Shown here one piece after another: positions 1 to 64,000 of a DNA stretch of 64,000 bases. A program made the translations under genes and the position numbers. Position 1 is the stretch's first letter. Each line of letters opens with the position of its first letter. The DNA lies in NCBI GenBank assembly GCA_030167145.1, contig CP126532.1, forward strand, positions 1,857,052 through 1,921,051. Reading direction: 5' to 3'. Under the pieces are notes generated by a model. It saw only the letters and a list, made by a program, of their open reading frames with translations. It was not told where the DNA came from and made no database searches. The DNA is from Ktedonobacterales bacterium. Lineage in GTDB: Bacteria > Chloroflexota > Ktedonobacteria > Ktedonobacterales > JADMIN01.

Positions 1-373
1 CGGACGGAAGCGTGGAGGGCGGGATGGGTGGTGGGGCGAGGACGTAGCATGAATGCCACGGGTAATCGCGGTTGGGGATGAGCCGCTGAGACAGCGGCGC
101 TACAGGCGGGCGGAAGCGCGGGGGGCAGGATGGGTGGTAAAGCGAGAACTCGGCATGAATGCCGCATCTCATCCCGTGCGAGGGAGAGATCTGTGGGGCG
201 GCTGCGAAGATGTGGGCATGAGATTAGCGCCGGCCTTCAGGCTGGCGGCCTGCCTCACCACAATCGTGCCCATTGGCGGGAATCGTGCGGATGGGATTGG
301 CCCCGGCATTCATGCCCATGCGTCCGTGCTCTGGCCATTGATGGCCGAGACACCGCCCTGATTCGGGCAAGAA

Positions 374-1678
374 TTACCCGCCGAGGGAGTTCGGGTCGAG
401 GGCCAGTGCGCGGTCATAGGCGGCCAGTGCCTCACTATAGCGATTGAGGTCGGTGAGCGTGGCGCCCTTGTTGGCCCAGGCGAGGGCGTAATTGGGATCG
501 AGGGCCAGTGCGCGGTCATAGGCCGCCAGCGCTTCGTCATAGCGGTTCAGGTCGTTGAGTGCGTTGCCCTTGTTGGTCCAGGGGTGGACGGAGTTCGGGT
601 CGAGGGCCAGCGCACGGTCAAGAGCGGCCAGCGCTTCGTCATAGCGGTTCAGATTGCGGAGCGTGGCACCCTTGTTGTTCCAGGTCACGGCGTCGTTGGG
701 CATGATGGCCAGTGCGCGGTCATAGGCCGCCAGCGCTTCGTCATAGCGGTTCAGATTGCGGAGCGCGTTGCCCTTGTTGGCCCAGGCGAGGGCGTAATTG
801 GGATCGAGGGCCAGTGCGCGGTCATAGGCCGCCAGCGCTTCGTCATAGCGGTTCAGGTCGTTGAGTGCGTTGCCCTTGTTGGTCCAGGCGTCGACGGAGT
901 TCGGGTCGAGGGCCAGCGCACGGTCAAGAGCGGCCAGCGCCTCGTCGTTGTGGTTGAGGCCGTTGAGCGCGGCGCCCTTGTTGATCCAGGGTCCTGCGTC
1001 GTTGGGTTTGATGGTGAGCGCATGGTCGCTGGCGGTAAGTGACTCTGTCCAGTGGCTCGCCTCACCGTTCGCGTAGCCCAGGTTGAACCAGGCGTCGAAG
1101 TTGGTGGGGGCGAGGCGGGTGGCGCGCTCGAAGAGCGGGATCGCCTCCTCGTAGCGTTTCTGGGCACTGAGCGCCTTGCCGCGTTCGATCAGGTCGCCGG
1201 CGCTCTCGCTGGGCAGTGGCGCGGTGGGAGCGGGGGCCGCGCCGCGCGGGGTAAGCTGGAGCAGTTGCAGGGTGCGGGCGATGGCCTCATCTTTGGGGAA
1301 GGGCTGGTGGTTGGGGCCATCTATGCGGCGGAAATCATCCAGGAAGATCAGGTCGTCGAAGTCGGCGGGGTCAAGCTTGGCGGCGACGACGGGCAGGATG
1401 ATGCGGCTGGGGTCGCGGGTGTAGAACTTATACGCCCAGGTGCATTCGCGCGGCACCCACTCAGAGGCAAAAGCGGCTTTAGAGAGCACGACGAGGAAGA
1501 CGGGACGCTGGCGGATCTCACTGGTGATCTTGGTGAGCAGTTCACCGGTGCCCAGGCTGTGCTCGTCGTACCAGACATCGGCACCCGCCCCGCGCAGCGC
1601 AGACGTCAGGGCGTCGGCAAAGGCTTTGTCGGCGGAGCTATGGCTGAGGAAGATGCGCATCTGGTTCGTCTGGGTCAT
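374..1678 (-). CDS. TIR domain protein with C-terminal TPR repeat array
   Basis: ORF 374..1795. The likely start is the ATG at 1678 (MTQTNQMRIFLSHSSADK). The N-terminus is TIR-like (FLSHSSxD, DVWYDEHSL, SEWVPRE). The C-terminus holds about nine 34-aa TPR units (NRYDEALAAYDRALALDPN), several near-identical at DNA level. Confidence 0.8.
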   Translation of the reverse strand: MTQTNQMRIFLSHSSADKAFADALTSALRGAGADVWYDEHSLGTGELLTKITSEIRQRPVFLVVLSKAAFASEWVPRECTWAYKFYTRDPSRIILPVVAAKLDPADFDDLIFLDDFRRIDGPNHQPFPKDEAIARTLQLLQLTPRGAAPAPTAPLPSESAGDLIERGKALSAQKRYEEAIPLFERATRLAPTNFDAWFNLGYANGEASHWTESLTASDHALTIKPNDAGPWINKGAALNGLNHNDEALAALDRALALDPNSVDAWTNKGNALNDLNRYDEALAAYDRALALDPNYALAWANKGNALRNLNRYDEALAAYDRALAIMPNDAVTWNNKGATLRNLNRYDEALAALDRALALDPNSVHPWTNKGNALNDLNRYDEALAAYDRALALDPNYALAWANKGATLTDLNRYSEALAAYDRALALDPNSLGG

Positions 1679-1837
1679 GGCGGCGGCCTCCTCGCGGTGT
1701 GGACGCGCTCGTATGCAGGCGCGGTGGAATGGGAGTTGCGCGTGTATCGTGCGGGCATTATAGCATATGGGGCGGCGATGCGCGCTCTCGGCCATGATGC
1801 ACTTTTGCCAATTGATAGGGACACGCGCTCGATCTCT

Positions 1838-1958
1838 AACCCGCGCAGGCGGGGCCAGCCTGCGGCGCAGCTAGCGACGTGTAGGAGCGGAGCAGGCTGT
1901 GAGCGAAGCGGAGTGGCCGCAGGCCATACAGGCGCGGTTTCAACCGCCCGCTCCGCTC
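1838..1958. repeat. Mosaic intergenic repeat, long form (inverted copy)
   Basis: Its reverse complement aligns almost base-for-base with 14207-14351 and 18183-18301. Shared modules are GGCGGTTGAAACCGCGC, CGCTCACAGCCTGCTCCGCTCCTACACGTCGCTAGCTGCGCCGCAGGCTGGCCCCGCCTGCGCGGG. Confidence 0.85.
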
Positions 1959-2060
1959 CCTGGGCAGCCTGTGGCCGCGCACCGTATACTCTCTTGCATG
2001 ACACGTTGCCAGTGTACGAGGCGCCGGAGATGGGCTTTCCGGCGTGCGCGCGGCTGGTGG

Positions 2061-3164
2061 ATGGGAGCAATTGTCGTGGCGAACCACCCGCGCATCCTGG
2101 CGATAGCCAACGCCGACGCGCCCTACACCTTCGATCAGACGACCGTTCGCGCCTTCGCACAGGACCACATCCTCGGTCCCGATTGGCGCGAGCAGCCCGC
2201 GCAGGCAGAGCAGGCGCGCCTGATCGCACGGCTCTTCGCGGCCAGCCGCGTGGAGACGCGCCAGAGCGCGATTGACATCGCGCAGTATTACAGGCAGTCC
2301 CGCACGACCGGCGAACGCATGCAGGACTACCAGACGGCGGCGTATAGCATGGGCCGCGATGCGCTGACGGCGTGCCTGCGCGACGCGGGCGATCTGCACG
2401 GGGCGGGCGACATCAGCGACTTCGTGGTGGTCTCTTGCACGGGCTATAGCGCGCCGGGGCTGGACATCCAGCTTGCGCGGGATGAGGGGATGCGGCGCGA
2501 CGTGCGGCGGGTGATCGTCGGGCATATGGGCTGCTTCGGCGCGGTGGTGGGGCTGCGGCAGTGTCTCGCGGCGGTGCGGGCCTATCCAGGGGCGACGGCT
2601 GCGCTGCTGAGCGTGGAGCTGACCAGCCTGCACTTCTCGCCGACGCTGGACCCCGAAGTGTTGACGGCGCTGGCGCTCTTCGGCGACGCGGCGGCCTGCG
2701 CGCTCATCGGCGACGACCCAGCGGCGACCGGACCCGAACTGGTGGATGTGTACTGCGCCGCCGACTTCGCCAGCGCCGACCAGATCTCCTGGGTGATCGC
2801 CGACGAGGGCTTCATCATGGGCCTCTCGCCGCGTGTGCCCGTCACGCTGCGACGCAATGTGGCGGGGGTGGTGGAGGGGTTGTTGCAGCCGCATGGGCTG
2901 GCGGCGCGGGATGTGGCGCACTGGGTCGTGCATCCGGGCGGGCCGAGCATCCTCGATGCGGTGGCGCGGCGTCTGGAACTGAGCGACGAACAGATGGCGC
3001 TCTCGTGGGAGGTGTTGCGCGACCGGGGCAACTGCTCATCGGCGACGGTGCTGCTGATTCTGGAGCGGCTCATCCGCTCTGGGCGGGCGCGGCGCGGCGA
3101 GTGGTGTGTGCTGATGGCGTTCGGGCCGGGGCTGACGCTGGAAACGTGTCTGCTGCGCTTCTGA
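2061..3164 (+). CDS. Type III polyketide synthase (chalcone/stilbene synthase family)
   Basis: ORF 1899..3164; the internal ATG at 2061 (MGAIVVANHPRILAIA) is the likely start. It has the active-site Cys context VVSCTGYSAPG, plus HPGGPSILD and GNCSSATVLLILE and AFGPGLT near the C-terminus. Confidence 0.85.
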   Translation: MGAIVVANHPRILAIANADAPYTFDQTTVRAFAQDHILGPDWREQPAQAEQARLIARLFAASRVETRQSAIDIAQYYRQSRTTGERMQDYQTAAYSMGRDALTACLRDAGDLHGAGDISDFVVVSCTGYSAPGLDIQLARDEGMRRDVRRVIVGHMGCFGAVVGLRQCLAAVRAYPGATAALLSVELTSLHFSPTLDPEVLTALALFGDAAACALIGDDPAATGPELVDVYCAADFASADQISWVIADEGFIMGLSPRVPVTLRRNVAGVVEGLLQPHGLAARDVAHWVVHPGGPSILDAVARRLELSDEQMALSWEVLRDRGNCSSATVLLILERLIRSGRARRGEWCVLMAFGPGLTLETCLLRF

Positions 3165-3206
3165 AGCTCAACCCTGGTACGATGGTCCCTGGCAGCGCGG
3201 CATGCG

Positions 3207-3235
3207 TTGACAGGCTGACGCCGCACGGCTACAGT
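3207..3235 (+). promoter_or_regulatory. Candidate sigma70-type promoter for the M23 peptidase gene
   Basis: TTGACA (3207-3212), a 17 nt spacer, then TACAGT (3230-3235), about 85 nt upstream of the GTG start at 3317. Confidence 0.45.
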
Positions 3236-3316
3236 AGAAGGGAATAACCCGTACACGCACGAGCGGTTTGGCTCGGCGGAGACAATCGAGACGATTTTGC
3301 TGATAGTGGGAGGGTA

Positions 3317-4483
3317 GTGCGGATGGATCGGGGCCGATTCCCTCGCGACGGATACGAGCATGACGACGACTCGTATAATACCTACGACCACGACGCCTAT
3401 GCGTCGTCGCAACACAACGGCTATACCGGCGAAGATGGCGCCTATTCGTATGAGAGCGCGGCCTACACGGGCTACGACAACGCCTATGACACCAGCTACA
3501 GCGCCGAGGGGCGCGCGCTGCTGCCCATAGACGAAGACGCGAACCTGCCCGCGCTGGCAAGTAGCCAGATGCCGGTGACGCCGGTGATCATCCCTGGTAG
3601 CGGCGTCTCGATGGGCACGCCGTTCATCAAGCGGCGCGAGCGCCCGCTGACGCTGCGGCTGACGGTGCTGGCGCTGACGGCGTGCGTTCTGGTCTCCGGC
3701 CTCTTCGCGGTGACGCCGCTGGGCAGCAGTGCCGATTCGGGCATCAGCTCGTTCCAGGCGCTTTCGGGCGCGGTGGTCTGGAAAAAAACAGTCAGTTACC
3801 ACTGGTACATCGCGCAGTCCGGCGACACCCTCGAATCCATCTCCACGGCGCAACACGTGCAGATTGGCGGCATCTACGAGCTGAACGGCCTGTTCCTCGG
3901 CCAGGAAGTGCAGACGGGCATCGCGTACAAGATTCCCGACGACCCCTTCTATGGCAAGGGCTTCAAGCCGCGCACGCTGATTACGCCTGGGTCAGGGGCG
4001 ACGACCTTCGGTGATAGTCCGTGGACCTCGATTGCGGGCACGCCGACCCCCGAACAACCCTGCTCACCGAACGGCAACGGCAACCCCACGGCCTACAAGC
4101 TGGTCTCGCCGAATCCCGGTTCACACTGGGTGCGCGGCTTCACCTACTATCACAATGGCATAGACATCGCAGCGCCACAGGGAAATAAGGAGCGTGCGGC
4201 GCAGGCCGGGCAGGTGATCTGGGCGGGCTGGGATTTCTACGGCCTGGGCTATTCGGTGAAGATCAACAACTGCAACCACATCTCGACGATCTACGGGCAT
4301 ATGATTCAGATCATCGCCAAGGTGGGGCAGTTTGTGCAGCCGGGCGACATCATCGGCCTGGAAGGCTCGACCGGCTTCTCGACTGGCCCGCACCTGCACT
4401 TCATGGTGCTGTGGGATAACGTGCCGGTTGACCCGATGCCGTACTTCGGCTACAGCATCTGCAAAGCGACGGGCACCTGCTAG
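3317..4483 (+). CDS. LysM domain-containing M23 family metallopeptidase
   Basis: GTG start preceded by GGGAGGG. It has a TM segment (LTLRLTVLALTACVLVSGLF) and a LysM-like YIAQSGDTLESISTAQHVQIGGIYELNGL. The M23 motifs are HNGIDIAAP, IYGHM and GSTGFSTGPHLHF. Confidence 0.9.
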   Translation: MRMDRGRFPRDGYEHDDDSYNTYDHDAYASSQHNGYTGEDGAYSYESAAYTGYDNAYDTSYSAEGRALLPIDEDANLPALASSQMPVTPVIIPGSGVSMGTPFIKRRERPLTLRLTVLALTACVLVSGLFAVTPLGSSADSGISSFQALSGAVVWKKTVSYHWYIAQSGDTLESISTAQHVQIGGIYELNGLFLGQEVQTGIAYKIPDDPFYGKGFKPRTLITPGSGATTFGDSPWTSIAGTPTPEQPCSPNGNGNPTAYKLVSPNPGSHWVRGFTYYHNGIDIAAPQGNKERAAQAGQVIWAGWDFYGLGYSVKINNCNHISTIYGHMIQIIAKVGQFVQPGDIIGLEGSTGFSTGPHLHFMVLWDNVPVDPMPYFGYSICKATGTC

Positions 4484-4505
4484 CGGGTGAGCGGGTGAGC
4501 GGGTG

Positions 4506-4569
4506 AGCGGGCGGTTGAAACCGCGCCTACATGGCCTTCGGCCACAAAACCCGCCGTCGCGGGTTGGGC
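4506..4569. repeat. Mosaic intergenic repeat, short form
   Basis: AGCGGGCGGTTGAAACCGCGCC...CCGCCGTCGCGGGTTGGG shares its end modules with the long copies. It is preceded by GCGGGTGA x3 (4482-4505). Confidence 0.7.
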
Positions 4570-4656
4570 ATCGAGAAGGGTACATGAAGCGGCCAGTCTC
4601 CAGATGGGGGGCTGGCCGTTCTCGTTGTCTCCTTGCGCTGAGGGCGGGAATGTGTT

Positions 4657-4670
4657 ATCAATTAAGTGAT
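4657..4670. promoter_or_regulatory. Candidate ArsR/SmtB operator (imperfect palindrome)
   Basis: ATCAATTAAGTGAT is self-complementary at 12 of 14 positions. It is an AT-rich patch about 35 nt upstream of the arsR-family start at 4702. Confidence 0.4.
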
Positions 4671-4701
4671 GACTAAATCGTTTTTCCAATGAGGTAGCTA
4701 G

Positions 4702-5154
4702 GTGAAGACTCATGGAACAGCCAGCGCGCGCAGCCAGATGAGCGCGCAAGCGTGTACGCTGCCAGGGGCGGACCCAGAGCGGGTGGCACGTGGGCGCGCG
4801 GGGCTGTTGGACGAAGATAGCGCCTTCGCGCTGGCCGAGACGTTTCGGGCGCTGGCCGACTCGACGCGGGCGAAGATTCTGTACGCGCTGCTGCGCCAGG
4901 AACTCTGCACCTGCGATCTGGCGGCGATCATCGGCGCGTCGGAGTCGTCGGTCTCGCAGCACCTGCGGATGCTGCGGCAGTTGCGGCTGGTGAAGAGCCG
5001 CCGCGAGGGCAAGCGCGTCTTCTACGGGCTGGACGACCTGCACATTCGCGTGCTGCTGAGCGTGTGCCTGAGCCATGTGCGCGATACGGAGCGGGCGCAT
5101 GAAGGGCTGGAAAAGGTGCTGACCTTCTTCGATGTGGATGGAGAACCCGCCTGA
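4702..5154 (+). CDS. ArsR/SmtB family metal-responsive transcriptional repressor
   Basis: Winged-HTH signature LADSTRAKILYALLRQELCTCDLAAIIGASESSVSQHLRMLRQLRLVKSRREGKRVFY. It is the first gene of a metal efflux operon. Confidence 0.9.
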   Translation: MKTHGTASARSQMSAQACTLPGADPERVARGRAGLLDEDSAFALAETFRALADSTRAKILYALLRQELCTCDLAAIIGASESSVSQHLRMLRQLRLVKSRREGKRVFYGLDDLHIRVLLSVCLSHVRDTERAHEGLEKVLTFFDVDGEPA

Positions 5155-5165
5155 TGCGCGGGTAG

Positions 5166-6227
5166 GTGAGTCGCGTGGAGGCGCGTATGGCGAGCGAGCA
5201 TGGACATATCCATAGCATGGCGGGCCGGAAGCTGGGCATTGCCTTCGGCCTGACGGCGCTGATTCTGGCCGTGGAGTTGGTGGGCGGGCTGCTCTCGCAT
5301 TCGCTGGCGCTGCTCTCCGACGCGGGGCACGTGCTCACCGACATTGTGGCGCTGGGGCTGGCGTGGTTTGCCGCCGTGCAGGCCGAGCGGCCCGCCAACG
5401 CGCGCAAGACCTTTGGCTACCACCGCACGGGCATTCTCGCCGCGCTGGCCAACGCCGTCACGCTGATCGTCATCGTGCTGGTGATCGCCATCGAGGCAGT
5501 GCGGCGCTTGCAGCATCCAGAGCCAGTGACGCCATGGCTGATGTTCGTAGCGGCATCGGTGGGCATCCTCGTGAATCTCGCCATCGGCTTCGGTCTGCGC
5601 AGCGAGGGCAGCGACAACCTGAATGTGCGCGCGGCGCTGCTGCATGTCTTCGGCGATGTGGGGGCGTCGGCGGCGGTGATCATCGGCGGCATCGTGATTC
5701 TGCTGACGGGGTGGTATCCCGCCGACCCGATCATCTCGCTGGTGATCGCAGCGTTGATCGCCTGGGGCGCGTGGCGGGTGCTGCGCGAGACGCTGGACAT
5801 CCTGATGGAAGCCGCGCCGCGCGATGTGAATGTCACGGAGTTGGTGCGCGATATGGTGAATCTGCCAGGGATTCTGGGCGTGCATGATCTGCACGTGTGG
5901 TCCATCGCTGGCGGCATGCGGGCGCTTTCGGCGCATGTGCAGGTGAAGGAGCGACCGCTGAGCGCGTGTGATGGGCCACGCGACGAGATCAACGCGCTGC
6001 TGCGCGACCACTATCAGATCACGCACACGACGATCCAGTTTGAGTGCGTGGGCTGCATGCCCAATGACCTGTATTGCTCGCTGAACGCGGCGGGTGAGCA
6101 TAGCCATCATCACAGCCACACCCACGCGCATGCGCATGCGCACGGCGATACGCCGCACTCGCATGAGGCGACCGGCGATGGAGTGGATCCGCGGCGCGAT
6201 GATGCGCTACGGGAGAGCGCGCGATGA
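5166..6227 (+). CDS. Cation diffusion facilitator (CzcD/ZitB-like) metal efflux transporter
   Basis: HSLALLSDAGHVLTDIVAL, KTFGYHRTGILAAL and LHVFGDVGAS, with a cytoplasmic domain HDLHVWSI. The C-terminal tail is His-rich (HSHHHSHTHAHAHAHG). Confidence 0.9.
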   Translation: MSRVEARMASEHGHIHSMAGRKLGIAFGLTALILAVELVGGLLSHSLALLSDAGHVLTDIVALGLAWFAAVQAERPANARKTFGYHRTGILAALANAVTLIVIVLVIAIEAVRRLQHPEPVTPWLMFVAASVGILVNLAIGFGLRSEGSDNLNVRAALLHVFGDVGASAAVIIGGIVILLTGWYPADPIISLVIAALIAWGAWRVLRETLDILMEAAPRDVNVTELVRDMVNLPGILGVHDLHVWSIAGGMRALSAHVQVKERPLSACDGPRDEINALLRDHYQITHTTIQFECVGCMPNDLYCSLNAAGEHSHHHSHTHAHAHAHGDTPHSHEATGDGVDPRRDDALRESAR

Positions 6228-6931
6228 GCGTTCCACTGCACAGCCCGGCGGCGGCCACGGGCGCAGCGAGCGAGCGCGCCGAGGCGTTGCGCGCGGGGGT
6301 GCGGGTGGAGGCGCTGACGATGGGATGGATGACCATTGAGGCGGGTGTGGCGATTGGCGCGGGGCTGCTGGCGGGGAGCGTGCTGCTGGTGGCGTTCGGC
6401 GTAGATAGCGTGATCGAACTGCTGACCGGCGGCGTGCTGCTGTGGCGGCTGGCGACGGAGGCGCGCGGCGGCACACTGGCGCGGGTGGAGCGGGCGGAGC
6501 GGCGGGCGGCATGGGTGACTGGAATCGGGCTGGCGCTGCTCTGTGTCTATGTCGTGGCCAGCGCCGCCGTGGGGCTGCTGACGCAGACGCGGGCGGAGCG
6601 CTCGCTGATGGGGATCGCGCTGGCGGTGGCGGCGCTGCTGCTGATGCCCGCGCTGGCCTGGCGCAAGCGTGTGCTGGCGGCCCGCCTGGGCAGCGCGGCG
6701 CTGCGCGGGGACGCGGCGTGCTCGATCACCTGCGCCTATATGGCGGCGACGCTGCTGGTGGGGCTGCTGGCCAATGCGGCCTTCGGCTGGTGGTGGGCGG
6801 ATAGCGCCGCCGCGCTGGCGCTGCTGATCTGGCTCGTGCCGGAGGCGCGCGAGACGCTGGCGGCGGCACGCGAGGGGCGCGGCGGCTGTGGCTGCGGGGA
6901 TGACGATGTGTGCGAGTCGAATCGCGACTAG
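6224..6931 (+). CDS. CDF-like membrane protein with no obvious cytoplasmic domain and a Cys-rich tail
   Basis: ATGA start/stop overlap with the upstream CDF gene. It has multiple TM helices and GVDSVIELLTGGVLLWRL. The C-terminus is GGCGCGDDDVC. Confidence 0.65.
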   Translation: MSVPLHSPAAATGAASERAEALRAGVRVEALTMGWMTIEAGVAIGAGLLAGSVLLVAFGVDSVIELLTGGVLLWRLATEARGGTLARVERAERRAAWVTGIGLALLCVYVVASAAVGLLTQTRAERSLMGIALAVAALLLMPALAWRKRVLAARLGSAALRGDAACSITCAYMAATLLVGLLANAAFGWWWADSAAALALLIWLVPEARETLAAAREGRGGCGCGDDDVCESNRD

Positions 6932-7836
6932 CGCATACGCTGCCCATAGGCGACGTAGACCGGAGAGAGGCAGCGAACCTGAGACGACGCCGTATCCGCA
7001 CGGGCGGTGGCAAGGGTCGTGTCGAATTGCTCCTGTGTGGCGATGCCCTGGGCCACGATCAAGCTGCCGAGCGCCGGGAAACCGTTGAAGAAATCGGTCG
7101 CGAGCAGCATGCCCAGCCGGTCGCCATGTGCGCCGAATGGGAGAAGCATCTTGCGCGCGGTGATGTTGGCGAGGCCAGCGTCGCGCAACAGATCGCCTAC
7201 GGCGCCGCCATCGGAGAAGAGGACACCGCGCCGGGCGAGCATTTCCGTGACCCAGTGCATCAGCATGTCTACCGCTGGCCCGCCCTGCTCCAGCGTCGTC
7301 GCTTCGACGGACTCCACCCAGCCGCCAATGCGCGTCACCCGGACCATTTCGTTGACGACGAAGGGCCAGCGGTCGTGGGGCAGCGCGGTGACCAGCAAGC
7401 GCATATGTACGAAGTCGAAAGCGCCGTCGGCGAAGGGGAGTCCCTCTAAGATGTTGCCTGGCACGAACTCATAATTGCTGGGGCGCAGGTCCAGCCCCAC
7501 GCCGGTTCCCGCGCGCTCATCGGTCGGCGGGAGGTTGACATCCAGGCCGATGACTTTGGCGCGGGGAAAGTGGGTGGCCATTTCACGCGCCCAGACGCCG
7601 GTTCCAGTGCCGACATCCAGAATGCTGGCGGGATCGGTGACCGGCGCGGCGTAGATGCCCTGCAACGCATAGCGAAAGACGTAGTGCTGAAAGTCAAGTC
7701 GGTTTGTTTCCTCGATGTCAACCGGAAACGGATAGGGAACGCCGGGCGTCCGCCTGCGGCCATCCAGCGCCATGATCGGCACGGCATGCATTGCCACCTG
7801 CGCGGAACCGCGCCGCAACCAGCCAAACCATCTCAT
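6928..7836 (-). CDS. Class I SAM-dependent methyltransferase
   Basis: ORF 6928..8169; the likely start is the ATG at 7836 (MRWFGWLRR). Motif I is ILDVGTGTGVWAREMATHFPRAKVIGLDVN. Confidence 0.8.
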   Translation of the reverse strand: MRWFGWLRRGSAQVAMHAVPIMALDGRRRTPGVPYPFPVDIEETNRLDFQHYVFRYALQGIYAAPVTDPASILDVGTGTGVWAREMATHFPRAKVIGLDVNLPPTDERAGTGVGLDLRPSNYEFVPGNILEGLPFADGAFDFVHMRLLVTALPHDRWPFVVNEMVRVTRIGGWVESVEATTLEQGGPAVDMLMHWVTEMLARRGVLFSDGGAVGDLLRDAGLANITARKMLLPFGAHGDRLGMLLATDFFNGFPALGSLIVAQGIATQEQFDTTLATARADTASSQVRCLSPVYVAYGQRMR

Positions 7837-8586
7837 TGGGTTGTGTCCTTTCCGTTGTATGTTCGCACGGTCTGGTGTGTAGGGCTGGCAGCCAAACACG
7901 TGAAGCCGGAATCGCGCGATAGTTCCTATATGGGATAGAAGGGGATGCCGGGGAGGAAGTGATCTGGCTGATAGCGCTCTGGCAGGTAGAGCGTGAGCAG
8001 AGTCATTCCTACCTTGTTGGGAGGGTCTTCCACGAGATCGCCGCCGATTGCCTGGATGTCGCGCCGGGCGGCGCGCGCTCTTGCGATGTTCGTGGGGTTC
8101 GCGAGCATTGCCTGATAAACCACCATCCGCATAGATATGTGCTGCGCTTCCTTTGTTGGCGGCTATCATGCCTCAACCTTCGAAGCATATGGGCCGTCTT
8201 CCTGCCATTCCGTTCTCACCTGGTGTCAGCCATCCTGTATTCAGTCCACGGTCCACCTCCCTTCCTCCACGTGCCGTTCCTGTAGGCGCTCTCCCCGCGC
8301 AAAATTCCTGGCTCCGCCGCGCAACCACACCCTACGGTTGTCAGTGTACACCGGCTGTCAATAGCAAGTTGTCCCGATTTTGGTGTCTGGAATCCCAGCA
8401 CTACGCACAACGGCGCACAGTCACCATGACGCCGTGAATGGCATACTGGTTCATGAGATTCATGGCAGCGCTTATCTTCGAGACACAGGGAAGTTCATCG
8501 TTCATGCTCAAAACGAGAACCAGGACCGCACTCAATACGCCTTTGCACGGGCGAATGCTCTGGTGCTTTCGAGGAGACATCCATGT

Positions 8587-9606
8587 CTACTTGCCAAAGT
8601 ATTGATAGAGGACGTAGAGCAGGTAGAGCAGTAGCAGGACGAGGCCGATGCGCCAGTGCAGCCGCGTGCGCAAGAGCAGGACAAAGAGCAGCACGGTTGA
8701 GCCGATCATGACGAGAATGTCTATCCCTACCGCTTGCGTATTGGCGATGACCGGACTGGCCAGCGCGGAGAGGCCCAGCACGAGGGTGAGCACGAAGATG
8801 TTGCTGCCGATGGCATTGGCGACGACGATGCCGCTCTGGCGCTTCAGGCCGCCCGCGAGGCTGATGGCTTTGTCGGGGAGGGTGGTGCCGATGGCGACGA
8901 TGGTGAGGCCGACGATGGTTTCTGAGACGCCGAGGGCGTGCGCGAAGTAGACGGCAGGCTCGACGACGAGGTAGGCGCCCAGTGAGATCGCGACGACGCC
9001 GATGACGAGAAAGAGCAGATGGACGGGCAGTGAATGGCGCTCTGATGCTTCGTGCTCATCGTCGTCATCATCATCGTCGTCGTCTTCCGCTGGCAGCACG
9101 TCTTCCTGGCGCACGCGGCCAGCGCGGATGAGCAGGAGGATCGAAGCGGCATAGATGGCGAAGATGCCGATGAGCGCGCCGCCAATGGGGCGGGTGATGG
9201 GGCCAGCGACGAGGAGACCCGACACGAGCAGGGTGATCGCCAGCATGGCGAGGGCATAGAAACGCGCGGTGCGCTCCACGACGAGAGGCTTGCGGCCAAA
9301 CAGCCCCAGTGGAAACGAGCCTAACACATTGGCGATGGTCGAGCCGAGAATGTCGCCGATGGCAATGCCGCTATGCCCGCCGATCACGGCTGTGAGCACG
9401 ACGACCAGTTCTTCCCATTCGGCGCCAGCGGTGAGCAATCCGACGAGCGTCTGTGGGGCGTGCAGACGTTTGGCGATGTCGGCAATGGCATCGGTGAACC
9501 AGTCAGCGCCGCGCTCTAGCAGCAGCAATCCGGCGAGAAACGCGAGGATGTATGCTACGGCCCGCCAGGGTAGCGGTAGCGCGTCTACGAACGGCAGCAT
9601 GCTCAC
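8587..9606 (-). CDS. Ca2+/Na+ (CaCA family, YrbG-like) antiporter
   Basis: Two alpha-repeat motifs (GDILGSTIANVLG and GTTLPDKAISL...ANAIGSNIFVLT) are separated by an acidic loop (EDDDDDDDDDEHE). About 10 TM segments. Confidence 0.85.
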   Translation of the reverse strand: MSMLPFVDALPLPWRAVAYILAFLAGLLLLERGADWFTDAIADIAKRLHAPQTLVGLLTAGAEWEELVVVLTAVIGGHSGIAIGDILGSTIANVLGSFPLGLFGRKPLVVERTARFYALAMLAITLLVSGLLVAGPITRPIGGALIGIFAIYAASILLLIRAGRVRQEDVLPAEDDDDDDDDDEHEASERHSLPVHLLFLVIGVVAISLGAYLVVEPAVYFAHALGVSETIVGLTIVAIGTTLPDKAISLAGGLKRQSGIVVANAIGSNIFVLTLVLGLSALASPVIANTQAVGIDILVMIGSTVLLFVLLLRTRLHWRIGLVLLLLYLLYVLYQYFGK

Positions 9607-9656
9607 CCCCTCTGCGCTAAATCTATCACCATCATCCCGGCTTATTTCACCACATC

Positions 9657-10256
9657 TTAGTGGAGCGTGAAGGTCGTTGCGCCAGATGCCTTCTCATCGC
9701 GTCCGCCGGGTGGTGGCGCTTGTCCGGCTGCGCCTGGCCGCCAGTTGAACGAAACCGCGATGACGTATTCGGCGGCTTGGGGTTGCTGGATGAGTACACC
9801 GCCACTGGCTGAGAGATCGGCGGTCAGATGAAAGGTATGAGATGCGCCCGCTAGAATCGTAGGTGGGAAGTCAATAGTCGGCCCTGGCGGACACGAGTAG
9901 GTGTTCTGCGCGACAATGCTCTGCTGGCTGCCCACGGGCAGCACCTGCACGACGATGGGATCGAAGCCGCAGATGTACCAGAGATGGAGCGGTGTTGGCG
10001 TCTGGTTGCGTACCGTGACGTCCAGATCCAATGTGACGATGCGCAGCGCCACGGTTCCCCTCTGCTGGACCGCCACAGTAACCTGGACGATCTGCGTGCT
10101 TGCCGTTGGGCGCGCTGGCTGTGTCGCATGTATGTTGCCAAAGTGGGATGGTGTGCCGCAACTGGCCAATGTCAATGCTACAAGGGTGGCTAGAGCCGCG
10201 ACGCCGATGTAATAGCGACTTTTCCTGAGCCAAAACGGTTGGTTCATACCAGACAT
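9657..10256 (-). CDS. Hypothetical lipoprotein
   Basis: Lipobox-like signal VAALATLVALTLASCGTP. The start is at 10256 or 10247. No recognisable domain. Confidence 0.6.
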   Translation of the reverse strand: MSGMNQPFWLRKSRYYIGVAALATLVALTLASCGTPSHFGNIHATQPARPTASTQIVQVTVAVQQRGTVALRIVTLDLDVTVRNQTPTPLHLWYICGFDPIVVQVLPVGSQQSIVAQNTYSCPPGPTIDFPPTILAGASHTFHLTADLSASGGVLIQQPQAAEYVIAVSFNWRPGAAGQAPPPGGRDEKASGATTFTLH

Positions 10257-10340
10257 CCGCACACCACGCACCCTTCCACACATTCCACACATGGAGATTG
10301 ATGGCTTCGCGTTCTATCGTACTGGCTGCAAGCCGGTGAG

Positions 10341-11015
10341 TCAATTTTCTTGCGGAGGCTGGCCGAGCATGGGCAGGGAGCGGCGCTTGGGTTTCTCAGA
10401 TGGGGGAGTGGGGTCAGGGGACGCTGGGGGAGTGGCGGGCGCAGAAGTAGGGGCGCTGGGGAGCATCTGAAGCGGCTGGCGCTGGGGCTTCGAGGGCGTT
10501 GCGGGTGAGGTGGGCAACTCGCGGCCCTGAAGGGCCGGAGCACGGTCGGGGGCAGGGGGCGCGGGGAGGGTCTGCCAGCTCGCGGCGGCTTCGTCCATGA
10601 GGTCAATCAGCCGCTGGAGCTTGGCCATGACCATGGTGATGTTGGTGCGCTGGCGGGTGTAGCCGTCGGCGTGCATCTCGCGGACCCAGGCGCGCAGGTC
10701 GTCGTCTTCGAGGTCGTACCATTTCAGGTCGGCCTGGAGCCGGACATGGACTTTGTAGGCGGGGTCGAAGACTTTGCGCCCGCTGGCTACAGTGGCGTCG
10801 TCATCGGCGGGGGCGGGCTGGTCTTCGCCGGCGTGCAGTTCGGCGTAGAGCGCTTCGATGTCGCGGACGCGATAGAAGTTGCCCTTGCCGACGCCCTGGA
10901 AGGCGCGAAGGCGCTTGGCGGCGACGAGCGAGAGCAGCAGGTCGCGGTCAATGCCGAGCCGCCGCAGGGCTTCGCCTTCATCCACGAATGAGAATTTGCT
11001 GGGTTGGGCCATCAT
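10341..11015 (-). CDS. Helix-turn-helix (excisionase/MerR-like) domain protein with Pro-rich tail
   Basis: The ATG at 11015 (MMAQPSKFSFVDEGEALRRLGIDRDLLLSLVAAKRLRAFQGVGKGNFYRVRDIEAL) is the likely start. The longer ORF to 11525 overlaps rsmD out of frame and is discounted. Confidence 0.65.
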   Translation of the reverse strand: MMAQPSKFSFVDEGEALRRLGIDRDLLLSLVAAKRLRAFQGVGKGNFYRVRDIEALYAELHAGEDQPAPADDDATVASGRKVFDPAYKVHVRLQADLKWYDLEDDDLRAWVREMHADGYTRQRTNITMVMAKLQRLIDLMDEAAASWQTLPAPPAPDRAPALQGRELPTSPATPSKPQRQPLQMLPSAPTSAPATPPASPDPTPPSEKPKRRSLPMLGQPPQEN

Positions 11016-11025
11016 AGCGGTATTT

Positions 11026-11640
11026 TCACTCCTCGCTTGCGGGCGCAGGCTGGTCCTCGGTAGCGCCCGCACGCAACTCTTCAGCATGTTCATAGAAGAT
11101 GAGCAGCGTGCTGCCGTAGCGGCGCTCGTCAACCGGGCGCAGGCGGGTGAGCGCCAGGGTGTCGAGCGTGGTACGTTCGCGCGGGTCAATCTGCGCGATG
11201 ACCAGCCCGCCAGGGTCGGTGAGCGGCGCGGCATCGAGTTGGGTGAGCGCGCGGGCCGCCATGCCCTTGTACTGCGGCGGCGCGACATAGATGATGTCGT
11301 AGCGCCTGCCGTTGGCGGCGGCCTGCTCCAAGAATTGGAAGGCATCGGCGCGCAACACCTCGGCATTGCGGGCGAGGCCGGTGATCGCCAGATTCTCTTG
11401 CACGCAGCGCAGCGCTTCAGCGCCCAGTTCGATGAACGTGACCGAGGCTGCGCCTCGGCTGAGCGCTTCGATGCCGATGCCGCCGGTGCCCGCGAAGAGG
11501 TCGAGCATGCGGGAGTCGCGCACATCGCCGCTGAGGATGTCGAAGAGCGCGGTTTTGACGCGATCCATCACCGGGCGCGTGCCAGGCGTCTTGGGCGCTT
11601 TGAGCTTGCGGCCCTTGGCGATGCCTGAGACGACACGCAT
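11026..11640 (-). CDS. rsmD: 16S rRNA (guanine966-N2)-methyltransferase RsmD
   Basis: MRVVSGIAKGRKLKAPKTPGTRPVMDRVKTALFDIL...LDLFAGTGGIGIEALSRGA...IYVAPPQY. This is the typical RsmD N-terminus with the DPPY-like motif. Confidence 0.9.
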   Translation of the reverse strand: MRVVSGIAKGRKLKAPKTPGTRPVMDRVKTALFDILSGDVRDSRMLDLFAGTGGIGIEALSRGAASVTFIELGAEALRCVQENLAITGLARNAEVLRADAFQFLEQAAANGRRYDIIYVAPPQYKGMAARALTQLDAAPLTDPGGLVIAQIDPRERTTLDTLALTRLRPVDERRYGSTLLIFYEHAEELRAGATEDQPAPASEE

Positions 11641-11688
11641 GTGCTGCTCTCCTTTTGCTTTCCTTCTTGCCGCGCTGGCGCTGGTGCG

Positions 11689-13251
11689 CTAGTCGCCGTT
11701 GGGTGGCGCGGATGGCTGGGCGCGTCCGGTCGTGCGTGGGCGCGCGGACGGCGCTTTGCGCTCCGTAGTGGCGGGCGGCGCACTCGCATCGCTGTCCGCC
11801 GCGCTGGTTTCGGCGGTGGCGGCATGGGCCTGCACAGCGCGCAGTTCGGCCAGCACCAGCGCGACCTCTTCGGCGAAGGTATCGCGCTTGCCCCAGCTTA
11901 CCAAAGCTTCGATCTGCTCTGCGCCGAGCTTTTCGGGCGAGATCTTCCACAAGCCCTGGACGAGCGCCCGCGCGTTGACATCGCCAAGCTCCTGCACGAC
12001 GATGTTGCGATAGGCGCGGCGGATGTCCGCAGTGGGGACGCCGCCGCCCCGCACGCCGCGCATCTGGCCGATAAGCTGCATCGCGTGGCTCTGCTCGCCG
12101 CTGGCGAGCGGCGCGGATAGCTCGCGGCCTTCAAGGGGCGGAGTACGGGCGGGAGTGGTAGGCGGCTCGCGGCTCTCAACGGCCGGAGTACGGGCGGGGG
12201 CGCGGTGAGCGGCGGTGGATGGGGGCGGGCCGAAATCGGGCACGTCGTCGAGGTCAAAGTCGTCGTAGCCGAGGTCATCATCGTCGCTGGTGATGCCCAG
12301 AGGGAGCGGGGTGCGCTGGCTGGCGGCGGTGAAGTCGTCCTCCAGTTCGTCGTCTTCATCGGCTGTGAAGGAGACCTCGTACTCGCCGTCTTCCTCCTCG
12401 AAGTAATGCGCTGGCTCGGCGACGCGGGCGCTGGCGGGCGCGGATGTTGGGCGCGCAGACGCGGGGGGCGGCGCGGATTCGGTGGGCGCGGGCGAGCCGT
12501 CGCGAACAGCCTGGCGTCGCAGCCTGGCGAGCGCTTCGTTGAGGTTCAGGCCCGCAAGCGATTTGACACCGAGGCGGTCCATCGCCTGCTTGGGATTCAG
12601 CCCGAATTCACGCTGTGCGGCGGCGACGAACTCTGGGATGGTGAGCGGCGTCGCGGGGGGAGCGGGTGGCTCTGGCGCTGGCTTTGGTTCGGGCCTGGCG
12701 GCGGGTTTCGGCGCGGGCGGCTCACTGGCGCGTTGACGCGCGGCGGGCGCTTCTGGTGCGGGCGGTTCCGGCGTGGGCTTGGCGGCAGGAGCAACGGGTG
12801 TGGCGGGTGGCACGGATGGGCGAGCAGATGGCGGCGTGGCGTCGGTGTGGCTTTTGGCGATGCGTGCTGATGCGGCTGGTTCTGTGCGGGCGGGTGGCGT
12901 GGGTGGCGACTCGCGGCCCTGAAGGTCCGGAGCGCGCTCAGGGGCGGGGGCGGCGATTGGCGCGGGGGCAACGGCAGCGGGGGCGGCGATTGGCGCGGGG
13001 GCAACGGCAGCGGCTTCGACCGCAGGCGCGGGGGCGGAGGCGTCTAGGAGGGCGGCGACGCGGGTGTCGAGCTGGCGCGTGAGGAGGTCCATGCCAGCGG
13101 CGGCCTGGCGCAGCAGCACATCTATCTCGTCGGGGGTCGCGCCCAGGGGCAGCGGAACGCCGATCTCCAGCGTCCGTGTCTGGCCATTGACGGTCAGTGT
13201 CGCCGATTGACGCAGCCAGATATGTTCGCCGTCACGCTCGAATTGCCGCAC
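11689..13251 (-). CDS. Pro/Ala-rich hypothetical protein with conserved N- and C-terminal domains
   Basis: ORF 11689..13518. I propose the GTG at 13251 preceded by AAAGCGAGG; the start is uncertain. The long low-complexity centre carries in-frame hairpin repeats. Confidence 0.55.
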   Translation of the reverse strand: MRQFERDGEHIWLRQSATLTVNGQTRTLEIGVPLPLGATPDEIDVLLRQAAAGMDLLTRQLDTRVAALLDASAPAPAVEAAAVAPAPIAAPAAVAPAPIAAPAPERAPDLQGRESPPTPPARTEPAASARIAKSHTDATPPSARPSVPPATPVAPAAKPTPEPPAPEAPAARQRASEPPAPKPAARPEPKPAPEPPAPPATPLTIPEFVAAAQREFGLNPKQAMDRLGVKSLAGLNLNEALARLRRQAVRDGSPAPTESAPPPASARPTSAPASARVAEPAHYFEEEDGEYEVSFTADEDDELEDDFTAASQRTPLPLGITSDDDDLGYDDFDLDDVPDFGPPPSTAAHRAPARTPAVESREPPTTPARTPPLEGRELSAPLASGEQSHAMQLIGQMRGVRGGGVPTADIRRAYRNIVVQELGDVNARALVQGLWKISPEKLGAEQIEALVSWGKRDTFAEEVALVLAELRAVQAHAATAETSAADSDASAPPATTERKAPSARPRTTGRAQPSAPPNGD

Positions 13252-13559
13252 GCTGTGCCTCGCTTTCGGGCAGCGCGCGGGAGGCGGCTGCCGCTGGATC
13301 TGCTCTCTATTATATGCCACGCATCGGGGGATCGCTGAGTGTTGAGACGAGCGGATGGGGGCGCGCGGCACGGCTGGGAGACGGGTGTATGCGAGGCGAG
13401 CGGGCGCGGGTGTGGCCGCGATTGTGCTGAGAGGGCATACCAGGGCGCTGCGCGCGATGTGGCGCGAACACCGCCCGATGGCAATGAGTGATACCAATGA
13501 GACAAACAGGCGCCACACGGGTGTCCGCAGGTGGCAAGAACACGAAAGGATCGTAGACG

Positions 13560-14135
13560 ATGTCTACCGTTACACGTCCGCCAACGGGGCAGGCGGGCCA
13601 GGCAAAAGCGGGTATACCGGTTAAGTCGTATCCCGCGCCGAAGCAACTGGCGACCATTACCGATTTGACGCCGAAGGAGGCGCAGGCGATTACCGAGGCG
13701 GTCAATCCGCTGATCGCCGATGCGCTGGCGCTGTATATCAAGACCAAGAACTTCCACTGGCACCTGTCGGGGTCGCATTTCCGCGACTATCACCTGCTGT
13801 TCGACGAGCAGGCCGAGCAGTTGCTTGGCTCGGTTGACGTGCTGGCTGAGCGGGTGCGCCGGATTGGCGGGACGACGATTCGCAGTGTGTCGCATGTGGG
13901 GCAGTTGCAGACCATCGGCGATGACAATGATGAGTACGTCGCGCCGGGGGAGATGATACGGCGGCTGATGCGCGATAACCAGCATATCGCGGAGAAGCAG
14001 CGCGCGGCTATCGAGATCTGCGAGAAGAACCGCGATACGGTGACGAGCAATAACCTGCAAGAGATTCTGGACGAGACGGAGCGCCGCAAGTGGTTCCTGT
14101 TCGAGGTGTTGCAGGGCATCGAGAACGCGGAATAA
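13560..14135 (+). CDS. dps: Dps family DNA-binding ferritin-like protein
   Basis: LIADALALYIKTKNFHWHLSGSHFRDYHLLFDEQAEQL...RVRRIGGTT matches the Dps ferroxidase-site signature. Confidence 0.9.
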   Translation: MSTVTRPPTGQAGQAKAGIPVKSYPAPKQLATITDLTPKEAQAITEAVNPLIADALALYIKTKNFHWHLSGSHFRDYHLLFDEQAEQLLGSVDVLAERVRRIGGTTIRSVSHVGQLQTIGDDNDEYVAPGEMIRRLMRDNQHIAEKQRAAIEICEKNRDTVTSNNLQEILDETERRKWFLFEVLQGIENAE

Positions 14136-14166
14136 GCATTGGCTCACCTGTGAGATGTTCGTGTGT

Positions 14167-14199
14167 CGCCCCAGCCACACATGGCTGGGGCGTTCTTTG
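14167..14199 (+). terminator. Rho-independent terminator after dps
   Basis: Stem CGCCCCAGCC, loop ACACAT, stem GGCTGGGGCG, followed by TTCTTTGT. Confidence 0.75.
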
Positions 14200-14206
14200 T
14201 GTGGCA

Positions 14207-14351
14207 GCGGAGCGGGCGGTTGAAACCGCGCGACGGGCGCACGCCGTGCGCCCCTACAATGGCCTACGGCCGCTCCGCTTCGCTCACAGCCTGCTCCGCT
14301 CCTACACGTCGCTAGCTGCGCCGCAGGCTGGCCCCGCCTGCGCGGGTTTGG
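14207..14351. repeat. Mosaic intergenic repeat, long form with an extra hairpin module
   Basis: Same family as 1838-1958 and 18183-18301. This copy carries an inserted GGGCGCACGCCGTGCGCCCCTAC hairpin module, which also occurs alone at 22784-22808 and 34858-34878. Confidence 0.85.
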
Positions 14352-14579
14352 GACAGACGGGTGTCCGCAGGAATAGGTGAAAGCACATAATGCCGCGGCT
14401 CAACATCGTTCGATGGGGACGTAGAGGGCAACGCGGCATACCTTGCTCGCTACCATTACCAATTATTCGGACGATAGAGGGAACGGTGATGGTAGGTGTC
14501 CAGGAGGCTAGGATCTTTGTTGTCTCAGCGCATCTCATTTTCATAGTGGCAGCCGCCTGGCCGTAAGGGGAGAGTAGAG

Positions 14580-15272
14580 ATGGCGAATGCACTTCGGGTG
14601 ATGCTCGAAATCGGGCCAAGAGGCAAGAAGGTGGCGGCAGTGGCGGCGGATTGGCCTGGACTAGAGCGCGGCGCGAAGACCGAGGAGGCTGCAATTGAAC
14701 GGCTGCAATCCTATCTTCCACGCTATGCACGGGTGGCGAAGCTGGCTGGGATGGAGGCAGAGTTTGCGGACATCACCACGGTTGACGTGGTCGAGCGCTA
14801 TCCGGGGACTGGCTCAACCGACTTCTGGGGCATCTCGTTCGCGTTTTCGGAGTGCGATGGGCAAGCTATTTCGAGCGAAGAATTGGAACGTGAACTGACC
14901 CTGATGCAGGCGTGCTGGGCGTTTTTCGACGATGTACGTGGGCGGGTGTCGGCTGAGATGGAGAAGGGTCCGCGTGGGGGCGGGCGTGATCGGGACCGAA
15001 TCGTTCGGCATACGTTGGGCGCGGAGCAGGACTGGGCAGCGAAGCTGGGGCTGCGCGTTGATGAAGACGCACTGCTGACCGAAGAGGGCCTGCAAGTACA
15101 CCGCGACGCCTATTGCGGCGCTATTCGGGCGTTGCATACGGAGGGCAAAATGGCGCGAACCTGGCCGTTGCGGTATCTGATTCGGCACACGGCGTTTCAC
15201 ACGCTGGATCACGCCTGGGAAATGGAAGATAAAGACCTGACCGCCGGGGTCAGACTTGCGCGACAGTTGTAG
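14580..15272 (+). CDS. Hypothetical protein, DinB-like C-terminal region (tentative)
   Basis: Good RBS (GGGGAGAG). The C-terminal RHTAFHTLDHAWEMED resembles a DinB-superfamily His motif; the assignment is weak. Confidence 0.6.
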   Translation: MANALRVMLEIGPRGKKVAAVAADWPGLERGAKTEEAAIERLQSYLPRYARVAKLAGMEAEFADITTVDVVERYPGTGSTDFWGISFAFSECDGQAISSEELERELTLMQACWAFFDDVRGRVSAEMEKGPRGGGRDRDRIVRHTLGAEQDWAAKLGLRVDEDALLTEEGLQVHRDAYCGAIRALHTEGKMARTWPLRYLIRHTAFHTLDHAWEMEDKDLTAGVRLARQL

Positions 15273-15281
15273 CATGGAGGC

Positions 15282-15908
15282 ATGACTATGTCACGAGCAG
15301 CAACCCGCTACCTCTATCTCGCCCGCCACGGCGAGGCGTTGCCGGATGGGAGCGGCCTATCCGATGCCGGACGCCAGCAAGCAATCCTGCTTGGCCAGAG
15401 GCTCCGCACGCGACCGATCACCGTTGTGCATCATGGTCCGCTCCCCCGCGCGCTACAGACGGCGCGGATGATCGGCGAAGAGATGGGCGGCGTGTCTCTC
15501 ACCAGTTCGACGGCTGCGGGAGACTATGTTCCGTATGTACCTGATCGGAATGAGTTGCCAACGGACATCGCAGAGGTCTTTCTGCGGTTCCTTGAACAGG
15601 TTACGGCGGAGGCGGCTGAGGGGCAGGCGCTTGCCGAGCAAGCGGTAGCGCAGTTCACAGGCCCGACGGTGGGCGACACGGACCGGCATGAGCTGGTGAT
15701 CACGCACAACTTTCTGATTGCCTGGCTGGTGCGTCAGGCGCTCGACGCGCCCCGGTGGCGGTGGCTGGGCCTCAACTTTGGCAATGCTGCGCTCACGGTC
15801 ATCCGCTATGCGCCAGATCGCCCCCCGTCGTTGCTGATCTATAACGACATGAGCCATCTTCCGCCCGAACTGCGTTGGACCGGGTTTCCTCCTGAATGGC
15901 AGGTGTAA
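15282..15908 (+). CDS. Histidine phosphatase (phosphoglycerate mutase-like) family protein
   Basis: N-terminal catalytic motif YLARHGEA and a later ITHNFLI. RBS GGAGG. Confidence 0.8.
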   Translation: MTMSRAATRYLYLARHGEALPDGSGLSDAGRQQAILLGQRLRTRPITVVHHGPLPRALQTARMIGEEMGGVSLTSSTAAGDYVPYVPDRNELPTDIAEVFLRFLEQVTAEAAEGQALAEQAVAQFTGPTVGDTDRHELVITHNFLIAWLVRQALDAPRWRWLGLNFGNAALTVIRYAPDRPPSLLIYNDMSHLPPELRWTGFPPEWQV

Positions 15909-15990
15909 GGGCGCGCCACCAGCGCGGCGTTTGCCGGGCAACTATACTATCTCAGCGTTGCCCAAAGAGTTAAAAGCGGAGGCTGCGGTG

Positions 15991-16656
15991 ATGTTCGTGC
16001 GCTATCCGGCAGCCTACCGTGATGTGTGGGGGGAAGAGATAACCACCATTGAGAATGATAGTAAGCTCCTGCGGATGCGCGTGCGTGGCGCTGAATTCAC
16101 CGGTAGCTCGTTTGATAGCCTAGAAGCGCCACACGATGCGACTGAAGCGCAGCTATCCAGCTTCACGTTGATGACTTCGTACAAGATGCTTTGCTCGTGT
16201 TGTATTGACTGCGACATTCCTATCAAAGTTGTCGCTGGAAATGAATGCATGGAAGCCACCCTCCACATGCATCTTGACTTGGGGAGTCCACGACCAAATG
16301 GCCGCATTGAGCATGAATACCTACAGTTGACGCTCGCCATTGGCGATGCCACTTTCATTTCATCTGGCAAGAGTGGCGGCTGGTTCGAGGATGAACTAGG
16401 AGATATTCAACGTGCGTTGCCCGAAGGCATGTATACGAAATCCTGTATCAATTGCGCCTTCTCAGACTACTCAATATTTGGACAGGGCATGTTCGGCGAT
16501 ATGGCCTGCTTTCGCGACAATAGGCAGGCTTATTTGGCAGCGCGAGGTAAACGCGAGTTCATGCGCATTTGGGATACGAAGACCGAACAGGTGCAAGAGA
16601 CGTATCTCTGCCCCGAGTTTCAACGCCGTACACCCGGAACGGGCTATCGCGGTTGA
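15991..16656 (+). CDS. Cys-rich hypothetical protein in a lower-GC segment
   Basis: ATG at 15991 preceded by GGAGG. The sequence has many Cys (CSCCIDCD, CINCAFSDYS, CPEF). The segment is visibly more AT-rich than its flanks. Confidence 0.55.
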   Translation: MFVRYPAAYRDVWGEEITTIENDSKLLRMRVRGAEFTGSSFDSLEAPHDATEAQLSSFTLMTSYKMLCSCCIDCDIPIKVVAGNECMEATLHMHLDLGSPRPNGRIEHEYLQLTLAIGDATFISSGKSGGWFEDELGDIQRALPEGMYTKSCINCAFSDYSIFGQGMFGDMACFRDNRQAYLAARGKREFMRIWDTKTEQVQETYLCPEFQRRTPGTGYRG

Positions 16657-16700
16657 GTCCCCTCCCCGCGAACGATTGCGAGGAGAGGAAGCGCTTCGCT

Positions 16701-18008
16701 CTACGGTTCCAGGCGATGGAGGTCGCGCGGGAAGGTGGTGGCGAGCTTGACGTTGGGCAGGCCGGTGAGCTGGGTGAGCACGCGCTCCAGGCCGATGGCG
16801 AAGCCGCCTTCGGGCGGCATGCCGTAGCGGAACGCTTCGAGATAGGTCACGAAGGGCGCGACCGGCAGCCCCGCGCGCTCCAGCGCCGCCAGATAGTCGG
16901 CGTAGCGGTGTAGCCGCTGGCCGCCCGTCACCAGTTCCATCCCCCGAAAGAGCAGGTCGAACGAGTTCGAGTACTCAGGACGTTCCGGGTCGGGATGCGT
17001 ATAGAACGGGCGTTTGCTCATCGGATAGCCCGAAACGTAGAGGAAGTCGCTGCCGAACTCCTCACGCGCCCACTCGCCGAGCCAGCGTTCGTCCTGTGGC
17101 GAGAGGTCCGGCTCGCCACGCACGTCGAGGCCGTGGCGCTGAAAGATCCACTCCTGCGCCTCGCTGAAGTGCAGGTGGGGAATCTCTGCCGGGACGGTGG
17201 GCAGCGCGACACGCAATAGCTCTAGCTCGGCGGGGTAGCCTGCCGCGAGATGGGCAAAGATGTCCGCCAGCACGTCGCGTAGCAGCGCCATCACGGTGAA
17301 GTGGTTTTCGATGAAGCCGAATTCGGCGTCCAGGCTGACGTACTCGTTGATGTGGCGCGTGGTGTCGTGCGGCTCGGCGCGGAAGACGGGGCCGACCTCG
17401 AAGACGCGCTCGAAGACGCCGACGAGCATCTGCTTATAAAACTGCGGACTCTGCGCCAGATAGGCGGGGCGTCCGAAGTAGTCAAGCATGAAGACGTTGG
17501 CGCCACTCTCGGTGGCTGACGCGACGATCTTGGGGGTGGCGATTTCGGTGAAGCGGCGCGCGGTGAGCGCGGCGCGGAAGCCGGCCATGACGCCCGCGCC
17601 CAGCCGCAGGATTGCGCGGCGGGTTGGATGACGGTCGGCGACGACGGCGTGATCGAGGATCGTGGTGATGCTCGCTTTGATTTCACGCTTGTTGAGTGCG
17701 ACGGGTGGCGCTTCGGTGACGGCGGTAATCAGCTCGATATGCGGCGCAGTGAGTTCGACGCCACCGGGGGCCTGAGGCGCGGCGGTGGCCATACCGGTGA
17801 CGGCGATCACGCTCTCCACGCCCGCGCCTGCCGCCGTGAGCGGCGCGAGGGTGGCTTCATCTTCGACGACGGCTTGGACCGTGCCCCAGCCGTCGCGGAG
17901 GACGAGGAAGGTGATTCCGCCCATGCGGCGCAGGGAGTGGAGCCAGCCGGCGAGATGCACGCGCTCGCCAAGATGCGCGCCTACTTCGGTGGTATGGATG
18001 CGTTCCAT
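16701..18008 (-). CDS. aspS: Aspartate--tRNA ligase, short archaeal/type-2 form
   Basis: N-terminal OB fold (GWLHSLRRMGGITFLVLRDGWG). Class II motif 2 is VGPVFRAEPHDTTRHINEY and motif 3 is GGFAIGLERV. At 435 aa it lacks the bacterial insertion domain. Confidence 0.9.
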   Translation of the reverse strand: MERIHTTEVGAHLGERVHLAGWLHSLRRMGGITFLVLRDGWGTVQAVVEDEATLAPLTAAGAGVESVIAVTGMATAAPQAPGGVELTAPHIELITAVTEAPPVALNKREIKASITTILDHAVVADRHPTRRAILRLGAGVMAGFRAALTARRFTEIATPKIVASATESGANVFMLDYFGRPAYLAQSPQFYKQMLVGVFERVFEVGPVFRAEPHDTTRHINEYVSLDAEFGFIENHFTVMALLRDVLADIFAHLAAGYPAELELLRVALPTVPAEIPHLHFSEAQEWIFQRHGLDVRGEPDLSPQDERWLGEWAREEFGSDFLYVSGYPMSKRPFYTHPDPERPEYSNSFDLLFRGMELVTGGQRLHRYADYLAALERAGLPVAPFVTYLEAFRYGMPPEGGFAIGLERVLTQLTGLPNVKLATTFPRDLHRLEP

Positions 18009-18182
18009 AAACGTCTACTCCTGACTGTCATTCGTGTGGGGTCAACTCGGCGCATGGATGGGAAGCGCGCCCAGAGTGACCCCAGCACACACAGCGTCAG
18101 GCGCGTTCCCTCAGATCGTCGGCGTCGGCGTCGGCGTTTGCATCGTCTCCCATTGGGTGATCCTCTTTCTTTGGTTCAGATA

Positions 18183-18301
18183 GCGGGCGGTTGAAACCGC
18201 GCCTGCATGGCGTGCCGCCGCTCCGCTGCGCTCACAGCCTGCTCCGCTCCTACACGTCGCTAGCTGCGCCGCAGGCTGGCCCCGCCTGCGCGGGTTTGGG
18301 G
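18183..18301. repeat. Mosaic intergenic repeat, long form, inside the aspS 5' leader
   Basis: Near-identical to 14207-14351 (minus the inserted module) and to the reverse complement of 1838-1958. Confidence 0.85.
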
Positions 18302-18344
18302 CAGAGGCAGACAGGAATGTCTGCCCTACCAGGAGCGAATAGAG

Positions 18345-18386
18345 AGCAAATAAAAAGCCCTCATCCTCATATTGGAGGACGAGGGC
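18345..18386 (-). terminator. T-box terminator hairpin
   Basis: Minus strand: GCCCUCGUCCUCC, loop AAUAU, GAGGAUGAGGGC, followed by UUUUUAUUU. Confidence 0.8.
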
Positions 18387-18680
18387 CATTGCGCGCCGCT
18401 CGTGGTGCCACCACCATTCGCCCCGACGGCGGACGCATAGTACGCGCGGCGGAGCCTCTATCGGGTCCGCCCACGGGAAGTGGGAGCGAAACCGTCACGC
18501 GGTAACGGGCGTGTCCCGAAGCCGGTTAGTGCATTGCACATGAAGTGTGCGAATGGTTCGCCGGTTGGCTCTGGGGTGTCGCGTCGGAAGCGTTGGCGGC
18601 GGCGCTCGCAGCGTGTGCGCCGCTCTCTGAAGCGTCAGGATGCTTCCCGCATGGTCCCCATCATGGCCAGTATGATCTTG
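18345..18680 (-). promoter_or_regulatory. T-box riboswitch leader with Asp (GAC) specifier, upstream of aspS
   Basis: All on the minus strand. T-box core AAUGGUGGUGGCACCACGAG is the reverse complement of 18399-18418. The antiterminator has A1 GGUGG/CCUCC, bulge UGGCACC and A2 ACGAG/CUCGU, and it competes with the terminator. UGGC would pair with a GCCA tRNA end. F-box CCGUUA is the reverse complement of 18503-18508. Stem I spans 18567-18668 with a K-turn-like base (GGCCAUGAUGGGG / CCCCAGAGCC), an AGAGAG bulge and the specifier GAC followed by A (reverse complement of 18577-18580). Confidence 0.8.
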
Positions 18681-18911
18681 CGCCCCACTGTATCACAGAC
18701 GCCGGGCGAGCGTCAAATGCGATTCCTTCTCCCCACGAGCGCGGATGCCGGGGAGGTTATCACGTAGAGTCTCAAGAGCATGACCGGCGGGACTTTCCGC
18801 TTCATTGCGACTTTTATAGCAGCTAGGCGTATGATGGGATAGTCGGGGGAAGAGTGCCCTATCATCATAGCAATGTGGTGACATTTTGCCGACGCGAAGG
18901 GGGCAGGAGAC

Positions 18912-19421
18912 ATGCTTCAGCGTATTCGCTCTTTGGGTAAAGCTGGCCGGGGAGCGCTCGTCATCGCCCTGGCGTTGCTCGTGGCGCTTGCGTTTGCCGT
19001 GGTGTTCGGCAGCTTCGGGCGGACATTGCTTGCTGGAGGGGGCACAGCGGGGCCAACTACAGTTCATGTTGTCCGTCATGAAAACATCCCACAAAACCAT
19101 CTTCCACCGCTCGATATGACGATAAGGGACGCTGCCAAGGTGGGGAAGCTCGCGACTATGATTCGCGCTTTGCCTCGATTTGTCTTCACAGGCCCAATGA
19201 GCTGCCCGGCGGATTTTGGTGTGGAGTACGATATGACCTTCACCGATAGTCATGGCGACGCTGTGCTGTCAGTTCAAGCGAACCCATTTGGGTGTAGCGG
19301 CCTGACGATAAACGGGGGCGATCAGCGGCGGGCGACCGATGCATTTTGGGCACAAATGTCGGACACGATTAGTGTGCCATTGTCCACGCTGATGGCGATA
19401 CCAACCGGCACTTCTCGTTAG
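18912..19421 (+). CDS. Hypothetical membrane-anchored or secreted protein
   Basis: RBS AGGAGA. The N-terminus has a TM/signal segment (ALVIALALLVALAFAVVFGSF). No recognisable domain. Confidence 0.6.
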   Translation: MLQRIRSLGKAGRGALVIALALLVALAFAVVFGSFGRTLLAGGGTAGPTTVHVVRHENIPQNHLPPLDMTIRDAAKVGKLATMIRALPRFVFTGPMSCPADFGVEYDMTFTDSHGDAVLSVQANPFGCSGLTINGGDQRRATDAFWAQMSDTISVPLSTLMAIPTGTSR

Positions 19422-19449
19422 TTACAGGCGAACGGGAAGGCACAGAGCC

Positions 19450-19653
19450 GTGAAGGTCAAAGAGGCGATAGAATACATTGAACGCGATGGCTGGTTCATT
19501 GTGCGACAAGAGGGCAGTCATCACCAGTATCATCATCTGGCGAAGCCGGGAACGGTGACGATAGCCGGAAAGCCAAGCGCCGACCTAGACCCTGGAACCG
19601 CGCACAATATTTTCAAGCAGGCGCACATCCCCTGGCCGAAGGGTCGCAAGTAA
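19450..19653 (+). CDS. hicA: Type II toxin HicA (mRNA interferase)
   Basis: KVKEAIEYIERDGWFIVRQEGSHHQYHH..KPGTVTIAGKPSADLDPGTAHNIFKQA is a typical YcfA/HicA sequence. It lies directly upstream of hicB. Confidence 0.85.
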   Translation: MKVKEAIEYIERDGWFIVRQEGSHHQYHHLAKPGTVTIAGKPSADLDPGTAHNIFKQAHIPWPKGRK

Positions 19654-19660
19654 GGGAAGG

Positions 19661-19924
19661 ATGAGAAAGACGATGCGTTACCGCTATCTTGTGGTCTATC
19701 GCCCAACACCTACAGGCTATGCCGCCAGTGTCCCGGAGTTGCCAGGATGCGTGGCTGCTGGCGACTCACTCGGAGAAACACGCGAGCTGATGCGGAAGGC
19801 GCTAGAATGGCATCTCGAAGATATGCAGGCAACCGGGCAGGACATCCTGGCTACAGACCCTGCTGAGGTCGCCGAGTACCTGGAAGTTGACGTAGCCAGC
19901 CCGGCCAGCGTAGCAAGCAGCTAA
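19661..19924 (+). CDS. hicB: Type II antitoxin HicB
   Basis: YRYLVVYRPTPTGYAASVPELPGCVAAGDSLGETRELMRKALEWHLEDM is a typical HicB N-terminal domain. Confidence 0.8.
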   Translation: MRKTMRYRYLVVYRPTPTGYAASVPELPGCVAAGDSLGETRELMRKALEWHLEDMQATGQDILATDPAEVAEYLEVDVASPASVASS

Positions 19925-20523
19925 TTGTGCGGCGCGAGTTGGGCGGGTGATGGGGCATCGTCGGGCAGCAGGCGATACATACCGTCGTAGAAGCCGCGCA
20001 CGTAGGGCGGGATGAGACGCAGGTCGGCCATCATGCCAGATGCCATGCTGGCGTACATCTCCCAATCGTTGCGGTCCACGAGCATGCCTGCCCAGTTTTG
20101 CGCGGGAATGCCGTGAATGTAGCCGTAGGCGAGACTTTGCAGCCGGGCATAGCGCGGGTCGGTTTCCTTGGAAAGCGCGATGGTGGCGTCAATCAGCGCA
20201 TCCTCCTGGCCGATGCGGCGATAGTGCCACCAGGCGTGCGCCAGTTCGTGGATGGCGGCTTCGTACTGCGCGGTGAAGAGGAAGACTTTGTTCTGGTCGG
20301 GATACCAGTAGCCGCCGCCGCGCGTACTGCTCAGGTCGGCGACCTCGAAGCCGATGGCGGTGCTGAGCCAGTGCTTGGCCTCGTCGGTGTAGGGGAAGGT
20401 GGTGAGCACCTCCTGGAGAAAGGCGGCAGCATCTTCAGGCGTGACTGTCGCGGGCTGCGCGTCGTACTTCAGCGCGGATTGCTCTTTAGCCTGTCGCCAT
20501 GCTTCTCTGATGCGCTGCCACAT
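19921..20523 (-). CDS. Hypothetical protein with HExxH motif (putative metallopeptidase)
   Basis: AAIHELAHAWWHY is the only recognisable feature. Confidence 0.55.
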   Translation of the reverse strand: MWQRIREAWRQAKEQSALKYDAQPATVTPEDAAAFLQEVLTTFPYTDEAKHWLSTAIGFEVADLSSTRGGGYWYPDQNKVFLFTAQYEAAIHELAHAWWHYRRIGQEDALIDATIALSKETDPRYARLQSLAYGYIHGIPAQNWAGMLVDRNDWEMYASMASGMMADLRLIPPYVRGFYDGMYRLLPDDAPSPAQLAPHN

Positions 20524-20700
20524 ACGGTCATCTACCCTCGCTCAGGTGTGGTCGGTACATCGGCGCCAATGGATATATCATATCTCAAGCGGAATGTGAG
20601 TGGAGATTTCGCGTGCGGGCGTCTGATTCCGCGCTTGCGCCTCCTTGTATTTCGGGACTATGATGCATGCGCATAAGGTGTGATGCATGAGGAGGCGACG

Positions 20701-22023
20701 ATGAACGCCCCGACAACTCCGCCGCGTGCGGCGGCGCAACCCGTGGATCGCGGCAAGGCAGGGGGGACGCTGCGCGGTGTGTGGCTGTTCGTCGCGCGGG
20801 CGGCGTGGCTGGCGGTTGCGGCGCTGACCATCGGTAGCTTTGCGTTTGCGACCCCGCTACGCTACGCTCAGCTTGCCGCTGCGTGTTCGATGGCAGGGTG
20901 CGCTACGGGCGGGCTGCTGACGTCGGCACGGTTCGCGGCGCTCTTCGTCGTGCTGGAAGCCGTCTCGGCGCTGGTGTGGATACTGGTGGCGCTGGTGATC
21001 TTTCTGCGGCGATCTGCTGATCCCATGGCGCTATTTTGCGCGCTCGCCCTGCTCACGTTCGGCGGCGCGCGCTTTCCCGATGTACCAGTGGCATTGACGG
21101 GGGCGTATCCGACGTGGTGGCTGCCGGTAGAAGCATTGCGCTTCTTCGGCTCGGCCTGTCTCAGCATGTTCTGCTACACCTTCCCTGATGGGCGCTTTGT
21201 GCCGCGATGGACGTTGCCAGCCGCGCTGTTGTGGATCGCCGCGCAGGTACCAGAGTTCTTCGCCCCGACAACGAGTGTCAGTGCGGATGAATTACCAGGA
21301 TGGTTGCGGCTGGCGGGATTCGGCGGATTCGTGCTTTCGGTGGCAGTCGCGCAGGTCTATCGCTACCGGCGTGTTTCGTCGCCCCGACAGCGCCAACAAA
21401 CGAAGTGGGTGGTGTTCGGACTAGCGAGCGCGCTGACCGGCTATCTCGTCGTCGCGTTCGTGCTGCCGCTGTTCGTGCCAACGCTGGGGCATCCCACCTT
21501 ACTGACCTCGCTGGTGTTGACGGGCGCGACCGCTGTGGCGATGTTGATTGTGCCGCTGACGCTGGGCATTGCTATTCTGCGCCAGCATCTCTTCGACATT
21601 GATCGCATTATCAACCTCGCTCTGGTCTATGGCACGCTCACCGTGGCGCTGGCTACCGGCTATTTCGCAGGCGTGATCGCGTTGCAGACGCTGGTTACGC
21701 CGGTGCTGGGCGCAGACTCGCCGGTCGCCGTGGTGGTGACGACGTTGCTGATCGCGGCGCTGATCCAGCCGCTGCGCCGTCGCATTCAGACGATCATTGA
21801 CCAGCGATTCTATCGCGGCAAATACGATGCGGCGAAGATGCTGGCTGCCTTCGAGGAGACGCTGAAGAACGAAGTGGACCTGGCAACCTTGCAAGATCGT
21901 TTGCTTGCGGTGGTGGCGGAGACGATGCATCCAGTGTCGCTGTCGCTGTGGCTCGCACCGCAGGCGCAGAGCGATGGGGCGAGCACACCGACGCTGAGGG
22001 ATGATCTGGCAGAGGAAGCGTAG
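20701..22023 (+). CDS. Polytopic membrane protein with conserved C-terminal RFYRGKYDA region
   Basis: ATG at 20701 preceded by GAGGAGG. About 8 TM segments. The C-terminal DQRFYRGKYDAAKMLAAFEETLKNEVDLATLQDRLL resembles sensor N-terminal modules, but no kinase domain is present. Confidence 0.65.
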   Translation: MNAPTTPPRAAAQPVDRGKAGGTLRGVWLFVARAAWLAVAALTIGSFAFATPLRYAQLAAACSMAGCATGGLLTSARFAALFVVLEAVSALVWILVALVIFLRRSADPMALFCALALLTFGGARFPDVPVALTGAYPTWWLPVEALRFFGSACLSMFCYTFPDGRFVPRWTLPAALLWIAAQVPEFFAPTTSVSADELPGWLRLAGFGGFVLSVAVAQVYRYRRVSSPRQRQQTKWVVFGLASALTGYLVVAFVLPLFVPTLGHPTLLTSLVLTGATAVAMLIVPLTLGIAILRQHLFDIDRIINLALVYGTLTVALATGYFAGVIALQTLVTPVLGADSPVAVVVTTLLIAALIQPLRRRIQTIIDQRFYRGKYDAAKMLAAFEETLKNEVDLATLQDRLLAVVAETMHPVSLSLWLAPQAQSDGASTPTLRDDLAEEA

Positions 22024-22036
22024 GACGTCGTGCGCA

Positions 22037-22609
22037 TTACCCTGGCAGTGGTTCCGTGAAAGGATGCGCGCGGCGGGCCATGCGGGCGATGACGGCGACG
22101 GGCAGCAGCAGCCAGGGCAGGTTCGCCAGCAGCACGATGATGGGATGCGGTGTGGCGTGCGGGCCGGAGAACTCTTCGGAGAGGATGATGGCGACGTTGG
22201 TGAGCATGACTGAGGCCCAGATGATGCTGGGCAGGCGAATCCAGTCGCGGCCCGTGAGGTAGGCGTAGATGGCGACGGCATAGAAGGGGCCGAAGCCGAG
22301 CGCGTCAATCCAGATGGTCATCTTCCACCAGACGGGACGGGCAATCAGCAGCGGGTCGTAGGTGTGGCCCCACCAGTGGATCAGGTCTACCAGCGGCGCG
22401 GGCGGCCAGAGCGGATAGACGAAATGCGCGGGGTCAGGGATGATAAGCTGCTCGATGTCCACGATGTAGGTGATGAAGCCGATGTTGATGAGGAAGAAGG
22501 CGACGAAGAGCAGGTCGAGCTTGCGCTGGGAGAGCGGGATGCGGCGGCGCGGCGTGCTGGTGGTGGATGCGGTGCTGGGCGTCGCTGTCTTCGGTGGTGA
22601 ATCTGCCAT
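22037..22609 (-). CDS. Small polytopic membrane protein (EXPERA/TMEM97-like, tentative)
   Basis: ATG at 22609 (MADSPPKTA). It has four predicted TM helices. The family assignment is from recollection only. Confidence 0.55.
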   Translation of the reverse strand: MADSPPKTATPSTASTTSTPRRRIPLSQRKLDLLFVAFFLINIGFITYIVDIEQLIIPDPAHFVYPLWPPAPLVDLIHWWGHTYDPLLIARPVWWKMTIWIDALGFGPFYAVAIYAYLTGRDWIRLPSIIWASVMLTNVAIILSEEFSGPHATPHPIIVLLANLPWLLLPVAVIARMARRAHPFTEPLPG

Positions 22610-22629
22610 GGCATCCCTCCCGCGAACAG

Positions 22630-22714
22630 GCTGGCGGTTGAAACCGCGCGGAGGGCGTCCACCGGACGCCCCTACGGATGGCGTGCCGCCGCAAAGCCCG
22701 CCTGCGCGGGCTGG
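22630..22714. repeat. Mosaic intergenic repeat, intermediate form
   Basis: GGCGGTTGAAACCGCGC + GGGCGTCCACCGGACGCCCCTAC hairpin + GCCCGCCTGCGCGGGC. The hairpin module recurs at 36921-36944. Confidence 0.75.
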
Positions 22715-22845
22715 AGATAGAGAAGGTGGACGTAGCAATGAGTACAAGAGCATACGCCGTGTGACGGGCGCACATCGCGTCACTAGGGCGCACGGCGTGC
22801 GCCCCTACTTTATACTACCAGCCGCTGGGGGATGGCTACATGCGC

Positions 22846-23664
22846 TTATGACGAGGGGTGAGGCGCGGCGGCAGATGGCAGGTGCGTGGCGAAGCTGGTG
22901 ATGGCAGCCGCCAGTTCGGTGGGGCGGTCGAAGTAGGGCAGATGGCCCGCGCCTGCTAGGTCCACAAGCTGGCCGTTGGGCAGACTCTCCGCCATGATGG
23001 CGGCGATGTTGCGCAGCCCCGGAAGGCTCTCGTCGCCGCGAATGACGAGGCAGGGATGCGTAATGCGCGCCAGATCCGCAGATGTGACGGAAGGCAGCGG
23101 GCGGATCATGTCTTCGAGCAGACGCGGGCTATTCTGGCGATAGACGCGCTGGCGTTCCTCCGGCAAGGTCTCCCATAGGCCAGGGGCAATGACCGCCAGC
23201 AGTCCCACCACCGCGCCCTCCGGCCCCTCTCTGGCAACGGCGGCATCCATCGCTGGCCGTACCGTCTGGAAGAGCGCCTGAGCGCCCTGTGGATCAAGCG
23301 AGAAGATGCCCGGCTCGGCGAAGATGGCGGCGGTGATGAGCGTGGGATGCTGGCGCAGCAATTCAAGGGCGATTTGTCCACCTGAACTGATGCTGAAGAG
23401 CAGGCACGGCGCAATAGCGAGCGCGGTAATCAGCGCGGCGGCATCGTCTACGTCGAGTTGCAGCGACCGCTCCGCGACATCGCCGAGAGGGCTGCGCGAG
23501 TGGCCACGGTGGTCGTAGCTGATGCAGCGGAAATGCGGCGCGAGGCGTTGCGCCTGGCCGGATAGGTCATCCGCGCTGTCGCCCGCGCCATGGATCATGA
23601 GCATCGGCGGGCCAGAGCCGATGTCCTCATAGTAGAGGGTTGTGCCGTTCACGCCGAGCAGCAT
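22846..23664 (-). CDS. Alpha/beta hydrolase
   Basis: ATG at 23664 (MLLGVNGTTLYYEDIGSGPPMLMIHGAG). Nucleophile-elbow-like FSISSGG, and C-terminal AGHLPYFDRP. Confidence 0.8.
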   Translation of the reverse strand: MLLGVNGTTLYYEDIGSGPPMLMIHGAGDSADDLSGQAQRLAPHFRCISYDHRGHSRSPLGDVAERSLQLDVDDAAALITALAIAPCLLFSISSGGQIALELLRQHPTLITAAIFAEPGIFSLDPQGAQALFQTVRPAMDAAVAREGPEGAVVGLLAVIAPGLWETLPEERQRVYRQNSPRLLEDMIRPLPSVTSADLARITHPCLVIRGDESLPGLRNIAAIMAESLPNGQLVDLAGAGHLPYFDRPTELAAAITSFATHLPSAAAPHPSS

Positions 23665-23851
23665 GGCGCGTTCGTCCTTTCGCACGCCGTCCGCACGCTG
23701 GCGGGGTCTGTCACATCGCAGTGTAGCACGCAGGGGCGGAGAGGGCATCCGCCAAAATCACCACGTGGGAGGTGTCGTCACACTACGAAATGCGGCATAT
23801 CACTTCACGATGCTCTTGACAGGTCTCCGTCTGTCCGTGTACGCTCTGGGT

Positions 23852-23875
23852 ATAACTGACCCGTGGGTCAGTTAT
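23852..23875. promoter_or_regulatory. Perfect 11-2-11 inverted repeat, candidate TetR operator
   Basis: ATAACTGACCC-GT-GGGTCAGTTAT lies immediately upstream of the RBS and start of the ABC ATPase gene. A TTGACA sits at 23816-23821. The TetR gene is the third gene of the same cluster. Confidence 0.6.
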
Positions 23876-23884
23876 GGAGAGCAA

Positions 23885-24538
23885 ATGAAAGCGAGTGTGG
23901 TTTTCATGGCTGATGTGCTCCTGGATGCGCGGCACATTTCGCGGTCGTTCGGACGGCGGCCAATTCTGCGCGATGTCTCGTTCACGATTGGCCCTGGCAC
24001 GCTCACGGGCATTGTCGGCGAGAACGGCGCGGGAAAGTCTACACTGTTGCGTATCCTCGCCGGTGAGTTGCGGCCAAGCGCAGGCGAGGTGACACTGCAC
24101 GGTGCGCTGGGCTATTGCCCGCAGACGGTGGTGCTGAACGACGCGCTGACGGTAGAGCAGCATTTGCACTATTTTCGCGCCGCGTATAACATCGCCAGCC
24201 TGGACCGTGCGTATGCGCTGGTGGAGCGGCTCGACTTCGCGAAGTACCGCAAGACGCTGACTGGCGTGCTGAGCGGCGGGACGAGGCAGAAGCTGAATCT
24301 GACGCTGGCGCTGATGCATGATCCGACGGTGCTGCTGCTGGATGAGCCGTATCAGGGCTTCGACTGGGAGACGTATCTGCGCTTCTGGGATCTGACCGGC
24401 GAGCTACGGGAGCGCGGCTGTGCGCTGCTGGTGATCTCGCATCTGATCTTCGATCAGCAGCGCTTCGATCAGATACTGGCGCTGGAGCATGGCGAGTTGC
24501 ATCCTACGGCGGCATCTGAGGCTGCGCCCGCGCGCTAG
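23885..24538 (+). CDS. ABC transporter ATP-binding protein
   Basis: ATG at 23885 after GGAGAG. Walker A GENGAGKST, signature LSGGTRQK, Walker B LLLLDEP. Confidence 0.9.
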   Translation: MKASVVFMADVLLDARHISRSFGRRPILRDVSFTIGPGTLTGIVGENGAGKSTLLRILAGELRPSAGEVTLHGALGYCPQTVVLNDALTVEQHLHYFRAAYNIASLDRAYALVERLDFAKYRKTLTGVLSGGTRQKLNLTLALMHDPTVLLLDEPYQGFDWETYLRFWDLTGELRERGCALLVISHLIFDQQRFDQILALEHGELHPTAASEAAPAR

Positions 24539-24576
24539 AGTGCGGAACAGAGACGAGAAAGAAGGAGGGCGCATTC

Positions 24577-25356
24577 ATGCGTACCGCATATCTGACGGCG
24601 ACGCGCTATACCCTGCTGGAACTGGCGCGCAATCGTCTGGCAATTGGCTTGCTGGCGCTGTTCCTACCGATCTGGTATGTGCTGCTGGGCGAGGCCGTCG
24701 GCACGGGCGATGCCGAGTTCAAGCTCAAATCTACGGGCACATTCGTCTACGTGGACGCGCATACGCTCACGTTATTGACCGCTGGTTTCAACGCCATCAC
24801 GCTGATTATCGGCTTCCTGATCTTCGCATCTACGCGCAAGGGCGGGGACTTCGACCGCAGGCTGGTGCTAAGCGGGCTGTCGCAGCCGGTGATGGTGCTG
24901 GCGAAGCTCTCGGCGCTGGTGGTGACGGCGGCGGCGGTCTCGCTGTACGCCGTGCTGATCCTGCTGGTCTTCTGGCGGCCAGAGAATCTGGCGCTGGTCT
25001 GGATGGGGCTGTTCAGCGCGGCGCTGATCTACGGCACATTTGGCATGCTGTTGGGGGTGCTGGTACGCAGTGAGCTGGCGGGTTTCTTTATCATTATCAT
25101 GGTGAGCTTGCTCGATACGTTGTTTCAGAATCCGGTTGACAATCCGGCGGCGAACAAAGATTTTCTCGCCTGGTTCCCTTCGTTCGGGCCGACACAACTG
25201 GCGGTGGCGGGCGGATACCTGAACACGATGTCGGGGCGGATGCTGGCGCTCTCGCTGGCGTGGTTTGTCGGATTCGGGGTGCTGGCGCTGCTGATCTTCT
25301 GGCGGCGCACACGGGCGTGGAATGCGCGCGGGCGCGCTCAGCAACGGGCGGGGTGA
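24577..25356 (+). CDS. ABC-2 type transporter permease
   Basis: Six hydrophobic segments, directly downstream of the ATPase gene. Confidence 0.75.
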   Translation: MRTAYLTATRYTLLELARNRLAIGLLALFLPIWYVLLGEAVGTGDAEFKLKSTGTFVYVDAHTLTLLTAGFNAITLIIGFLIFASTRKGGDFDRRLVLSGLSQPVMVLAKLSALVVTAAAVSLYAVLILLVFWRPENLALVWMGLFSAALIYGTFGMLLGVLVRSELAGFFIIIMVSLLDTLFQNPVDNPAANKDFLAWFPSFGPTQLAVAGGYLNTMSGRMLALSLAWFVGFGVLALLIFWRRTRAWNARGRAQQRAG

Positions 25357-25452
25357 CGCCGGGTGGCGGAAATAGAGGTTGGCGGGAATCGGCGGCGGCG
25401 GGCTAGAATAATATGGATGAGAGCCAGCAGAAGCCAAAGGACGCGCCAGCCC

Positions 25453-26049
25453 ATGCCACGCCCGAATGTGAGCGAAGAACGCAAGAATCAAATATTGGAA
25501 GCCGCGATGACGGTGTTCGCGGAGCGCGGCTTCCACGAGGCGCGCATGGATGACATTGCCCAGAAATCGGGGTTGAGCAAGGGCGCGCTGTATTTGTATT
25601 ACAAGAGCAAAGATGCGATCATCGCCGCGATGTTGCGCTATTTCTTCACGCTTGCCATGAAGAATCTGCGCCATATGCACACCTTCGAAGGTTCTGTCAG
25701 TCAGCAATTGCTGGACTACACGCGCCGTATTGGCGCGGAGGCCGAGCGCATGGCGTTCTTCACGCCGATTGCGTGGGAGTTCTATGCCGTGGCGGGGCGG
25801 CAGAAAAGCGTGCGACTCCTCTTGAAAGACTATTTCGCGGAGTACCGCCAGACGCTGGCCGTGCTGATCCAGAAAGGCATTGACAGCGGAGAGTTCCGGC
25901 AGGTGAACGCCGAGACGGTAGCGACGACGGTGGCCAGCCTGCACGAGGGGCTGGCGCTGCTCAGTGTGGTGGATCCCAAGGCAGTGAATTGGAGTGAGCA
26001 GGGTATGGAGGCCGTGCGGCTGCTGCTCGACGGCCTCAGGACGCGCTAG
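25453..26049 (+). CDS. TetR/AcrR family transcriptional regulator
   Basis: ILEAAMTVFAERGFHEARMDDIAQKSGLSKGALYLYYKSKDAI is the TetR HTH. The start at 25453 (MPRPNVSEERK) is likely. Confidence 0.9.
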   Translation: MPRPNVSEERKNQILEAAMTVFAERGFHEARMDDIAQKSGLSKGALYLYYKSKDAIIAAMLRYFFTLAMKNLRHMHTFEGSVSQQLLDYTRRIGAEAERMAFFTPIAWEFYAVAGRQKSVRLLLKDYFAEYRQTLAVLIQKGIDSGEFRQVNAETVATTVASLHEGLALLSVVDPKAVNWSEQGMEAVRLLLDGLRTR

Positions 26050-26345
26050 TTCGTGTGATGACTGACAATTTCGAAGATGGAGAGGGATGGTTCCGCGCCC
26101 GCTCCGCGAAAGAACAGCACACCACCAGGGGTTTCGACAGAGCGGCGATATTCATCGAGCGCGTCGCGGCTGTGCCAGACTGAGATACCGCGCCATAGTG
26201 TCGGATCATCCGCGCTCTGCACGAGGAACGTCTGGACCATCTGTGAGGGCAGGCGGCTACTGCTCTGGTTGAATGCTGACTGAAGCGTGGGCCACTGCTC
26301 ATGCGCGACATGCGCTTCGAGAACGGTCATCACCATGTTCGCCAT
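26046..26345 (-). CDS. Small ABM/Dabb-fold-like protein (tentative)
   Basis: ATG at 26345 (MANMVMTVLEAHVAHEQW). About 99 aa; the size and pattern resemble antibiotic-biosynthesis-monooxygenase-like proteins. Confidence 0.5.
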   Translation of the reverse strand: MANMVMTVLEAHVAHEQWPTLQSAFNQSSSRLPSQMVQTFLVQSADDPTLWRGISVWHSRDALDEYRRSVETPGGVLFFRGAGAEPSLSIFEIVSHHTN

Positions 26346-26711
26346 ATTCTTCTTCTCTGTATTTCTTCTCTCGCGAGTGATGGGGGCAGTACAGGACGTG
26401 TGTACGATGATGCGCGCTACGGATGAGGCACTAAAAGGGAGAAGAGTGGGGGCCGAGATAGATGCGCCGCGATCAACTTTTCGCGCGGCACTAGGGATTA
26501 TACACGGCACCGGTGTACGATGCGGTAATGGGTATTGCGTTCACTTACGTATGCGGAATCCAACATACGCGGTCAAGTGAGAGGGTAGGCCCGCGCGAAA
26601 GCGCGTAGCGCGGGGCGATGCGAAGGCAGGCACGGTTGTTGCTGAGGTGGTGGTGATGCGCCTGGGCATGTCTGCGAGGGCCGCGATGCGAACAACAGGA
26701 GGGTTACGGAT

Positions 26712-26969
26712 ATGGTGCGAAACGTGCTGCGCTGGAGCGACCAGACGGGTTGCTATGAAGGGGTGACCAGCGATCTGAAGCATGTGGTGCGCGTACCAGC
26801 GCGGGAGATTGTGGAACGTATGCTGGCGCTGGCACATCATCCGTCCACACCCGATGCCCAGGGGGAGACGGTGAGCATGTGGGATGCCATGGTGCGCCTG
26901 CTCTACCCCGATACCTGGTACGAGACGGCGGCGAACAACCCATCGGTGGAGGTGGCGGATTGGAAGTAG
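26712..26969 (+). CDS. Small hypothetical protein
   Basis: Strong RBS AGGAGGG 8 nt upstream of the ATG. 85 aa, no recognisable domain. Confidence 0.45.
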   Translation: MVRNVLRWSDQTGCYEGVTSDLKHVVRVPAREIVERMLALAHHPSTPDAQGETVSMWDAMVRLLYPDTWYETAANNPSVEVADWK

Positions 26970-27044
26970 GAGCGTTGGCGGCGTTCCGTAGGGTCGGGAT
27001 GTCGCCGCCACGTGTGTTCACCGGGAGAGGAGACGCAGAAAGGG

Positions 27045-27872
27045 CTATGCTGGCCGACAATCGGAGCAGGGATGATAGCCAGCGAGGATGGCGGCCTTTT
27101 CCGAGGCGAAGTAGATGCGATGCTCGTCGGCTTCCCGGTGGCCGTGGCCGCAGGATGGGTAGCAGAAGGCGTGGGTGGTGGTAGTGCCGAAGTAGCGCAC
27201 GCCCTCGCGTGCGAGTTCTTCGAGCGTATCGGGGTCGGCGCCTTCCGCCGTCAGCATCGCGCGCTTGGCATCATTCCCACCCAGCGAATACTGGCCGAGG
27301 TGGCCGTCGCTGCGGACGACGCGATGGCAGGGAATCAGGATGGGCACGGGATTGTGGGCCAGCGCGGTACCCACCGCACGCACCGCTTTGGGCGAGCCAA
27401 TCTCACGCGCGATCCAGGCATAGGGGCGCACCTCGCCGCGCGGAATCTCCAGCGCCTTGAGCAGCACGGCGCGCTCGAACTCTGAGAGGCCGCGCAGATC
27501 GAAGCGCAGTTGGGGACGAGCTTCACCACGAATGCAGCTTTCCAGGGTGTGTACCAGGGTCGCGGGTGGCTCTTGCGCCGGATAGATTGGCCCGCCCATC
27601 TGCTCGCGGAATGCCTGCTCGAACGCTGCATCGGAGATGGCGCGTGTGACGGTGGAGATACCACGCGGATTGTAGGCGACGTAGACCAGCCCGAGGGGAG
27701 TGGCCAACTCAAAATAGGCGTCGCCGATGCCGAGCGTCTTCATTACCGCTGAGCGCAGTGTCGGTGGCGCTTCGACCGCGCTGAGCGCACGCAGATTGCT
27801 TACCAGGAGCCGCGCTTGATCCAGCGTCGTATTTCCTGACGTATCCTGTGGTGTATCTCGTGTCTTGTTCAT
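27045..27872 (-). CDS. ogt: Methylated-DNA--protein-cysteine methyltransferase (Ogt/MGMT) fused to a C-terminal Ada-type Zn-binding-like domain
   Basis: MGMT active site IPCHRVV with the preceding HTH (YAWIAREIGSPKAVRAVGTALAHNP). The C-terminal FCYPSCGHGH...YFASEKAAILAGYHPCSDCRP is Cys-rich and Ada-N-like. ATGA overlap with the upstream sigma gene. Confidence 0.85.
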   Translation of the reverse strand: MNKTRDTPQDTSGNTTLDQARLLVSNLRALSAVEAPPTLRSAVMKTLGIGDAYFELATPLGLVYVAYNPRGISTVTRAISDAAFEQAFREQMGGPIYPAQEPPATLVHTLESCIRGEARPQLRFDLRGLSEFERAVLLKALEIPRGEVRPYAWIAREIGSPKAVRAVGTALAHNPVPILIPCHRVVRSDGHLGQYSLGGNDAKRAMLTAEGADPDTLEELAREGVRYFGTTTTHAFCYPSCGHGHREADEHRIYFASEKAAILAGYHPCSDCRPA

Positions 27873-28486
27873 CCCGCTACCTCTTCCAGGCGTCTGCGCG
27901 TCACCAGCGCCTCGCGTAACAGCCGCGTGCCTCGATGGACATTCGCTTTCACGGTGCCGACCGGCTGACCCAGCGTTTCGGCAATCTCGCAGTAGCCCAC
28001 GCCCTCGACATGGCGTAGCACCACGGCGATGCGGTAGCGCGGTGGCAACCCGGCGATCACCATCGCCAACTCACGGCGCTGCTCAGCCGCTTCGGCGGCA
28101 ACCTCTGGCCAGTCGTGCGCGTCGCCGACGATTTGCAGATGCGGTGTATCGTCGTCGTCATCGTCGAGCGGCGTCTGTGCGGGCTGGTGGCGGCGCACGC
28201 GATTGCGATAGATATTGAGCGCAATGGAGAAGAGCCAGGGCCGGAGCGCGAGGGCGCAGACCCGCGCCGCTTCATAGGTTTGCAGCGCGCGGTAGGCGCG
28301 CACGAAGGCATCCTGCGCGATCTCCTCGGCATCCTGGGGGCTGCCGGAGATGCGTAGGGCGAAGGCGAAGAGCCGGTGCTGGTAGGCCAGCACCACTTGC
28401 TCGAAGCCCGCGTCCAGCCGCGTCGCCAGCGCCGCCGTCAGAGCGTCATCGGTCACGTTACCCGGCCTTCCTGTTGGCATGTTCAT
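27869..28486 (-). CDS. ECF-type RNA polymerase sigma-70 factor
   Basis: ATG at 28486 (MNMPTGRPG). Region 2 is QDAEEIAQDAFVRAYRAL...RPWLFSIALNIYRNRVR. Region 4 is VVLRHVEGVGYCEIAETLGQPVGTVKANVHRG. Confidence 0.9.
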   Translation of the reverse strand: MNMPTGRPGNVTDDALTAALATRLDAGFEQVVLAYQHRLFAFALRISGSPQDAEEIAQDAFVRAYRALQTYEAARVCALALRPWLFSIALNIYRNRVRRHQPAQTPLDDDDDDTPHLQIVGDAHDWPEVAAEAAEQRRELAMVIAGLPPRYRIAVVLRHVEGVGYCEIAETLGQPVGTVKANVHRGTRLLREALVTRRRLEEVAG

Positions 28487-28529
28487 CGTCGCATACAGTA
28501 GAACACATGGCGCGGGGGAATGGTTGCAC

Positions 28530-29855
28530 ATCCCCTCGTGTATCGTCCAAGCGTATATCCTGGCAAGTGATGATGTCATAGACCCCATGGCGAAAGCCAG
28601 GGGCTTGTAGCTACCCCGCGCGGGGCGCCACGTCTGGCGGTATGACTGCCGCCCGGCTGCGAACACGAATGTTCACCGCCGCGTTCAGGTCGGCATGGGC
28701 GGAGAACCCACACACGACACAGAGGAACCTGGCTTGCGACTTCCGATTCGCCTTCGCACAATGCCCACAGCGGCTACAGGTCTGACTCGTGTACGCTGGG
28801 TCTACCAAAACCACACGCACGCCTGCCAGTTGCGCCTTGTAGGCAATGAAGGCGCGCAACTGCGCGAAGGCCCAGGAATGCAGCACTCTCCGCTGGCGTT
28901 TGCCCGTAACCGTTTGCTTCGCGCGGATCCGTTCGCGGATGTGCTTGAGGTCTTCAAGCGCAATCCCACGCGAAGTGCCTTTTGCCGTGCTGACCATGGC
29001 CTTCGAGAGACAATGATTCACATCCTTGACGAAGCGCCGTTCGCGTCCGCTGCGCTTCTTGAGCAGCCGTTTCGCGCTCTTGGTGCCCTTCTTCTGCAAC
29101 TTTTGGCGGAAGCGGCTGTAACGCGCGCGCACTTGATTGACATGGGCATGCTTGGGGCCGGTGGAGGAGTTCAAGAACTCGCCATCACTGGTGGCTGCCA
29201 GGGTAATAATGCCCAGGTCAACGCCCAAGAAATCGTCTGGCTCAGTGGGCGTGGGTTCGGGCGTGTCCACGGTCACCGCCAGAAAGAAGGTGTCGCTGCG
29301 CTTGCGGTAGAGCAAGTCCGCTTGCCCGCGTATGCGCGCCAGCATCCCTGCGGCATAGGCTCCGAACCGCAAGGGCAGTTCAATGCGTCCATCCAAGGTC
29401 AACAGCGAGACACGATCAATGCGCGGGAAGGAGCAGATACGCTCATCATAGACCATCGCGCCATGCGGGCGGAAACGTGGCTGAATCGTCTTGTCGCGTT
29501 TGTACGCTTCGCTGACTTTGCTAATGGCGCGAATGGTCATCTGCGACGACAGCCCAAACCGCTCGCGGATGTCGTAGTAGACCAGCTTTTGCAACTCGAC
29601 TTTGTTGGCGCACTGCTCGCTAAACGCCGTCGCCGCGATGGCATTGCAGGCGGCGTTGAACGCCTCCAGTGTCCGCAACAGGGCGGCATGCTGGTCGGCG
29701 GTCGGGGCCAATTTGACGAGCAGTGTTTGTTTCATACCGACAGTGTATCACGATTGAGGATACACATCAATTGGATTGTGCCGCCTGTCGGCGGGGCGCA
29801 TTCCCCCCCATGCCTGAAGGCAGGGCATCCGGCGCCGATTTGGGTGAAAGGACAG
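28530..29855 (-). mobile_element. IS200/IS605-family (IS1341-like) TnpB-only element, boundaries approximate
   Basis: It contains tnpB only, with no Y1 tnpA nearby. Subterminal hairpins lie upstream of tnpB (GTGTATC..GATACAC at ~29747-29769; GCCGCCTGTCGGCGG at ~29782-29796). A hairpin AAGCCCCTGGCTTTCGCCATGGGGT lies just past the tnpB stop. Confidence 0.6.
28611..29735 (-). CDS. tnpB: TnpB (IS605 OrfB family RNA-guided endonuclease/transposase accessory protein)
   Basis: MKQTLLVKLAPTADQHAALLRTLEAFN at the N-terminus. RuvC and Zn-finger region VVLVDPAYTSQTCSRCGH...FLCVVCGFSAHADLNAAVNI. Confidence 0.9.
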   Translation of the reverse strand: MKQTLLVKLAPTADQHAALLRTLEAFNAACNAIAATAFSEQCANKVELQKLVYYDIRERFGLSSQMTIRAISKVSEAYKRDKTIQPRFRPHGAMVYDERICSFPRIDRVSLLTLDGRIELPLRFGAYAAGMLARIRGQADLLYRKRSDTFFLAVTVDTPEPTPTEPDDFLGVDLGIITLAATSDGEFLNSSTGPKHAHVNQVRARYSRFRQKLQKKGTKSAKRLLKKRSGRERRFVKDVNHCLSKAMVSTAKGTSRGIALEDLKHIRERIRAKQTVTGKRQRRVLHSWAFAQLRAFIAYKAQLAGVRVVLVDPAYTSQTCSRCGHCAKANRKSQARFLCVVCGFSAHADLNAAVNIRVRSRAAVIPPDVAPRAG

Positions 29856-29858
29856 ACG

Positions 29859-30662
29859 ATGAGCGCCACCATTGTCTTTATCCACGGCGCGTGGATGACG
29901 CCATTGTGTTGGGAACCGTTTGTTGGCTATTTCCAGCAGCAGGGCTACACCTGCGTCGCCCCGCCCTGGCCGTACCGGGATAAATCAGTTGAGGAGTTGC
30001 GGAGCAATCCGCCCGCTGCCCTGGCAGGGCTGGGCGTCGCCGAGATCGTTGACCATTACGCGCGCATCATCAGCGCGCTCGATGAGCCACCGATCTTGAT
30101 CGGGCATTCGTTCGGCGGGCTGTTCGTACAGATGCTGCTCGACCAGGGATTGGGGCGCGCAGGTGTCGCGCTCGATCCCGCGCCGCCCAAGGGTGTCCCC
30201 GCCTTCAAACTGACAGCCATCAAAGCGCTCTCAGGCGTCCTGACGACATGGATGGGCTGGAAACGCATCCTACGGATGTCGCTGCAAGAGTTTCAGTATG
30301 CTTTCGTCAACACGCTGCCGCCGAGCGAGCAAAAGGCGACATACGAGCGGCAGGTGGTGCCAGAAACCGGGCGCATCTTCTTTCAAGCCGCCCTCGCGCC
30401 ACTGAACCGCCATAGCGCCATTCGGGTGCGCTTCGACAACGGCACGCGGGCGCCACTGCTACTCATCGCCGGGGCAGCGGATAACATCGTGCCGGCGAGC
30501 GTGGTGAAAGCCAATCATGCGAAATACAAACACTCACCCGCGCGGACCGACTTCAAGCTGTTCCCTGGCCGCACCCACTGGCTCATCGCCCAAGACGGCT
30601 GGGCAGAGGTCGCGGGCTACGCGGCGGACTGGCTGCGTCAATTGCCGGGGACGCCCGCGTAA
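29859..30662 (+). CDS. Alpha/beta hydrolase
   Basis: ATG at 29859 (MSATIVFIHGAWMTP). Nucleophile elbow GHSFGG. The upstream part of ORF 28695..30662 is antisense to tnpB and is discounted. Confidence 0.8.
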   Translation: MSATIVFIHGAWMTPLCWEPFVGYFQQQGYTCVAPPWPYRDKSVEELRSNPPAALAGLGVAEIVDHYARIISALDEPPILIGHSFGGLFVQMLLDQGLGRAGVALDPAPPKGVPAFKLTAIKALSGVLTTWMGWKRILRMSLQEFQYAFVNTLPPSEQKATYERQVVPETGRIFFQAALAPLNRHSAIRVRFDNGTRAPLLLIAGAADNIVPASVVKANHAKYKHSPARTDFKLFPGRTHWLIAQDGWAEVAGYAADWLRQLPGTPA

Positions 30663-32797
30663 GGTGTCTCAGTCTGCTGCGTAGCATTCGCTGTATTGCT
30701 GGTGTTCTCGACGGCGCGCACGTCCACCAGATTGCTGTGGAAGGTGCTCTGCCCCGCGAGATCGGCGAGGGCATCGGAGGTGGTCCAGTTCGCGTTGCGG
30801 CCGTCGGGGGCGAGCGACCCCCACTGGCCCTTCGGCGCGACGGCGACGCCCGGCGGCACGCTCTCCGTCACCACCGCGCGGAGCTGGCATGCGCCGCGCG
30901 CACTGGCCACGCGCACAGTGTCGCCATGCGTGATGCCCCGCGCCGCCGCGTCGCGCGGGTTGATCTCGATGTGTGGCTCGCCCTCTTTGGCGCGCAGGCC
31001 GGGCTGGTTGCCCATGCTGCTGCTGACGTAGTGGTGCGCCGCGCCAGAGATGAGCACCAGCCGCTCATCGTCTGCGCGCAGGTCCGCAAACTCCGCCGGT
31101 GGTGTGTAGTCGGGCAGTGGGTCCAGTCCGGCAGCGGCCATCGCTTCGCTTCGTAGCTCCACTTTGCCCGATGGCGTGGGGAAGCGTCCATCGCTGAACG
31201 GCACCTCCTGGCCGGGCGCGAATTGCAGCGGCACGGTGCCCTCGCGTTGCAAGCGTTCCAGCGTCACACCCGCCAGCAGCGGGTTGGTGGCGCGGGTGGC
31301 GTCGAGCACCTCGGCGATCACTTCTTCGGCGCTCTGCCGCAGCCATGGTTCGTCGTAGCCAAGCGCCGACGCCAGCAGCCGCATCACCTCCCAATTGCTC
31401 TTCGCCTCGCCCAGCGGGGCAATCGCGGCGGTGTTGTACTGGAGATTACGATGCCCATAGGCTTTGTGCAGGTCGGTCTGCTCAAGCTGGCTGGTGGCGG
31501 GGAGCACGATGTCGGCGTAGCGCGCGGTGTCGGTGAGGAAGAGGTCGTGGACGACGGTGAAGAGGTCGTCGCGCAGCAGGCCGCGCACGGTGAGGCTGGC
31601 ATTGGGCGACGAGGTGACGGGATTCGCGCAGAAGACGTAGAGCGATTGAATCGGCGGGCCGCTGACCTCGCCGGTGAGCGCCGCGCCGATGCGGTTCATG
31701 TTGACGATGCGCGGTGTCGGCGGGCACTCGCTCGCGTGCCCCAGCGCTTCGAGATCCCAGCGCACATAGTCGCTGGTGCTATAGGCGAGGCCGCCACCAC
31801 GCACACCGATCTGCCCGACAATGGCGGGCAGGCACGCGAGCGCGCGGGCCGTCTGGCCGCCGTTGCCGTGGCGCTGCACGCCATCGGCGAACTTCAGCAG
31901 TGCGGGCTTGGTCGTGCCGTAGCGCCGCGCCAGCGATTCGATGACCGCGACCGGCACGCCGGTGATGGCCGCGACGCGCTCCGGCGGATACTGTTCGGCG
32001 CGCTGGCGCAGGTCTTCCCAGCCGGTGGTATGGGCGGCGAGCCAGGTTTCGTCGTGCAGCCCATCGCGGAAGAGGACGTGCATCAGGCCGAGCGCCAGCG
32101 CCGTGTCGGTGGCGGGGCGCGGCTGGATATGCTCGTCGGCTGAGCGCGCGGTGAGCGTGCGGCGCGGATCAATCACGACGACATACGCGCCGTTGCGCTG
32201 GGCATCGCGCAGCAACGGCATGAGGTGCGGGCCGGTGCTGGCGGGATTGTGCCCCCAGATGACGATCAGCTTGCTTGCGAGCAGGTCCGCCGGATCGGGC
32301 GACCAGCGCGCGCCGAGGGTGGCGCGGACCGCTGCTTCGGCAGCCGCGCCGCAGATCGAGCGCTCCAGGCCGCTCGCCCCCATGCGATTCCAGAGCCGCG
32401 CGTTGCAGACGCCGAGTTGCAGCATGCCGAGCGTGCCGCTGTAGGAGTACGGCAGAATCGCCGCCGCGCCATGCTCGGCGATGATGCGTTGCCACTGCAC
32501 GGCGATCTCGCCGATGGCCTCATCCCACGAGATGCGCTGCCACTGGCCCGCACCCTTGGGGCCGACGCGGCGCAGTGGATATTCCAGACGGTCGGGAGAG
32601 TAGACGCGGTCCAGATAGGGGCGCACCTTGGCGCAGAGCCAGCCCTGGGTGACGGGGTGGTCATGGTCGGCGTAGAACGCTACGGCGCGCCCGTCCCGCA
32701 CTTCGGTGACGGTGGCACAGCAGTCGGGGCAGTCGTGGGGGCATGCACCACGCACGCGCACGATGTTCTCCGGGCCGGTGGTATCAGCGGTGGCCAT
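30638..32797 (-). CDS. Molybdopterin-dependent oxidoreductase (DMSO reductase/formate dehydrogenase superfamily)
   Basis: ATG at 32797. N-terminal 4Fe-4S motif CPHDCPDCCATV, a long MopB domain and a C-terminal beta-barrel (IEINPRDAAARGITHGDTVRV). Confidence 0.85.
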   Translation of the reverse strand: MATADTTGPENIVRVRGACPHDCPDCCATVTEVRDGRAVAFYADHDHPVTQGWLCAKVRPYLDRVYSPDRLEYPLRRVGPKGAGQWQRISWDEAIGEIAVQWQRIIAEHGAAAILPYSYSGTLGMLQLGVCNARLWNRMGASGLERSICGAAAEAAVRATLGARWSPDPADLLASKLIVIWGHNPASTGPHLMPLLRDAQRNGAYVVVIDPRRTLTARSADEHIQPRPATDTALALGLMHVLFRDGLHDETWLAAHTTGWEDLRQRAEQYPPERVAAITGVPVAVIESLARRYGTTKPALLKFADGVQRHGNGGQTARALACLPAIVGQIGVRGGGLAYSTSDYVRWDLEALGHASECPPTPRIVNMNRIGAALTGEVSGPPIQSLYVFCANPVTSSPNASLTVRGLLRDDLFTVVHDLFLTDTARYADIVLPATSQLEQTDLHKAYGHRNLQYNTAAIAPLGEAKSNWEVMRLLASALGYDEPWLRQSAEEVIAEVLDATRATNPLLAGVTLERLQREGTVPLQFAPGQEVPFSDGRFPTPSGKVELRSEAMAAAGLDPLPDYTPPAEFADLRADDERLVLISGAAHHYVSSSMGNQPGLRAKEGEPHIEINPRDAAARGITHGDTVRVASARGACQLRAVVTESVPPGVAVAPKGQWGSLAPDGRNANWTTSDALADLAGQSTFHSNLVDVRAVENTSNTANATQQTETPYAGVPGN

Positions 32798-33018
32798 AAC
32801 GTTTGCTCTCCCTCTTCCCTCACGCGAATGGATGCTCATATGGTAGGCGAGTTGGTCGCGCTGGCACAAGGGCCAGTTTGCGTGGGAGGGTGTAGGCCGC
32901 TCAGTTCACCCCGTGGCGAGGGAACAGCGGATGGCGAGATGGGTGATAAGGGAGTTCCCAGCATGAATGCTGCGGCTAATCCCGATTGCAGGGGTGCGAA
33001 CTGATTCGCCCACGCTGC

Positions 33019-34728
33019 TCAGGCATCCACGGCGTAGAGGTAGCTGTCACCTGAGCCGATATAGACCACATTGCCCGCTATGGTCGGTGCGGCGTAGACA
33101 GCGTTGTCCGCTTGGAAGCGCCAGCGCTGCGCGCCCGTGGTTGCATCGAATGCATAGACATAGCCGTCAAACGAGCCGGCATAGACGGCGCCATTAGCCG
33201 CCGCGGGCGCGCTCACAGCGCCGCCCGCCTGGAAACGCCAGATCTGTACGCCGGTCATCGCATCTACGGCGTAGAGGTAGTAGTCTTCGGAGCCGACATA
33301 AGCAGCGCCGTTCGCGACGGCGGGAGCGCTCACAATGTCACCCGTTTTGAAGCGCCAAAGTTGTGTACCCTTCACCGCATCCACCGCGTAGAGGTAATGA
33401 TCCTTTGAGCTGACATAAACCACGTCATTCGCCACCGCCAAAGATGAAGACGCGATGGCGCCGCCCGTTTTGAAGCGCCAGAGTTGCGTACCTTTTGTCG
33501 CGTCCACCGCGTAGAGATAGTGATCAAACGAGCCGACATAGACCACGCCATTCGCCACTATTGGCGAGGCGAAAACAACGTCACCCGTTTTGAAGCGCCA
33601 AAGTTGGTTGCCAGTTTTCGCGTCCACGGCATAGAGATAGTGATCAAACGAGCCAGCATAAACGATGCCGTTCACCACAGATGGAGAGGAGACCGCATTG
33701 TTGTTGGTTTGGAAGGTCCAAATCTGTGCCCCCGTGTTGGCGTCCACGGCGTAGAGATAGCCATCTGTTGAGCTAAAATAGAGAATGCCATCCACAACCA
33801 TTGGCGAGGAGTTCACAGGGCCACCTGTCTGGATACGCCATAGCTGTGTACCTGCACTCGCATCCACAGCATACAGATAGTGGTCATTTGAGCCGACATA
33901 GATCACGTCATACGCCACTGCGGGCGAGGAGTCCACAATGCCGCCCGTCTGGAAGCGCCAGCGCAGGTTACCCGGAATCGGAATCGGGGTTGAAGTCGGA
34001 GTGGGCGCGAGCGTCGCTGTGGGCATGGGCGTAGGTGTGGGTGTGCGGGACAACTGCGTGTGCGCTGAAATCACATCATGTGATGCAACCAGCCAGGCTG
34101 AGCTTCCAATGGTCGCCAGGGCAGCCAAACTCACTCCGGTCCGTATGAGTAGCTTGCGTCTCGACACGACTGGCATGGGAGGCGTCGGATGAGAAGCAGG
34201 ATACGGGCTGGATGTTGGGGTTGGCTGTATATGCCACGTCGGAGACGAAACCGAGGGCGTCAACGGCATCGGGGGTGGAGGCGTGTTCGGCGTAAGGGGT
34301 TTCGGATCTATCAAGGTAGGGGTCTGCGTGGCGCTTACGGCAGCGACAATACTATCTATGATCTGCTCAAAGGGTATCGCTAACGCATCAATCCAGAAGA
34401 AGGCGCTGAGCATCGGTGGCACTGTGCATGGACCGATGCGCACCGGCAGGAGCAGGCGCGTCGGATCATCCGGCATCAAGCCAAGCGCGGTCTGTATTTC
34501 GAGCTTGACCCAGAAGGAGTCGAGCGCATGCTGCGTCAGTAGCACAATGAAGGTTGGGCGCTGCTGGATCTCCCGCTCAATCATTGCGCCAAGTATCTGC
34601 CCGTTCTGCGCATTGTTTCGGTCGTACCATACATCGAGGCTACGTGCCCGCAGCGCCGCCACATACCGGTCGCACAGCTCATTATCGGCGTGCGAATGGC
34701 TCACGAAAACGGCGTGCGTAGTGTCCAT
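33019..34728 (-). CDS. TIR domain - transmembrane - PQQ-like beta-propeller repeat protein
   Basis: ATG at 34728 (MDTTHAVFVSHSHADNEL...DVWYD...FWVKLE) gives the TIR domain. A Pro-rich linker follows, then one TM helix (LLIRTGVSLAALATIGSSAWLV). Next comes a Thr/Pro linker and about nine repeats of YLYAVDAxxGxQLWRFKTGG. Confidence 0.8.
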   Translation of the reverse strand: MDTTHAVFVSHSHADNELCDRYVAALRARSLDVWYDRNNAQNGQILGAMIEREIQQRPTFIVLLTQHALDSFWVKLEIQTALGLMPDDPTRLLLPVRIGPCTVPPMLSAFFWIDALAIPFEQIIDSIVAAVSATQTPTLIDPKPLTPNTPPPPMPLTPSVSSPTWHIQPTPTSSPYPASHPTPPMPVVSRRKLLIRTGVSLAALATIGSSAWLVASHDVISAHTQLSRTPTPTPMPTATLAPTPTSTPIPIPGNLRWRFQTGGIVDSSPAVAYDVIYVGSNDHYLYAVDASAGTQLWRIQTGGPVNSSPMVVDGILYFSSTDGYLYAVDANTGAQIWTFQTNNNAVSSPSVVNGIVYAGSFDHYLYAVDAKTGNQLWRFKTGDVVFASPIVANGVVYVGSFDHYLYAVDATKGTQLWRFKTGGAIASSSLAVANDVVYVSSKDHYLYAVDAVKGTQLWRFKTGDIVSAPAVANGAAYVGSEDYYLYAVDAMTGVQIWRFQAGGAVSAPAAANGAVYAGSFDGYVYAFDATTGAQRWRFQADNAVYAAPTIAGNVVYIGSGDSYLYAVDA

Positions 34729-34996
34729 TTCGCGCTTTCCCCTACACGGCACACACACGTGCAACACGCTCATTCGCTCTCCACGTGGAGCGCACGCTGC
34801 GTCTGTATCGTGCGAGCATTGTAGCACGGACCGTCTAGCGGCGCACGCCGGAGAGCGCACGGCGTGCGCCCCTACGGATGGGGTGGCAGGCAGACAGGAA
34901 GGGCCGCCTCGCCAGCGAGCGAGGGCAGACAGGAAGATCTACCCTACCGCCGAGGCCGGCGGGACGCCGGCGGTACAACGGATGCAGCGGCGAGCG

Positions 34997-35665
34997 CTAG
35001 CGCAGGATGGCCTGGCCGATGGCAGTGATGCGGTCGCCGATGTCCTTTAGATGCACGCCGACCAGTAGCAGCCGGTGCAGTGGCGCGCCAGGGGTGTTGG
35101 CGCTGATCGCCTGCTCGACGATGGCCTTGAAGGATAGATACAGCCGTCCAAGTTCGGCATCTTCCTGGAGCAGCCGCCGCGCCAGCGACTTGCGGCGGGT
35201 GGTGGTGAGGATGACCACGCCGCGCACCTCGATATACGTCTGGCGCACCATCTGCGTGAGCAGCAGCGAGGCATCGGTGCCGACGCGCACCAGTTCCGCA
35301 TCGCTCATCGCCCCCAGCCAGAGCGCATGCTCGGCGATGCGGCGGCCATCCTCGGCGATACGCGCCAGTTCGCCCGCGATCTGCTGAAGCTCCACGACGC
35401 GCCGAATCTCATCGGCGCCGGGCTGATGCCAGGCGAGAATCGAGAGTCCTTTCTGATGGATGGCGGTATGCCGCTGCTCGCAGACGCGGGCCGTGTCAAT
35501 CGCCATGCGCGCCACTTCGGCGGGCTGCTCGTAGAGCGCCGCCGCCGCATTTTTGAAGATGTCCTCGGCAAAGAGGCCAAGCTCCGTCGTCTCATCGGCC
35601 AGGCTGCCGATCTCGTCCTCCAGGCGTCCCACTCGCTCTGCCATCTCCACCACAAACTGCCCCAT
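34997..35665 (-). CDS. PhoU domain-containing protein
   Basis: Two helical PhoU-like repeats with the E/D..D signature (AEDGRRIAEHA, LKDIGDRITAIGQ). Confidence 0.7.
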   Translation of the reverse strand: MGQFVVEMAERVGRLEDEIGSLADETTELGLFAEDIFKNAAAALYEQPAEVARMAIDTARVCEQRHTAIHQKGLSILAWHQPGADEIRRVVELQQIAGELARIAEDGRRIAEHALWLGAMSDAELVRVGTDASLLLTQMVRQTYIEVRGVVILTTTRRKSLARRLLQEDAELGRLYLSFKAIVEQAISANTPGAPLHRLLLVGVHLKDIGDRITAIGQAILR

Positions 35666-35746
35666 CTTTATTCAGTGTCACCACCAGCTATAGGCATCCG
35701 CCGGTTGTTGCGCTTCTCCACTGCTACGCCCGCCAAACACTGCGGG

Positions 35747-36781
35747 TTACGAAGTGCGCCCGAAAGGACGCAGGTGATCCCAGCCACGCGGCTCAAGCGC
35801 CTGCTCCGCGCCGTCAGGTAGACGCAGACGCATGCCGCGCTCCGGCTCGGTCAGTCGGCCAATGACGGTTGCGTCTGCGCCCACGGCGCGAACGGCATCC
35901 AGGGCAAGCGCAACCTGGTCGGGCGGCACGGCGAAGAGCAATTCGTAGTCTTCGCCGCCGGTGAGCGCGAGCGCGAGTGGATCGCGCCCAAACGCCCGCG
36001 CCACAGCCTCTGCCTCCGGCGCGACGGGAATGCTCTCTGCCGTCAACAGCGCGCCGGTGGCGCTGGCCGCGCAGAGGTGGCTGAGATCCGCCGCCAGCCC
36101 ATCGCTCACGTCTAGCATAGCGTCTACCACACCTGTCGCGGCAAGAGCGCGCCCTTCGACAACCCGTGGGAAAGGCGCGACCATCGCCTGCCGCGCGCTC
36201 GCTCTCATATCAGCGAGAATCGTGCCAGTTTCCTGGCTGTCGCCGCTGGTCGCCAGCAAGACGCCAGCGGCGGCGGCGCCGAGGCGTCCCGTCACGAGGA
36301 GCACATCACCTGGCTTGCCGCCGGAGCGCCGCAGTTCCGCGCCACGCCGCACGCGGCCCAGCAGCGTCACATCCAGCGCGAACGGCCCATCGGTCGCCGC
36401 GACATTGCCGCCGACCACCGCGACAGCGAAACGCGCGGCCAGTTGGCGCATACCAGCGTAGATGCCGTCGAGGGCGTCCACGGAGAGCGTCGGGGGCAGC
36501 AGCAGCGAGACGAGCGCCCAGAGCGGCTCCGCGCCCATCGCCGCGATGTCGCTGAGATTCACGGCGAGCGCCTTGTGCCCGATCTCTTCGGGCGTGGCGA
36601 CACCCCAGAGAAAGTGCCGCCCCGCGACCTGGGCGTCGCAGGTCGCCACCAGCAGCGCGTCTGGCCCCAGGTCGAGCAGTGCGGCGTCGTCACCCACCCC
36701 CAGCGCTACATCCGGGCGCGTGGCCAGGCCCGCCGTCAAGCGCGCGATCAGCCCGAACTCGCCCAGGTCGCGCGCCAGCAT
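35747..36781 (-). CDS. thiL: Thiamine-monophosphate kinase
   Basis: GEFGLIARL, GVGDDAALLD, ATCDAQVAGRHF, GHKALAVNLSDIAAMGAEP, GDVLLVTGRLG. The start is at 36781 or 36835. Confidence 0.85.
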   Translation of the reverse strand: MLARDLGEFGLIARLTAGLATRPDVALGVGDDAALLDLGPDALLVATCDAQVAGRHFLWGVATPEEIGHKALAVNLSDIAAMGAEPLWALVSLLLPPTLSVDALDGIYAGMRQLAARFAVAVVGGNVAATDGPFALDVTLLGRVRRGAELRRSGGKPGDVLLVTGRLGAAAAGVLLATSGDSQETGTILADMRASARQAMVAPFPRVVEGRALAATGVVDAMLDVSDGLAADLSHLCAASATGALLTAESIPVAPEAEAVARAFGRDPLALALTGGEDYELLFAVPPDQVALALDAVRAVGADATVIGRLTEPERGMRLRLPDGAEQALEPRGWDHLRPFGRTS

Positions 36782-37065
36782 GCCTGGTTCGCCCGCAATC
36801 TGCGCGCAATCTCGTGCGCTGTCTGATGGCTCCATATCCTGCCTCGCAAATACCAGAGTAACCCGCCAAGTATACACAAAGGCTTATTATTTCGCAACGC
36901 GCGGTTGGCGGAAATCGCGCAACGGGCGTCCACCGGACGCCCCTACAGAGGATTTGGCGAAGCGTTTGGCACGCGAAGTGTAAGGCAACGCATGGTGATG
37001 CTGGCCTGTTTGCGCAGCGCATGGTGCGTGACCCATGTGCGGGATGAAGGGAGGACGCGCCCGCG

Positions 37066-38001
37066 ATGCTGATATCTGACCTGCTGCGCCGCCTGCGCGC
37101 GCTACCACCAAAGCGACAGGCCGGGCTACTCGCCGGATGCGCGGCACTGTGTTCGTTCGCGCTCACGCTCCTGCTGCCGATGGGGGCGCTGCTGCCCGCG
37201 CCGCGTTCGCTGCTGGGCGGCGACTATGGCGACACCACGGCAGGCGGTTCGGAGCAGGGGTGGTCATCAATCGTCATATTGACTCCCGATCCATCCACAC
37301 CGACCGCTGTTCCCTGCCCCACGTATACGGGTGAGCGGCCGGACCGGGATGAGGTGAGCCGCGCGTTGGAGCGCGCCGCCGACGCCTATCATCTGCCGCG
37401 CAATCTGCTGTTCGCCGTCGCGTGGCAAGAGAGTAGCTGGCGGCAGGATGCGCGCTCGTGTGACGGCGGCGTCGGCCTGATGCAGATCCAGAACACCACG
37501 TGGGAATGGCTGAACGCGCAGCAGGCGCCCGCTTGCGCGCTGCGCCAGACGAGCTACGACCCGACGACGCTGCAAGGCAACGCGGACCTCGGCGCGAAGT
37601 TCCTCGCCTGGCTGAGTTGCTACTACACGTATTGGGGCGGCAACGGTGGCGTATCGGTCAGCGCGCCTGGTAATATGACGGCTGCATGGTATTATCAGCA
37701 GGCGGGGCTGCGGCTGCCCGACACCAGGACAACCGATGGCTCGCCCAATCCGGCGAGCCTCTGCGCCGCCGTCCTCGACGACCCGGCGTATCCCGAATAT
37801 GAGGCGCTGCACACGGCATCCGCCGAGGTGTGGAGTTGCCCCTACGATGCGACCAGCGATGATCCGACGCTGCTCGATTTTGTGCTCAGCGCGTATAACC
37901 AGGGCGTCCACCGCACCAACGACAGCGGCATCCAAAACTGGGGCTATGTGCGAAGTGTGGAGGCGTATATTTCGCTGTTCGCTATTGGCGCGCTGCCATA
38001 G
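37066..38001 (+). CDS. Lytic transglycosylase (SLT domain) protein
   Basis: N-terminal TM segment. The catalytic region is LLFAVAWQESSWRQDARSCDGGVGLMQI. Confidence 0.8.
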   Translation: MLISDLLRRLRALPPKRQAGLLAGCAALCSFALTLLLPMGALLPAPRSLLGGDYGDTTAGGSEQGWSSIVILTPDPSTPTAVPCPTYTGERPDRDEVSRALERAADAYHLPRNLLFAVAWQESSWRQDARSCDGGVGLMQIQNTTWEWLNAQQAPACALRQTSYDPTTLQGNADLGAKFLAWLSCYYTYWGGNGGVSVSAPGNMTAAWYYQQAGLRLPDTRTTDGSPNPASLCAAVLDDPAYPEYEALHTASAEVWSCPYDATSDDPTLLDFVLSAYNQGVHRTNDSGIQNWGYVRSVEAYISLFAIGALP

Positions 38002-38012
38002 ACGCCGGGCGC

Positions 38013-39149
38013 TCAGGGCAGGATGAGGTGCAGGTCGCCGAACTCGTGCCAGAGGTAGCGTTCGCGCAGCGCCTCGGCGTAGGCGAGTTGCAGGTGCGCG
38101 CGCCCCGCCAGCGCTTCGAGCATCGCCAGATGCGACGCCTTCGGCTCGTGCAGGCCGGTCAGCAGGCCATCCACCACGCGGATGCCGCGCTCCGGCGTGA
38201 CGATGAGCGGCGTCCAGCCTGCGCCGGGATGCGCCACGCCCGTTGTGTCTGCGACAGTCTCTAGCGCGCGAACGACGGTGGTGCCGACGGCGATCACATG
38301 CCGCCCGCCAGCGTGCGCCGCATTGACCAGCCGCGCCGTCTCCTCCGGCACGCGGTAGTGCTCTTCATAGGGCGGCTCGTGCTCTTCGAGGCTGGCGACG
38401 CCGGTATGCAAGAGCAGCGGCGCGATCTGCACGCCCTGGGCCACCAACTGGGTGAGCAGCTCCGGCGTGAAGGCGCGGCCCGCGGATGGCATCTCAGCGC
38501 TGCCTAGCTCGGTCGCGTAGACGGTCTGGTAATAGCGCGAAGGCCAGGCGCGCGGCACATAAGCGTAGCGGATCGGATAGCCATAGCGCGTGAGGTAGTC
38601 GTGTAGTGGCGCGGGCAGGGCAAGCGTGGCGACCCAGAGCCGCACTGGCCCATCGGGCGGGAGCGCGGCGCGGTCGGTGGCATAGGGGGTGTGCAGCGTG
38701 GCACTGGCTCCGCCTGGCAGGCAGAGTGTCTCGCCGACGACGGCCTCGCGAAATGGGCGGGTACCATGTTCGCTGGGCAGCCGTAGCTCGACGGTCCAGA
38801 GGTCGCCGGGCAGGTGCGTGGAGAGGTGCAGCGCCAGCGGCGTGCCATCGGCGCGTAGCACGTCCAGGGCGGCGTTCATCGTGCCGCTGGTGTTGATGAC
38901 CAGCACGTCACCGGCGCGCAAGAATTGCGTGATCTCGCGGAATTGTGTATGGACGATGCAGTTGGACTCGCGATAGGAGACCATCAGCCGCACGCCGTCG
39001 CGGCCCAGGCCGCGCGCCTCTGGCGGTTCGCTCGCCTCTAGCTCCGGCGGCAGGGTGAAATCGAGCGCGTCGTGCGTGGCCTCGTCGGCCTCAGGCGGCG
39101 ATGAAGAGCATGCCGTCGCATCGAGCGAATAGATGTGCTTGCGTGACAT
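38013..39149 (-). CDS. queA: S-adenosylmethionine:tRNA ribosyltransferase-isomerase (QueA-like)
   Basis: FTLPPELEASEPPEARGLGRDGVRLMV, GDVLVINTSGTMNAAL, and C-terminal AYAEALRERYLWHEFGDLHLI resembling the QueA YRFxSYGD end. Confidence 0.75.
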   Translation of the reverse strand: MSRKHIYSLDATACSSSPPEADEATHDALDFTLPPELEASEPPEARGLGRDGVRLMVSYRESNCIVHTQFREITQFLRAGDVLVINTSGTMNAALDVLRADGTPLALHLSTHLPGDLWTVELRLPSEHGTRPFREAVVGETLCLPGGASATLHTPYATDRAALPPDGPVRLWVATLALPAPLHDYLTRYGYPIRYAYVPRAWPSRYYQTVYATELGSAEMPSAGRAFTPELLTQLVAQGVQIAPLLLHTGVASLEEHEPPYEEHYRVPEETARLVNAAHAGGRHVIAVGTTVVRALETVADTTGVAHPGAGWTPLIVTPERGIRVVDGLLTGLHEPKASHLAMLEALAGRAHLQLAYAEALRERYLWHEFGDLHLILP

Positions 39150-39204
39150 AGGGAAGCGACTTTCTCTGGGCTAGCAACGCAGCGTATGCGGGAGGCATCC
39201 CCGG

Positions 39205-40341
39205 CTAGCCCTCTGGTTCGGCCTCACCTTCGACGGGCGGATGGAAGAGCGTCAATTGCATGCCGTCCACGGCGCGCAGCCGCTGGCTGGGATTGCCCCA
39301 GGAGGAGGATACGGGCGGACCCTCTGCGGTCGCGCCGTGCGCGGCCAGCGCCGCCGCCGTCGCCGCGACATCGCCGACCGCGAACGCCAGCCGCACTGGA
39401 CCGGATACGCGTCGTCCAGCTTCTATCTGGTCGGTGTAGGCGGAATCCGCTGAGTCGAGAAGCTCAAGCGTCGCGCGGCCCGCGTCCAGGAGCATCCCGC
39501 GCCCCTCTGGGGTGTTCCACTCCCGCGTGACGGGCAGCCCGAAGCCCTCGCGATACATCCGCGCGGCGGCATCGAAGTCTGGCACGGTGAGCGCGACGCG
39601 CAGTTCACATCCCGCGCCCGCCGCATCGGCAATTTCCGTCGCAGCGTTGAGCTCGCGGGCTTTGTAGCGTCCGCTGGGGAAATCGGTAGTGAGCAGGGCA
39701 AGGAGGCCGGGCACGCTCGTTTCTGGCAGTGGCCTATCGGAAATGTCCTCGCCAGGGAAGGCTTGCTGGTGAAGCGCGGTTCGCATATCACCCGGATCAA
39801 CCCAGTACACGCGCCACTCAGGATGCTCGGCGGCGAGGATGTTGGTGAGTTGCTCTAGCGCGGCCTTGCTGGAGCCGTAGCCGCCCCAGCCTTCGTATGG
39901 TTCGATGGCGGCGTCGCTGGTAATGTTGAGGATGTGGGCGTTGGGTCGTAGATGCGTGCGAACGGCCTGGAGCAGCGCCAGCGGAGCGATGGTGTTGGCA
40001 AGATAGACTTGCGCAAGGACATCGAGGGGGTAATCGAGCAGCGCGGGTTGGGGGCTGGGGCCGAGGATGCTGGCATTGTTGATGACGGCATCGAGGCCGC
40101 CCAGATTGCGTGCAGTGGCGGCCAGCGCCTGGCGGTGCGCGGGATCGGTGACGTCGCCGGCAAGGGCGACGACGTGGGTGTGCGCGGCAAGTTCGCGGCG
40201 GGCGGCTTCGAGGGCGTCGGCGCCACGGGCATCCAGAATAAGTGTCCAGCCCTGCGCGGCAAGGGCGCGGGCGAGGGCGAGGCCCAGCCCACGTGAGGCG
40301 CCGGTGATGAGCGCGGTATGGGGAGATGTTGAGGTGGGCAT
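39205..40341 (-). CDS. Short-chain dehydrogenase/reductase fused to a glyoxalase/VOC-like domain
   Basis: TGASRGLGLALARALA (Rossmann) and YGSSKAAL (catalytic YxxxK). The C-terminal ~120 aa are VOC-like (VALTVPDFDAAARMYREGFGLPV). Confidence 0.8.
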   Translation of the reverse strand: MPTSTSPHTALITGASRGLGLALARALAAQGWTLILDARGADALEAARRELAAHTHVVALAGDVTDPAHRQALAATARNLGGLDAVINNASILGPSPQPALLDYPLDVLAQVYLANTIAPLALLQAVRTHLRPNAHILNITSDAAIEPYEGWGGYGSSKAALEQLTNILAAEHPEWRVYWVDPGDMRTALHQQAFPGEDISDRPLPETSVPGLLALLTTDFPSGRYKARELNAATEIADAAGAGCELRVALTVPDFDAAARMYREGFGLPVTREWNTPEGRGMLLDAGRATLELLDSADSAYTDQIEAGRRVSGPVRLAFAVGDVAATAAALAAHGATAEGPPVSSSWGNPSQRLRAVDGMQLTLFHPPVEGEAEPEG

Positions 40342-40475
40342 TGCGTTTCCCTCTTTTCGCGAAGGGGCATAACATACCTTCTGAGGGTCATTCTATGCCG
40401 CCGCTTCACCATTCATCATCCCGCAAGAGGCCAGGTTTTGCCCCGTACAAAGGGACAGTGGCGAAGCAGGTGTGG

Positions 40476-42512
40476 TTAGTCTGCGTTGAGTGCTTTTATC
40501 GCGGCGGCGAGGGGTTCGCCGTAGAAGATGGGATCGACTTGCTCAACGACATCAGCCGATACCTCTAAGAAGGAGCGCTTATTTTCGCTCGGGATCAGGG
40601 CGCGCCGAGCGCCGTTATCCATGGCAACCTGAAGTAGCTCAGCGAGTGAGCGCGGAGGCAGGATGTTGCCTTGAATGGTCAGATCGCCGATGACAACGAG
40701 TGCTGGACGTACTGAGCGTTCCTTGATGGCGGAGTAGAGCGCAATGAAGAATGCGATGCCAGCCTGGGCGCGCTGACCCGAACCGGTGAGGTCAACGGCT
40801 TGAACATGGTAATCGTAGCTGGCAAGATCACGATCTACCCCCAGTTCGCGGGCACGCGCACGCATGTAATCATAGGCGGTGGTCAGTGAGGCTTTGGTAG
40901 CAGTGTCAGGGCTGCCAGTAATCTTGAGTTTGCCGCTGCCGTTGCCAATTTTGCCCACTTCGATGCGGTGGAGCGCGACCTTGTCTTCGTCAGTGAAGGT
41001 GGCGGAGTAGATGCTTCCGGGCGGAAGGGGGTCAGATGAGATGAGATCGCGGCCACCCTCCTCAGGTACACCGACAAAGTACTCTTGCATCGTTTCGTGG
41101 TCGATATACGAAAAGCTGGTCTGATAGTACTCGAAGGAGCCGAGCTTCTTCAGTTGCTCTTTGACCCGCCGGCGCCCTTCCAACGCGAACTCCAGATAGT
41201 CGCGCAGCTCGCCAGGCGTGACCTGACGGTCGGGATGAAGCAGTTTCACCAGCCCCGAGACGGTCTTGCGGACGGCTTTGGCATCACGCGTATTGAGATG
41301 TGCGCCAAGGGAAAAATGGGTATCAATGATATCGGTAAAGTTTTGCTTGCGTAGCTCGCGGACGGCCTCGGCAAGATAGTCTACGACGAAGCCATAGCGT
41401 TCGGTTTGGAGGTGCGTTGCCATTTTCGGCATCTCCCAACCGGGCAGATAGTAGTGAAGGCGATCAATGAACGCCATGTCGTCACGCATGGCGTCAGGCA
41501 ATGGCGCGAAGAGATGCGACGTTCTGACAAGCACATCAATAGGTTGGTTGGTATTGCCCAGGAAGACCATTGAGGCATCGGCGCCTAATTCTTCGCGCCC
41601 ACGGCTGAACGAACCGGATTCCATGTAATCTTTGAGGATCTGGATAGCGGATGTGTCGCTGAATTGGATACCAGCAACTTCGTCGAAGGCGACGACGTCC
41701 CAGAGGCCGACGAGTCCCATCTTGCCGGTGCCCATGTTGTAGAAGAGGTTGGCAACGGTGGTTTTGCCGCCGGAAACGAGAATGGCATAGGGAGTGGTTT
41801 CGCGGTAGATGAAGCTTTTGCCGGTGCCGCGCGGACCTAGCTCGATGAAGTTATAGTTGCGCTCGATCATCGGGATGAGGCGTGCGAGGAAGAGCAGCTT
41901 GAGGCGCCACTGCATGCCGTCAGGTTCGATGCCGATGCTGCGGAGTACGAGGTCGGCCCACTCGCTGGTGGTGAAGTGCTGGCGCGCTTCGACGTAGTCG
42001 GTGAGGGTGAAGCCCGCGAGTTGGATCGGCTTGAGATCGGTGACGTAGAAGGGATGGCTCTTGGGATCGTCATCTTTGTCGTCGCCGCGATAGTCGAGGT
42101 TGACCTGTGCCCAGATGCCGCCTTCGAGCAGGCGCGGATACTGGCGGACGAGGTGGTCGGGGACATGGAGGTAGCGATTGCCGAAGTTGGCCATCTCGCC
42201 CCAGTCATCTTTCTCGGTGGAGCGCACGCGGATCTTGTCTATGTAGACGCCCTGGCCGCGGTCCTTGACGGCGAACATCGCTTTGTTGGCTTCGTCGGGG
42301 CGGATGAAGTTTTCGGAGAGGGTGAAATTGACGAGGCGCAGACCAGCTTGAATGGCGGCGGGGTCATCGGTCGCGCAGTATTTGCCCAGCAGGTATTCGA
42401 GGACATAGACCGGTACATTGGCACCGACTTTGACCGCGTGGACGAGGTCTTTGCGGACGACTTTGCCGGCGAAGATATCCGTGACTTTGCGGTCTAGCTC
42501 TGACGCGGACAT
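40476..42512 (-). CDS. brxL: BREX Lon-like protease BrxL
   Basis: The N-terminus FAGKVVRKDLVHAVKVGANVPVYVLEYLLGKYCATDD is the hallmark BrxL start. Also an AAA-like GPRGTGKSF and a C-terminal Lon protease-like domain. Confidence 0.9.
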   Translation of the reverse strand: MSASELDRKVTDIFAGKVVRKDLVHAVKVGANVPVYVLEYLLGKYCATDDPAAIQAGLRLVNFTLSENFIRPDEANKAMFAVKDRGQGVYIDKIRVRSTEKDDWGEMANFGNRYLHVPDHLVRQYPRLLEGGIWAQVNLDYRGDDKDDDPKSHPFYVTDLKPIQLAGFTLTDYVEARQHFTTSEWADLVLRSIGIEPDGMQWRLKLLFLARLIPMIERNYNFIELGPRGTGKSFIYRETTPYAILVSGGKTTVANLFYNMGTGKMGLVGLWDVVAFDEVAGIQFSDTSAIQILKDYMESGSFSRGREELGADASMVFLGNTNQPIDVLVRTSHLFAPLPDAMRDDMAFIDRLHYYLPGWEMPKMATHLQTERYGFVVDYLAEAVRELRKQNFTDIIDTHFSLGAHLNTRDAKAVRKTVSGLVKLLHPDRQVTPGELRDYLEFALEGRRRVKEQLKKLGSFEYYQTSFSYIDHETMQEYFVGVPEEGGRDLISSDPLPPGSIYSATFTDEDKVALHRIEVGKIGNGSGKLKITGSPDTATKASLTTAYDYMRARARELGVDRDLASYDYHVQAVDLTGSGQRAQAGIAFFIALYSAIKERSVRPALVVIGDLTIQGNILPPRSLAELLQVAMDNGARRALIPSENKRSFLEVSADVVEQVDPIFYGEPLAAAIKALNAD

Positions 42513-42541
42513 GGGCAGGTATCCTCTCTTCTCAGTGTCGT

Positions 42542-45157
42542 TTAGAATAGAATGTCCAGATCAATTTCGTCGAGACGTTGTAACTCGCGTCCGGTGGTGG
42601 CATCGAGCAGGTGGATGGAGACGCGCTGTGGCGGCAGGTGGTCGCGCTCGATATGCAGGATGGCGGTGTCGGGCGCTATGGTGAGCGGGTCATCATCCTG
42701 AAAGCGCGGTTGTATCTCACCAGTGGCTTCACTATAGCCGTAGTCTGCGGCAACCAGCCGGGAGATGATGTCGCTCCCCGCGCGAATCTCGACCCGCACG
42801 GGCGGGAGCGCGGTGTCGAATAAGCTGACGCGCTGCCCGGCGATCTGGACGGAGCAGACACGGGAGGTGATTTTCTGCGAGCCAAGGGTGAGTCGCCATG
42901 CAATCTCGCGCCCCTCGCTGCTCGCGAGTGCTGCCGCGCGCGCCGTTGGGGTGATCACGACGACGGGAATCGCCATTTCTTGGGGGGATAGCCCGCCGTG
43001 GAAATAGGCGCGCGCGCCTCCGGGTAGTTTGAAGGCGCCAAAGCCCCAGGGTGTGGCAAGCTCCAGATCGGTGTCGTCCAGGTCGAAGGCGGCCAGCGGC
43101 GCGCGCAGATAGGCTTCGCTGGCAGCGCCACCACGCCCGATCCAGACACGACGGTGCAGGTCGCAGGTGTGGCCGCCGGGTGGCTCAATTTTCATGTCGC
43201 TGCCGAGTTCATCACTGAAGAGAAAGCCGTGGTCGGCGGTGACGATGATCTGTTTGCAGTGCAGCTCACTCAGTCGGCGGACGCCGCGCACCAGATTGGC
43301 GAGCAGTGCGTCCATGACGGTGTGCGCGAGGCTGATATTGTCCAACTCGCAAATGGCGTCAATTTCTTGTGAGGTAACGAGGATCAGGTCAGCGTCTTCG
43401 ATGTTTTTCTTTACGGCATTTTGGGTTGTGAGCAGAGCATCAAGCGTGGTTGCAAATACGCGTGTCGGGCGGTGGGCGGTGGATGGGACCTGTTCTTTGA
43501 GCCATTTGATGCGGCTGTCGCGGTCGCGCAGGACGGTGTCACGCAGGTGCAGGGCAAGATTGCCATTGGGGGCGGGCACAACCTTCACCCCTTCTTCGGC
43601 GCCAGGGAGGAGCGCGGCCATACCAATGGGCGTGATGGTGGGTACGGTACCTGCGGCAACGGCGAGGCGCGCGTCGTACCAGTCACCCAGGCTCTGGACG
43701 AAGATGCGCGCCATCTCATAGCGCAGGGCATCTACCAGGATGTATGCGGTTTTGCCAGCGCGCAGCGCTTCGGTGACATGGCGTGTGTAGATCTCGGTCT
43801 GGCGCTGGATGCCCGGAAGTTGGAAGCCTGCGTCCACCAGCGCATGGGTATAGCGCACCGCAAGGGTATCGCCGACGCGCATGTACCGCTGGCGGGCGTG
43901 GGTGAGGAGCTGTTCGAGGGTGGGGTGGCGCGCGATGGACTCAAAGCGACGGCTCTGTTGCTCTAGCTCGCGCTGGAGGGTATCTAGCTCGCACCAGGGG
44001 CGCTCGCCGTCGGTGTACGCATGCAGGATAGCGGCCGCCGAGAGGGTAGCGTGCTGGAGCGCGGCTTCGATCTCTGCCGCGCACAGCAGGAGGTTGCCCG
44101 CCGTGGCGCTGAGGGTCCAGCGGTCGTAGGCGTCAGGCAGGCGCTGCGCCCAATAGTCGCGCTTGCGCTGCTGGATGAGGTCGAGCAGTGTGGTGGATGG
44201 CGCGTCGCGTAGCGTGGTCTCCAGGGCGGTTTGGAGCGCGGTTTCGATGGCGGCGAAGGTTTCGCAGTCGCGTAGCTGCGCAAGGTCGAAGGGAATGCTG
44301 GACAGGCCAAGTTCGCGCTCGACGCGGTTGGCGTAGTCGGCATAGCTGTCGGCGAGGTCGCGCGTTTGGCGCCACCGCCGGACGAGCCGGAGGCACGCCT
44401 CACGCGGAGCCAGCTCCGTGGCAATGTTGACGGTGGCAAGCTGTGGAGGAACCGGCGGGTGAAGGCTGGCGAGAAGTTCAGTACACAGGAGGTGGCGCGC
44501 GAGACGCAGGCGCAACGTGGGGAGCGGCTCATCTGGCGGTAGCGGAATGCCGTAGGTTTCGCCAAGCAGCGCCGTGAGGTCGGGTTGAGCGTGTTTGGCG
44601 GCGATCTCGGTGTCGAATGTGTCGCCGGAGAGCAACTTGAGCGCCACTTCGTCGGGTATACCCGTGCCGAAGATGACGGCGATGACGCCGTGCGCTTCGG
44701 GGCTGCTGACGTGATCGCCGAGGCGATCCAGGTCGGCGAGGGAAAGCTGCCCTTCGTTGGCCTGCTTTTCGATGCGCTGAGCGTGTTCTACGCCGAGTAC
44801 GTCTTTCAGCGCGGCCTTGGCGATGACTGAGAGGCGGGTGTTGCGCTGCCAGGGCTGCTGGCCGGGCTTGAGAACGACGCCAGCGGCGGTCAGTTCGATG
44901 AGCGCATCGTGGGTGTCGTCTTCAGCGAGGGGCACGTAGACGACGAGGCGCGGCGGCTGTTCGCCCTCCAGTAGCGGCGCGACATCGTGGCGGAGTTGAA
45001 AGAAGCTGCCTGCGTAGCGGGCGATGGTGGTATCGGGGAGGGTGAGCGCGGAGGCGAGGTCGCTATAGTGTCGTTCGGGGTCGAACCAGACGACGAGCCG
45101 CTTTTCGGTGACCTGTTTGGCGATCAGGTCGCGTAGATAGTCGCTGACGATTCCCAT
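42542..45157 (-). CDS. pglZ: BREX alkaline-phosphatase-superfamily protein PglZ
   Basis: 871 aa. YILVDALRYEM and VTADHGFLF match the PglZ phosphatase-fold motifs. It sits between pglX and brxL. Confidence 0.85.
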   Translation of the reverse strand: MGIVSDYLRDLIAKQVTEKRLVVWFDPERHYSDLASALTLPDTTIARYAGSFFQLRHDVAPLLEGEQPPRLVVYVPLAEDDTHDALIELTAAGVVLKPGQQPWQRNTRLSVIAKAALKDVLGVEHAQRIEKQANEGQLSLADLDRLGDHVSSPEAHGVIAVIFGTGIPDEVALKLLSGDTFDTEIAAKHAQPDLTALLGETYGIPLPPDEPLPTLRLRLARHLLCTELLASLHPPVPPQLATVNIATELAPREACLRLVRRWRQTRDLADSYADYANRVERELGLSSIPFDLAQLRDCETFAAIETALQTALETTLRDAPSTTLLDLIQQRKRDYWAQRLPDAYDRWTLSATAGNLLLCAAEIEAALQHATLSAAAILHAYTDGERPWCELDTLQRELEQQSRRFESIARHPTLEQLLTHARQRYMRVGDTLAVRYTHALVDAGFQLPGIQRQTEIYTRHVTEALRAGKTAYILVDALRYEMARIFVQSLGDWYDARLAVAAGTVPTITPIGMAALLPGAEEGVKVVPAPNGNLALHLRDTVLRDRDSRIKWLKEQVPSTAHRPTRVFATTLDALLTTQNAVKKNIEDADLILVTSQEIDAICELDNISLAHTVMDALLANLVRGVRRLSELHCKQIIVTADHGFLFSDELGSDMKIEPPGGHTCDLHRRVWIGRGGAASEAYLRAPLAAFDLDDTDLELATPWGFGAFKLPGGARAYFHGGLSPQEMAIPVVVITPTARAAALASSEGREIAWRLTLGSQKITSRVCSVQIAGQRVSLFDTALPPVRVEIRAGSDIISRLVAADYGYSEATGEIQPRFQDDDPLTIAPDTAILHIERDHLPPQRVSIHLLDATTGRELQRLDEIDLDILF

Positions 45158-45273
45158 TGCTGTGCTGTTCCCTCTCGACTCACGTACTCGTTCACGCGGC
45201 GTTATGCGCGTTTATACGCGCGCGTATAAGTGCGTGTGAATGTTTATACGCGCGCTCATAACCGCTCATAAGT

Positions 45274-47385
45274 CTATTTGCCCTTCACGTAGCCCTTCGC
45301 GCGCAGTTGCTGGCCGATGGAGGACCAGTCGTATTTGCCGGTAAGCAGTTGTTGCCATGCTGCTTTGGCTTCTTTCCATGGTATCACTTCGCAGAAGGGG
45401 GCGATGTTGAGGAGCACGCCGTCGTTGAGGTCGGGGGTGAGGTAGTGGCGGGCGGCGCGGTCGAGGGCGTCGTGAAATTCGCGCAGGTCGGCGAGCAGGG
45501 TTTCTTGGCGGTCCAGGGCCTGGGCGGCGCGCCGGGCTTCGGGGCCGGTGGGTCCGGCGGCGGCTTTGGCGGCGTGTAGTTCGTCGAGGCGCTGTTCTTC
45601 GAGCCGGATTTTGGGCAGGAGGTGGAGGGTGAGGGCTTTGAAGATGAGGTCGGCGTCGAGGCGGTGGTAGTAGAGCCAGATGGCGTAGTGGCGTTTGGGG
45701 GATTGCAGCAGCCAGTAGATGGGGGCTTTGCGGCGGCTCTTGGAGTAGCGCGAGATGTGGAAGTCGAAGAAGAGGCGCGGGTTGCGGAGATATTCGCGCA
45801 GGTCGCGCACGCCGAGCAGCGCGCAGGCTTCGGCTTCGATGGCGCTGGCGCGGTCGCCCCAGAGGTGATCGAGGACGAGGCGGATGCGGCGCAGGAGGTC
45901 GTTGGGGGCGTCGGGGTCGTCTACGAGGATGCCGTCCCAGGCGATACCTAACCCCCCGGCCCCCTTCCCTGCGAGGGAAGGGGGAGTGGAGGGGGCGTCG
46001 AGCGTGGTGGGGTCGGGGAGGGTGATGGCGTTGGGACGGGTGCGGAGCCAGGCTTCGCTGGCGATGTGGTCGCGGGTGGCGGGGAGGCCGTCGTGGCCGA
46101 CCAGCGCGCCGGGGGCGCAGACGGGCAGCGGGGCGAAGGGGTCGGCAAGGCGCGGGGCGAGCGTGGGGTCGTGGGCGATACGCACGTCCCAGCGGCCAAA
46201 GGCGCAGCCGAGGGCGTACATGATGAGGTTGGCAGCTTCGGTGCGGGCGCGCTGAAGTCCGTTGCCGGCATTGGCGTTGGATTGAGCATCGCGCTCTTCG
46301 TCGCGGTCGTCGCCAGCTTCGTCGCCAGTCGCCACGGCTCCTACTTCCGCTGGCGGCGAAGATGCCTCGATATGGGCGCGATCATCGGGGGAGAAGCCGT
46401 AGAGGGCGTAGCAGCGGTCATCTATCTCGCGCTGGATGGTGGCGAGGCGCTGGACGCGGGCGGCGTCTGCGTTGGCGAGGAGGCTGAGGGCGGCGGCGAG
46501 GGTGGGCTGGGCGCGCAGGCGGACGAGCGCGGGGACGGTGAAGGGGTGGGTGACTTCGTCGTCGCGGTCAGATTCCCGCTTGCAGTCGTGGGCCTCGCGG
46601 GCGAGGGTGGCGAGGGTGTGCGCGTCATCGGCGCTGAGGTCGGGGACGGGGGTACGCTGGACGACACCGACTTCGTAGGAGCCGAACGCCATTTGCATCG
46701 AGAGCAGCGCGCCGAAAGAGGCTGAGTTGACCATGGCGAGCAACGCGAGGAGATCTGTCGGCTCGTCATCTGAGACGAATAGGGCCGGGCCTTTGTCGGC
46801 GAAGATGCAGCCAGCGGGCATGACGCGCACGCTGAAGCCGCCTTGCGTGCGGCGGGGGTAGGTGAGGCCGGGGCGGAAGTAGTAGTCGAGGGCCTCGGGG
46901 CGCTCTATCTCGCGACCGGGGCGTCCATAGAAGTTGCGGTAGGTGTGGCGCGATTCGTCCCAATCAGCAAGTAGGTGCATATCGTAGTAGAAGGGCGAAT
47001 AGCTACCGCCTTTCGCAAATGTTGCCCATCTGATGTTCCAGCTAACTGTAATGGGTAATACCTCCCACCACGTTCGAACACGTTGGAAATCATCGCCAGT
47101 GCTTGAGCCTCGGCGCGCCTCACGTCCATCCCCTTCGAAGGGCGGGAGTTCGGTGAAGAGTCGGCGTACATCCTCGCTGACCCAGTAGGCGAAGGGGGAG
47201 CCGGGGATCTGGCGGAAGGAGGCGGGGTCGAGGGTGAAGAGACCTAACCCCCCCAGCCCCCCTTCCCTACGTGGGAAGGGGGGAGTGGTGGCGGCGCGGT
47301 GGGCGGCGGTGGCGGCGCGTAGGGCGGCGGGTTTGTCGTCGGCGGCGAGGAGGCGGATGAAGGTGGTGGTGTGGGGCATGGTCAT
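45274..47385 (-). CDS. pglX: PglX-like protein, C-terminal half (specificity and C-terminal domains) of the split second paralog
   Basis: It is colinear with residues after the MTase core of the full-length paralog (FRQIPGSPFAYWV vs FDAIPGSPWVYQI; KAPIYWLLQSPKRHYAIWLYYH vs KRPIYWLLQSPKRGYGVYLFAE; DLNDGVLLNIAP vs ELDDGILINLAP). Confidence 0.8.
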   Translation of the reverse strand: MTMPHTTTFIRLLAADDKPAALRAATAAHRAATTPPFPRREGGLGGLGLFTLDPASFRQIPGSPFAYWVSEDVRRLFTELPPFEGDGREARRGSSTGDDFQRVRTWWEVLPITVSWNIRWATFAKGGSYSPFYYDMHLLADWDESRHTYRNFYGRPGREIERPEALDYYFRPGLTYPRRTQGGFSVRVMPAGCIFADKGPALFVSDDEPTDLLALLAMVNSASFGALLSMQMAFGSYEVGVVQRTPVPDLSADDAHTLATLAREAHDCKRESDRDDEVTHPFTVPALVRLRAQPTLAAALSLLANADAARVQRLATIQREIDDRCYALYGFSPDDRAHIEASSPPAEVGAVATGDEAGDDRDEERDAQSNANAGNGLQRARTEAANLIMYALGCAFGRWDVRIAHDPTLAPRLADPFAPLPVCAPGALVGHDGLPATRDHIASEAWLRTRPNAITLPDPTTLDAPSTPPSLAGKGAGGLGIAWDGILVDDPDAPNDLLRRIRLVLDHLWGDRASAIEAEACALLGVRDLREYLRNPRLFFDFHISRYSKSRRKAPIYWLLQSPKRHYAIWLYYHRLDADLIFKALTLHLLPKIRLEEQRLDELHAAKAAAGPTGPEARRAAQALDRQETLLADLREFHDALDRAARHYLTPDLNDGVLLNIAPFCEVIPWKEAKAAWQQLLTGKYDWSSIGQQLRAKGYVKGK
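45947..45986. repeat. Palindromic element (GGKG family), single copy, in-frame in the pglX C-half
   Basis: CCTAACCCCCCGGCCCCCTTCCCTGCGAGGGAAGGGGGAG, with a 10-11 bp hairpin core. It is translated as PPSLAGKGAGGLG. Confidence 0.85.
47243..47284. repeat. Palindromic element (GGKG family), single copy, in-frame in the pglX C-half
   Basis: CCTAACCCCCCCAGCCCCCCTTCCCTACGTGGGAAGGGGGGA, translated as PPFPRREGGLGGLG. Confidence 0.85.
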
Positions 47386-47451
47386 GGTGGTGTCCTGGTG
47401 TTAGAATGAGCGCAATCCAGTGATCTAGAGGGGGAAGGTTGGAGCCTTCGG

Positions 47452-47478
47452 CGGCCCTGTATAGGGCCGTTTTTGTTT
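47452..47478 (+). terminator. Plus-strand rho-independent terminator inside the BREX operon gap
   Basis: CGGCCCT, loop GTAT, AGGGCCG, followed by TTTTTGTTT on the plus strand, which is antisense to the operon. Confidence 0.5.
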
Positions 47479-47496
47479 ATGCGAGTTGTGACTGAT

Positions 47497-47928
47497 CTAG
47501 GGAATGTACCAGCCTCTACGCGAGCGGCGGCCTTTGCCATATTGCGCTGGGATGCCGATGCCTAGCTCGTCTTCGGTGCGGTGCGTGCGGTGGGTGCGGG
47601 TAATGTTGGTGTCGCGGTATTCGGTCTCCCAGTCGTGGTGTTTGTGGCGCGGTCGGTCAGGCTTTTTGCGCGTGCGCTTCGCCGGTGGTCGTGGCTGGGC
47701 GGGACGGGTGAACCAGTCGGTGATGCCTCGCGCGGGCTTGGTTTCGAGTCCGGCGGGCGTGGGCAGCCCAGGGCCGGTCACGTAGTAGAAGCAGTGTGTG
47801 CCTTTCGCTGGCTGCTGCCGGAGCTTGTCCGCGTGGGTGGTGGCTTCGGCGAGCGTCTTGAAGCTGGCGGCTAGCTTATGCTGGTCCCCGATGCGGCGGT
47901 AGACCGAGTATTTGCTCATGGTACCCAT
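47497..47928 (-). CDS. Small basic hypothetical protein inserted between the two pglX halves
   Basis: RBS GGAGAGGA precedes ATGGGTACCATG. 143 aa. The structured-looking N-terminal ~55 aa are followed by a strongly basic tail (KRTRKKPDRPRHKHH...GKGRRSRRGW). Confidence 0.6.
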   Translation of the reverse strand: MGTMSKYSVYRRIGDQHKLAASFKTLAEATTHADKLRQQPAKGTHCFYYVTGPGLPTPAGLETKPARGITDWFTRPAQPRPPAKRTRKKPDRPRHKHHDWETEYRDTNITRTHRTHRTEDELGIGIPAQYGKGRRSRRGWYIP

Positions 47929-47997
47929 CCTCTCCGCGAGTTCAAGGGCGAACGTCTGTCGCGATCATGCCAACAGTATGAGTATGGCGACGATAGT

Positions 47998-50358
47998 TCA
48001 TGGGTTTTTCTCCAGAACGTAGGCGGCGGTTTCGACCATGGCGGTATCGAGGACGCCGTAGCCGAGGTCGGCGAGGGCGATGGGGCGGGCTTCGGTGAGC
48101 AGGATGTCTTCGCGCCACTTCTGGAACGAGGTGAGGAAGAAGCCGGTGCGCGAGGTAATGGCGCCGAGGCGTCCGCTGGGTTCGAGCAGGGCGAGGCCGC
48201 GTTCGACGAAGGCGGCGTAAAGATCATTTTTGGTGCGGGGATAGGTTTTCTCGATGTAGGGCTTGGCGGGGGCGCTGGGTTCGCCGAACGGGGGATTCAT
48301 CAGTACGACGCTGTAGCACTTCTCCAGCAGTTCGATGAGCGCGAAGCCACGGGCGGCGTCCTCGGCGAAGAGGTGGCGAGTGTAGTCGTCGTCGCTGGTG
48401 GTGGCGTCTTCGGCAAAGCGGCGCAAGGCGGCGAGGACGCGCGGCTCGGCCTCGGTTTCGTAGAAGCGCGCGTCGGAGACACCTTCGTAGTTGAGCGTCT
48501 GCTGTTGTGGTGGCTGCCCCTGCGCGAAGAGGGTAAGCTGGACGTTGCCACCGCCGGTTCTGATCCACTCGCGTTTGGCGTTGGCGATCTCCTGGCGCAG
48601 GGCGACCTCGACCTGGAGCAGCGAGCCAGCCTCACCGGCGAGGCGCATCTCACCCCATATATCGCGGACAAAGGGGTCGAGCGCGGGCGGATCGAGGGTC
48701 TTGGTGAAGGCGTCGAGCAGGTCACGCTCGCCGGGCATTGGCTCGGCATAGACGAGATTGGCGCGGCGGATGGGCGGGCGCTGGTCGCGCGGGAGGCTGA
48801 GCGCGGCGTATTCGCGCTGGGCGCGCAGCCAGAGGGCGAGCGCGGCGATCTGGACGGCGCGGAGGTCAATATCTACGCCGTGCAGGTTGTGGCGTAAGAT
48901 CAGGGCGGGAACGGCGGCTTGATACGCGGGGAAGTCGCTGGCGAACTCGCTCTGGAGCGCGGGGCCGAGGTCATCATCTGCCCAGGCTTCGTGATAGATG
49001 CGCACGAGCAGGTCGAAGCAGTAGAGCAGGAAGTGGCCGCTGCCGCAGGCGGGATCAAGGATACGTAGTTCGCGGGGGTCGCGCTTGGCGCGATGGGGGA
49101 TGATTTCGACTTCGCGATTCCACGCCTCGCAGATGGCGCGATGGAGTGCCCGCCAGTAGTCCAGGTCTTTGCCCTCTGGCGTCTCGCCGAAGTGATGCCA
49201 GCGGCGCTGCTCAAAGAAGAGACAGAGGCGTAGCTCTTCGAAGCTGCCGTTGATATTGCCCGTCTCGACGTATTCTTGCTGCTTGTCGTTCGCAATGGAA
49301 GCGACCATATCGAAATCGCGCGCTTCCGCAGATGTATCGTGCGCCAGGTGTGTCTGGGCGTAGGCATAGCCGTCTACCGTGAGCGCATAGCGCATTATGG
49401 CGTCAACAGAGGTTGCGGCGGGATTGGGGCGGGTCCACAGCTCTCCACCACCCTCGCCCGGCATCACCCACGCGTCCTGTTCGGCATTGAACATGAGCGG
49501 CTCGTGCTGACCACGGCGCAGCCAGATGGGGTGTGGGGTGATGAGCATCGTTTCACAGAGGGTGGCGAGGCTGGTGTGGCCGTGGGTCATCTCCCACCAG
49601 AGGCGCCCAAGCGTGTTATCTGCCAGGAATTCGACGACGTAGCGCGGGGTGTAGAACTGATTGCGGAAGGCTAACTCGTAGCTGTTGCGCGGGGCCTGGC
49701 TGGCTTTGCGCGCCTCGTCGCGTAGCTCTTTGGGGGTGAAGTACTGGTAAATCCAGCCGATGGTCTCGTCGGCGTCCCAGACGCTGGCTAGCTCGGCATC
49801 GTTGAGGAGGGCGAGCACGTCTTCGAGCACGCGCTGTGGCGGGAAGAGCCGGTTGGCGGGGTCGTGCGGCGAGAAGAGGGCGGGCAGCTCGCTGGCCAGG
49901 GTCTGCCCAGTCCATTCGAGGAAGTGGCGATAGGCGAGATCCTGGCGGCCAGCGGACCAGAGGGTTTCTTCGCCGGGATTGTCGGCGAGATAGAACTTGA
50001 AGCCGTTGCTGTTGAGGCTACGGGAGACGGTCTCGCGGATGAGCTTGCGGCGTTCGAGCAGCTTGTAGGCGCAGAGGCGATTGAGATGCGTGAAGGCGAC
50101 TTCGCGGATAAGCTGAGCGACGGCATCGTGCGCGGAGAAGCGGCGGGCGCCGAGGTGGGCGAGATACCGCACGACCTGCGCGCGATAGGCGAGGTCGGCG
50201 GGGGAGAGGTGGGCCATGCGCGCGGCTGGCTCGACTGCGCCGTGGCGGTGGATGCCAAACTGGCCTTCGAGTAGCTCGGCGACGGTGTCTTCGAGCAGCT
50301 TGCGGCACTGTGTGACGGCGAGGCGCAGGGTGTTGCGGATAGATTTATCGAGTGTCAT
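47998..50358 (-). CDS. pglX: PglX-like N6-adenine methyltransferase, N-terminal half of the split second paralog
   Basis: N-terminal helical domain (REVAFTHLNRLCAYKLLERRKLI; DETIGWIYQYF). MTase motif I is ILDPACGSGHFLLYCFD and motif IV is VLMNPPFGEPS. It ends right after the MTase core (AAYVLEKNP*). Confidence 0.85.
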   Translation of the reverse strand: MTLDKSIRNTLRLAVTQCRKLLEDTVAELLEGQFGIHRHGAVEPAARMAHLSPADLAYRAQVVRYLAHLGARRFSAHDAVAQLIREVAFTHLNRLCAYKLLERRKLIRETVSRSLNSNGFKFYLADNPGEETLWSAGRQDLAYRHFLEWTGQTLASELPALFSPHDPANRLFPPQRVLEDVLALLNDAELASVWDADETIGWIYQYFTPKELRDEARKASQAPRNSYELAFRNQFYTPRYVVEFLADNTLGRLWWEMTHGHTSLATLCETMLITPHPIWLRRGQHEPLMFNAEQDAWVMPGEGGGELWTRPNPAATSVDAIMRYALTVDGYAYAQTHLAHDTSAEARDFDMVASIANDKQQEYVETGNINGSFEELRLCLFFEQRRWHHFGETPEGKDLDYWRALHRAICEAWNREVEIIPHRAKRDPRELRILDPACGSGHFLLYCFDLLVRIYHEAWADDDLGPALQSEFASDFPAYQAAVPALILRHNLHGVDIDLRAVQIAALALWLRAQREYAALSLPRDQRPPIRRANLVYAEPMPGERDLLDAFTKTLDPPALDPFVRDIWGEMRLAGEAGSLLQVEVALRQEIANAKREWIRTGGGNVQLTLFAQGQPPQQQTLNYEGVSDARFYETEAEPRVLAALRRFAEDATTSDDDYTRHLFAEDAARGFALIELLEKCYSVVLMNPPFGEPSAPAKPYIEKTYPRTKNDLYAAFVERGLALLEPSGRLGAITSRTGFFLTSFQKWREDILLTEARPIALADLGYGVLDTAMVETAAYVLEKNP

Positions 50359-51170
50359 CAGGAAACACCCCTCAGCGTGACGACGAGGTCGGCGTGTTGG
50401 GCGTGTTCGGCCACGAGTTCATCGAGGGCGAGGCAGATGTGCTTGATGGTATCCACGGATTGCGTGGCCCAGGAATAGCTGATCTCCTGCACCTTGCCGT
50501 CGGGGCTGGCTTGTGCGCGGTCGGCGCGGTGGACGATGTCGTTGCGGCGGCGAGTGGTTTCGTCAATGACGCTCATCAGCTCTTTCTTGTCGCGCTGGAG
50601 CTTGGCGGCGATCTGATCCCAGGGCTTTTCGAGGCTGAGCAGCGCGCCGACAACATGCACACCCTTGCGCGAACTGAGGTATTTGAAGGAGGTCTGCGCG
50701 AGGATGCGGTTGGCGATGAAGAGCGGGGCGTCGGGATCGCCGAGCAGCCGGAGGGTCTCGGAGAGCGAGAAGGTGAGGTCTTTGAAATACTCTTCGATGC
50801 TGGGATCGGGTGGCAGGAAGTCGCGCCCGCGCGCGGCGATCACCTGGGGGAGATTGGCGCGGAGCACGGATGGCAAGTAGGCGTCGAGTGCGGTGCAAGC
50901 GGCGACGACCGATTGGCGCAGCAGGTTGGCGAGCGACTGGCGTCGCAGGGCGCTCTTGGGGATCTGGGCGCTCTCGCGGACGAGGCCGACGAAGATCTCG
51001 TTGTAGATCAGCATCAGGTCTTCGTCGTGCTGGGCATGGACGATGCCGGCCAGCGCGGTGACCAGCTCGCCATCGGTCTGGATGGTCTGGCAGTCGAGCA
51101 GGCGGTAGACGCGCAGCAGCAGTTCGGCGGGGCGCATGGTGTCTTCGAATACCTGGCGTGGACTCGTCAC
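50358..51170 (-). CDS. HEPN-like (RiboL-PSP-type) protein embedded in the BREX operon
   Basis: Alpha-helical 270 aa protein with an Rx4H motif (ETTRRRNDIVHRAD) in the C-terminal third. Its stop overlaps the pglX-N start (TGATG). It lies 23 nt downstream of brxC. Confidence 0.65.
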   Translation of the reverse strand: MTSPRQVFEDTMRPAELLLRVYRLLDCQTIQTDGELVTALAGIVHAQHDEDLMLIYNEIFVGLVRESAQIPKSALRRQSLANLLRQSVVAACTALDAYLPSVLRANLPQVIAARGRDFLPPDPSIEEYFKDLTFSLSETLRLLGDPDAPLFIANRILAQTSFKYLSSRKGVHVVGALLSLEKPWDQIAAKLQRDKKELMSVIDETTRRRNDIVHRADRAQASPDGKVQEISYSWATQSVDTIKHICLALDELVAEHAQHADLVVTLRGVS

Positions 51171-51193
51171 GTGTGGCCCTCCTTCTCCTTGTC

Positions 51194-54100
51194 CTATTCG
51201 ACGATGATGCTGGCGCCCTGGGCGAGCAGCTTGAACAGTTCGTCGCGGAGCTTGTCGAGCGCGGCGTTCACGGCGGCTTCGGTGTCCAGGGAGTCGGGAA
51301 AGAATTCGGCGGCGCGCACGTGCGAGATGGCGCTCTGGCCGCGCTCCGCCGTATCGGGCGCAAGGGTCAGCTCCTGGATGCGCGCGAGCGCCTGGGATTT
51401 GAGGCCAGCGAGGGCGAGCAGGTCGGATTCGATTTGGCTGAGCGTCGCGTGGCAGTGCGGGCAGACGCTGGCCGTATCGTCGAGATGAAGACCTTCGATG
51501 CAGGCGCGCTGGGTCAGGGGATCGAGCAGCGCCGGACGGGAGGCTTCGGGCACATTGGGCCAGTTGGCGCTGCCCTTGATCGCGTCAATCGCGGCATCGA
51601 AGTGACTGTGCCGTTTCGCGTGCAGCCCCTCGTAGACATCGGCGTAGGCGGCGGCGAGCGCGCGGGTCATGTCGCGCAGGTGGGGCAAGCGCTCGTAGAG
51701 CGTGCTGTCACCGAGGATGTGCTGTATTTCCGCGGCTTTGTCGTCCAGCCCGTCGGTTGCGCCACGGGCTTGCAGGATGGGCCATTGCTGGTCGAGGACA
51801 CGCCGGGCGTCGCGGACGGTGGCGACGATGTGCTGCTCGGTCAGCGCTTCGCGGATGCGCCGGGCCTGGGCGCGCAGCTCTTTGAGGGAGGTGCTTTCGC
51901 CGGCGAGGGTGCGCACGCAATCGTCTGAGGCGGCGTTCTGGATGGCGGTGAGGGACTGGTAGTAGTCGTCGAGCAGGTCCATGCCGGGGAGGTCGTTGGC
52001 GCGGACCTCGGCGCGGGCGGGCAGCAGGAGCGCAATCTCCGCGTTGGCCAGCTTCTTCAGGCTTTCGGCGATGGCGCCTTCTTCGACATCCACCTCATCG
52101 CCGGTGAGGGTCTCGAAGCCACGCACGGCGGCGGTGAGGGTGCGCAAATCAATAGATTCGCGCGGGGTGAACGAGGCGCTGCGGAAGGCGGGGTTGGAGG
52201 TGAGCGGAGTGCGGCAGAGTGGGTCTTGCGCGTTGCGGTAGCGCCGGCCCTGATAGGTCACCTCGACGGCGCCCGCGCGCAGCAGCAGCGCCAGCACCAG
52301 CTTGATGACGTCGAGTTCCCAGCCGTAGGAAAGGCCGGTGAAGTGGGCCTCCAGCTCTTTGCCGGTGACGCGGTTGCCGTAGGAGTGCTCTTTCTTGAGA
52401 TAGTCGAGCACCTCTTTGGCGATCTCGGCGTGGACATGGGGGACGAACTTCGCGCCCTCTTTGGTGACGAGGTTGAGGCCGTGCTCGCCACCGTAGAATA
52501 CTTGCGGGAGCGCGTTGAGGTTGGCGGCTTTGAGCACTTCGTCGGCTTCGTTGCCAGTGAGGCCGGGGCGAGCGCCCATCTCGAGCTTGGGATAGAGGTC
52601 GGGGACGACGGCGTTGAAGAGATTTCGGAAGATTTCGGCGAGCGATCTGCCGAGGTCGGAGGCGTCTTTGGAGATGCCGCGAAAGATGCTCTGGCCGCGT
52701 GCGAGCGCCGCCTCCAGCTTCTCGCGCAGGCGACTCTGGTAGCGCGCTTGCTCGCGTTTCTCGGCATCGAGGAGGGGGGTAAGCTCGGCGGCACGCTCGC
52801 CCTGCGCGCCCGCCTGGCTATATTTGGCGATCATCTGGCTGGAGGCATGCACCTGATTGATCAAGGTGTCTAACTCGGCATCCAGGGCGAAGATCCAGTA
52901 GATGTCGTTGGTGTGGTCGCCCATGCGGCTCTCGCTGCGGGCGTCTTCCAACCGGCTGGCAAGCTCGGTCGGCGCGTCGGCGACGCGGAGGGTGAGCGGA
53001 ATATCGCCCGTCGCAAGGCGCACGTCGTCCATGGTCAGTCCGACCTTGAAGGTGCGCTTGAGCGGGTGCTGGTAGGTGAGCAGTTTTTGGTCGGAGAAGA
53101 TTTTTAGCAGGGACTCGCGTTGAATCTCGTTGCGCTCGCGGGGTTTGGGTTCGAGATACTGCTTGCGCTCGGTATCCCAGTTCTTCTCCTGGGCGGTGAG
53201 CAGTTTCCAGCCTTCTTCGGTATGGCGGACGAACTGCGCTTGCTCCAACCTGCGGATCGCCGCTTGTACCTGCGGCAGCGGCGCGGACGCGCCCACCTGA
53301 TCCACCAGCACGGCGGCGACGTTGGCGTCGGTGCGAGGCAGGTCGCGCACGAATTCGAGCAGGCAGAGCGCCTTGGCGACGCGGGCGGCCCAGCCGGCAT
53401 CGTCGCGGTCACTCTTGAAGCGTTCGGTGATGTCGCTGATGTCTTTCTGCTTCTCAGACGAGAGACTGCCCTCGACCAGCTCGTAGATCAGATCGAGGGT
53501 GACGAGCCGCCCGACGGGCTGCCGCGCGAGATCGGTGCGCGGCGCGGTGAGCATGGAGTGCGCTTGTTTGATGATGGTGCGGTTGCTGCCGCTGATGTGG
53601 CGCGGCGCGCCGGGTTGGGAGCGGATGCCAGTCATGATATCTATCGAGAGGTCAATGTAGTGCGGCAGGTAGGGGTAGAAGCGCACGAAGTCGTCTTCGC
53701 GCACCTCACTCTTGCGGCTGGTGCGCTCCAGATGGCAGGAGGTGTTGAGCTGGCCCTGCGCCTGGGCGAAGATCTGGCGCAGTTCGGGGACGGCGCTGGG
53801 CTTCTTATCGAGCACGCGCTTGGTGGCGACTTCGCTGATGTCGGCGGGGGTGAGGTCCACGCGATGGCGGAAGCGGTCCTGCACCATGGCGAGCTGCACG
53901 CGGCGCGAGTCGAGGGCGGAGACGACTTCTTCGAGTTTCTCCTGGCTGGTGACGATGATCCAGATGGGGGCGATGGCCTGGCGGGCGCGGATGCGGTTCT
54001 TGCTCTCCTGGCCGAAGTGTTCGACCACGGCGCGCAGATCGTTGAGCTTGTCGGCGCTCTGCGAGACATACTGGCCCACTTCGTCTACGATGAAGGTGAG

Positions 54101-54862
54101 CGCTTTGCCGGGGCGGCGGCGCGCCATTAGCTCGAAGGCGCGATCCACCAGCTTTTTCGTGTTGATGTCTGCGGTACGCCCAGCCAGTGACCGCGCCCAA
54201 GAGTCGGCGGCGGGGTAGGTGCGTGGGTCGAGTTCGTGCAGCGCGGCACTGGCGCGATTCAGCTTCGTTGCGCCAGTGCGGACAACCTCCCAGGGTGGGC
54301 CGCCGTGCGCCTGAGCACAGGCGACGAATGCGTCGAGCTGGCCATCGCGCTCAAGCTCAATTTCTAGCTCGGCGATATCGAAGTCTTCGGCGTAACCCAG
54401 CGAGCGCAAGAGCTGGGCGTAGAGAAGCTCAGTGATGCGCTCGTTATTGGTACGTGCGGAACGCTCGACCATGACATCGAACATGATGACTTCGGTGGGG
54501 ATGCGCGCGGTGATGAAGTCTACCAGTTGCGAGATGGCGGGGTCGTCAAGCTGCTGCTTAAAGAGGTCGGCGGCGCGGTGGCCGAGCACGGTGCGATTGG
54601 CGAGGACGTAGCCGAGGTTTTTGGCGAAGGAGGATTTGCCGGAGCCGAAGAAGCCAGAGATCCAGATGCCGACGCCTTCGGTGAGATCGGTGGGCGCGTC
54701 GGCCATGGCTTTGAGCAATCCGTGATAGTGTTCGCGGATGCGTTTGGTGGCGACGTATTCGGTGAGTTCACTGTAGACGGTCTTTTCGTCTTCCTGGGTC
54801 ACCTTGATGATTTCTTCGATGTGCTGGTTCAGGTCGCGGCTGAGCAGGTCTTGTATGTGCAT
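51194..54862 (-). CDS. brxC: BREX P-loop ATPase BrxC/PglY
   Basis: 1222 aa. Walker A is GIWISGFFGSGKSSFAKNLGYVL and Walker B-like is LTFIVDEVGQY. Size and position are typical of BrxC. Confidence 0.9.
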   Translation of the reverse strand: MHIQDLLSRDLNQHIEEIIKVTQEDEKTVYSELTEYVATKRIREHYHGLLKAMADAPTDLTEGVGIWISGFFGSGKSSFAKNLGYVLANRTVLGHRAADLFKQQLDDPAISQLVDFITARIPTEVIMFDVMVERSARTNNERITELLYAQLLRSLGYAEDFDIAELEIELERDGQLDAFVACAQAHGGPPWEVVRTGATKLNRASAALHELDPRTYPAADSWARSLAGRTADINTKKLVDRAFELMARRRPGKALTFIVDEVGQYVSQSADKLNDLRAVVEHFGQESKNRIRARQAIAPIWIIVTSQEKLEEVVSALDSRRVQLAMVQDRFRHRVDLTPADISEVATKRVLDKKPSAVPELRQIFAQAQGQLNTSCHLERTSRKSEVREDDFVRFYPYLPHYIDLSIDIMTGIRSQPGAPRHISGSNRTIIKQAHSMLTAPRTDLARQPVGRLVTLDLIYELVEGSLSSEKQKDISDITERFKSDRDDAGWAARVAKALCLLEFVRDLPRTDANVAAVLVDQVGASAPLPQVQAAIRRLEQAQFVRHTEEGWKLLTAQEKNWDTERKQYLEPKPRERNEIQRESLLKIFSDQKLLTYQHPLKRTFKVGLTMDDVRLATGDIPLTLRVADAPTELASRLEDARSESRMGDHTNDIYWIFALDAELDTLINQVHASSQMIAKYSQAGAQGERAAELTPLLDAEKREQARYQSRLREKLEAALARGQSIFRGISKDASDLGRSLAEIFRNLFNAVVPDLYPKLEMGARPGLTGNEADEVLKAANLNALPQVFYGGEHGLNLVTKEGAKFVPHVHAEIAKEVLDYLKKEHSYGNRVTGKELEAHFTGLSYGWELDVIKLVLALLLRAGAVEVTYQGRRYRNAQDPLCRTPLTSNPAFRSASFTPRESIDLRTLTAAVRGFETLTGDEVDVEEGAIAESLKKLANAEIALLLPARAEVRANDLPGMDLLDDYYQSLTAIQNAASDDCVRTLAGESTSLKELRAQARRIREALTEQHIVATVRDARRVLDQQWPILQARGATDGLDDKAAEIQHILGDSTLYERLPHLRDMTRALAAAYADVYEGLHAKRHSHFDAAIDAIKGSANWPNVPEASRPALLDPLTQRACIEGLHLDDTASVCPHCHATLSQIESDLLALAGLKSQALARIQELTLAPDTAERGQSAISHVRAAEFFPDSLDTEAAVNAALDKLRDELFKLLAQGASIIVE

Positions 54863-54863
54863 A

Positions 54864-55085
54864 CCTATCCCCCTGGCCCCCTTCCCTACGAGGGAAGGGG
54901 GGAATGTACCTATCCCCCTGGCCCCCTTCCCTACGAGGGAAGGGGGAAGACGGACCTATCCCCCTGGCCCCCTTCCCTACGAGGGAAGGGGGGAATGTAC
55001 CTATCCCCCTGGCCCCCTTCCCTACGAGGGAAGGGGGAAGACGGACCTATCCCCCTGGCCCCCTTCCCTACGAGGGAAGGGGGAA
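54864..55085. repeat. Tandem array of five GGKG-family palindromic elements (45/46 bp units alternating)
   Basis: CCTATCCCCCTGGCCCCCTTCCCTACGAGGGAAGGGGG(GAATGTA/AAGACGGA) x5 fills the whole gap between the DUF559 stop (55089) and the brxC ATG (54862). The last unit supplies the GGGGGA Shine-Dalgarno of brxC. Confidence 0.9.
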
Positions 55086-55088
55086 GTG

Positions 55089-55487
55089 TTAGTGTGCGGC
55101 GTCGGGCGCTGGTGGCGCTGATGTCCGACAGGCGGCGGCGATGCGTGCGAGAACGCTGGGCAGATCGCGCTGGATGTCGTGATTGGATATGCGCAGCACG
55201 CGCAATCCATGGCCGACGAGCACTTGATCTCTCTCTGTATCATACTCCACCTGCTCGTTGTGAATGCTACCATCCACTTCGACGACAAGTGCGGCTGCGT
55301 GACAGTAGAAATCCACGATAAATCCGGCGATCACTTGCTGACGCCGGAAGTGAAGCCCTTGCAAGCGATTCGCGCGCAGCCAGTGCCAGAGCAGTTCTTC
55401 CTCCTCAGTCATCGCCGCCCGAAATGCCCTGGCTTGTTCCACCTTCACTGGCGCCACTCGCTGTCCACGGACGATCTTTCGTGCCAT
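55089..55487 (-). CDS. DUF559 (Vsr/restriction-endonuclease-fold) domain protein
   Basis: LWHWLRANRLQGLHFRRQQVIAGFIVDFYCHAAALVVEVDGSIHNEQVEYDTERDQVLVGHGLRVLRISNHDI is the typical DUF559 core. Confidence 0.85.
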   Translation of the reverse strand: MARKIVRGQRVAPVKVEQARAFRAAMTEEEELLWHWLRANRLQGLHFRRQQVIAGFIVDFYCHAAALVVEVDGSIHNEQVEYDTERDQVLVGHGLRVLRISNHDIQRDLPSVLARIAAACRTSAPPAPDAAH

Positions 55488-55597
55488 ATCGCTGTATTCC
55501 TCTCTTATACTGCCCTTATACCGCCCTTATACCGCCCTTATACTGGATGGTCTTGACCTGTTTGGACTAGCGCATCGCAGCCTGTATCGGGATGCGC

Positions 55598-58500
55598 TCA
55601 CCTCTCCTCCCCCTTCCCTCCCAGGGAAGGGGGCTGGGGGGTTAGGTCCGTCTCCCCCTTCCCTCCCAGGGAAGGGGGCTGGGGGGTTAGGTCCGTCTCC
55701 CCCTTCCCTCCTAGGGAAGGGGGCTGGGGGGTTAGGTCCGTCTCCCCCTTCCCTCCTAGGGAAGGGGGCTGGGGGGTTAGGTTCTGCGCGATGGCGTAGC
55801 TCTGGTTCGCGCGGCAAGCGGCGAGGACGCGGTCGGGCCAGTAGCGCATGGCGGTGCGGGACCAGTCGTAGTCGCCGCGCTCCAGCGCCTGCCAGCATTG
55901 CCGGGGTTCGGTGGACCAGGCGGGCATGAGGGTATGAAGCGGGGCGAGGTTGATGAGGATGCCGTCGTCTAGCTCTGGCGCCCAGCCGGTCGTCTCGCCG
56001 CGCGCGTTGGGCTGGGTGGTGACGGCGGCGAGGGCTTTGTCGAAGGCTTCGAGGTCGTTGAGGGTGGATTCGAGCGCTTCGAGGGCGCGTTCGGCGCGGC
56101 GGCGCTCGGCGCCCTGGGGCAGCGCGGGCAGGCGCTGGCGCTGCTCGGCGATGTCGCGCCGGACGGAGGCGATGCGGCCGCCCAGGTAACGGCTGCCGCG
56201 CAGCAGGTGCAGGGTGTCGCGGGTGACGCATTCGGCGAAGAGGTAGACGCCGTAGCCGCGCTTGGGCGATTGCAGCAACCAGTAGATGGGGCGCTTACGA
56301 TAGCGTTTGTGGTGGTCTTTGAAGAAGTCTTTGGCGAGCCAGTCGTGCAGCGGGCGCCCGCCAGTGGCGGTGGCGAGCAGGCCCTCGACCTTATCGTCGC
56401 CGAGCAGGACTTCGAGCACGTGGGTGACGCGGGCGGCGAGGTCGTCGGGGTGGCCAGGATCGAGTACGGCGATGGGGGACCCCTCCCCCAGCCCCTCCCC
56501 CACAGGGAGAGGGGAGTTGAGAGTGAGGGGGGTAATGGCGAGGCTGGCGGCTGGGGGTGTGCCATCGGGCGCAGGGAGCGGTGCGACGCCGTTGCCAAGC
56601 GCGCCAAGGATGCCGGGGGAGAAGCGACCGAGGGCGATGCCGACGGCGTAGCTGACCCAGCGCGCGGCGAGGGATGACCTATCCCCCCCGGCCCCCCTTC
56701 CCTGGGAGGGAAGGGGGGAGAGAGAGGCATGCGCGCCGTTTGCGCAAGATTCGCCATCTGCGCTATTGATGGCATCCGCGTCCGCGTCCGCTTCTTCGTA
56801 TTTCTCCGCGTCACGATCATCGCCAGCCAGCGCCGCCGCCTCGTCTTCCTCCTCCCCCTCACGCGCCCCACCTGCTAGCGCCGCCGCCACCTCGTCTTCC
56901 TCCTCCCCCTTCCCTCCCAGGGAAGGGGGCTGGGGGGATAGGTCCGCTTCGATGGCGGCGCGGTCTGCGGGGCTGATGTCGTAGAGGCGGTAGACTTCTT
57001 CGTTTATTTCGCGCTCGATGGCGGCGAGCTCGGCGTGACGGGCGGCGACGCGGGCCAGACCATCGGGCCAGGCGGGCGGGGCGACGAACTCGTAGGTGGT
57101 CTCGTCTTCGGCGCTGTCGGCGCGGGCGAGGGCTATCGCCCGCTCGACGAGGCCGCGCAGGGTGTCGCTGGACACGGTGGGGATGGGGAGACGCTTCAGA
57201 TCGCCCAGGTAAAAGTGAAACGTTGGATTCAGCACCGCAAGTAAGTGATTAGCAACTGACGAGTTCAATATGCCAAGCAGCTTATATAAAATGCTGCTCT
57301 GCTCAGAGAAAATACAGTTGCCTGCATGATCAAAGAGAAAGCCAGCAGGCATGTAGCGTATGCTTAAACCTTTGGATGTGAGATCAGTGAAAGTCAGTCC
57401 TTGGTGGAAATAGAGTTGTCTGCTTGGAAGTTTGTTGCCTCTTTCGGAAAGAATGCGGAAGTGGGGCAAGTCGTAAGCAATTACAAATTCTTGGTTACCC
57501 CACCAGCGTCGGAACTCACCGCCCTTCATATGTGGAAACCACCGCTTCCCTGTGTACCAGGCTTCCTCGGCAGATGTGCAACCGAATCCAATACTAGAAA
57601 TGCCTACCTCCCACCAGAATCGCAAGAAACGCGAATTTCCTGATGTTGCCAGCCCTTGTCGCGGATTAGCACTATTGACAAGTTTAGGCAAATTAGCGAA
57701 GAGTGATCGTAGAGACGGGGTTATTTGGTAGACCCAGGGGGAGCCGGGGATGGCATCGAAGTCGCGCTGGCGGTAGGCGTAGACGGCGGGGTCGGTTGCG
57801 CCAGCCTGGAAGGCGGCGACGGCACGCTCGAAGCCACGGCGCTTGGCTTCGGCGTCGGGTTCGCGGACGAGGCGGATATACCTGCCGGTGGCGTGGTCGC
57901 GGCGGGCGGCGTCGGGTTCGGCGCGGAGGACGAAGAGGGTAGTGTTGACTATCTCGCCGTCGATCTCGGCAAAGGCGCGCGGGCCGACGTGGATCATCGT
58001 TTCGATGGCGGTCAGGTGGCGCAGCTTGTCGCGCAGCGCTTCGTAGCTGCTGATGAACATGAACGACTGCTGTGTAATCATCGCCAGCCGTCCGCCGGAG
58101 GCGAGCATCTGTGCGCAGCGGTCAATGAACGCGGCGTAGAGGTTGTCTTCGGATGCTGGAAATTCCACTTCCAGATATTTGCGCATGGTGGCTGACATGT
58201 TGTCGCTACCCATATAAGGCGGGTTGGCGGCGACGACATCGTAGCGGCGGAGCATCACGTCGAGCAGGCGCATGCCCTTGACGGCTTCGCCGGCGAAGTA
58301 GGCCTGGTCTATGCCTTCGCGGGCCTGCTGGCGGGCGAATTCGTCGAAGGCCTGGACGATCTGCGCTTCGAGGATGCCCCAGTATTCGTCGTCGTCGGCG
58401 TCTTCTTCGAAGAGCGTGCGCAGCTCGGGGAAGGGCAGGCGCCCCTGGCCTTCGAGGCGGAAACGCTGGCGTTCGGCCAGGATGATGGCGCGAATCTCGT

Positions 58501-59953
58501 CTTCGAGCCGCAGCAGCGAGCCAAGCTGGTTGGCGTCGCGCAGGCGCTGCCAGACGGCGCGAATCACGCGCTCGTAGATCGGGCGCGAGAACTTCGCCGT
58601 GTCAATAAACGCATCCAGACGCTTGCCGTTGAGCAGCAGCACATCGGCGCAGGCGAGGTTGCTGTGGCGGATGGTGACGTGAGGGTTAAGCGCGGCGGCT
58701 TTGAGATAGAGCGTCAGCGCGGAGAGCTGCACGGCGCGCAGGTCAATATCTATGCCGAAGAGGTTGTGCTCGACGATGGCGGCGGGAATCTCACTGGCGT
58801 CGGGCACGGGTGGCGTCGCGGGCCAGCCTGGCTCACCGGCGCGCTCGATCTCCTCCTGATACATCGCCGCGAAGAGATCGAAGGCGACCAACCCAAAGTG
58901 CATCGTGCCGCAGGCCGGATCCAGCAGCGTCATCTCCCGCACCGACCTCATTCCCTCTCCCCCCTTCCCTCCTAGGGAAGGGGGGCTGGGGGGGTTAGGT
59001 TCCGCTCCCCCCTTCCCTCCTAGGGAAGGGGGGCTGGGGGGGTTAGGTTCCGCTCCCTCCTTCCCTCCCAGGGAAGGGGGGCTGGGGGGGTTAGGTTCCG
59101 GGACGAGCGAGGTGAGGGAGTCGCGCAGGCGGCTGTCGGGGTGCATCTGGAGCCAGAGGCGGCCAAGGGAGTTTTCGACCAGCGCGCGGACAATCCAGCG
59201 CGGGGTGAAGAGTTGGGTTGCGGCGGGAATCTCGCTGGCGGTGATCTTCGCGCCTTTGTTCAGCCGGGCAAAGACCTCGGCTTTCTCCTGCTCGTTGAAA
59301 TACTGATAGATCCAGCCGATGGTTTCGTCGTCGGCCCAGGCGGGGGCAACGTCGGCGGCGTTGACCAGCGCGAGCAGGCTGGCGAGGGCGCGGGGGCGCG
59401 GGCAGAGGCGGCTGGGGAGGTCGGTGGGGTCGAAGAGCGCGCGAATCTGGCTGGCCATGGCGGCGCAGAGGTGCAGCAGGTAGTGGCGATAGGCGGTGTC
59501 GCGCGGGCCTTCGCCGAGGGCATCGAGCGGCAGCGAGCCAGATTCATAGCGGGCGTAGTCGTCTTCGTGGCCCGGCTCGGTGAGCCAGAGCATGAAGCCG
59601 CCGGACTGCTGGCCCTTGCCGACGCTGGCCTTGATGAGCTTGCGGGCTTCGAGCATCTTGAACGCGGAGACGCGGTTGAGCCAGGTGTAGGCGACCTCTT
59701 TGGTGAGCTTGGCGACGGCCTCGCGCGGGGTGAGTCCGGCGGTCTTTTCGTCGGCCAGCAGACGTTCTAAGCGGGCACGGGTGTCGCGGGCGTCGGATAG
59801 CTGCTGGATGGCGGGGAGGGTATCGGCTGGCTCGAAGCGGCCATCGCGATGCAGGCCATAGACGCCTTCGAGGAGGTCGGTTGTCTCGGTGGTGAGCAGG
59901 TGGCGGGCGTCGAGGGTGAGGTCGTGCAGGCGGGTGCGGAGCGTACTTTCCAT
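55598..59953 (-). CDS. pglX: Full-length PglX-like N6-adenine methyltransferase located between brxB and brxC
   Basis: ATG at 59953 (MESTLRTRLHDL); the longer ORF to 60520 overlaps brxB and is discounted. KEVAYTWLNRVSAFKMLEARKLI, DETIGWIYQYF. Motif I is LLDPACGTMHFGL and motif IV is VAANPPYMGSD. C-terminal KRPIYWLLQSPKRGY. It contains at least 9 in-frame palindromic element copies. Confidence 0.85.
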   Translation of the reverse strand: MESTLRTRLHDLTLDARHLLTTETTDLLEGVYGLHRDGRFEPADTLPAIQQLSDARDTRARLERLLADEKTAGLTPREAVAKLTKEVAYTWLNRVSAFKMLEARKLIKASVGKGQQSGGFMLWLTEPGHEDDYARYESGSLPLDALGEGPRDTAYRHYLLHLCAAMASQIRALFDPTDLPSRLCPRPRALASLLALVNAADVAPAWADDETIGWIYQYFNEQEKAEVFARLNKGAKITASEIPAATQLFTPRWIVRALVENSLGRLWLQMHPDSRLRDSLTSLVPEPNPPSPPSLGGKEGAEPNPPSPPSLGGKGGAEPNPPSPPSLGGKGGEGMRSVREMTLLDPACGTMHFGLVAFDLFAAMYQEEIERAGEPGWPATPPVPDASEIPAAIVEHNLFGIDIDLRAVQLSALTLYLKAAALNPHVTIRHSNLACADVLLLNGKRLDAFIDTAKFSRPIYERVIRAVWQRLRDANQLGSLLRLEDEIRAIILAERQRFRLEGQGRLPFPELRTLFEEDADDDEYWGILEAQIVQAFDEFARQQAREGIDQAYFAGEAVKGMRLLDVMLRRYDVVAANPPYMGSDNMSATMRKYLEVEFPASEDNLYAAFIDRCAQMLASGGRLAMITQQSFMFISSYEALRDKLRHLTAIETMIHVGPRAFAEIDGEIVNTTLFVLRAEPDAARRDHATGRYIRLVREPDAEAKRRGFERAVAAFQAGATDPAVYAYRQRDFDAIPGSPWVYQITPSLRSLFANLPKLVNSANPRQGLATSGNSRFLRFWWEVGISSIGFGCTSAEEAWYTGKRWFPHMKGGEFRRWWGNQEFVIAYDLPHFRILSERGNKLPSRQLYFHQGLTFTDLTSKGLSIRYMPAGFLFDHAGNCIFSEQSSILYKLLGILNSSVANHLLAVLNPTFHFYLGDLKRLPIPTVSSDTLRGLVERAIALARADSAEDETTYEFVAPPAWPDGLARVAARHAELAAIEREINEEVYRLYDISPADRAAIEADLSPQPPSLGGKGEEEDEVAAALAGGAREGEEEDEAAALAGDDRDAEKYEEADADADAINSADGESCANGAHASLSPLPSQGRGAGGDRSSLAARWVSYAVGIALGRFSPGILGALGNGVAPLPAPDGTPPAASLAITPLTLNSPLPVGEGLGEGSPIAVLDPGHPDDLAARVTHVLEVLLGDDKVEGLLATATGGRPLHDWLAKDFFKDHHKRYRKRPIYWLLQSPKRGYGVYLFAECVTRDTLHLLRGSRYLGGRIASVRRDIAEQRQRLPALPQGAERRRAERALEALESTLNDLEAFDKALAAVTTQPNARGETTGWAPELDDGILINLAPLHTLMPAWSTEPRQCWQALERGDYDWSRTAMRYWPDRVLAACRANQSYAIAQNLTPQPPSLGGKGETDLTPQPPSLGGKGETDLTPQPPSLGGKGETDLTPQPPSLGGKGEER
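55603..55782. repeat. Tandem array of four GGKG-family elements (45 bp units), inverted relative to 54864-55085
   Basis: TCTCCCCCTTCCCTCC(C/T)AGGGAAGGGGGCTGGGGGGTTAGGTCCG x4. It is read in-frame as the C-terminal tail of pglX (LTPQPPSLGGKGETD x4). Confidence 0.9.
56678..56720. repeat. Palindromic element (GGKG family), single copy, in-frame in pglX
   Basis: CCTATCCCCCCCGGCCCCCCTTCCCTGGGAGGGAAGGGGGGAG, translated as SPLPSQGRGAGGDR. A related but distinct palindrome CCCCTCCCCCACAGGGAGAGGGG lies at 56475-56516. Confidence 0.85.
56905..56945. repeat. Palindromic element (GGKG family), single copy, in-frame in pglX
   Basis: CCCCCTTCCCTCCCAGGGAAGGGGGCTGGGGGGATAGGTCC, translated as LSPQPPSLGGKGEEE. 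Confidence 0.85.
58955..59100. repeat. Tandem array of three GGKG-family elements (48 bp units), in-frame in pglX just upstream of MTase motif I
   Basis: CTCCCCCCTTCCCTCCTAGGGAAGGGGGGCTGGGGGGGTTAGGTTCCG x3, translated as PNPPSPPSLGGKGGAE x3. Confidence 0.9.
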
Positions 59954-60057
59954 TGCGTGACGTGTCCTTCTCTTTCCAGTGTCGTACTCTCGTCGTTGTC
60001 TCGTGGTTTGCTCGTCGTACTCTCGCCGTTCATTTCTCAGCGAGCGCATGATGACGA

Positions 60058-60639
60058 TCACCCGTAGACTTTGACGCGATAGTTGCCCATGGCCTCGCGG
60101 TTCTTGAGATCCATGAAGCGCAGGCCGACGGTACCCTCGAGTGTGCCGGGGTAGAAGAGGATGGCGGGGACGGCGGTGCGGCGCTGCATCTCGTCGAGTA
60201 GCCGCGACATCTGGTAGATGGAGGGCGCCATGGCTGAGGCGCGGGTGAGGAAGACGAGGTCGCGCTGCGGATCGAAGGGGCGCATGCGCTCGGCCAGGGT
60301 ATCGGGCAGGGGCCGCCAGAAGGGATGGGAGAGATAGGTCGTCGCCTGCTCCTCGGCGGCGGCGAAACCACTCATGCGCTCTAGCTCTACCAGCGCATCC
60401 AGTCCTTCGGTCTGCGCGATGGTTTCCCAGAGCAGGCCAGCGAGCGAGATGGTGTGAACGCGCTTGCCGGTCTGTGCGAGACTGTCGGCGAGCAGCCGGG
60501 CGCGGCGGCGCATATCCCACTCGGCCTCTGGCTCGTAGCGCAGGATGGCGAACGGGAGGTCGGTATGGTTGGCGATGCGCATCGGCGTGGCGGTGAGGTC
60601 GCGTTCGAGCAGGTCAAAGCGGTCTTTGAGTGAGAGCAT
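60058..60639 (-). CDS. brxB: BREX protein BrxB (DUF1788)
   Basis: 193 aa with LPFAILRYEPEAEWDMRRR, VPAILFYPGTLEG and GNYRVKVY, matching the BrxB pattern. It sits directly after brxA. Confidence 0.85.
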   Translation of the reverse strand: MLSLKDRFDLLERDLTATPMRIANHTDLPFAILRYEPEAEWDMRRRARLLADSLAQTGKRVHTISLAGLLWETIAQTEGLDALVELERMSGFAAAEEQATTYLSHPFWRPLPDTLAERMRPFDPQRDLVFLTRASAMAPSIYQMSRLLDEMQRRTAVPAILFYPGTLEGTVGLRFMDLKNREAMGNYRVKVYG

Positions 60640-61432
60640 GCGCGTACTCCTCTAGCGAACGGGTAGGAAACTCAACGCGGATGACCCGTCCAGCGGCTTG
60701 ATAGGTGAGCAGGCGCTCCTGGTGCGCTTCGAAGAAGAGCAGTTCGACGGCGGGCTGCGCGAGGAAGAAAAGCTGCCAGGATGGGTCGTGCAGCAGCTTC
60801 GCGCCGGACGGCTGGTCGCGGCTGAGCAGCAAGGCGAGCAGGGCGAAGGCGGGTGGGGCAAGGTAGATGGGGCCGAGCCGCTTCGCGACCTTGCCTTGCA
60901 GGATGCCGAAGTCGCGCAGCGTTGCCAGCAGCCCGACTGCCAGGCGGCGGATGGTGACATCGGACCATGGGCGCTGTGTTTTGCCAGCGGCCATCTGTTC
61001 GTTGAGCCAGCGCACCACGTCTTCGGGTCGCACGAGGGTGTGCCCACGGGCGAGCATCGGCCCCAGCAGATCCAGCACCACATCGCGGAGCAGCGGGTCG
61101 GTGCGTGTCGCCAGCACGTACAAGATGGGGTCCAGGAGCGAACTGGGGGCACTAGAACTGGAACTGGCAAGGGTCACGAGCATCCGCAGGATCTCGGGGT
61201 CGGTGAGATAGCGCTCGCGGAAGATATCGAGCATCTCGGGGATGCGGGAACGCGAGGCCTTGGCGAAGATGTTGTCGGCGCGCATGCGTTCCAAGTTGGC
61301 GGGCACAGTGGCGGAGAGATCCCAATGGGCGAGCATGAGTTTGGTATCGGGTAGGAGCGCGCCGACGTGATTGATGCGGGTGGAATAGCGTTGGGAGTGC
61401 TGGGAGTGCCCGGATTTAGCCGTGACTGCCAT
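60614..61432 (-). CDS. brxA: BREX protein BrxA (DUF1819)
   Basis: 272 aa and the first gene of the operon. YSTRINHVGALLPDTKLMLAHW...ADNIFAKASRSRIPEMLDIFRERYL is typical of DUF1819. 26-nt overlap with brxB. Confidence 0.8.
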   Translation of the reverse strand: MAVTAKSGHSQHSQRYSTRINHVGALLPDTKLMLAHWDLSATVPANLERMRADNIFAKASRSRIPEMLDIFRERYLTDPEILRMLVTLASSSSSAPSSLLDPILYVLATRTDPLLRDVVLDLLGPMLARGHTLVRPEDVVRWLNEQMAAGKTQRPWSDVTIRRLAVGLLATLRDFGILQGKVAKRLGPIYLAPPAFALLALLLSRDQPSGAKLLHDPSWQLFFLAQPAVELLFFEAHQERLLTYQAAGRVIRVEFPTRSLEEYAHALTQRPL

Positions 61433-61755
61433 GCGCCGCTTCTCTCTCGTGTTCTCGCTAGTGTTCTCGCGTTGCCCCGCCGGTATCGGTCGCCTATCTA
61501 TAGCCTATCTGTCGCGCTAGCTTATGACGTGCAGGCGGAAGTATGCGAAAGATGGGCAGCGGGTACACATTCTATTATTAGCATACTATCTGAAAGAGCA
61601 CTCGCGCGCAAGCGGAGAGGTATGGCATGGCGGGATAGAGCGGGCAATGGGGAACGAGATGGAGCGGGGAACGAGATGGGGCCGGCAAGACAGAACGACG
61701 CGGCACACCTCGCTATGGAGGTATGCCGCGTCATGTCAGCGCGCGAATAGCACGA

Positions 61756-62514
61756 TTACGCGAGTTGGTCGGTGTCGCCGGGGCGACGGCTGCGCTCGAA
61801 GTGGTAGCAGACTTCGGTGAAGAGCGCAAAACGCGCTTTCTCCTCGTCGCCGCGCTGCTCGTAGCGCTTCGCGCGTTTGATCGCGTCGCGATAGTAGCGC
61901 TTGTCGGTCTTGTGATACTCTACCAGCTCCTGGCAGATGCCCGCGCGGGGTCCGCCGCTCACCACGCGCCAGATGCGGGTGAAGAAGCCCACCCGCGCTA
62001 CCGGCTGCGTCGGCACGGTTTCGCGGTCGGGGAGCACTTCGTGGCGGAGGCGCAGAACCTGGCGCTCGACTTTGCGGCGTTCCAGCCACTTCGTCACGGA
62101 CTGGCCGCGTTGGGCGGTGGCCATGCCGTAGAGCTTGAGCGCCTCATCGGCGTGACGGTAGCGCGCCCAGAGCAGCGCCCGCTGGGCGCTGGCCGCTTTG
62201 CCCTGGCGACGATAGCGCTTGGCCTCGCCGAGGCTGGAATGGCTGTTGTCATACTCACCACGCACAAGCCGCGCATAGTAGGCCGCGAAGGTCATGCCTT
62301 CGGGCAGCGTTTCGTCGGTCTCACCGCCGCCACGCAGCGCGGACTCCACCCACTCGCGCGCTGTCGCAGCGCCCTCGCGCAGCCGCTGGGGCGCGCGCAT
62401 CTGCACGGCGTATGGCCCGAACGCCTTCGCCATGCCAGCGATGCCGATTCCTGCCGCAATGGGCAGGATGCTCTTCTTTGTGAGACGCATTGTCTTGCCC
62501 TTTCTTCTCATCAT
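61756..62514 (-). CDS. Hypothetical membrane-anchored, highly charged helical protein
   Basis: N-terminal TM segment (SILPIAAGIGIAGMAKAF); the rest is rich in R/K/E. The start is at 62514 or 62490. No recognisable domain. Confidence 0.55.
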   Translation of the reverse strand: MMRRKGKTMRLTKKSILPIAAGIGIAGMAKAFGPYAVQMRAPQRLREGAATAREWVESALRGGGETDETLPEGMTFAAYYARLVRGEYDNSHSSLGEAKRYRRQGKAASAQRALLWARYRHADEALKLYGMATAQRGQSVTKWLERRKVERQVLRLRHEVLPDRETVPTQPVARVGFFTRIWRVVSGGPRAGICQELVEYHKTDKRYYRDAIKRAKRYEQRGDEEKARFALFTEVCYHFERSRRPGDTDQLA

Positions 62515-62753
62515 CGGTCTAGATCACCGGTCTAGATCCCACCGCACTACGTTCAGAAATCGTGCGCTGACGGACGCCCACCACGCGACCCGATCATGCG
62601 CACGATACTACGCGACCCCCTCCCCACCACTGCATCGTAAAACATTATCTTTGCGATTGTCAAGACTAGATACAAAACTGCATCAAATTCGATTTGCTGA
62701 CGTTTTGACAGTGTGGCTCTGGCAGGTACGGAGACAAGCGATGGGGTTGGGCG

Positions 62754-63080
62754 CTATGGCTTGCAGACCAGTGTATTCGCGGGAAGGAAATAGGGCGCGA
62801 GCAGATACGTCACCTGACCAAATGGCTTTTGGTCGCGTGCGGGAAGCACCACGAGCGCCAGTTTGCAGGCATCAATGAACGGCAGCCCGGCGGCCTGCGG
62901 ATGGCCGAACGGCCAGAGGTCCATCTGTTCGAGGGTTTGCAGCCCGGCAGCCACCTTGCCGGCATCGCCCCACTGGTCGAATCCAGCGGCATAGAGGGCG
63001 TCACCCCATTCCTTGAGTGTCTTCCGTTGCAACGCACGCCAACCCGCAAGCTCCGCGCCCAGGCCCAGAATATATACCAT
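62754..63080 (-). CDS. Small hypothetical protein
   Basis: ATG at 63080 (MVYILGLGAELAGW). 108 aa. It lies downstream of, and on the same strand as, the XRE-like gene. Confidence 0.45.
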   Translation of the reverse strand: MVYILGLGAELAGWRALQRKTLKEWGDALYAAGFDQWGDAGKVAAGLQTLEQMDLWPFGHPQAAGLPFIDACKLALVVLPARDQKPFGQVTYLLAPYFLPANTLVCKP

Positions 63081-63232
63081 GTGGCGTCTTCTCCAGTGAG
63101 GGCCGCAGGATTGCGACCTGCTGGTGAAGAGCATACCGGACCGCAAGGCATGGCGTCAAGCGTGATGGTGCGCGTGCGCTTTAGCTCGCGGCGTGTGGCT
63201 ACCTGGGCGTGTAACACAGCGAGAGAGCGCCT

Positions 63233-63745
63233 TCACTGGCGAGGGTCCGCGTGGGACGACGCGAGCCGCAGCGCCTCCGCGCCGCGCGGAACCATGGCTG
63301 CCGCTAGCTCCGGCCCGGCATGGCGAGCCAGTAAGTCATAGGCGTATTGCTGCCGCAGCAGGACGCGGTATTTGTCTGCTGGGCCGATGGCGAGACATTG
63401 ACTGATCGCGTCGAGGAAGATCTCTGGGTCTTTGGGGAGCGTCTTGCCGGATTCGAGCAGGCTGTAGGATCCACTGGTCATGCTGGGATAGCCGCAGTCG
63501 GTGAGACAATCTATCAATGAGAGCGCGGTGAGCGTAATTTTGGGGGCGCCAGGACGGTTCTGTCCGGTTCGTTCGCCATAGGTGACCCGCAGATAGCGTA
63601 AGAGTTCGCCAAAACTCTGAAAGTCTTCCTGGCCGACAAAGGGCGCCAATGGTGTCGCATCGTTTGCTCTGCTGCTGGTTATGCCCCGTGTGTAGGTGCG
63701 CTTGTCTGATTCGGGCGCATTGGGGGGATGTCGCGGGGTAGCCAT
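63233..63745 (-). CDS. XRE-family helix-turn-helix protein
   Basis: FGELLRYLRVTYGERTG...ITLTALSLIDCLTDCGYPSMTSGSYSLLESGKTLP resembles an HTH_XRE domain with an insertion. Confidence 0.6.
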   Translation of the reverse strand: MATPRHPPNAPESDKRTYTRGITSSRANDATPLAPFVGQEDFQSFGELLRYLRVTYGERTGQNRPGAPKITLTALSLIDCLTDCGYPSMTSGSYSLLESGKTLPKDPEIFLDAISQCLAIGPADKYRVLLRQQYAYDLLARHAGPELAAAMVPRGAEALRLASSHADPRQ

Positions 63746-64000
63746 GGCTCATGCTCCTATGCTGTGTGTCGCGCGCGGCGACGGCAAAATGTGCGCTTGG
63801 ATATCAGAGGGGTGATGTGAGTTCCGTTTGACTAGGGGTGGTGCGGAAGAGTCAAAAGGCGCATCGTTGGGGGATGAGCGTCGCGCCTGCTATTCGTCGT
63901 ATTCGCTGCGCTCGCGTGTTCGTGCCAAACCGGATCTGAGCCGTCGCTTGTCTGCATACAACAGTGGTTGGCGCCACAGTGAAACCAGTGACGCAGTGGC

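Follow-up and report, generated by a model that had tools for sequence, protein, structure and literature searches.

A short palindromic repeat clusters around a DUF559 endonuclease gene and lies in-frame in both pglX genes of a Ktedonobacterales BREX locus

The window analyzed here, a stretch of 64,000 nucleotides from a Ktedonobacterales bacterium, contains a BREX locus that hosts every copy of a short palindromic repeat found in it (Table 1). The locus is of BREX type 1, with brxA, brxB, brxC, pglX, pglZ and brxL in a single cluster, and its genes are recognized both by Pfam (BrxA, BrxB and BrxC domains, Eco57I, PglZ) and by PADLOC (PglX 7e-198, BrxC 1.5e-234, PglZ 2.5e-102, BrxL 1.2e-281, BrxB 1.7e-29). 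Its non-standard features, a HEPN-like gene and a second pglX that is split, recur in the syntenic BREX locus of another genome (L206). The second paralog, pglX-2, is divided into an N-part (47998-50358) and a C-part (45274-47385) with a small conserved ORF (47497-47928) between them, and the same split is seen in L206. The GC content of the locus is 0.638 vs 0.642 in the rest of the window, and the tetranucleotide similarity of 8-kb segments shows a modest drop between the BREX side and the left side (~0.85-0.92) relative to the values within each side (0.93-0.94), differences that carry no information on whether a recently acquired island accounts for the cluster.

Table 1. Genes and repeat copies of the BREX locus in window coordinates.
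Feature	Position	Strand	Remarks
BREX locus hosting every copy	40476..61432	-	brxA, brxB, pglX-1, (DUF559), brxC, HEPN-like gene, pglX-2 (split), pglZ, brxL
pglX-2, second PglX paralog	45274..50358	-	30-35% identical to pglX-1; split in two
Single A-type copy, pglX-2 C-part	45946..45986	+	tail ACCTAACCCCCC + hairpin CCCCCTTCCCT-GCG-AGGGAAGGGGG + AG
Single A-type copy, close to N-terminus of pglX-2 C-part	47242..47285	+	C7/C6/G6-run version; peptide ..PPFPRREGGLGGLG..
Intergenic 5-unit A-type array	about 54862..55086	+	CCTATCCCCC tail variant; outside brxC and DUF559 per ORF list
DUF559 (Vsr-like PD-(D/E)XK) endonuclease gene, 132 aa	55089..55487	-	Pfam DUF559 (PF04480) E = 1.1e-33
pglX-1, BREX adenine methyltransferase	55598..59953	-	Pfam Eco57I/N6_Mtase; PADLOC PglX 7e-198
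4-unit A-type array, 45 bp each	55607..55782	-	inverted vs 5x array; last ~60 codons of pglX-1
Divergent B-type copy in pglX-1	56478..56516	+	tail GACCCCTCCCCC + hairpin CCCCTCCCCC-ACA-GGGAGAGGGG; peptide ..SPLPVGEGLGEGS..
Single A-type copy, pglX-1, acidic linker end	56677..56720	+	peptide ..SPLPSQGRGAGGDR..
Single A-type copy, pglX-1, acidic linker start	56903..56943	-	peptide ..LSPQPPSLGGKGEE..
3-unit A-type array, 48 bp each, pglX-1	58957..59100	-	8 codons upstream of methyltransferase motif I (LLDPACGTMHF)

A search of the window for the A-type repeat with the pattern CCCTTCCCT-N4-GGGAAGGG, allowing up to two mismatches, returned 16 sites, every one matched on both strands and all within 45962-59078. 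At their full extent the 16 copies span 45946-59100, and the other ~43 kb of the window contain none. The same pattern had no match in 100 dinucleotide-preserving shuffles, so the number of copies is non-random (16 vs 0 expected). A general search for hairpins with pyrimidine and purine arms added no A-type copy in the rest of the window, where it met a single unrelated hairpin at 18360, and it revealed the divergent B-type copy, which is absent from the initial annotation. That annotation had counted at least 16 copies with a perfect hairpin core and had seen none in the other ~43 kb; all of this holds for the A-type, with a stem of 11-12 perfect base pairs and a 3-nt loop in the window copies, while the element size of 45-48 bp given there turns out to describe the array periods (45 and 48 nt) and not the intrinsic unit, which measures 41-44 nt. 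Counted as sites, the repeat occurs 8 times in 21 kb vs 0 in 43 kb, and the seven sites inside genes are all in pglX-1 or pglX-2.

The intergenic 5x array has a period of 45/46, corresponding to a 91-bp double unit present 2.4 times at 100% identity, and fills the space between two genes: one end touches the ATG of brxC (start codon at 54862) and the other is separated by 3 nt from the stop codon of the DUF559 gene (55089-55091). The 4x array comprises 3.9 periods of 45 bp at 99% identity and the 3x array 3.0 periods of 48 bp at 97% identity. Both the perfectly conserved double unit and the ordered loop variants of the 4x array (CCC, CCC, CCT, CCT) suggest that the arrays were enlarged by tandem duplication of whole units. 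The A-type copies vary in homopolymer length yet keep the frame (runs of 6/5/5 vs 7/6/6). An assembly artefact is an unlikely source of the arrays, since all host ORFs are open and an independent short-read contig (L214) matches the window without a difference up to its end at ~59071, within unit one of the 3x array, which means that the junction of this array is not peculiar to one assembly.

Each A-type unit is built from a 12-nt C-rich tail (ACCTAACCCCCC), a 2-3-nt spacer and an 11-bp hairpin with a free 3-nt loop, followed by AG, and two of its six reading frames contain a stop codon. The closing pair of the hairpin was tallied as T-A in 51 cases, G-C in 29, C-G in four and unpaired in one, a covariation indicative of selection on the base pairing. 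In most genomes the A unit is paired with a related second hairpin unit, B, whose stems include some G-T pairs. According to the predicted fold of the A+B composite (-33.5 kcal/mol, z = -4.7), the two tails can pair to form a three-way junction. No terminator or promoter was found in a search of positions 54600-56000, and a role of the arrays as either was accordingly rejected. An Rfam search of the window returned chance-level microRNA matches only; the A unit matches no Rfam family, and the whalefall-1 family (RF01762) has no match in the window.

The peptides encoded by the repeat can be judged by comparison with orthologous genes. In 13 orthologs of pglX-1 (53-71% identity) the 3x array, the 56677 copy and the four-unit C-terminal tail are all missing, and these proteins are 1270-1333 aa long vs 1451 aa in the window. 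They stop at ..SYAIAHGVEARV, where the window protein runs on through four repetitions of ..LTPQPPSLGGKGETD and a final ..EER to a stop codon at 55598-55600; they have a gap of 8-10 aa at the 56677 site; and the 3x array contributes 41 aa net. At the 56903 site the L206 ortholog carries a different hairpin variant. The B-type copy at 56478 substitutes for a segment of conserved length and occupies a position homologous to that of the 45946 copy in pglX-2, which, read on the minus strand, yields the peptide ..TPPSLAGKGAGGLG... Neither the 45946 nor the 47242 copy is present in orthologs of pglX-2: eight representatives have a shorter, unrelated segment at the former site, so that the net gain in the window is 5 aa, and the syntenic ortholog in L206 has an 11-aa gap at the latter. 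L206 as a whole has the same gene order, no DUF559 gene and no A-type copy. Given that the A-type inserts are missing from the orthologs as well as from the syntenic locus, the Pro/Gly-rich peptides are insertions, and the reading as ancestral low-complexity linkers, which the initial annotation had named as the alternative, was ruled out.

The proposal made there of an in-frame insertion into both PglX paralogs, in the manner of Rickettsia palindromic elements (RPEs), is thus upheld by the orthologs, including the four-unit tail of PglX, but has to be qualified in that the single copies partly replace host codons and are not clean insertions. No target-site duplication is visible at codon-level junctions, the orthologs (53-71% identical) being too distant for exact junctions. 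The earlier rule that every intragenic copy is a multiple of three and free of stop codons does not describe a property of the element, as is evident from the intergenic 5x array. Its period of 45/46 bp and the stop codons in two of the six unit frames lead to a survivorship reading, which predicts that copies inside genes keep the frame and lack stop codons because only such copies persist.

Outside the window, a near-identical ~40-nt unit consisting of the tail ACCTAACCCCC and an 11-bp hairpin with a free loop is found in Cyanobacteria, Chloroflexota, Planctomycetota, Desulfonema and Armatimonadota, with many exact matches from Nostocales. Over 120 loci from at least five phyla the tail and the hairpin are almost unchanged, with the loop free to vary, and the background density of the repeat is ~0.08 per kb (0.082). 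In low-GC genomes 19 of 74 copies are located in-frame inside long ORFs, among them those for a kinase, RluA, a P-type ATPase, Asn synthase, UvrD, a peptidase U32, STAND NTPases and NRPS, and in a second Ktedonobacterales genome the repeat adjoins GNAT, histidine-kinase and CheB genes. An all-against-all comparison of the ORFs within 1.5 kb of the 120 copies revealed no recurrent gene family, no Y1 transposase and no recombinase, and a recurrent neighbor gene that mobilizes the element was dismissed for that distance. A phage origin was likewise dismissed, as 2.9 million viral contigs contain only six exact matches of the repeat and close relatives of the DUF559 protein are almost absent from them. 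A protein search with the translated frames of the element, a short and composition-biased query, gave four weak matches only, and a literature search with the exact repeat sequence returned nothing relevant. The repeat family as a whole is unlinked to defense, being dispersed beside unrelated genes in many phyla. The confinement to BREX and the concentration on defense that had been noted at first are therefore true inside the window but not of the family, which also enters housekeeping genes.

The cluster in the window centers on a gene that is the usual neighbor of the repeat, the DUF559 gene, which had been overlooked in the initial annotation and sits between the 5x and 4x arrays, themselves inverted to each other. 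Its product scores 115.8 bits against Pfam PF04480 (gathering threshold 20.6), matches PDB 3HRL (4.9e-27) and the homing endonuclease I-Bth0305I (3R3P; 0.0025) in the structure database, and retains every one of the 35 residues that a 30-sequence alignment shows to be invariant in its clade, including D59, H63, E70 and H76. This clade alone gave more than 2,400 matches at E <= 1e-10, many of them on contigs shorter than 2 kb. A repeat hairpin lies within 200 bp of the DUF559 gene in 72 of 80 metagenomic DUF559 loci and an A core in 51 of the 80, the density of hairpins at these loci being 2.78 per kb within 200 bp vs 0.08 per kb farther out. At such loci the A tail overlaps the last DUF559 codons at a fixed offset from the ORF end, and the B tail (GGGGAGAGGTC) is found 4-30 nt upstream of the ATG. 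The commonest layout is (A B)-DUF559-(A B) in direct orientation, from which the window departs by its inverted A arrays with the hairpins nearest the gene. DUF559 clades match the hairpin type in part, and in a small sample the B loops on the two flanks of one DUF559 gene are identical in 6 of 11 loci (5% expected) and the A loops in 1 of 14; as evidence on whether a long duplication brackets DUF559 cassettes, this outcome is mixed. Among the loci seeded with the element, 1 of 120 has a DUF559 gene. Titles and abstracts of the literature mentioning DUF559 have no apparent connection to repeats. Based on these genomic associations, we propose DUF559 as the characteristic companion, and putative partner gene, of the repeat family.

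Taken together, the probable explanation is that of a selfish hairpin repeat of the REP/RPE kind with DUF559 as partner gene, forming a local cluster around that gene. The parts of this account to which the sequence comparisons lend direct support are the insertions (through empty orthologous sites), the cross-phylum identity, the covariation of the hairpin, the in-frame copies and the tight association with DUF559. In the proposed course of events, a DUF559 gene with flanking arrays would have replaced the intergenic region between pglX-1 and brxC, later copies would have landed within ~10 kb, all in the two pglX genes, and the arrays would next have been extended by tandem duplication of entire units. 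Survivors in pglX would be only those copies that kept the frame and avoided the two stop-containing frames, so that the peptides they encode, rich in Pro/Gly, are found at the C-terminus and at sites that are variable and loop-like. DUF559 may cut at or near the hairpin and thereby drive copying of the repeat, whether through break repair or homing that draws on another copy or through recombination of copies with one another, and the local cluster may reflect a resident DUF559 acting near its own gene. The inserts would on this account be tolerated, not useful. A counterpoint to mere tolerance is the distribution of the 7 intragenic sites: every one falls in pglX, and the remaining 10.5 kb of coding sequence in BREX has none, which might indicate targeting or selection. 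The insertion model itself has to contend with the lack of a visible target-site duplication or clean junction and with the several copies that replace host codons. Furthermore, the presence of DUF559 in only 1 of 120 element loci implies that any DUF559 action would be in trans and genome-wide, and such action fits poorly with a purely local cluster.

The association with DUF559 could also arise if its cassettes prefer to insert into repeats or if both ride one recombination process. On this reading, which we hold to be unlikely although it deserves serious attention, DUF559 is a passenger and the repeats are moved by another agent, such as a RAYT/IS200-type Y1 transposase, host recombination, replication slippage or an RNA intermediate, with DUF559 genes being selfish cassettes that home into repeats or are captured between them, where many identical landing sites and ready homology would favor their arrival. 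The elements far outnumber DUF559 genes (again 1 of 120 element loci), the protein is akin in sequence to a homing endonuclease, and the agreement of B loops (6 of 11 loci, 5% expected) compared with A loops (1 of 14) suggests that the gene carries its own repeat ends and lands beside resident copies. However, neither a Y1 transposase nor any other recurrent gene occurs within 1.5 kb of the elements, and the fixed point at which the A tail joins the 3' end of DUF559, as well as the partial match of DUF559 clades to hairpin type, fits a specific partnership of protein and repeat.

Two further readings assign the repeat a function. It is improbable that the inserts are kept for a benefit to BREX, in which case pglX would be a contingency locus by virtue of its arrays (45- and 48-bp periods) and C5-C7/G5-G7 runs, and variation in its linker lengths, C-terminal tail or on/off state could tune or phase-vary methylation and defense. 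The restriction of all 7 intragenic sites to pglX genes, with none in brxC, pglZ, brxL, brxA, brxB or the HEPN-like gene, is in line with this, the chance of such a split for random sites over the coding sequence of the locus being estimated at ~0.004, and so are the periods of both intragenic arrays, which are multiples of 3, and the frame-preserving homopolymer differences (6/5/5 vs 7/6/6). In the Pgl system of Streptomyces coelicolor, pglX is described as phase-variable via a G-tract. Nevertheless, homopolymers of 5-7 bases are short if slippage is to be efficient, the syntenic ortholog functions with an identical set of genes and no A copy, and the in-frame copies in many unrelated housekeeping genes mean that no defense-specific role is needed. 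Least probable of all is that the unit acts chiefly as RNA, be it a small structured RNA or a hairpin that stabilizes or processes mRNA, and spread by selection for that role instead of selfish mobility. Compensatory changes in the hairpin and the G-T pairs in some B stems would suit an RNA, as would the B-type unit and tail that directly precede a DUF559 gene in L049 and reach the gathering score of whalefall-1 (37.7 bits vs 37), a family judged likely non-coding RNA by its authors (PMC2864571). Against this stand the occurrence of both orientations relative to the host gene in one locus, the copies within coding regions of unrelated genes, the lack of a terminator- or promoter-like signal with the arrays, and the failure of the A unit to match any Rfam family.

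Should the link between repeat and DUF559 hold, it would give a testable role to a very large protein family that to our knowledge has no assigned function. Likewise, outside REP/RAYT we know of no enzyme reported to mobilize very small hairpin repeats, and DUF559 would be a candidate for this role. Cyanobacteria, Chloroflexota and other phyla commonly harbor palindromic repeats that colonize genes in-frame, so Rickettsia is no special case, and such repeats bear on gene annotation and on the origin of new protein surface loops. They also break short-read assemblies, as seen from the DUF559 homologs on contigs shorter than 2 kb and from L214, which ends in an array. The BREX locus offers a natural case, a methyltransferase with 130-170 extra residues in loops and at the C-terminus, and its PglX reveals positions tolerant of insertion. 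A more far-reaching view, doubtful though worth stating, is that small Vsr-like DUF559 endonucleases propagate ~40-nt cross-phylum repeats as a second system of the REP/RAYT kind, with a PD-(D/E)XK nuclease in place of the Y1 transposase, and routinely write Pro/Gly-rich loops into proteins; the copy number of the pglX arrays may then vary and modulate BREX.

Among known systems, the RPEs are likewise short palindromic repeats that lie in-frame in functional genes, where the added peptide is tolerated, and also between genes. The repeat behaves in this way at seven intragenic sites in the two pglX genes and in 19 of 74 copies elsewhere. RPEs are about 100-150 bp long and restricted to Rickettsia and close relatives, and we know of no partner gene for them. 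In contrast, the unit in the window is 41-48 bp long, spans at least five phyla, forms tandem arrays and lies beside DUF559, a distinction that is drawn by length and host range and not by the RPE consensus. MITEs are defined by terminal inverted repeats matching a parent insertion sequence and by a target-site duplication. In integrons, attC core sites (RYYYAAC ... GTTRRRY) lie at the ends of an imperfect palindrome and form arrays of ORF plus attC with an integrase nearby; the tail ACCTAAC and its complement GTTAGGT fit this consensus, but most copies of the repeat are single-tailed. No recombinase recurs near the repeat, and its single copies are dispersed inside genes. Similar in size are SDR4-6 of Nostoc/Anabaena, reportedly described by Elhai et al. 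in 2008 (Genome Res 18:1484) as hairpins of 21-27 nt with compensatory changes that are nested or clustered and were proposed to be the smallest mobile elements. We are aware of no reported link between SDRs and DUF559. Many exact matches of the window unit come from Nostocales, yet the unit spans several phyla, whereas SDRs are reported as confined to Nostocaceae (PMC5861425), a comparison made by description only.

The whalefall-1 consensus, a CUCUCC...GGAGAG hairpin followed by a second hairpin and ..CAGGGUGAGGAC, resembles the B-type unit with its tail found just upstream of the DUF559 gene in L049, which is the sole match to RF01762 (37.7 vs a threshold of 37); the family was put forward as a candidate non-coding RNA on the basis of whale-fall metagenome reads alone (PMC2864571). 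With regard to the protein, the DUF559 profile matches the catalytic domain of the EDxHD, Vsr-like homing endonuclease I-Bth0305I (3R3P, E = 0.0025), and both are small, selfish-looking genes. The gene for I-Bth0305I resides in a group I intron of a phage, and the target of the enzyme is recA (PMC3239194), whereas the DUF559 genes considered here are free-standing and embedded in hairpin repeats. An organizational parallel is offered by REP/REPIN-RAYT systems, in which hairpins of 20-40 nt with a conserved unpaired tag at one end occur in many dispersed copies, often as inverted doublets or clusters, and in which the repeats typically lie on both sides of one small partner gene (PMC3116915, PMC3733652), as with DUF559. 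The present repeat is also a short palindrome with many dispersed copies in doublets and clusters. However, REP tags are GTAG or CGTC (PMC3733652), while the tag of this repeat is ACCTAACCCC, its tail reading ACCTA[A/T]CCCC in the window and at 120 other loci, and the flanked gene encodes a PD-(D/E)XK DUF559 endonuclease in place of a Y1/HUH transposase. Moreover, about a quarter of the copies of this repeat are intragenic, and its sequence is conserved between phyla, whereas REPs are species-specific.

A pattern search of the window for the core CCCCCTTCCCT-NNN-AGGGAAGGGGG returned 16 copies, all within 45946-59100, of a unit for which the chance expectation in the window is none, and when hairpins with a pyrimidine-rich 5' arm were sought in general, no further copy turned up in the remaining ~43 kb. 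The initial annotation had counted at least 16 copies within the BREX locus and none in the other ~43 kb, a count that is borne out here and extended by one divergent, B-type copy. In all 16 copies (A-type units) the tail ACCTA(A/T)CCCCC(C) precedes the core, which is followed by AG, and the stem comprises 11-12 perfect pairs closed by a 3-nt loop (-13.1 kcal/mol as DNA). The arrays grew via duplication of whole units. An independent short-read contig of this region is identical to the window sequence and ends within the first unit of the threefold array.

Coordinates of the BREX genes and of the hairpin repeats in the window
Feature	Positions	Strand	Details
brxA	60614-61432	-	
brxB	60058-60639	-	
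pglX-1	55598-59953	-	
DUF559 gene	55089-55487	-	
brxC	51194-54862	-	
HEPN-like gene	50358-51170	-	18274-19089 in L206
pglX-2 N-part	47998-50358	-	
small ORF	47497-47928	-	
pglX-2 C-part	45274-47385	-	
pglZ	42542-45157	-	
brxL	40476-42512	-	
array, 5x	54862-55086		period 45/46, 91-bp double unit x2.4, 100% identity (Tandem Repeats Finder)
array, 4x	55607-55782		45 bp x3.9 (Tandem Repeats Finder)
array, 3x	58957-59100		48 bp x3.0 (Tandem Repeats Finder)
single A copy	45946-45986		
single A copy	47242-47285		
single A copy	56677-56720		
single A copy	56903-56943		
divergent B-type copy	56478-56516		tail GACCCCTCCCCC, stem CCCCTCCCCC/GGGAGAGGGG (general hairpin scan)

Every copy falls inside a minus-strand BREX type 1 locus, whose two PglX methyltransferases are only 30-35% identical to each other. 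The fivefold array is intergenic and occupies the gap from the stop codon of the DUF559 gene, which encodes a small Vsr-like endonuclease, to the brxC ATG, while the fourfold array forms the last ~60 codons of pglX-1; the DUF559 gene is thereby flanked by two mutually inverted arrays. These constitute inverted repeats of ~180-220 bp around a 0.5-kb DUF559 segment (54863-55782), and recombination between them would flip the segment, exchanging pglX-1 C-terminus and brxC leader sequences. Since the brxC start codon adjoins the last array unit (54850-54875), the unit tail immediately precedes the ATG on the coding strand (AGGGGGATAGGT-ATG) and may act as the brxC ribosome-binding site; in many DUF559 loci a B tail stands at the matching position before the DUF559 start. 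The DUF559 start codon is directly preceded by an 11-bp tandem repeat (CTTATACCGCC x3.6, 55504-55543) that contains repeated TATAAG motifs on the gene strand and may be a promoter or operator; a simple promoter scan found nothing at this repeat. Two further repeats in the window are unrelated to the hairpin family, namely an AT-rich inverted repeat in the pglX-2/pglZ spacer (45202-45271, 28-nt arms, 86% complementary, TTATGCGCGTTTATACGCGCGCGTATAA ...) and the 102- and 306-bp tandem repeats (388-1094, 80-88% identity) of a 473-aa ORF at the left edge.

That the repeats were inserted in-frame into both PglX paralogs, as opposed to being ancestral linkers, had been proposed from the sequence, and the orthologs of both genes, which lack the A-type inserts, uphold this. 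PglX-1 measures 1451 aa in the window and 1281-1333 aa in 13 orthologs, which are 53-71% identical and too distant to fix insertion junctions or target duplication. All 13 lack the threefold array (41 aa missing at a point 8 residues ahead of motif I), the 56677 copy (8-10-aa gap) and the entire C-terminal tail, ending instead in ..SYAIAHGVEARV. The 45946 copy is absent from 8 pglX-2 representatives, and the 47242 copy is absent (11-aa gap) from pglX-2 of L206, the syntenic BREX locus of another genome. L206 carries the closest pglX-1 ortholog and shares the gene order of the window, down to the split of pglX-2 and the HEPN-like gene; this BREX locus contains neither a DUF559 gene nor an A copy, and its pglX-1/brxC spacer is unrelated to that of the window. 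At precisely the position of window copy 56903 it does hold a lone variant hairpin (GACCTCACCCCTGG + CCTCTCTCC-CTCA-GGAGAGGGG). Similarly, the pglX-1 B copy and the pglX-2 A copy 45946 occupy homologous sites, and such unlike types at homologous sites suggest that elements inserted repeatedly at a few tolerated positions, or else that one copy replaced another.

In both loci, pglX-2 (window 45274-50358; L206 19086-24002) consists of a methyltransferase N-part and a C-part with a small ORF between them, which encodes 143 aa in the window and 357 aa in L206, the two being 37% identical across the portion they share. As the split and the extra ORF are kept in two genomes, the arrangement has the look of a genuine BREX variant with two PglX proteins, not of a pseudogene. 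The gap between brxC and pglX-2 holds, in both loci, the HEPN-like gene, whose 270-aa product resembles HEPN (RiboL-PSP) only weakly and scores under the Pfam threshold. This gene is a candidate for a conserved accessory component of the variant.

The repeat is not confined to this genome. A search of species-representative genomes with the exact 25-nt palindrome, the tail not being part of the pattern, recovered at least 120 stretches, and the matches listed come from Nostocales, other Cyanobacteria, Anaerolineae, Ktedonobacterales, Dehalococcoidia, Gemmataceae, Desulfonema and Armatimonadota. Among them the A tail is also conserved, the loop is free, and after many A copies comes an oppositely oriented B-type unit; together the two (A+B composite) fold into a three-way junction with paired tails (-33.5 kcal/mol, z = -4.7). 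The closing pair of the hairpin is T-A in 51 of the matches listed, G-C in 29, C-G in 4 and unpaired in 1, a test that is not circular because it was anchored on flanking bases only, and the hairpin is kept through compensatory change. No recurrent gene family occurs within 1.5 kb of the copies listed, and background density is 0.082 hairpins per kb beyond 300 bp from the seed copies. Of 74 listed copies in low-GC genomes 19 are intragenic, lying in long ORFs, and nine of ten such hosts checked are clear ordinary genes (Ser/Thr kinase, RluA, P-type ATPase, asparagine synthase, UvrD, peptidase U32, AAA-WD40, NB-ARC-TPR and NRPS), the tenth having no Pfam match. Another Ktedonobacterales genome has one copy between GNAT and histidine-kinase genes, and carries the repeat on a second contig together with genes for a CheB methylesterase and a DDE transposase. 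Viral contigs rarely carry the repeat (6 matches). An A unit lies in-frame at the identical place of the peptidase U32 gene in four Nostocales genomes (L035, L038, L057, L086), three of them with a recognisable B unit as well, so that an in-frame composite can persist across species.

The repeat is tightly associated with DUF559. At E <= 1e-10 the window protein has over 2,400 relatives, many of them on very short contigs, and A or B units directly adjoin the DUF559 gene in all four relatives whose DNA was examined. In a systematic sample of 80 metagenomic DUF559 loci, a pyrimidine/purine-arm hairpin lies within 200 bp of the gene in 72 and the A core is present in 51; hairpin density is 2.78 per kb near DUF559 vs 0.08 per kb beyond 200 bp, a ~33-fold difference. 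The commonest arrangement is [A B]-DUF559-[A B], in which the B tail GGGGAGAGGT, resembling a ribosome-binding site, stands 4-30 nt before the DUF559 ATG and the A tail starts at a fixed offset, overlapping the last DUF559 codons. Hairpin type is partly tracked by DUF559 clades. One clade (L130, L133, L143, L179) is flanked by another hairpin family, CCTATTCCCCC-ATTTT-GGGGGAACGG alternating with CCCCCCAACGTGGGGGGATAGG, which retains a CCTAT/ATAGG tail motif and hints that repeat and nuclease diverged together.

We regard the copies as members of a selfish, structured hairpin-repeat family. In the window they have accumulated locally around the DUF559 gene that resides there: 21 kb hold 8 sites, against ~1.7 expected at a density of 0.08 per kb, and the other 43 kb hold none. 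We infer, solely from association and family resemblance, that DUF559 may cut at the repeat and drive its copying; by sequence the DUF559 family matches 3HRL, a structural-genomics DUF559 protein (4.9e-27), and shows a weaker match to the I-Bth0305I homing endonuclease in its catalytic domain (0.0025; PMC3239194). A serious rival is that DUF559 cassettes home into the repeats instead. Of the flanking units, B loops match mutually in 6 of 11 DUF559 loci vs 5% expected, A loops in only 1 of 14. In the literature as far as our search gave access to it, no paper linking DUF559 with repeats was apparent.

The initial annotation had further stated that intragenic copies are multiples of 3 nt without stop codons. 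The copies in genes are indeed in-frame, yet it is the host genes that filter the copies in this way, the intergenic array having a period of 45/46 bp. Reading the unit in all six frames ourselves, we find a stop codon in two (ACC-TAA and GGT-TAG); translation of the other four, which are open, gives Pro/Gly-rich peptides (LTPQPPSLGGKGE, PNPPAPFPGREGG, PSPPSLPGKGAGGLG and SPFPPREGGWG) that suit loops. All intragenic sites lie in pglX, at an estimated chance of ~0.004 if placed randomly over the coding sequence of the locus, a bias that may stem from the tolerance of a protein whose linkers are long and variable, or from a benefit, e.g. variable linker length or phase variation.

As for known elements, one B-type unit beside DUF559 in a Tolypothrix genome (L049, 5895-5952) meets the threshold of Rfam whalefall-1 (RF01762), a motif described from whale-fall metagenome reads only (PMC2864571). 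Since the match covers a B unit and tail next to DUF559, whalefall-1 may be one variant of this hairpin-repeat family, not a free-standing small RNA. The core sites of integron attC follow the consensus RYYYAAC/GTTRRRY, which the tail ACCTAAC and its complement GTTAGGT fit in all A copies (e.g. 45946-45952). Both tails surround one hairpin in a minority of copies from other genomes (L048, L051, L059, L085); most copies are single-tailed, and no integrase was seen. The small dispersed repeats that Elhai et al. 2008 reportedly described from cyanobacteria may include some of these hairpins. The family resembles REP/REPIN elements in its hairpin structure and its possession of a partner gene, and Rickettsia palindromic elements in that genes are colonised in-frame.

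Follow-up and report, generated by a model that had tools for sequence, protein, structure and literature searches.

The DUF559 gene and its hairpin arrays in a BREX operon

The window analyzed here is a stretch of 64,000 nucleotides from a Ktedonobacterales bacterium (GCA_030167145.1 CP126532.1:1857052-1921051). It carries a BREX type 1 set (brxA, brxB, brxC, pglX, pglZ, and brxL by Pfam and PADLOC) in the atypical gene order brxA-brxB-pglX1-[DUF559]-brxC-HEPN-pglX2(split)-pglZ-brxL. The two pglX genes are co-oriented and share 30-35% identity. Between pglX-1 and brxC lies a gene for a DUF559 endonuclease, bracketed by two arrays of hairpin units, as an earlier sequence-only reading of this DNA had proposed. 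The features of the locus are listed in Table 1.

Table 1. Positions of the DUF559 cassette, its repeat units and the adjoining genes in the window
Feature	Position	Strand	Description
brxC	51194..54862	-	start codon adjoins last repeat unit
Downstream (right-end) array	54863..55086	-	5 units of 45/46 nt
DUF559 (Vsr-like PD-(D/E)XK) endonuclease gene	55089..55487	-	132 aa; Pfam PF04480, E=1e-33
Leader, array to DUF559 ATG	55488..55602	-	small hairpin, three 11-nt repeats, Shine-Dalgarno-like run
Upstream (left-end) array	about 55603..55782	-	4 x 45-nt units, 99% identity
pglX-1	55598..59953	-	BREX methyltransferase, 1451 aa
Solo unit, second hairpin type, inside pglX-1	56478..56520	-	translated SPLPVGEGLGEGS
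Solo unit, reverse orientation, inside pglX-1	56677..56729	-	translated LSPLPSQGRGAGGDRS
Solo unit, forward orientation, inside pglX-1	56900..56944	-	translated DLSPQPPSLGGKGEEE
In-frame array inside pglX-1	58957..59100	-	3 x 48-nt units
Solo unit, C-terminal half of pglX-2	45946..45990	+	PPSLAGKGAGGLG
Solo unit, C-terminal half of pglX-2	47242..47285	+	PPFPRREGGLGGLG

The inverted five-unit and four-unit arrays are present as described, with the amended coordinates given in Table 1. In both, a unit is built of a C-rich block with the conserved head ACCTAWCCCCC and an 11-bp pyrimidine/purine hairpin; neither a GTAG nor a CGTC tag is present. Along the coding strand, the left-end unit reads ACCTAACCCCCCAG, the hairpin CCCCCTTCCCT-nnn-AGGGAAGGGGG, and AGACGG, and the right-end unit is a hairpin followed by CCAGGGGGATAGGT. 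Units of the right-end array start at 54863, 54908, 54954, 54999, and 55045 (period 45/46 nt), and the array consists of a 91-nt dimer repeated 2.4 times with 100% identity. Covariance model R1 matched over 54862-55114 and 55599-55783. The arms of the two arrays are mutually reverse-complementary over at most 159 nt (complementarity, 72-90%), the longest exact run common to both being 13 nt. The cassette ends read TGACCTAWCC...GGWTAGGTCA; that is, terminal inverted repeats bound the element. Its core, CCCTTCCCTnnnAGGGAAGGG, occurs 16 times in the window, always within 45962-59078, and in none of 100 shuffles.

Both arrays meet the neighboring genes. The right-end array begins 3-6 nt past the DUF559 TAA and extends to brxC, but the 2-nt gap previously placed before brxC does not exist: the last unit, which ends ...GGGGGATAGGT on the coding strand, directly abuts the ATG (54862-54860). 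A GGGGGA Shine-Dalgarno-like run of this unit lies 5 nt upstream of the brxC start, in agreement with the proposal that the array supplies the brxC Shine-Dalgarno. At the other side, the left-end array was correctly taken to form the last ~60 codons and the stop context of pglX-1. Read in frame, this tail translates as (T)DLTPQPPSLGGKGE x4, then ER, and ends at the TGA at 55598-55600, which lies in the leader together with the Shine-Dalgarno-like run GAGAGGAA. The triple repeat reported in this spacer proved to be an 11-nt repeat, CTTATACCGCC, in 3.6 copies at 55504-55543, unique to that site within the window. Each of the three leader repeats TATAAGGGCGG (55510-55542) contains a TATAAG box, and they might conceivably act as a promoter; a sigma-70 consensus promoter was sought in the leader and not found.

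DUF559 is the sole ORF of the cassette, which encodes no DDE, HUH, serine, or tyrosine transposase. Pfam detected DUF559 (PF04480) and MTES_1575 REase in its product and nothing else. The family-invariant residues D59, E70, H76, D83, R86, D87, R99, and N102 are all kept, and the putative catalytic residues are invariant across 27 homologues (alignment A4). The protein matched a DUF559 structure, PDB 3HRL, at E=6e-20, and the family profile from alignment A4 matched it at E=2e-27. The nearest characterized relative is the homing endonuclease domain of I-Bth0305I (3R3P, "mobile intron protein"), to which the profile gave a weak match (E=1.6e-3). Judged from its sequence, the nuclease is probably active. 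Its gene has a GC3 of 0.63 as compared to 0.71-0.84 in the adjoining genes. A close paralogue was sought and none was found anywhere, the best match having 67-69% identity; thus, the gene may be single-copy in its genome.

Repeat units within the pglX genes

The sequence-only inventory of copies listed the two flanking arrays and omitted the units within the pglX genes (Table 1). The in-frame array of pglX-1 translates as EPNPPSPPSLGGK(E/G)GA x3. The forward solo unit sits within a variable acidic linker of PglX-1, and the second hairpin type has the form CTCCCCTCTCCC-TGT-GGGGGAGGGG-CT-GGGGGAGGGGTC. When PglX-1 was aligned with six homologues (alignment A3), the 3x16-aa array and the 60-aa tail corresponded to gaps in all six, and the linker units were missing from them as well. 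Element-encoded insertions in pglX-1 total about 150 aa. This comparison, which covers pglX-1, identifies the solo units of that gene as lineage-specific in-frame insertions.

Linkage of the gene and the hairpin across bacteria

The co-occurrence of DUF559 genes with the element was examined in other genomes and metagenomes, at 160 DUF559 loci, and gene and element were found physically linked in seven or more phyla. Counting only perfect pyrimidine/purine hairpins of 8 bp or more, we found one at most 260 nt upstream of DUF559 in 109 of the 143 testable loci and one downstream in 58/137. The background was 52 hairpins in 823 kb, or 0.017 per 270 nt. Complete two-hairpin elements were likewise concentrated at the gene, with 106 lying at most 500 nt from DUF559 and 11 farther off. 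The CCCTTCCCT..AGGGAAGGG core adjoins DUF559 in seven phyla (Chloroflexota, Cyanobacteriota, Bipolaricaulota, Latescibacterota, Fraserbacteria, a deltaproteobacterium, and Spirochaetota). The gene-plus-hairpin package is present in at least seven bacterial phyla.

The consensus of the element is a three-way junction with 95.7% of cells paired and compensatory changes in 26/28 pairs (alignment A2). Compensated cells numbered 346; shuffling gave 100 +/- 8, and slid controls gave no more than 39. These counts mark the structure as a selected one. Folded as DNA, the 81-nt element reaches -32.4 kcal/mol (z = -4.5).

The layout varies: some loci have the gene between two hairpins, and most have it downstream of a complete element. 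In many related loci, the elements form direct repeats around the gene or occur upstream only. On both sides of more distant DUF559 genes (38-50% identity), those of Deinococcus, Pseudanabaena, Picosynechococcus, and Sphingomonas, stand inverted repeats of 33-56 nt with a different sequence and the same grammar; the Deinococcus terminal inverted repeats are 56 nt long and 95-98% identical. Sphingomonas has half-elements in reversed order. These distant cassettes reside within paa, hpa, and suf operons. Distant genes with repeats of their own suggest that nuclease and end sequences are coupled. The compact cassette family is widespread, and we found no earlier description of it or of the DUF559-hairpin association. 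The family is almost absent from viral contigs, with one distant match in the 2.9 M searched.

Evidence pointing to a mobile cassette

Homology ended internally on both sides in 98 of the 168 locus pairs that are at least 80% identical over the DUF559 gene, and near-identical gene-plus-element units occupy unrelated contexts. Several MAGs hold more than one cassette copy (2-3 copies). At locus L004, one full copy and tandem internally deleted copies lie exactly at the TGA of two paralogous permease genes, so that both sites are occupied; identity there is 73% between the host flanks and 94-100% between the element parts. A copy at L133 lacks the gene and keeps both ends. In 26 of 89 loci, as compared to a control rate of 5.7%, the start of the element overlaps a TGA, and 11 of these 26 TGAs terminate an ORF of 80 or more codons. 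At the junctions read by eye (L001-L004, L013, L034-L037, L043, and L166), we saw no target-site duplication.

The syntenic BREX locus of the nearest relative (L161/L162), whose PglX is 67% identical by BLASTP, has neither the DUF559 gene nor the element and carries an unrelated 106-aa ORF at the cassette position. A search for an empty/filled allele pair at high identity returned none, the nearest empty site being this 67% match at the protein level. Together, the unrelated contexts, the deletions that keep the ends, the copies at stop codons, the GC3, and the empty syntenic locus point to a mobile cassette. Furthermore, atypical GC3, a cassette-free syntenic locus, and six PglX homologues without the element-encoded segments would be consistent with a recent arrival in this genome and point to it.

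A proposed explanation

The interpretation of the sequence-only reading is partly supported. Its composite mobile cassette is the reading that agrees with the comparative data: the linkage across the 160 loci, the unrelated contexts, the deletions, and the syntenic BREX locus without gene or element; that the nuclease itself mobilizes the hairpins is something we can only surmise. We consider it reasonably likely that 54863-55782 is a copy of a compact selfish DUF559 cassette with hairpin ends, one of a widespread family that would spread by nuclease-driven break repair. Such a cassette consists of a ~400-nt DUF559 gene (Vsr-like PD-(D/E)XK) between terminal inverted repeats. Every repeat has a terminal block rich in C ((G)ACCTAWCCCCC), followed by a subterminal hairpin whose 5' arm is pyrimidine and 3' arm purine. 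In the Ktedonobacterales MAG, it would have landed between pglX-1 and brxC of the BREX type 1 operon, overrunning the pglX-1 stop codon and coming to abut the brxC start. Both ends would later have grown into tandem arrays (x4 and x5) when slippage or unequal exchange occurred at the hairpins, and the solo in-frame units in the two pglX genes may be non-autonomous derivatives or footprints of the cassette. We infer that DUF559 recognizes its cognate hairpin-bearing ends, or a target that contains the element, and introduces a nick or a cut there, although cleavage of the hairpin ends in particular is conjecture on our part. A lone PD-(D/E)XK nuclease provides no strand transfer, so movement must rely on host repair; the cassette and its end units may spread through homing-like break-repair copying. 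Should the cassette affect the expression of pglX-1 or brxC, this would be a by-product.

We raise only tentatively the broader idea that DUF559 proteins, a very large family without assigned function, serve as nucleases in autonomous mobile elements of a new class. In that case, an element of ~0.5 kb would have a Vsr-fold nuclease as its sole protein, which would recognize structured pyrimidine/purine hairpin ends, possibly triplex- or G-quadruplex-capable. It would spread via break repair into operon intergenic sites at stop codons and shed REP- or MITE-like solo units of 42-130 nt able to insert in frame into proteins, with nuclease clades and end sequences co-evolving across at least nine phyla.

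Alternative explanations

A domesticated system of the RAYT type, in which a vertically kept single-copy DUF559 gene generates and maintains genome-wide REP/REPIN-like hairpins and the flanking arrays are the equivalent of REPs flanking RAYT genes, is unlikely. In its favor, inverted hairpin repeats lie on either side of the gene, solo units and arrays occur close by, and many solitary elements occur in some genomes (L014, L026, and L004). If the window gene, which has no close paralogue, is single-copy, a RAYT-like arrangement also fits better than an active IS. However, DUF559 is not a Y1/HUH transposase and the elements lack the tags of REPs. In most of the 160 loci they cluster at the gene, several genomes have multiple copies, and near-identical copies occupy unrelated contexts. 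The GC3 is atypical, the gene is missing from the syntenic relative, and a single element sequence across phyla implies horizontal rather than vertical descent.

The arrays could instead be primarily cis-acting RNA elements of the BREX operon, such as an attenuator, RNase barrier, or translation tuner, that set the pglX:brxC ratio, with DUF559 incidental. REP/BIME elements are known to stabilize upstream mRNA, the arrays are very stable as RNA (-152 kcal/mol, z = -4.8), and the GGGGGA run before brxC is suitably placed. We nevertheless regard this as quite improbable: searches for intrinsic-terminator-like sites or T-tract terminators at the locus and for an Rfam match of the arrays returned nothing, the syntenic relative runs the same operon without the element, and in the 159 other loci the elements track DUF559 rather than BREX. 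Moreover, copies within coding sequence in both orientations cannot regulate at the operon level. The attenuator or mRNA-stabilizer effect proposed earlier could occur as a by-product, which would leave the conserved link to DUF559 unexplained.

The invertible segment of the sequence-only reading received little support. Recombination between the arrays would flip the DUF559 segment and vary the pglX-1 C terminus and the brxC 5' UTR, giving phase variation of BREX. The inverted arrays around the segment suit this, and Milman et al. 2023 (PMC9881135) show an enrichment of PglX, BrxC, and DUF559 annotations near predicted candidates for inversion, with DUF559 listed among the families overrepresented in targets that are predicted and unverified. 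That enrichment, however, comes from a regression over inverted-repeat features. The arms match exactly over 13 nt at most, no recombinase or invertase was found in the BREX operon and flanking ORFs scanned (beyond 33 kb of the window), and the co-oriented pglX copies, at their low identity, cannot form a shufflon. Many homologous loci have direct repeats or upstream-only elements, and DUF559 cassettes elsewhere are not BREX-associated. A programmed switch is very unlikely.

Integrons are known from phyla that overlap the host phyla of the cassette, and an integron-type gene cassette, with the elements as attC sites moved by an integron integrase, might be considered: ACCTAAC and GTTAGGT ends fit attC R'' (RYYYAAC) and R' (GTTRRRY), and the elements are 60-130 nt long, structured, and often direct repeats around the ORF. 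This is barely credible: most elements have GAGAGGT as their right end, the right-end array of the window (54863-55086) has GATAGGT, both without the essential GTT of the R' core, and the left-end AA is unpaired in the consensus structure. The cargo is invariably DUF559, the contexts read are single insertions in housekeeping operons rather than cassette arrays, and a scan of window ORFs (beyond 33 kb) for a tyrosine recombinase gave none.

Equally hard to credit is that DUF559 serves this BREX system as a functional accessory nuclease; its gene is co-oriented with and within the operon, and PADLOC gave a weak match to a DpdF segment, but it is missing from the syntenic locus of the nearest relative, and its codon composition is foreign to the operon. 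BREX genes were found around none of the 159 other DUF559 loci (0/159). With the gene-plus-hairpin package recurring in at least seven bacterial phyla, the cassette looks like selfish mobile DNA and not part of the BREX defense system.

Comparison with known systems

The selfish cassette proposed here resembles several known systems in part. As in integron cassettes (ORF plus attC), a structured element of 60-130 nt with RYYYAAC/GTTRRRY-like ends lies beside a small ORF; in contrast to them, most right ends lack the GTT core, the cargo is invariant, there are no diverse cassette arrays, and the scan of window ORFs beyond 33 kb gave no IntI. With Rickettsia palindromic elements (RPE), the cassette shares in-frame palindromic insertions that add peptides at tolerated protein sites. 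Its units belong to another sequence family and other host phyla, are much shorter than RPE, form in-frame tandem arrays (periods 45 and 48 nt), and are linked to a nuclease gene.

Like IS and MITE (Correia/NEMIS, Nezha), the cassette has terminal inverted repeats around a single ORF and multiple copies in different contexts, including gene-less copies that keep both ends (L004, L133). It differs in having no DDE, HUH, serine, or tyrosine transposase and, apparently, no target-site duplication at the junctions read by eye; the entire cassette is only about 0.5 kb, and half-elements of a single end (42-48 nt) propagate and form tandem amplifications.

REP/REPIN repeats with RAYT likewise combine a nuclease-type gene between inverted copies of a short hairpin repeat with singletons, inverted pairs, and tandem arrays of that repeat, mostly just past stop codons in operons. 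REPs are imperfect palindromes of 20-40 nt, defined with GTAG/CGTC tags (PMC3733652), whereas the cassette units have, in place of such a tag, a strict pyrimidine-arm/purine-arm hairpin and a C-rich terminal block. The cassette protein is a Vsr-like PD-(D/E)XK nuclease (PF04480) rather than a Y1/HUH enzyme. Furthermore, the repeat sequence travels with the gene across phyla, and in most sampled genomes the repeats cluster at the gene instead of forming hundreds of dispersed copies.

Homing endonuclease genes of the EDxHD type (I-Bth0305I, 3R3P; Vsr-like core) are also small stand-alone nucleases of the same fold. As with these genes, the cassette lies between conserved operon genes (suf, paa, hpa, and BREX) in a patchy distribution, and one lineage appears to have gained it while the syntenic site of a relative, 67% identical in PglX, is without it. 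Unlike them, the cassette is not in an intron, intein, or phage genome and has its own hairpin-bearing terminal inverted repeats, and in contrast to classical homing endonuclease genes, only the cassette leaves solo repeat units and internally deleted copies.

Inverted hairpin arrays bracket a DUF559 gene in a BREX operon

The genes of a BREX type 1 system, in an unusual order, occupy the minus strand between 40476 and 61432, and a DUF559 gene lies among them. As the sequence-only reading had claimed, this gene is bracketed by two arrays, of five and four units, in opposite orientations; the claim needed small coordinate corrections. As DNA, every unit folds into a hairpin of 11 bp with -13 to -14 kcal/mol. 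The left array is intergenic and consists of a 91-nt dimer repeated at 100% identity. On the coding strand, four copies of ACCTAACCCCCCAG plus hairpin are followed by the leader, the DUF559 gene, and five copies of hairpin plus CCAGGGGGATAGGT; therefore, the outermost sequences are inverted termini. The palindrome core is present in 16 copies in the window, all between 45.9 and 59.1 kb, as compared to none in shuffled sequences.

Features of the BREX locus and of the DUF559 cassette, in window coordinates
Feature	Position	Strand	Description
brxA	61432-60614	minus	followed by brxB
pglX-1	59953-55598	minus	complete pglX between brxB and brxC; followed by DUF559
In-frame array	58957-59100		inside pglX-1; 3 x 48 nt
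Solo units, in frame	56900-56944, 56677-56729, 56478-56520		inside pglX-1
Right array	about 55603-55782		four 45-nt units; orientation opposite to left array
Leader 5' of DUF559 ORF	three 11-nt repeats within 55504-55543	minus	115 nt
DUF559 ORF	55089-55487	minus	132 aa; Pfam DUF559 E=1e-33
Left array	54863-55086		five units of 45/46 nt; plus-strand reading ACCTATCCCCCTGG-CCCCCTTCCCT-ACG-AGGGAAGGGGG + linker
brxC	54862-51194	minus	followed by a HEPN-like (RiboL-PSP-like) gene
Two units	47242, 45946		inside pglX-2
pglX-2		minus	786-aa and 703-aa parts split around a 143-aa ORF; followed by pglZ and brxL

The arrays extend into the sequences of both neighboring genes. Translation of the right array yields the last ~60 residues of PglX-1, and the left array abuts the brxC ATG, supplying a Shine-Dalgarno-like GGGGGA run 5 nt upstream; both points agree with what had been proposed from the sequence. 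The brxC of the window (54860-54874) begins with MHIQDLL straight after the array, and the annotated start in the syntenic locus of the nearest relative (L161, 12570-12590) lies five codons earlier (MQIATMHIKDLL). Either the first codons were removed by the insertion or the true start of the relative is the second ATG.

The leader repeats (55510-55542, minus) are three copies of the 11-nt TATAAGGGCGG, each with a TATAAG box, located just 5' of a Shine-Dalgarno-like sequence of DUF559. A TATA-containing stretch between element and ATG was also seen by eye in several other loci. The TATAAG repeats may represent the cassette's own -10 region. A consensus scan for promoters and terminators detected neither a sigma-70 promoter nor a terminator, and an Rfam search (54-60 kb, E<=1) returned chance miRNA/sRNA matches alone, far under the gathering scores.

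The cassette is a probable recent arrival

With 67% identity by BLASTP (71% in the alignment of PglX with six homologues), the nearest PglX homologue lies in a locus that has the architecture of the window, brxA-brxB-pglX-X-brxC-271aa-pglX2. In this nearest relative, an unrelated ORF of 106 aa occupies position X, and no element was detected at the locus by the covariance model. In the BREX genes, GC3 ranges from 0.71 to 0.84 and GC from 58 to 67%, with brxL as the low outlier; the DUF559 gene has a GC3 of 0.63 and a GC content of 59%. These comparisons suggest that the DUF559 cassette arrived recently in this genome. A role of DUF559 as a BREX accessory was rejected, because the gene is absent from the syntenic locus and none of the 159 other DUF559 loci carries BREX genes. 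DUF559 genes found in defense islands or housekeeping operons would be passengers, which calls for caution among annotators.

The syntenic locus (L161, 6543-20002) shares the two-pglX layout, the 271-aa gene, and a break after the ~790-aa N-terminal part of pglX-2, and it ends ahead of the C-terminal part. In the window, pglX-2 is 30-35% identical to pglX-1, and the 143-aa ORF that splits it has no family match. About 5.6 kb past the brxL end of the locus lies a gene for a 613-aa protein (33019-34860, minus) with an N-terminal TIR domain and a PQQ/beta-propeller region (120-nt tandem repeats, 33255-33678), which may be another defense-related gene. Tandem repeats of 102/306 nt with 80-88% identity were also observed at 388-1094, inside an ORF at 374-1795 (minus).

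The element-encoded segments of PglX-1, including a 48-aa internal array and the 60-aa tail, are absent from all six PglX homologues. The arrays located inside genes repeat every 45 or 48 nt, lengths divisible by 3, and the intergenic array every 91 nt (45/46), a pattern compatible with selection on the reading frame. In the right array, the single difference between units 1-2 and units 3-4 is a C or T in the loop (CCC versus CCT). Together, the periods and the near-identical units point to a very recent tandem amplification constrained by reading frame. The PglX-1 methyltransferase appears to accept about 150 aa of repeat-encoded insertions, and a mobile repeat can provide the ribosome-binding region of brxC.

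The element accompanies DUF559 across phyla

DUF559 is a large "domain of unknown function" family; in thousands of genomes, its members carry the label "endonuclease domain-containing protein" or "very-short-patch-repair endonuclease". Scanning the DUF559 protein against one genome per species and the JGI metagenomes yielded 159 further loci with 39-64% identity. We found the core CCCTTCCCTnnnAGGGAAGGG directly beside DUF559 in Chloroflexota, Nostocales, Bipolaricaulota, Latescibacterota, Fraserbacteria, a deltaproteobacterium, and Spirochaetota. Upstream of the gene, 109 of 143 loci had a perfect pyrimidine/purine hairpin (8 bp or longer) no more than 260 nt away; on the downstream side, the count was 58 of 137. 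The background is 0.017 such hairpins per 270 nt (52 in 823 kb). The usual unit is an 80-130-nt element composed of GACCTAACCCCC, hairpin 1 (CCCCTTCCCT/AGGGAAGGGG), hairpin 2 (CCCCTCTCC/GGAGAGGGG), and GGGGGAGAGGTC, which ends 12-60 nt 5' of the DUF559 ATG; at the 3' end, another copy, whole or half, is often found overlapping the ORF or after it. Complete elements were found 106 times within 500 nt of a DUF559 gene and 11 times elsewhere. This consistent link gives the family a testable role, that of the nuclease of a selfish cassette, and names a DNA substrate for assays.

In many homologous loci, the DUF559 frame continues into the downstream element, generating tails such as ...DLTP or ...PFPAREGG, and such tails make up 10-40 extra residues in some annotated homologues. 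In Neisseria gonorrhoeae (L167, 1970-2737), weak matches to the element model are evenly spaced (281 nt) downstream of a DUF559 gene, for which no clear flanking inverted repeat was detected.

The consensus fold of the element is a three-way junction. Among 145 distinct copies, in an alignment fitted to the model and including related sequences, 95.7% of the cells were paired and 26 of 28 pairs showed compensatory change; in this same model-fitted set, 346 cells were compensated, as compared to 100 +/- 8 after shuffling and no more than 39 in slid controls. The compensations are nearly all C-G to U-A, which preserves a pyrimidine 5' arm and a purine 3' arm.

This arm composition was observed both in the window units and in the hairpins of the compared loci (L001-L173). 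The adjacent terminal block echoes a mirror-symmetric G-rich motif (GGGAAGGG / GGGWTAGG; GGAGAGG; GGGGAGGGG), and the same grammar holds for the unrelated Deinococcus ends. In principle, it would permit an intramolecular triplex or G-quadruplex. Hairpin arm and tail correlate (0.672 versus 0.628 +/- 0.003 permuted); however, mirror and direct repetition are indistinguishable, because the core motifs are themselves mirror-symmetric. The mirror-repeat/triplex idea was thus kept as an observation alone. A Dcm/Vsr relationship, considered for the CCWGG motifs in spacer and loop and for the CCC and CCT loops of the right array, was dropped because those positions vary across loci.

Complete replicons of cultured bacteria carry DUF559 genes 38-50% identical to that of the window, and inverted repeats bracket these genes as well. 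The repeats have other sequences but follow the same grammar, in which a short spacer separates a C-run from a G/C-rich pyrimidine/purine hairpin. They measure 56 nt (98%) in Deinococcus psychrotolerans, between paaD and paaZ; 56 nt (95%) in D. proteolyticus, in the hpa cluster; 40 nt (100%) in Pseudanabaena; and 33 nt (88%) in Sphingomonas, between sufB and sufC. Inverted repeats also flank the DUF559 genes of Picosynechococcus and of Deinococcus sp. NW-56, the latter again in the hpa cluster; D. proteolyticus and NW-56 carry DUF559 on opposite sides of the same oxidoreductase gene of this cluster. In Sphingomonas, the order of the half-elements relative to the gene is reversed.

The putative catalytic residues are invariant in 27 DUF559 homologues. 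The family profile matches the DUF559 structure 3HRL (2e-27) and, more weakly (1.6e-3), 3R3P, the catalytic domain of the intron homing endonuclease I-Bth0305I.

Evidence for mobility

The sequence-only reading had offered a mobile cassette as one possibility, and this is the reading that gained support, from near-identical units with internally ending homology, deleted copies that keep both ends, and the element-free syntenic relative. In 98 of the 168 locus pairs with at least 80% nucleotide identity over the gene, the homology breaks off internally at either side, most often no more than 250 nt upstream and close to the stop codon. Several MAGs carry two or three DUF559 copies. In a complete Latescibacterota chromosome (OZ244937.1; L004), one full cassette precedes tandem copies whose nuclease core is internally deleted (5923-6904), with another two deleted copies after a paralogous permease gene (10569-11246). 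Both series start exactly at the TGA of FtsX-like permease paralogues, with the same 54-nt spacer after each cassette; the permease flanks are 73% identical and the element parts 94-100%. A further gene-less copy with both ends kept was found in locus L133. Overall, a TGA overlapping the first bases of the element closes a long upstream ORF in 11 of 26 cases, as compared to 5.7% for random TGA.

Several observations speak against a cassette. No target-site duplication was seen in the junctions read by eye, and the position of the gene relative to the two hairpins differs between loci. The genome and metagenome scans, which lie outside the source contig, gave no close paralogue of the window's DUF559. 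PglX at the nearest element-free site is just 67% identical, and no high-identity empty site was found. Among viral contigs, there was one distant DUF559 match alone; the family is nearly absent from them and is therefore not phage-borne.

Discussion

The best-supported reading of the locus is that a compact selfish cassette, made up of a DUF559 nuclease gene and inverted ends that bear hairpins, inserted into the BREX operon. The nuclease may cut its own structured ends or element-bearing targets, and the cassette would be copied through break repair. After insertion, its ends may have been amplified in tandem, and solo end units may have stayed behind, in frame, within the pglX genes. We infer this mechanism from the fold family, the co-variation of nuclease clade and end sequence, and the copies at paralogous sites in the Latescibacterota chromosome.

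The inverted geometry of the arrays could also reflect programmed inversion of the DUF559 segment, as the sequence-only reading had considered, and the enrichment table of Milman et al. 2023 (PMC9881135) includes DUF559 in an inversion context, an enrichment that is unverified. However, the longest exact match between the arrays is 13 nt, the ORFs scanned include no recombinase, and the elements are direct or one-sided in many relatives, which together argue against an invertible segment. A purely regulatory role of the arrays is not supported, given that the syntenic operon of the relative lacks the element and that the Rfam, promoter, and terminator scans were null; a regulatory effect may arise as a side effect of the cassette. 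Domestication of DUF559 in the manner of RAYT would fit a single copy with flanking repeats but fails on the protein family, the repeat tag, the horizontal distribution, and the concentration of elements at the DUF559 gene. Identity with integron attC sites was rejected: the left terminus ACCTAAC (complement GTTAGGT) of the units and of alignment A1 matches the core consensus RYYYAAC/GTTRRRY, but most right termini are off consensus (GAGAGGT or GATAGGT), the cargo is invariant, and the context is unlike an integron.

The selfish cassette would account for G/C-rich palindromic repeats and odd peptide insertions ("PPSLGGKGE", "GEGLGER") in Chloroflexota, cyanobacterial, and other proteins. Apart from the table in PMC9881135, the openly accessible full-text literature contained no report of an association between DUF559 and repeats. 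By its organization, the cassette would belong with the nuclease-plus-repeat selfish elements. If this is true, a nuclease-only element of the Vsr fold joins a short list that comprises REP/RAYT, IS/MITE, and homing endonuclease genes.

Follow-up and report, generated by a model that had tools for sequence, protein, structure and literature searches.

Defence by BREX type 1 systems requires the PglX (BrxX) protein, which recognises a non-palindromic motif of 6 bp and methylates its fifth adenine. In E. coli the structure of BrxX bound to DNA defines the target recognition domain (TRD) as residues 651–837, with base contacts made by K681, D684, R751, Q784, G785 and N823 and a wedge formed by V766 and L822 (PMC11842806); in Salmonella PglX the TRD comprises residues 662–849 (PMC11341690). 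Allelic substitution of TRDs is documented in Type IIG genes, and atypical GC content and codon usage are frequent in restriction-modification genes generally (PMC2853133). In PglX itself, the middle region is known to be exchanged in Lacticaseibacillus rhamnosus and in Brevibacterium casei (PMC9881135).

The locus described here lies in a 64-kb stretch of a Ktedonobacterales genome (hereafter the window) and contains two pglX genes, one intact and one split. The intact gene, pglX1 (55598–59953, minus strand), encodes a protein of 1451 aa beginning MESTLRT, identical to OJF49_001790 from a Ktedonobacterales MAG. It matches the NCBIfam model NF033452 with 802.5 bits (cutoff 500) over profile positions 3–1209 of 1210, and its matches in the PDB are BrxX and PglX (E ∼1e-105); profile searches also return both PF07669 (Eco57I) and PF02384. 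The translation contains motif I (GxG; LLDPACGTMHFG) and motif IV (NPPY, as ANPPYMG) of gamma-class N6-adenine methyltransferases (MTases), both of which align with the motifs of BrxX. On the basis of the family model, the MTase motifs, the placement of the TRD and the gene context, PglX1 is assigned to the BREX type 1 PglX/BrxX family, as an intact adenine methyltransferase and specificity protein.

All five of the genes brxA (60614–61432; PF08849, 81.6 bits), brxB (60058–60639; PF08747, 48.4 bits), brxC (51194–54862; NF033441, 712 bits), pglZ (42542–45157) and brxL (40476–42512; TIGR02653 BrxL, 955.6 bits) are present, on the same (minus) strand as pglX1. Curated cutoffs are passed by brxA, brxB, brxC and brxL; the PglZ-family matches of pglZ are significant and all fall under theirs (best 179.6 bits, cutoff 400). 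Gene order departs from the canonical one: pglX1 precedes brxC, with brxB on its other side. Between the two pglX genes are brxC and a HEPN-like ORF of 270 aa (50358–51170, minus strand; PF18735 RiboL-PSP-HEPN, 25.5 bits, just under the cutoff of 28.4). The second pglX is divided into pglX2-N (47998–50358, minus strand; 786 aa; NF033452, 383 bits), which carries the N-terminal domain (NTD) and the MTase domain (MTD), and pglX2-C (45274–47385, minus strand; 703 aa; NF033452, 304 bits), which carries the TRD and the C-terminal domain (CTD). In-frame repeat insertions of 45–48 nt are present in pglX1.

A preliminary description of this DNA had claimed an AT-rich patch of ∼540 bp within pglX. The patch is real: the GC content of 57195–57735 is 0.470 against a window mean of 0.639 (SD of 541-bp windows 0.041), a highly significant difference, and no 541-bp stretch of the 64 kb is lower, with equally low windows making up only 0.013%. 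The two peptides quoted for the patch were located at 57641–57676 (NSANPRQGLATS) and 57179–57217 (HFYLGDLKRLPIP). When two boundaries are fitted by likelihood, the island spans 57210–57731 (aa 742–915); its GC content is 0.46, that of the flanks 0.675, and the log-likelihood improves by 35.8. As a stretch of atypical codons it extends over aa 741–920 (57194–57733, minus strand).

The anomaly is present at the level of codons. Across aa ∼745–905 the GC3 of pglX1 drops from ∼0.8–0.9 to 0.45–0.58, and for the TRD as a whole it is 0.446 where the remaining codons of pglX1 predict 0.835 (Mantel-Haenszel z = −11.4, p ∼4e-30). Because this comparison is stratified by amino acid, the island is more than an effect of amino-acid composition. 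Rare codons account for 20% of the island and 4% of the remainder of pglX1, and atypical base composition and codon usage are confined to the TRD module. A gene embedded on the opposite strand was considered and rejected, there being no plus-strand ORF of at least 150 aa inside the island.

Both borders of the island fall within conserved sequence. In bins of 20 codons GC3 steps from 0.95 (aa 721–740) to 0.40 (aa 741–760) on the N-terminal side, and from 0.55 (aa 901–920) to 0.90 (aa 921–940) on the C-terminal side. The 5′ step, at aa 740/741, is located in FDAIPGSPWVY (aa 732–742; 57728–57760, minus strand), at the hinge between the MTase domain and the TRD; the 3′ step, at aa 920/921, is located in GDLKRLPIP (aa 917–925; 57179–57205, minus strand). 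Among 32 homologs P739, W740 and Y742 of the upstream motif are invariant and I735, G737 and V741 nearly so, as are G917, D918 and P923 of the downstream motif: the variable module is bracketed by conserved sequence usable for crossover. The TRD has no flanking repeats, inverted or direct, and the repeats that were found are unrelated 45-nt palindromic elements elsewhere. These were considered as cassette borders and rejected; the nearest are ∼260 bp downstream (56888–56932) and ∼1.2 kb upstream (58943) of the island, so its borders are unmarked by repeats.

The preliminary description had also proposed that the patch encodes the target-recognition region, and this is borne out by alignment with BrxX, by the published TRD limits and by a structural model. 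By homology the PglX1 TRD is placed at aa ∼734–928 (57170–57754, minus strand), matching E. coli BrxX 651–837, between the MTase domain and the CTD. Island residues 742–915 align opposite BrxX ∼659–825 (8zek/9ewz, E ∼1e-105), that is, within the DNA-contacting BrxX TRD, and the TRD assignment, read from this alignment, is correct: the island almost coincides with the domain as delimited by experiment. The pairing of PglX1 aa 736–958 with BrxX 653–866 belongs to the best-aligned stretch of the two proteins (query 533–958, BrxX 463–866; 230 bits), which covers the C-terminal MTase domain and the TRD. For an AlphaFold model of aa 722–938 the top PDB fold match is the BrxX–DNA complex (9ewz_C, E 7.5e-10, TM 0.51), the fold search giving 30–36% identity over the model; an alignment of 16 TRD-only sequences had yielded an unusable model (pLDDT 39.6), and one of 108 sequences raised pLDDT to 73.9. 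In the residue-level alignment the six BrxX base-contact positions correspond, in the order given above, to Q766, A769, P843, H876, A877 and H913 of PglX1, and the wedge positions V766 and L822 to L858 and F912.

Comparison among homologs supports replacement of the TRD. The closest homolog (P0002), which likewise has a dual-pglX locus, shares with PglX1 79% identity over the backbone and 50% over the TRD. Among 39 homologs (741 pairs), identity in the TRD shows no correlation with that in the backbone (Spearman 0.03–0.12), against control values of 0.61 for NTD and CTD and 0.58 for NTD and MTD (0.58–0.61 among NTD, whole MTD and CTD). The mismatch runs in both directions: some pairs share 89% identity in the backbone and 40% in the TRD, others 52% in the backbone and 68% in the TRD, and fast divergence alone cannot account for the latter. 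Congruence of this segment with the rest of the gene had been named as the result that would speak against a swap; taken domain by domain, the phylogeny of the module is incongruent with that of the rest of the protein. The two TRD subdomains also assort independently of each other (correlation 0.13). Over aa 741–820 the protein is 55–80% identical to its ortholog, yet GC3 is 0.40–0.65 in pglX1 and 0.75–0.90 in the ortholog, whose own dip is limited to aa ∼821–920; the differing extents point to separate events, with different breakpoints, in the two lineages.

Of the split paralog, pglX2-N matches NF033452 up to profile position 610, ends at the MTase/TRD hinge and is 31–35% identical to PglX1, while pglX2-C matches positions 656–1208 and is 30% identical to PglX1 aa 732–1365. 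A shorter AT-rich patch had been reported at the equivalent position of this paralog. It exists, and the position is equivalent, but its extent is limited to the first TRD subdomain, the part that aligns with the N-terminal half of the pglX1 TRD (46928–47104, minus strand; pglX2-C aa ∼94–153, PglX1 aa ∼771–840). The likelihood fit gives it a GC content of 0.50 against 0.69, and its GC3 is 0.49 where 0.84 is expected (z = −6.6). Relative to the ortholog in locus L001, pglX2-C is 30–55% identical in the island and 65–85% in the second TRD subdomain; a half-TRD island of this kind matches the independent assortment of the subdomains. The TRDs of the two paralogs, encoded on the same strand, share 27% identity, and the residues differ at five of the six comparable base-contact positions. 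To judge from this, it is likely that the two paralogs recognise different motifs, as had reasonably been supposed.

Composition alone is no proof of replacement, and pglX1 is not alone in its dip. In most homologs the TRD leans towards AT relative to the rest of its gene: observed minus expected GC3 averages −0.17 (z < −3 in 23 of 38), and TRD GC is under flank GC at 34 of 37 loci and, in an independent metagenomic set, at 42 of 51. The shift is also seen in low-GC hosts, with a slope against host GC of ∼0.8–1.1 (37–51 loci). This milder, family-wide shift makes the compositional dip weaker evidence for a single recent transfer than the preliminary description assumed, and its presence in low-GC hosts suggests that part of the signal may reflect a domain-specific process; the proposed horizontal swap is supported by incongruence and composition together. 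A common TRD pool at ∼48–50% GC was considered as a general rule and rejected, because TRD GC tracks host GC; the three nearest TRDs have GC contents of 0.48–0.51 in loci of 0.33, 0.44 and 0.57. The sample used to ask whether similar TRDs in different backbones share GC3, as cassettes carrying their composition would, contained no near-identical TRD pairs, and in the literature we found nothing specific on low-GC TRDs.

Within the family the dip of pglX1 is large. Its observed-minus-expected GC3 of −0.39 is among the largest of 39 genes, and none of 51 independent metagenomic homologs reaches −0.30. Dips vary widely in size and extent, from none to −0.42, and several GC-rich homologs have none (among them L017, L073, L076 and L014). 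A matched control block in the C-terminal part of the MTase domain (aa 545–718) is also AT-shifted, with z < −3 in 9 of 38, and GC3 is slightly lower in other variable stretches of pglX1, for example aa 1021–1080.

No donor of the TRD was found in a word-indexed search of 5.8 billion proteins, an exhaustive search of 1.84 billion representatives and the JGI metagenomes; the best match is 62–64% identical (P0006/L085), and in these collections, where Ktedonobacterales are sparsely sampled, no identical or near-identical module was seen in a different backbone. Queried with the TRD alone, the word-indexed search gave no more than 19 proteins, all short, and the sole match on a viral contig was 29% identical.

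We think it probable that the island is a TRD that was replaced as a cassette, by recombination from an AT-richer source, into a resident pglX. The proposal is supported by the sharp borders at synonymous sites, the conserved flanking motifs, the match to the TRD, the incongruence and the large dip; recombination as the mechanism, the AT-richer donor and a change of motif are what we infer from these. A TRD-coding segment with foreign codon usage would have recombined into the GC-rich resident gene by crossovers within FDAIPGSPWVY and GDLKRLPIP, leaving the NTD, MTase domain and CTD resident, and would still be short of drift to host composition. Such a replacement should alter self-methylation and the range of phages excluded. 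It is less easily reconciled with the family-wide shift, with the failure to find a donor in the collections searched, and with the window, where neither recombination machinery nor silent cassettes nor repeats were found beside the island. In the split paralog the same process may have acted on a smaller unit, foreign composition being limited there to the first TRD subdomain. More tentatively, whole and half TRD cassettes may be moving continually between BREX PglX genes throughout the family by way of an AT-richer pool, such as mobile elements, the island being one visible episode. We hold this to be possible, not probable; cassette turnover faster than amelioration would explain an AT-shifted TRD in most homologs whatever the GC content of the host.

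The TRD could instead have been inherited vertically, diversifying rapidly under selection by phages, while AT-biased mutation, less opposed locally by selection or biased gene conversion favouring codons that end in G or C, lowered the GC of its third positions in place: the island would then mark a process and not a transfer. A shift that is family-wide and follows host GC is consistent with such a process, as are the slightly lower GC3 of aa 1021–1080 and the lack of a donor in the collections searched. It fits poorly with GC3 steps completed within 20 codons, with foreign GC3 already in the well-conserved first part of the TRD, and with homolog pairs whose TRDs are closer than their backbones. 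The variability of the dips and the shifts of the control block, moreover, are better explained by episodic events than by constant local pressure, and the dip of pglX1 is far beyond the family mean. We regard evolution in place as rather unlikely. It is improbable, too, that AT-richness is itself selected, a rare-codon stretch being kept for some function at the level of DNA or RNA: it might slow translation so that the MTase folds ahead of the TRD, contain an internal promoter or a regulatory site, or act as a recombination hotspot. That rare codons are in excess, that the island begins at a domain hinge and that the shift recurs across the family would all accord with selection of this kind; yet the whole domain is covered and not just the linker, and the GC-rich homologs that have no dip show it to be unnecessary for function. 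An internal promoter or terminator was rejected, as neither strand of 56700–58300 has a sigma-70-like promoter or a terminator-like site.

Programmed diversification would have the TRD altered on the spot, through switching or mutagenesis: an inversion shufflon drawing on silent cassettes, like that of L. rhamnosus pglX, or a diversity-generating retroelement would be responsible. The idea is recommended by the strong enrichment of PglX among programmed-inversion targets (odds ratio ∼21; PMC9881135) and by the two pglX copies in the locus. Against it, a blastn search of the 64 kb finds the island only once, the two TRDs are dissimilar and on the same strand, and the neighbouring ORFs tested include neither a recombinase nor a reverse transcriptase. 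With no alternative TRD copies, silent cassettes, flanking repeats or recombination machinery in the window, a shufflon or retroelement is largely refuted there, and we consider this explanation highly improbable.

At pglX1 the boundary of a BREX specificity module can be read directly from DNA composition, and it agrees with the TRD seen in the BrxX–DNA cryo-EM structure and the Salmonella PglX crystal structure. The motifs FDAIPGSPWVY and GDLKRLPIP offer natural crossover points for engineered TRD swaps that retarget BREX, and exchange of half a TRD is shown to occur. If the family-wide AT shift does reflect cassette traffic, it would allow specificity determinants to be sought at little cost in defence genes that are poorly characterised: their specificity modules could be located, and retargeting roughly dated, from composition alone. 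Intact and split PglX would then have been retargeted independently, giving a dual-motif BREX system of an architecture that recurs in Chloroflexota.

PglX1 has the four-domain layout of E. coli HS BrxX and Salmonella D23580 PglX (9EWZ, 8ZEK, 8C45, 8Q56), namely an NTD, a gamma-class N6-adenine MTase domain with NPPY, a TRD and a CTD, and shares with their loci the context of brxA, brxB, brxC, pglZ and brxL. The wedge positions L858 and F912 keep their hydrophobic character, whereas all six named base-contact positions differ from those of BrxX, and PglX1 is therefore expected to have a different motif. Unlike in the E. coli and Salmonella systems, pglX1 lies between brxB and brxC and not after brxC, contains in-frame repeat insertions of 45–48 nt, and is accompanied by a second, split pglX.

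Type I HsdS and the Type IIG/IIL enzymes (allelic TRD substitution, PMC2853133; MmeI family) likewise have a variable specificity domain between conserved brackets, whose exchange does not depend on the catalytic core. The present case concerns a BREX PglX, neither donor nor allelic partner was found, and the compositional signature is confined to a domain, or half of one, and not spread over the whole gene. In phase-variable PglX (nested inversions in L. rhamnosus, and B. casei; PMC9881135) the exchanged unit is the TRD-containing middle and the N- and C-termini are constant, as here, whereas the silent cassettes, inverted repeats and recombinase of those systems were not found at this locus. 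The B. casei PglX, like pglX2, is encoded by two CDSs, and the split falls at an edge of the variable region (PMC9881135): at its C-terminal end in B. casei, N-terminal of the TRD in pglX2 (MTase / TRD+CTD). Since TRD exchange is already established in Type I, Type IIG and phase-variable PglX systems, pglX1 represents a clear new example of such exchange and not a new mechanism.

A preliminary description had reported an AT-richer patch of about 540 bp inside pglX1, the intact BREX methyltransferase/specificity gene, and composition bears it out: at 57195–57735 GC is 47.0% against a window mean of 63.9%, the lowest of all 541-bp stretches in the 64 kb, and a likelihood fit sets the limits of this island at 57210–57731. 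The next-lowest stretches are 16035–16575 (0.505), 33371–33911 (0.527) and 41277–41817 (0.536), the last within brxL. Third-codon-position GC (GC3) in pglX1 falls from ∼0.85 to ∼0.5 inside the island. The encoded domain is also enriched in F, N, S, I and W; with amino-acid stratification, island GC3 is 0.446 versus 0.835 predicted from codon preferences in the rest of the gene (z = −11.4), and codons that the other BREX genes seldom use account for 20% of the island versus 4% elsewhere. The island therefore exists at the DNA level. Both borders are abrupt: GC3 is 0.95 at aa 721–740 versus 0.40 at aa 741–760 upstream, and 0.55 at aa 901–920 versus 0.90 at aa 921–940 downstream.

PglX1 aligns with E. 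coli BrxX and Salmonella PglX (E ∼1e-105), and island residues 742–915 lie opposite BrxX ∼659–825, inside the target recognition domain (TRD) assigned to residues 651–837 from the cryo-EM structure of BrxX with DNA (PMC11842806); the Salmonella TRD spans 662–849 by structure (PMC11341690). An AlphaFold model of aa 722–938 (pLDDT 74) matches the BrxX–DNA complex best among PDB entries, followed by Salmonella PglX. Alignment, published limits and model together identify the island as the TRD, nearly end to end, as the preliminary description had proposed. Its borders fall on two motifs, FDAIPGSPWVY and GDLKRLPIP, invariant or nearly so among 32 homologs. In BrxX, bases are contacted by K681, D684, R751, Q784 and N823, and V766 and L822 intercalate (PMC11842806); single substitutions in the TRD alter the motif (PMC11842806, PMC11341690). 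Counting along the BrxX alignment, which recovered the published numbering of K681, D684, K719, R751, Q784 and N823, gives Q766, A769, P843, H876, A877 (for G785) and H913 as putative contact equivalents in PglX1, with L858 and F912 as putative wedge residues.

The suggestion that this module was acquired horizontally is supported by domain-wise comparison. PglX1 and its closest homolog (P0002, whose contig carries the same dual-pglX locus) share 79% identity in the backbone, that is, outside the TRD, and 50% within it; a protein identical to PglX1 is encoded in a Ktedonobacterales metagenome-assembled genome (MAG). In the 741 pairs formed by 39 homologs, identity in the TRD shows no correlation with identity in the N-terminal (NTD), methyltransferase (MTD) or C-terminal domain (CTD) (Spearman 0.03–0.12), while control correlations for the same pairs are 0.61 (NTD–CTD) and 0.58 (NTD–MTD). 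Mismatched pairs occur in both directions: 89% backbone with 40% TRD identity, and 52% with 68%. The latter means that fast divergence alone is insufficient. Even the two TRD subdomains are uncoupled from one another (0.13). Moreover, aa 741–820 retain 55–80% identity to the ortholog, but GC3 there is 0.40–0.65 in pglX1 versus 0.75–0.90 in the ortholog, whose dip is limited to aa ∼821–920; these unlike extents point to separate TRD replacements in the two lineages, each with breakpoints of its own.

No TRD donor was found in any collection searched: the best TRD match reached 62–64% identity, and viral contigs gave a single match at 29%. The TRD is AT-shifted in most homologs of this PglX clade, irrespective of host GC. 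Over 38 GTDB loci (L001–L082) mean observed-minus-expected GC3, amino-acid-stratified, is −0.17, with z < −3 in 23 genes and a significantly positive value in none; control values are +0.04 (NTD), +0.07 (CTD) and −0.06 (final part of the MTD), and in 34 of 37 loci the TRD has a lower GC than its flanks. For 51 metagenomic loci taken as an independent set (L086–L165) the corresponding value is −0.089, the TRD being lower in 42 and none reaching −0.30. The shift tracks host GC with a slope of 0.8–1.1, so it is not explained by one donor pool common to all. Part of it may reflect relaxed selection on codons in a domain that evolves fast. Its size varies from none to −0.42, the window value of −0.39 being extreme. 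In 9 of 38 genes a significant AT shift is also seen in a matched control block from the C-terminal part of the MTD (aa 545–718), which includes the loop reading the sixth base in BrxX (PMC11842806). Because of this variability, the shifted control blocks and the extreme window value, we favour episodic exchange over constant local pressure.

The shorter AT-rich patch described in the split paralog is real (46928–47104; GC 0.50 versus 0.69; GC3 0.49 versus 0.84 expected, z = −6.6), but it covers only the first TRD subdomain. In pglX2-C that subdomain alone is compositionally foreign, with 30–55% identity to the ortholog; the second has normal composition and 65–85% identity. The TRDs of PglX1 and PglX2 are 27% identical, and all five comparable contact positions (of six) differ: Q766/R92, A769/S95, H876/D, A877/K and H913/S236. 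The two proteins thus likely recognise different motifs.

Both genes are part of a minus-strand BREX type-1 locus: brxA (60614–61432; Pfam BrxA), brxB (60058–60639; Pfam BrxB), pglX1 (55598–59953; 1451 aa; NF033452, 802 bits, cutoff 500), brxC (51194–54862), pglX2-N (47998–50358; NF033452 up to profile position 610) and pglX2-C (45274–47385; TRD and CTD, profile 656–1208), with pglZ and brxL downstream. BrxL scores well over its cutoff; PglZ-family matches are significant, yet all fall under curated cutoffs. Between brxC and pglX2-N lies a 270-aa, weakly HEPN-like ORF (50358–51170, minus strand; PF18735 RiboL-PSP HEPN, 25.5 bits, near the cutoff of 28.4), 78% identical in L001 (the locus of P0002) and also found in L008, L019 and L040; a role as accessory effector in the dual-PglX variant is possible.

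Two PglX proteins per locus (45274–59953), the intact one between brxB and brxC and the other after brxC, recur: the order brxA-brxB-pglX1-brxC-(HEPN)-pglX2 is also present in the closest relative, several Chloroflexota MAGs and one Gemmatales MAG (L001/L002, L005, L008, L019, L029, L033, L040). A recent survey of BREX diversity makes no mention of two, second, additional or split PglX, and such loci could represent a dual-specificity BREX variant. The split in pglX2 falls precisely at the MTase/TRD hinge, giving an M-like ORF and an S-like TRD+CTD ORF; the gap (47386–47997) holds a 140-aa ORF (47497–47919) of no known family. Since the L001 ortholog is split at the same site, with a 357-aa gene between its halves, the arrangement is conserved and pglX2 is probably not a pseudogene.

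Within the window we found no second copy of the island, no repeats flanking the TRD, no recombinase or reverse transcriptase among the ORFs tested, and, across 56700–58300, no promoter-like or terminator-like sites. Mechanisms that depend on such features are thereby excluded for this window. Palindromic, G/C-rich elements of 45–48 nt (core CCCCCTTCCCTnnnAGGGAAGGGGG) are abundant, but away from the TRD borders; they form many insertions in both orientations (58943–59083, 56888–56932, 56676–56720, 55592–55775, 54860–55086, 47241–47285 and 45943–45987). Insertions within both pglX genes leave the ORFs open and add PPSLGGKG-like peptide units, with three tandem copies between NTD and MTD of PglX1 and four at its C-terminus. 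P0002 has no such tandem blocks.

At other loci the PglX TRD is encoded on its own, by a separate ORF. The one in L084 (519–4343) has 302 aa and precedes a 23S_rRNA_IVP-family gene, a 336-aa ORF, an AAA_15/AAA_21 ATPase, pglZ and brxL; in L083 (10001–10810; Desulfothermus naphthae) a 269-aa TRD ORF of GC 0.48 sits in a transposase-rich region of GC 0.33.

The by-products (the AT shift that TRDs show across the family, exchange of half a TRD, and a BREX architecture, found repeatedly, in which one of two PglX proteins is divided at the MTase/TRD hinge) are perhaps worthier of attention than the main finding. pglX1 is a clear, compositionally marked case of TRD replacement in a BREX PglX; its novelty is modest, the kind of mechanism being already known: allelic substitution of TRDs in Type IIG genes (PMC2853133) is its counterpart.
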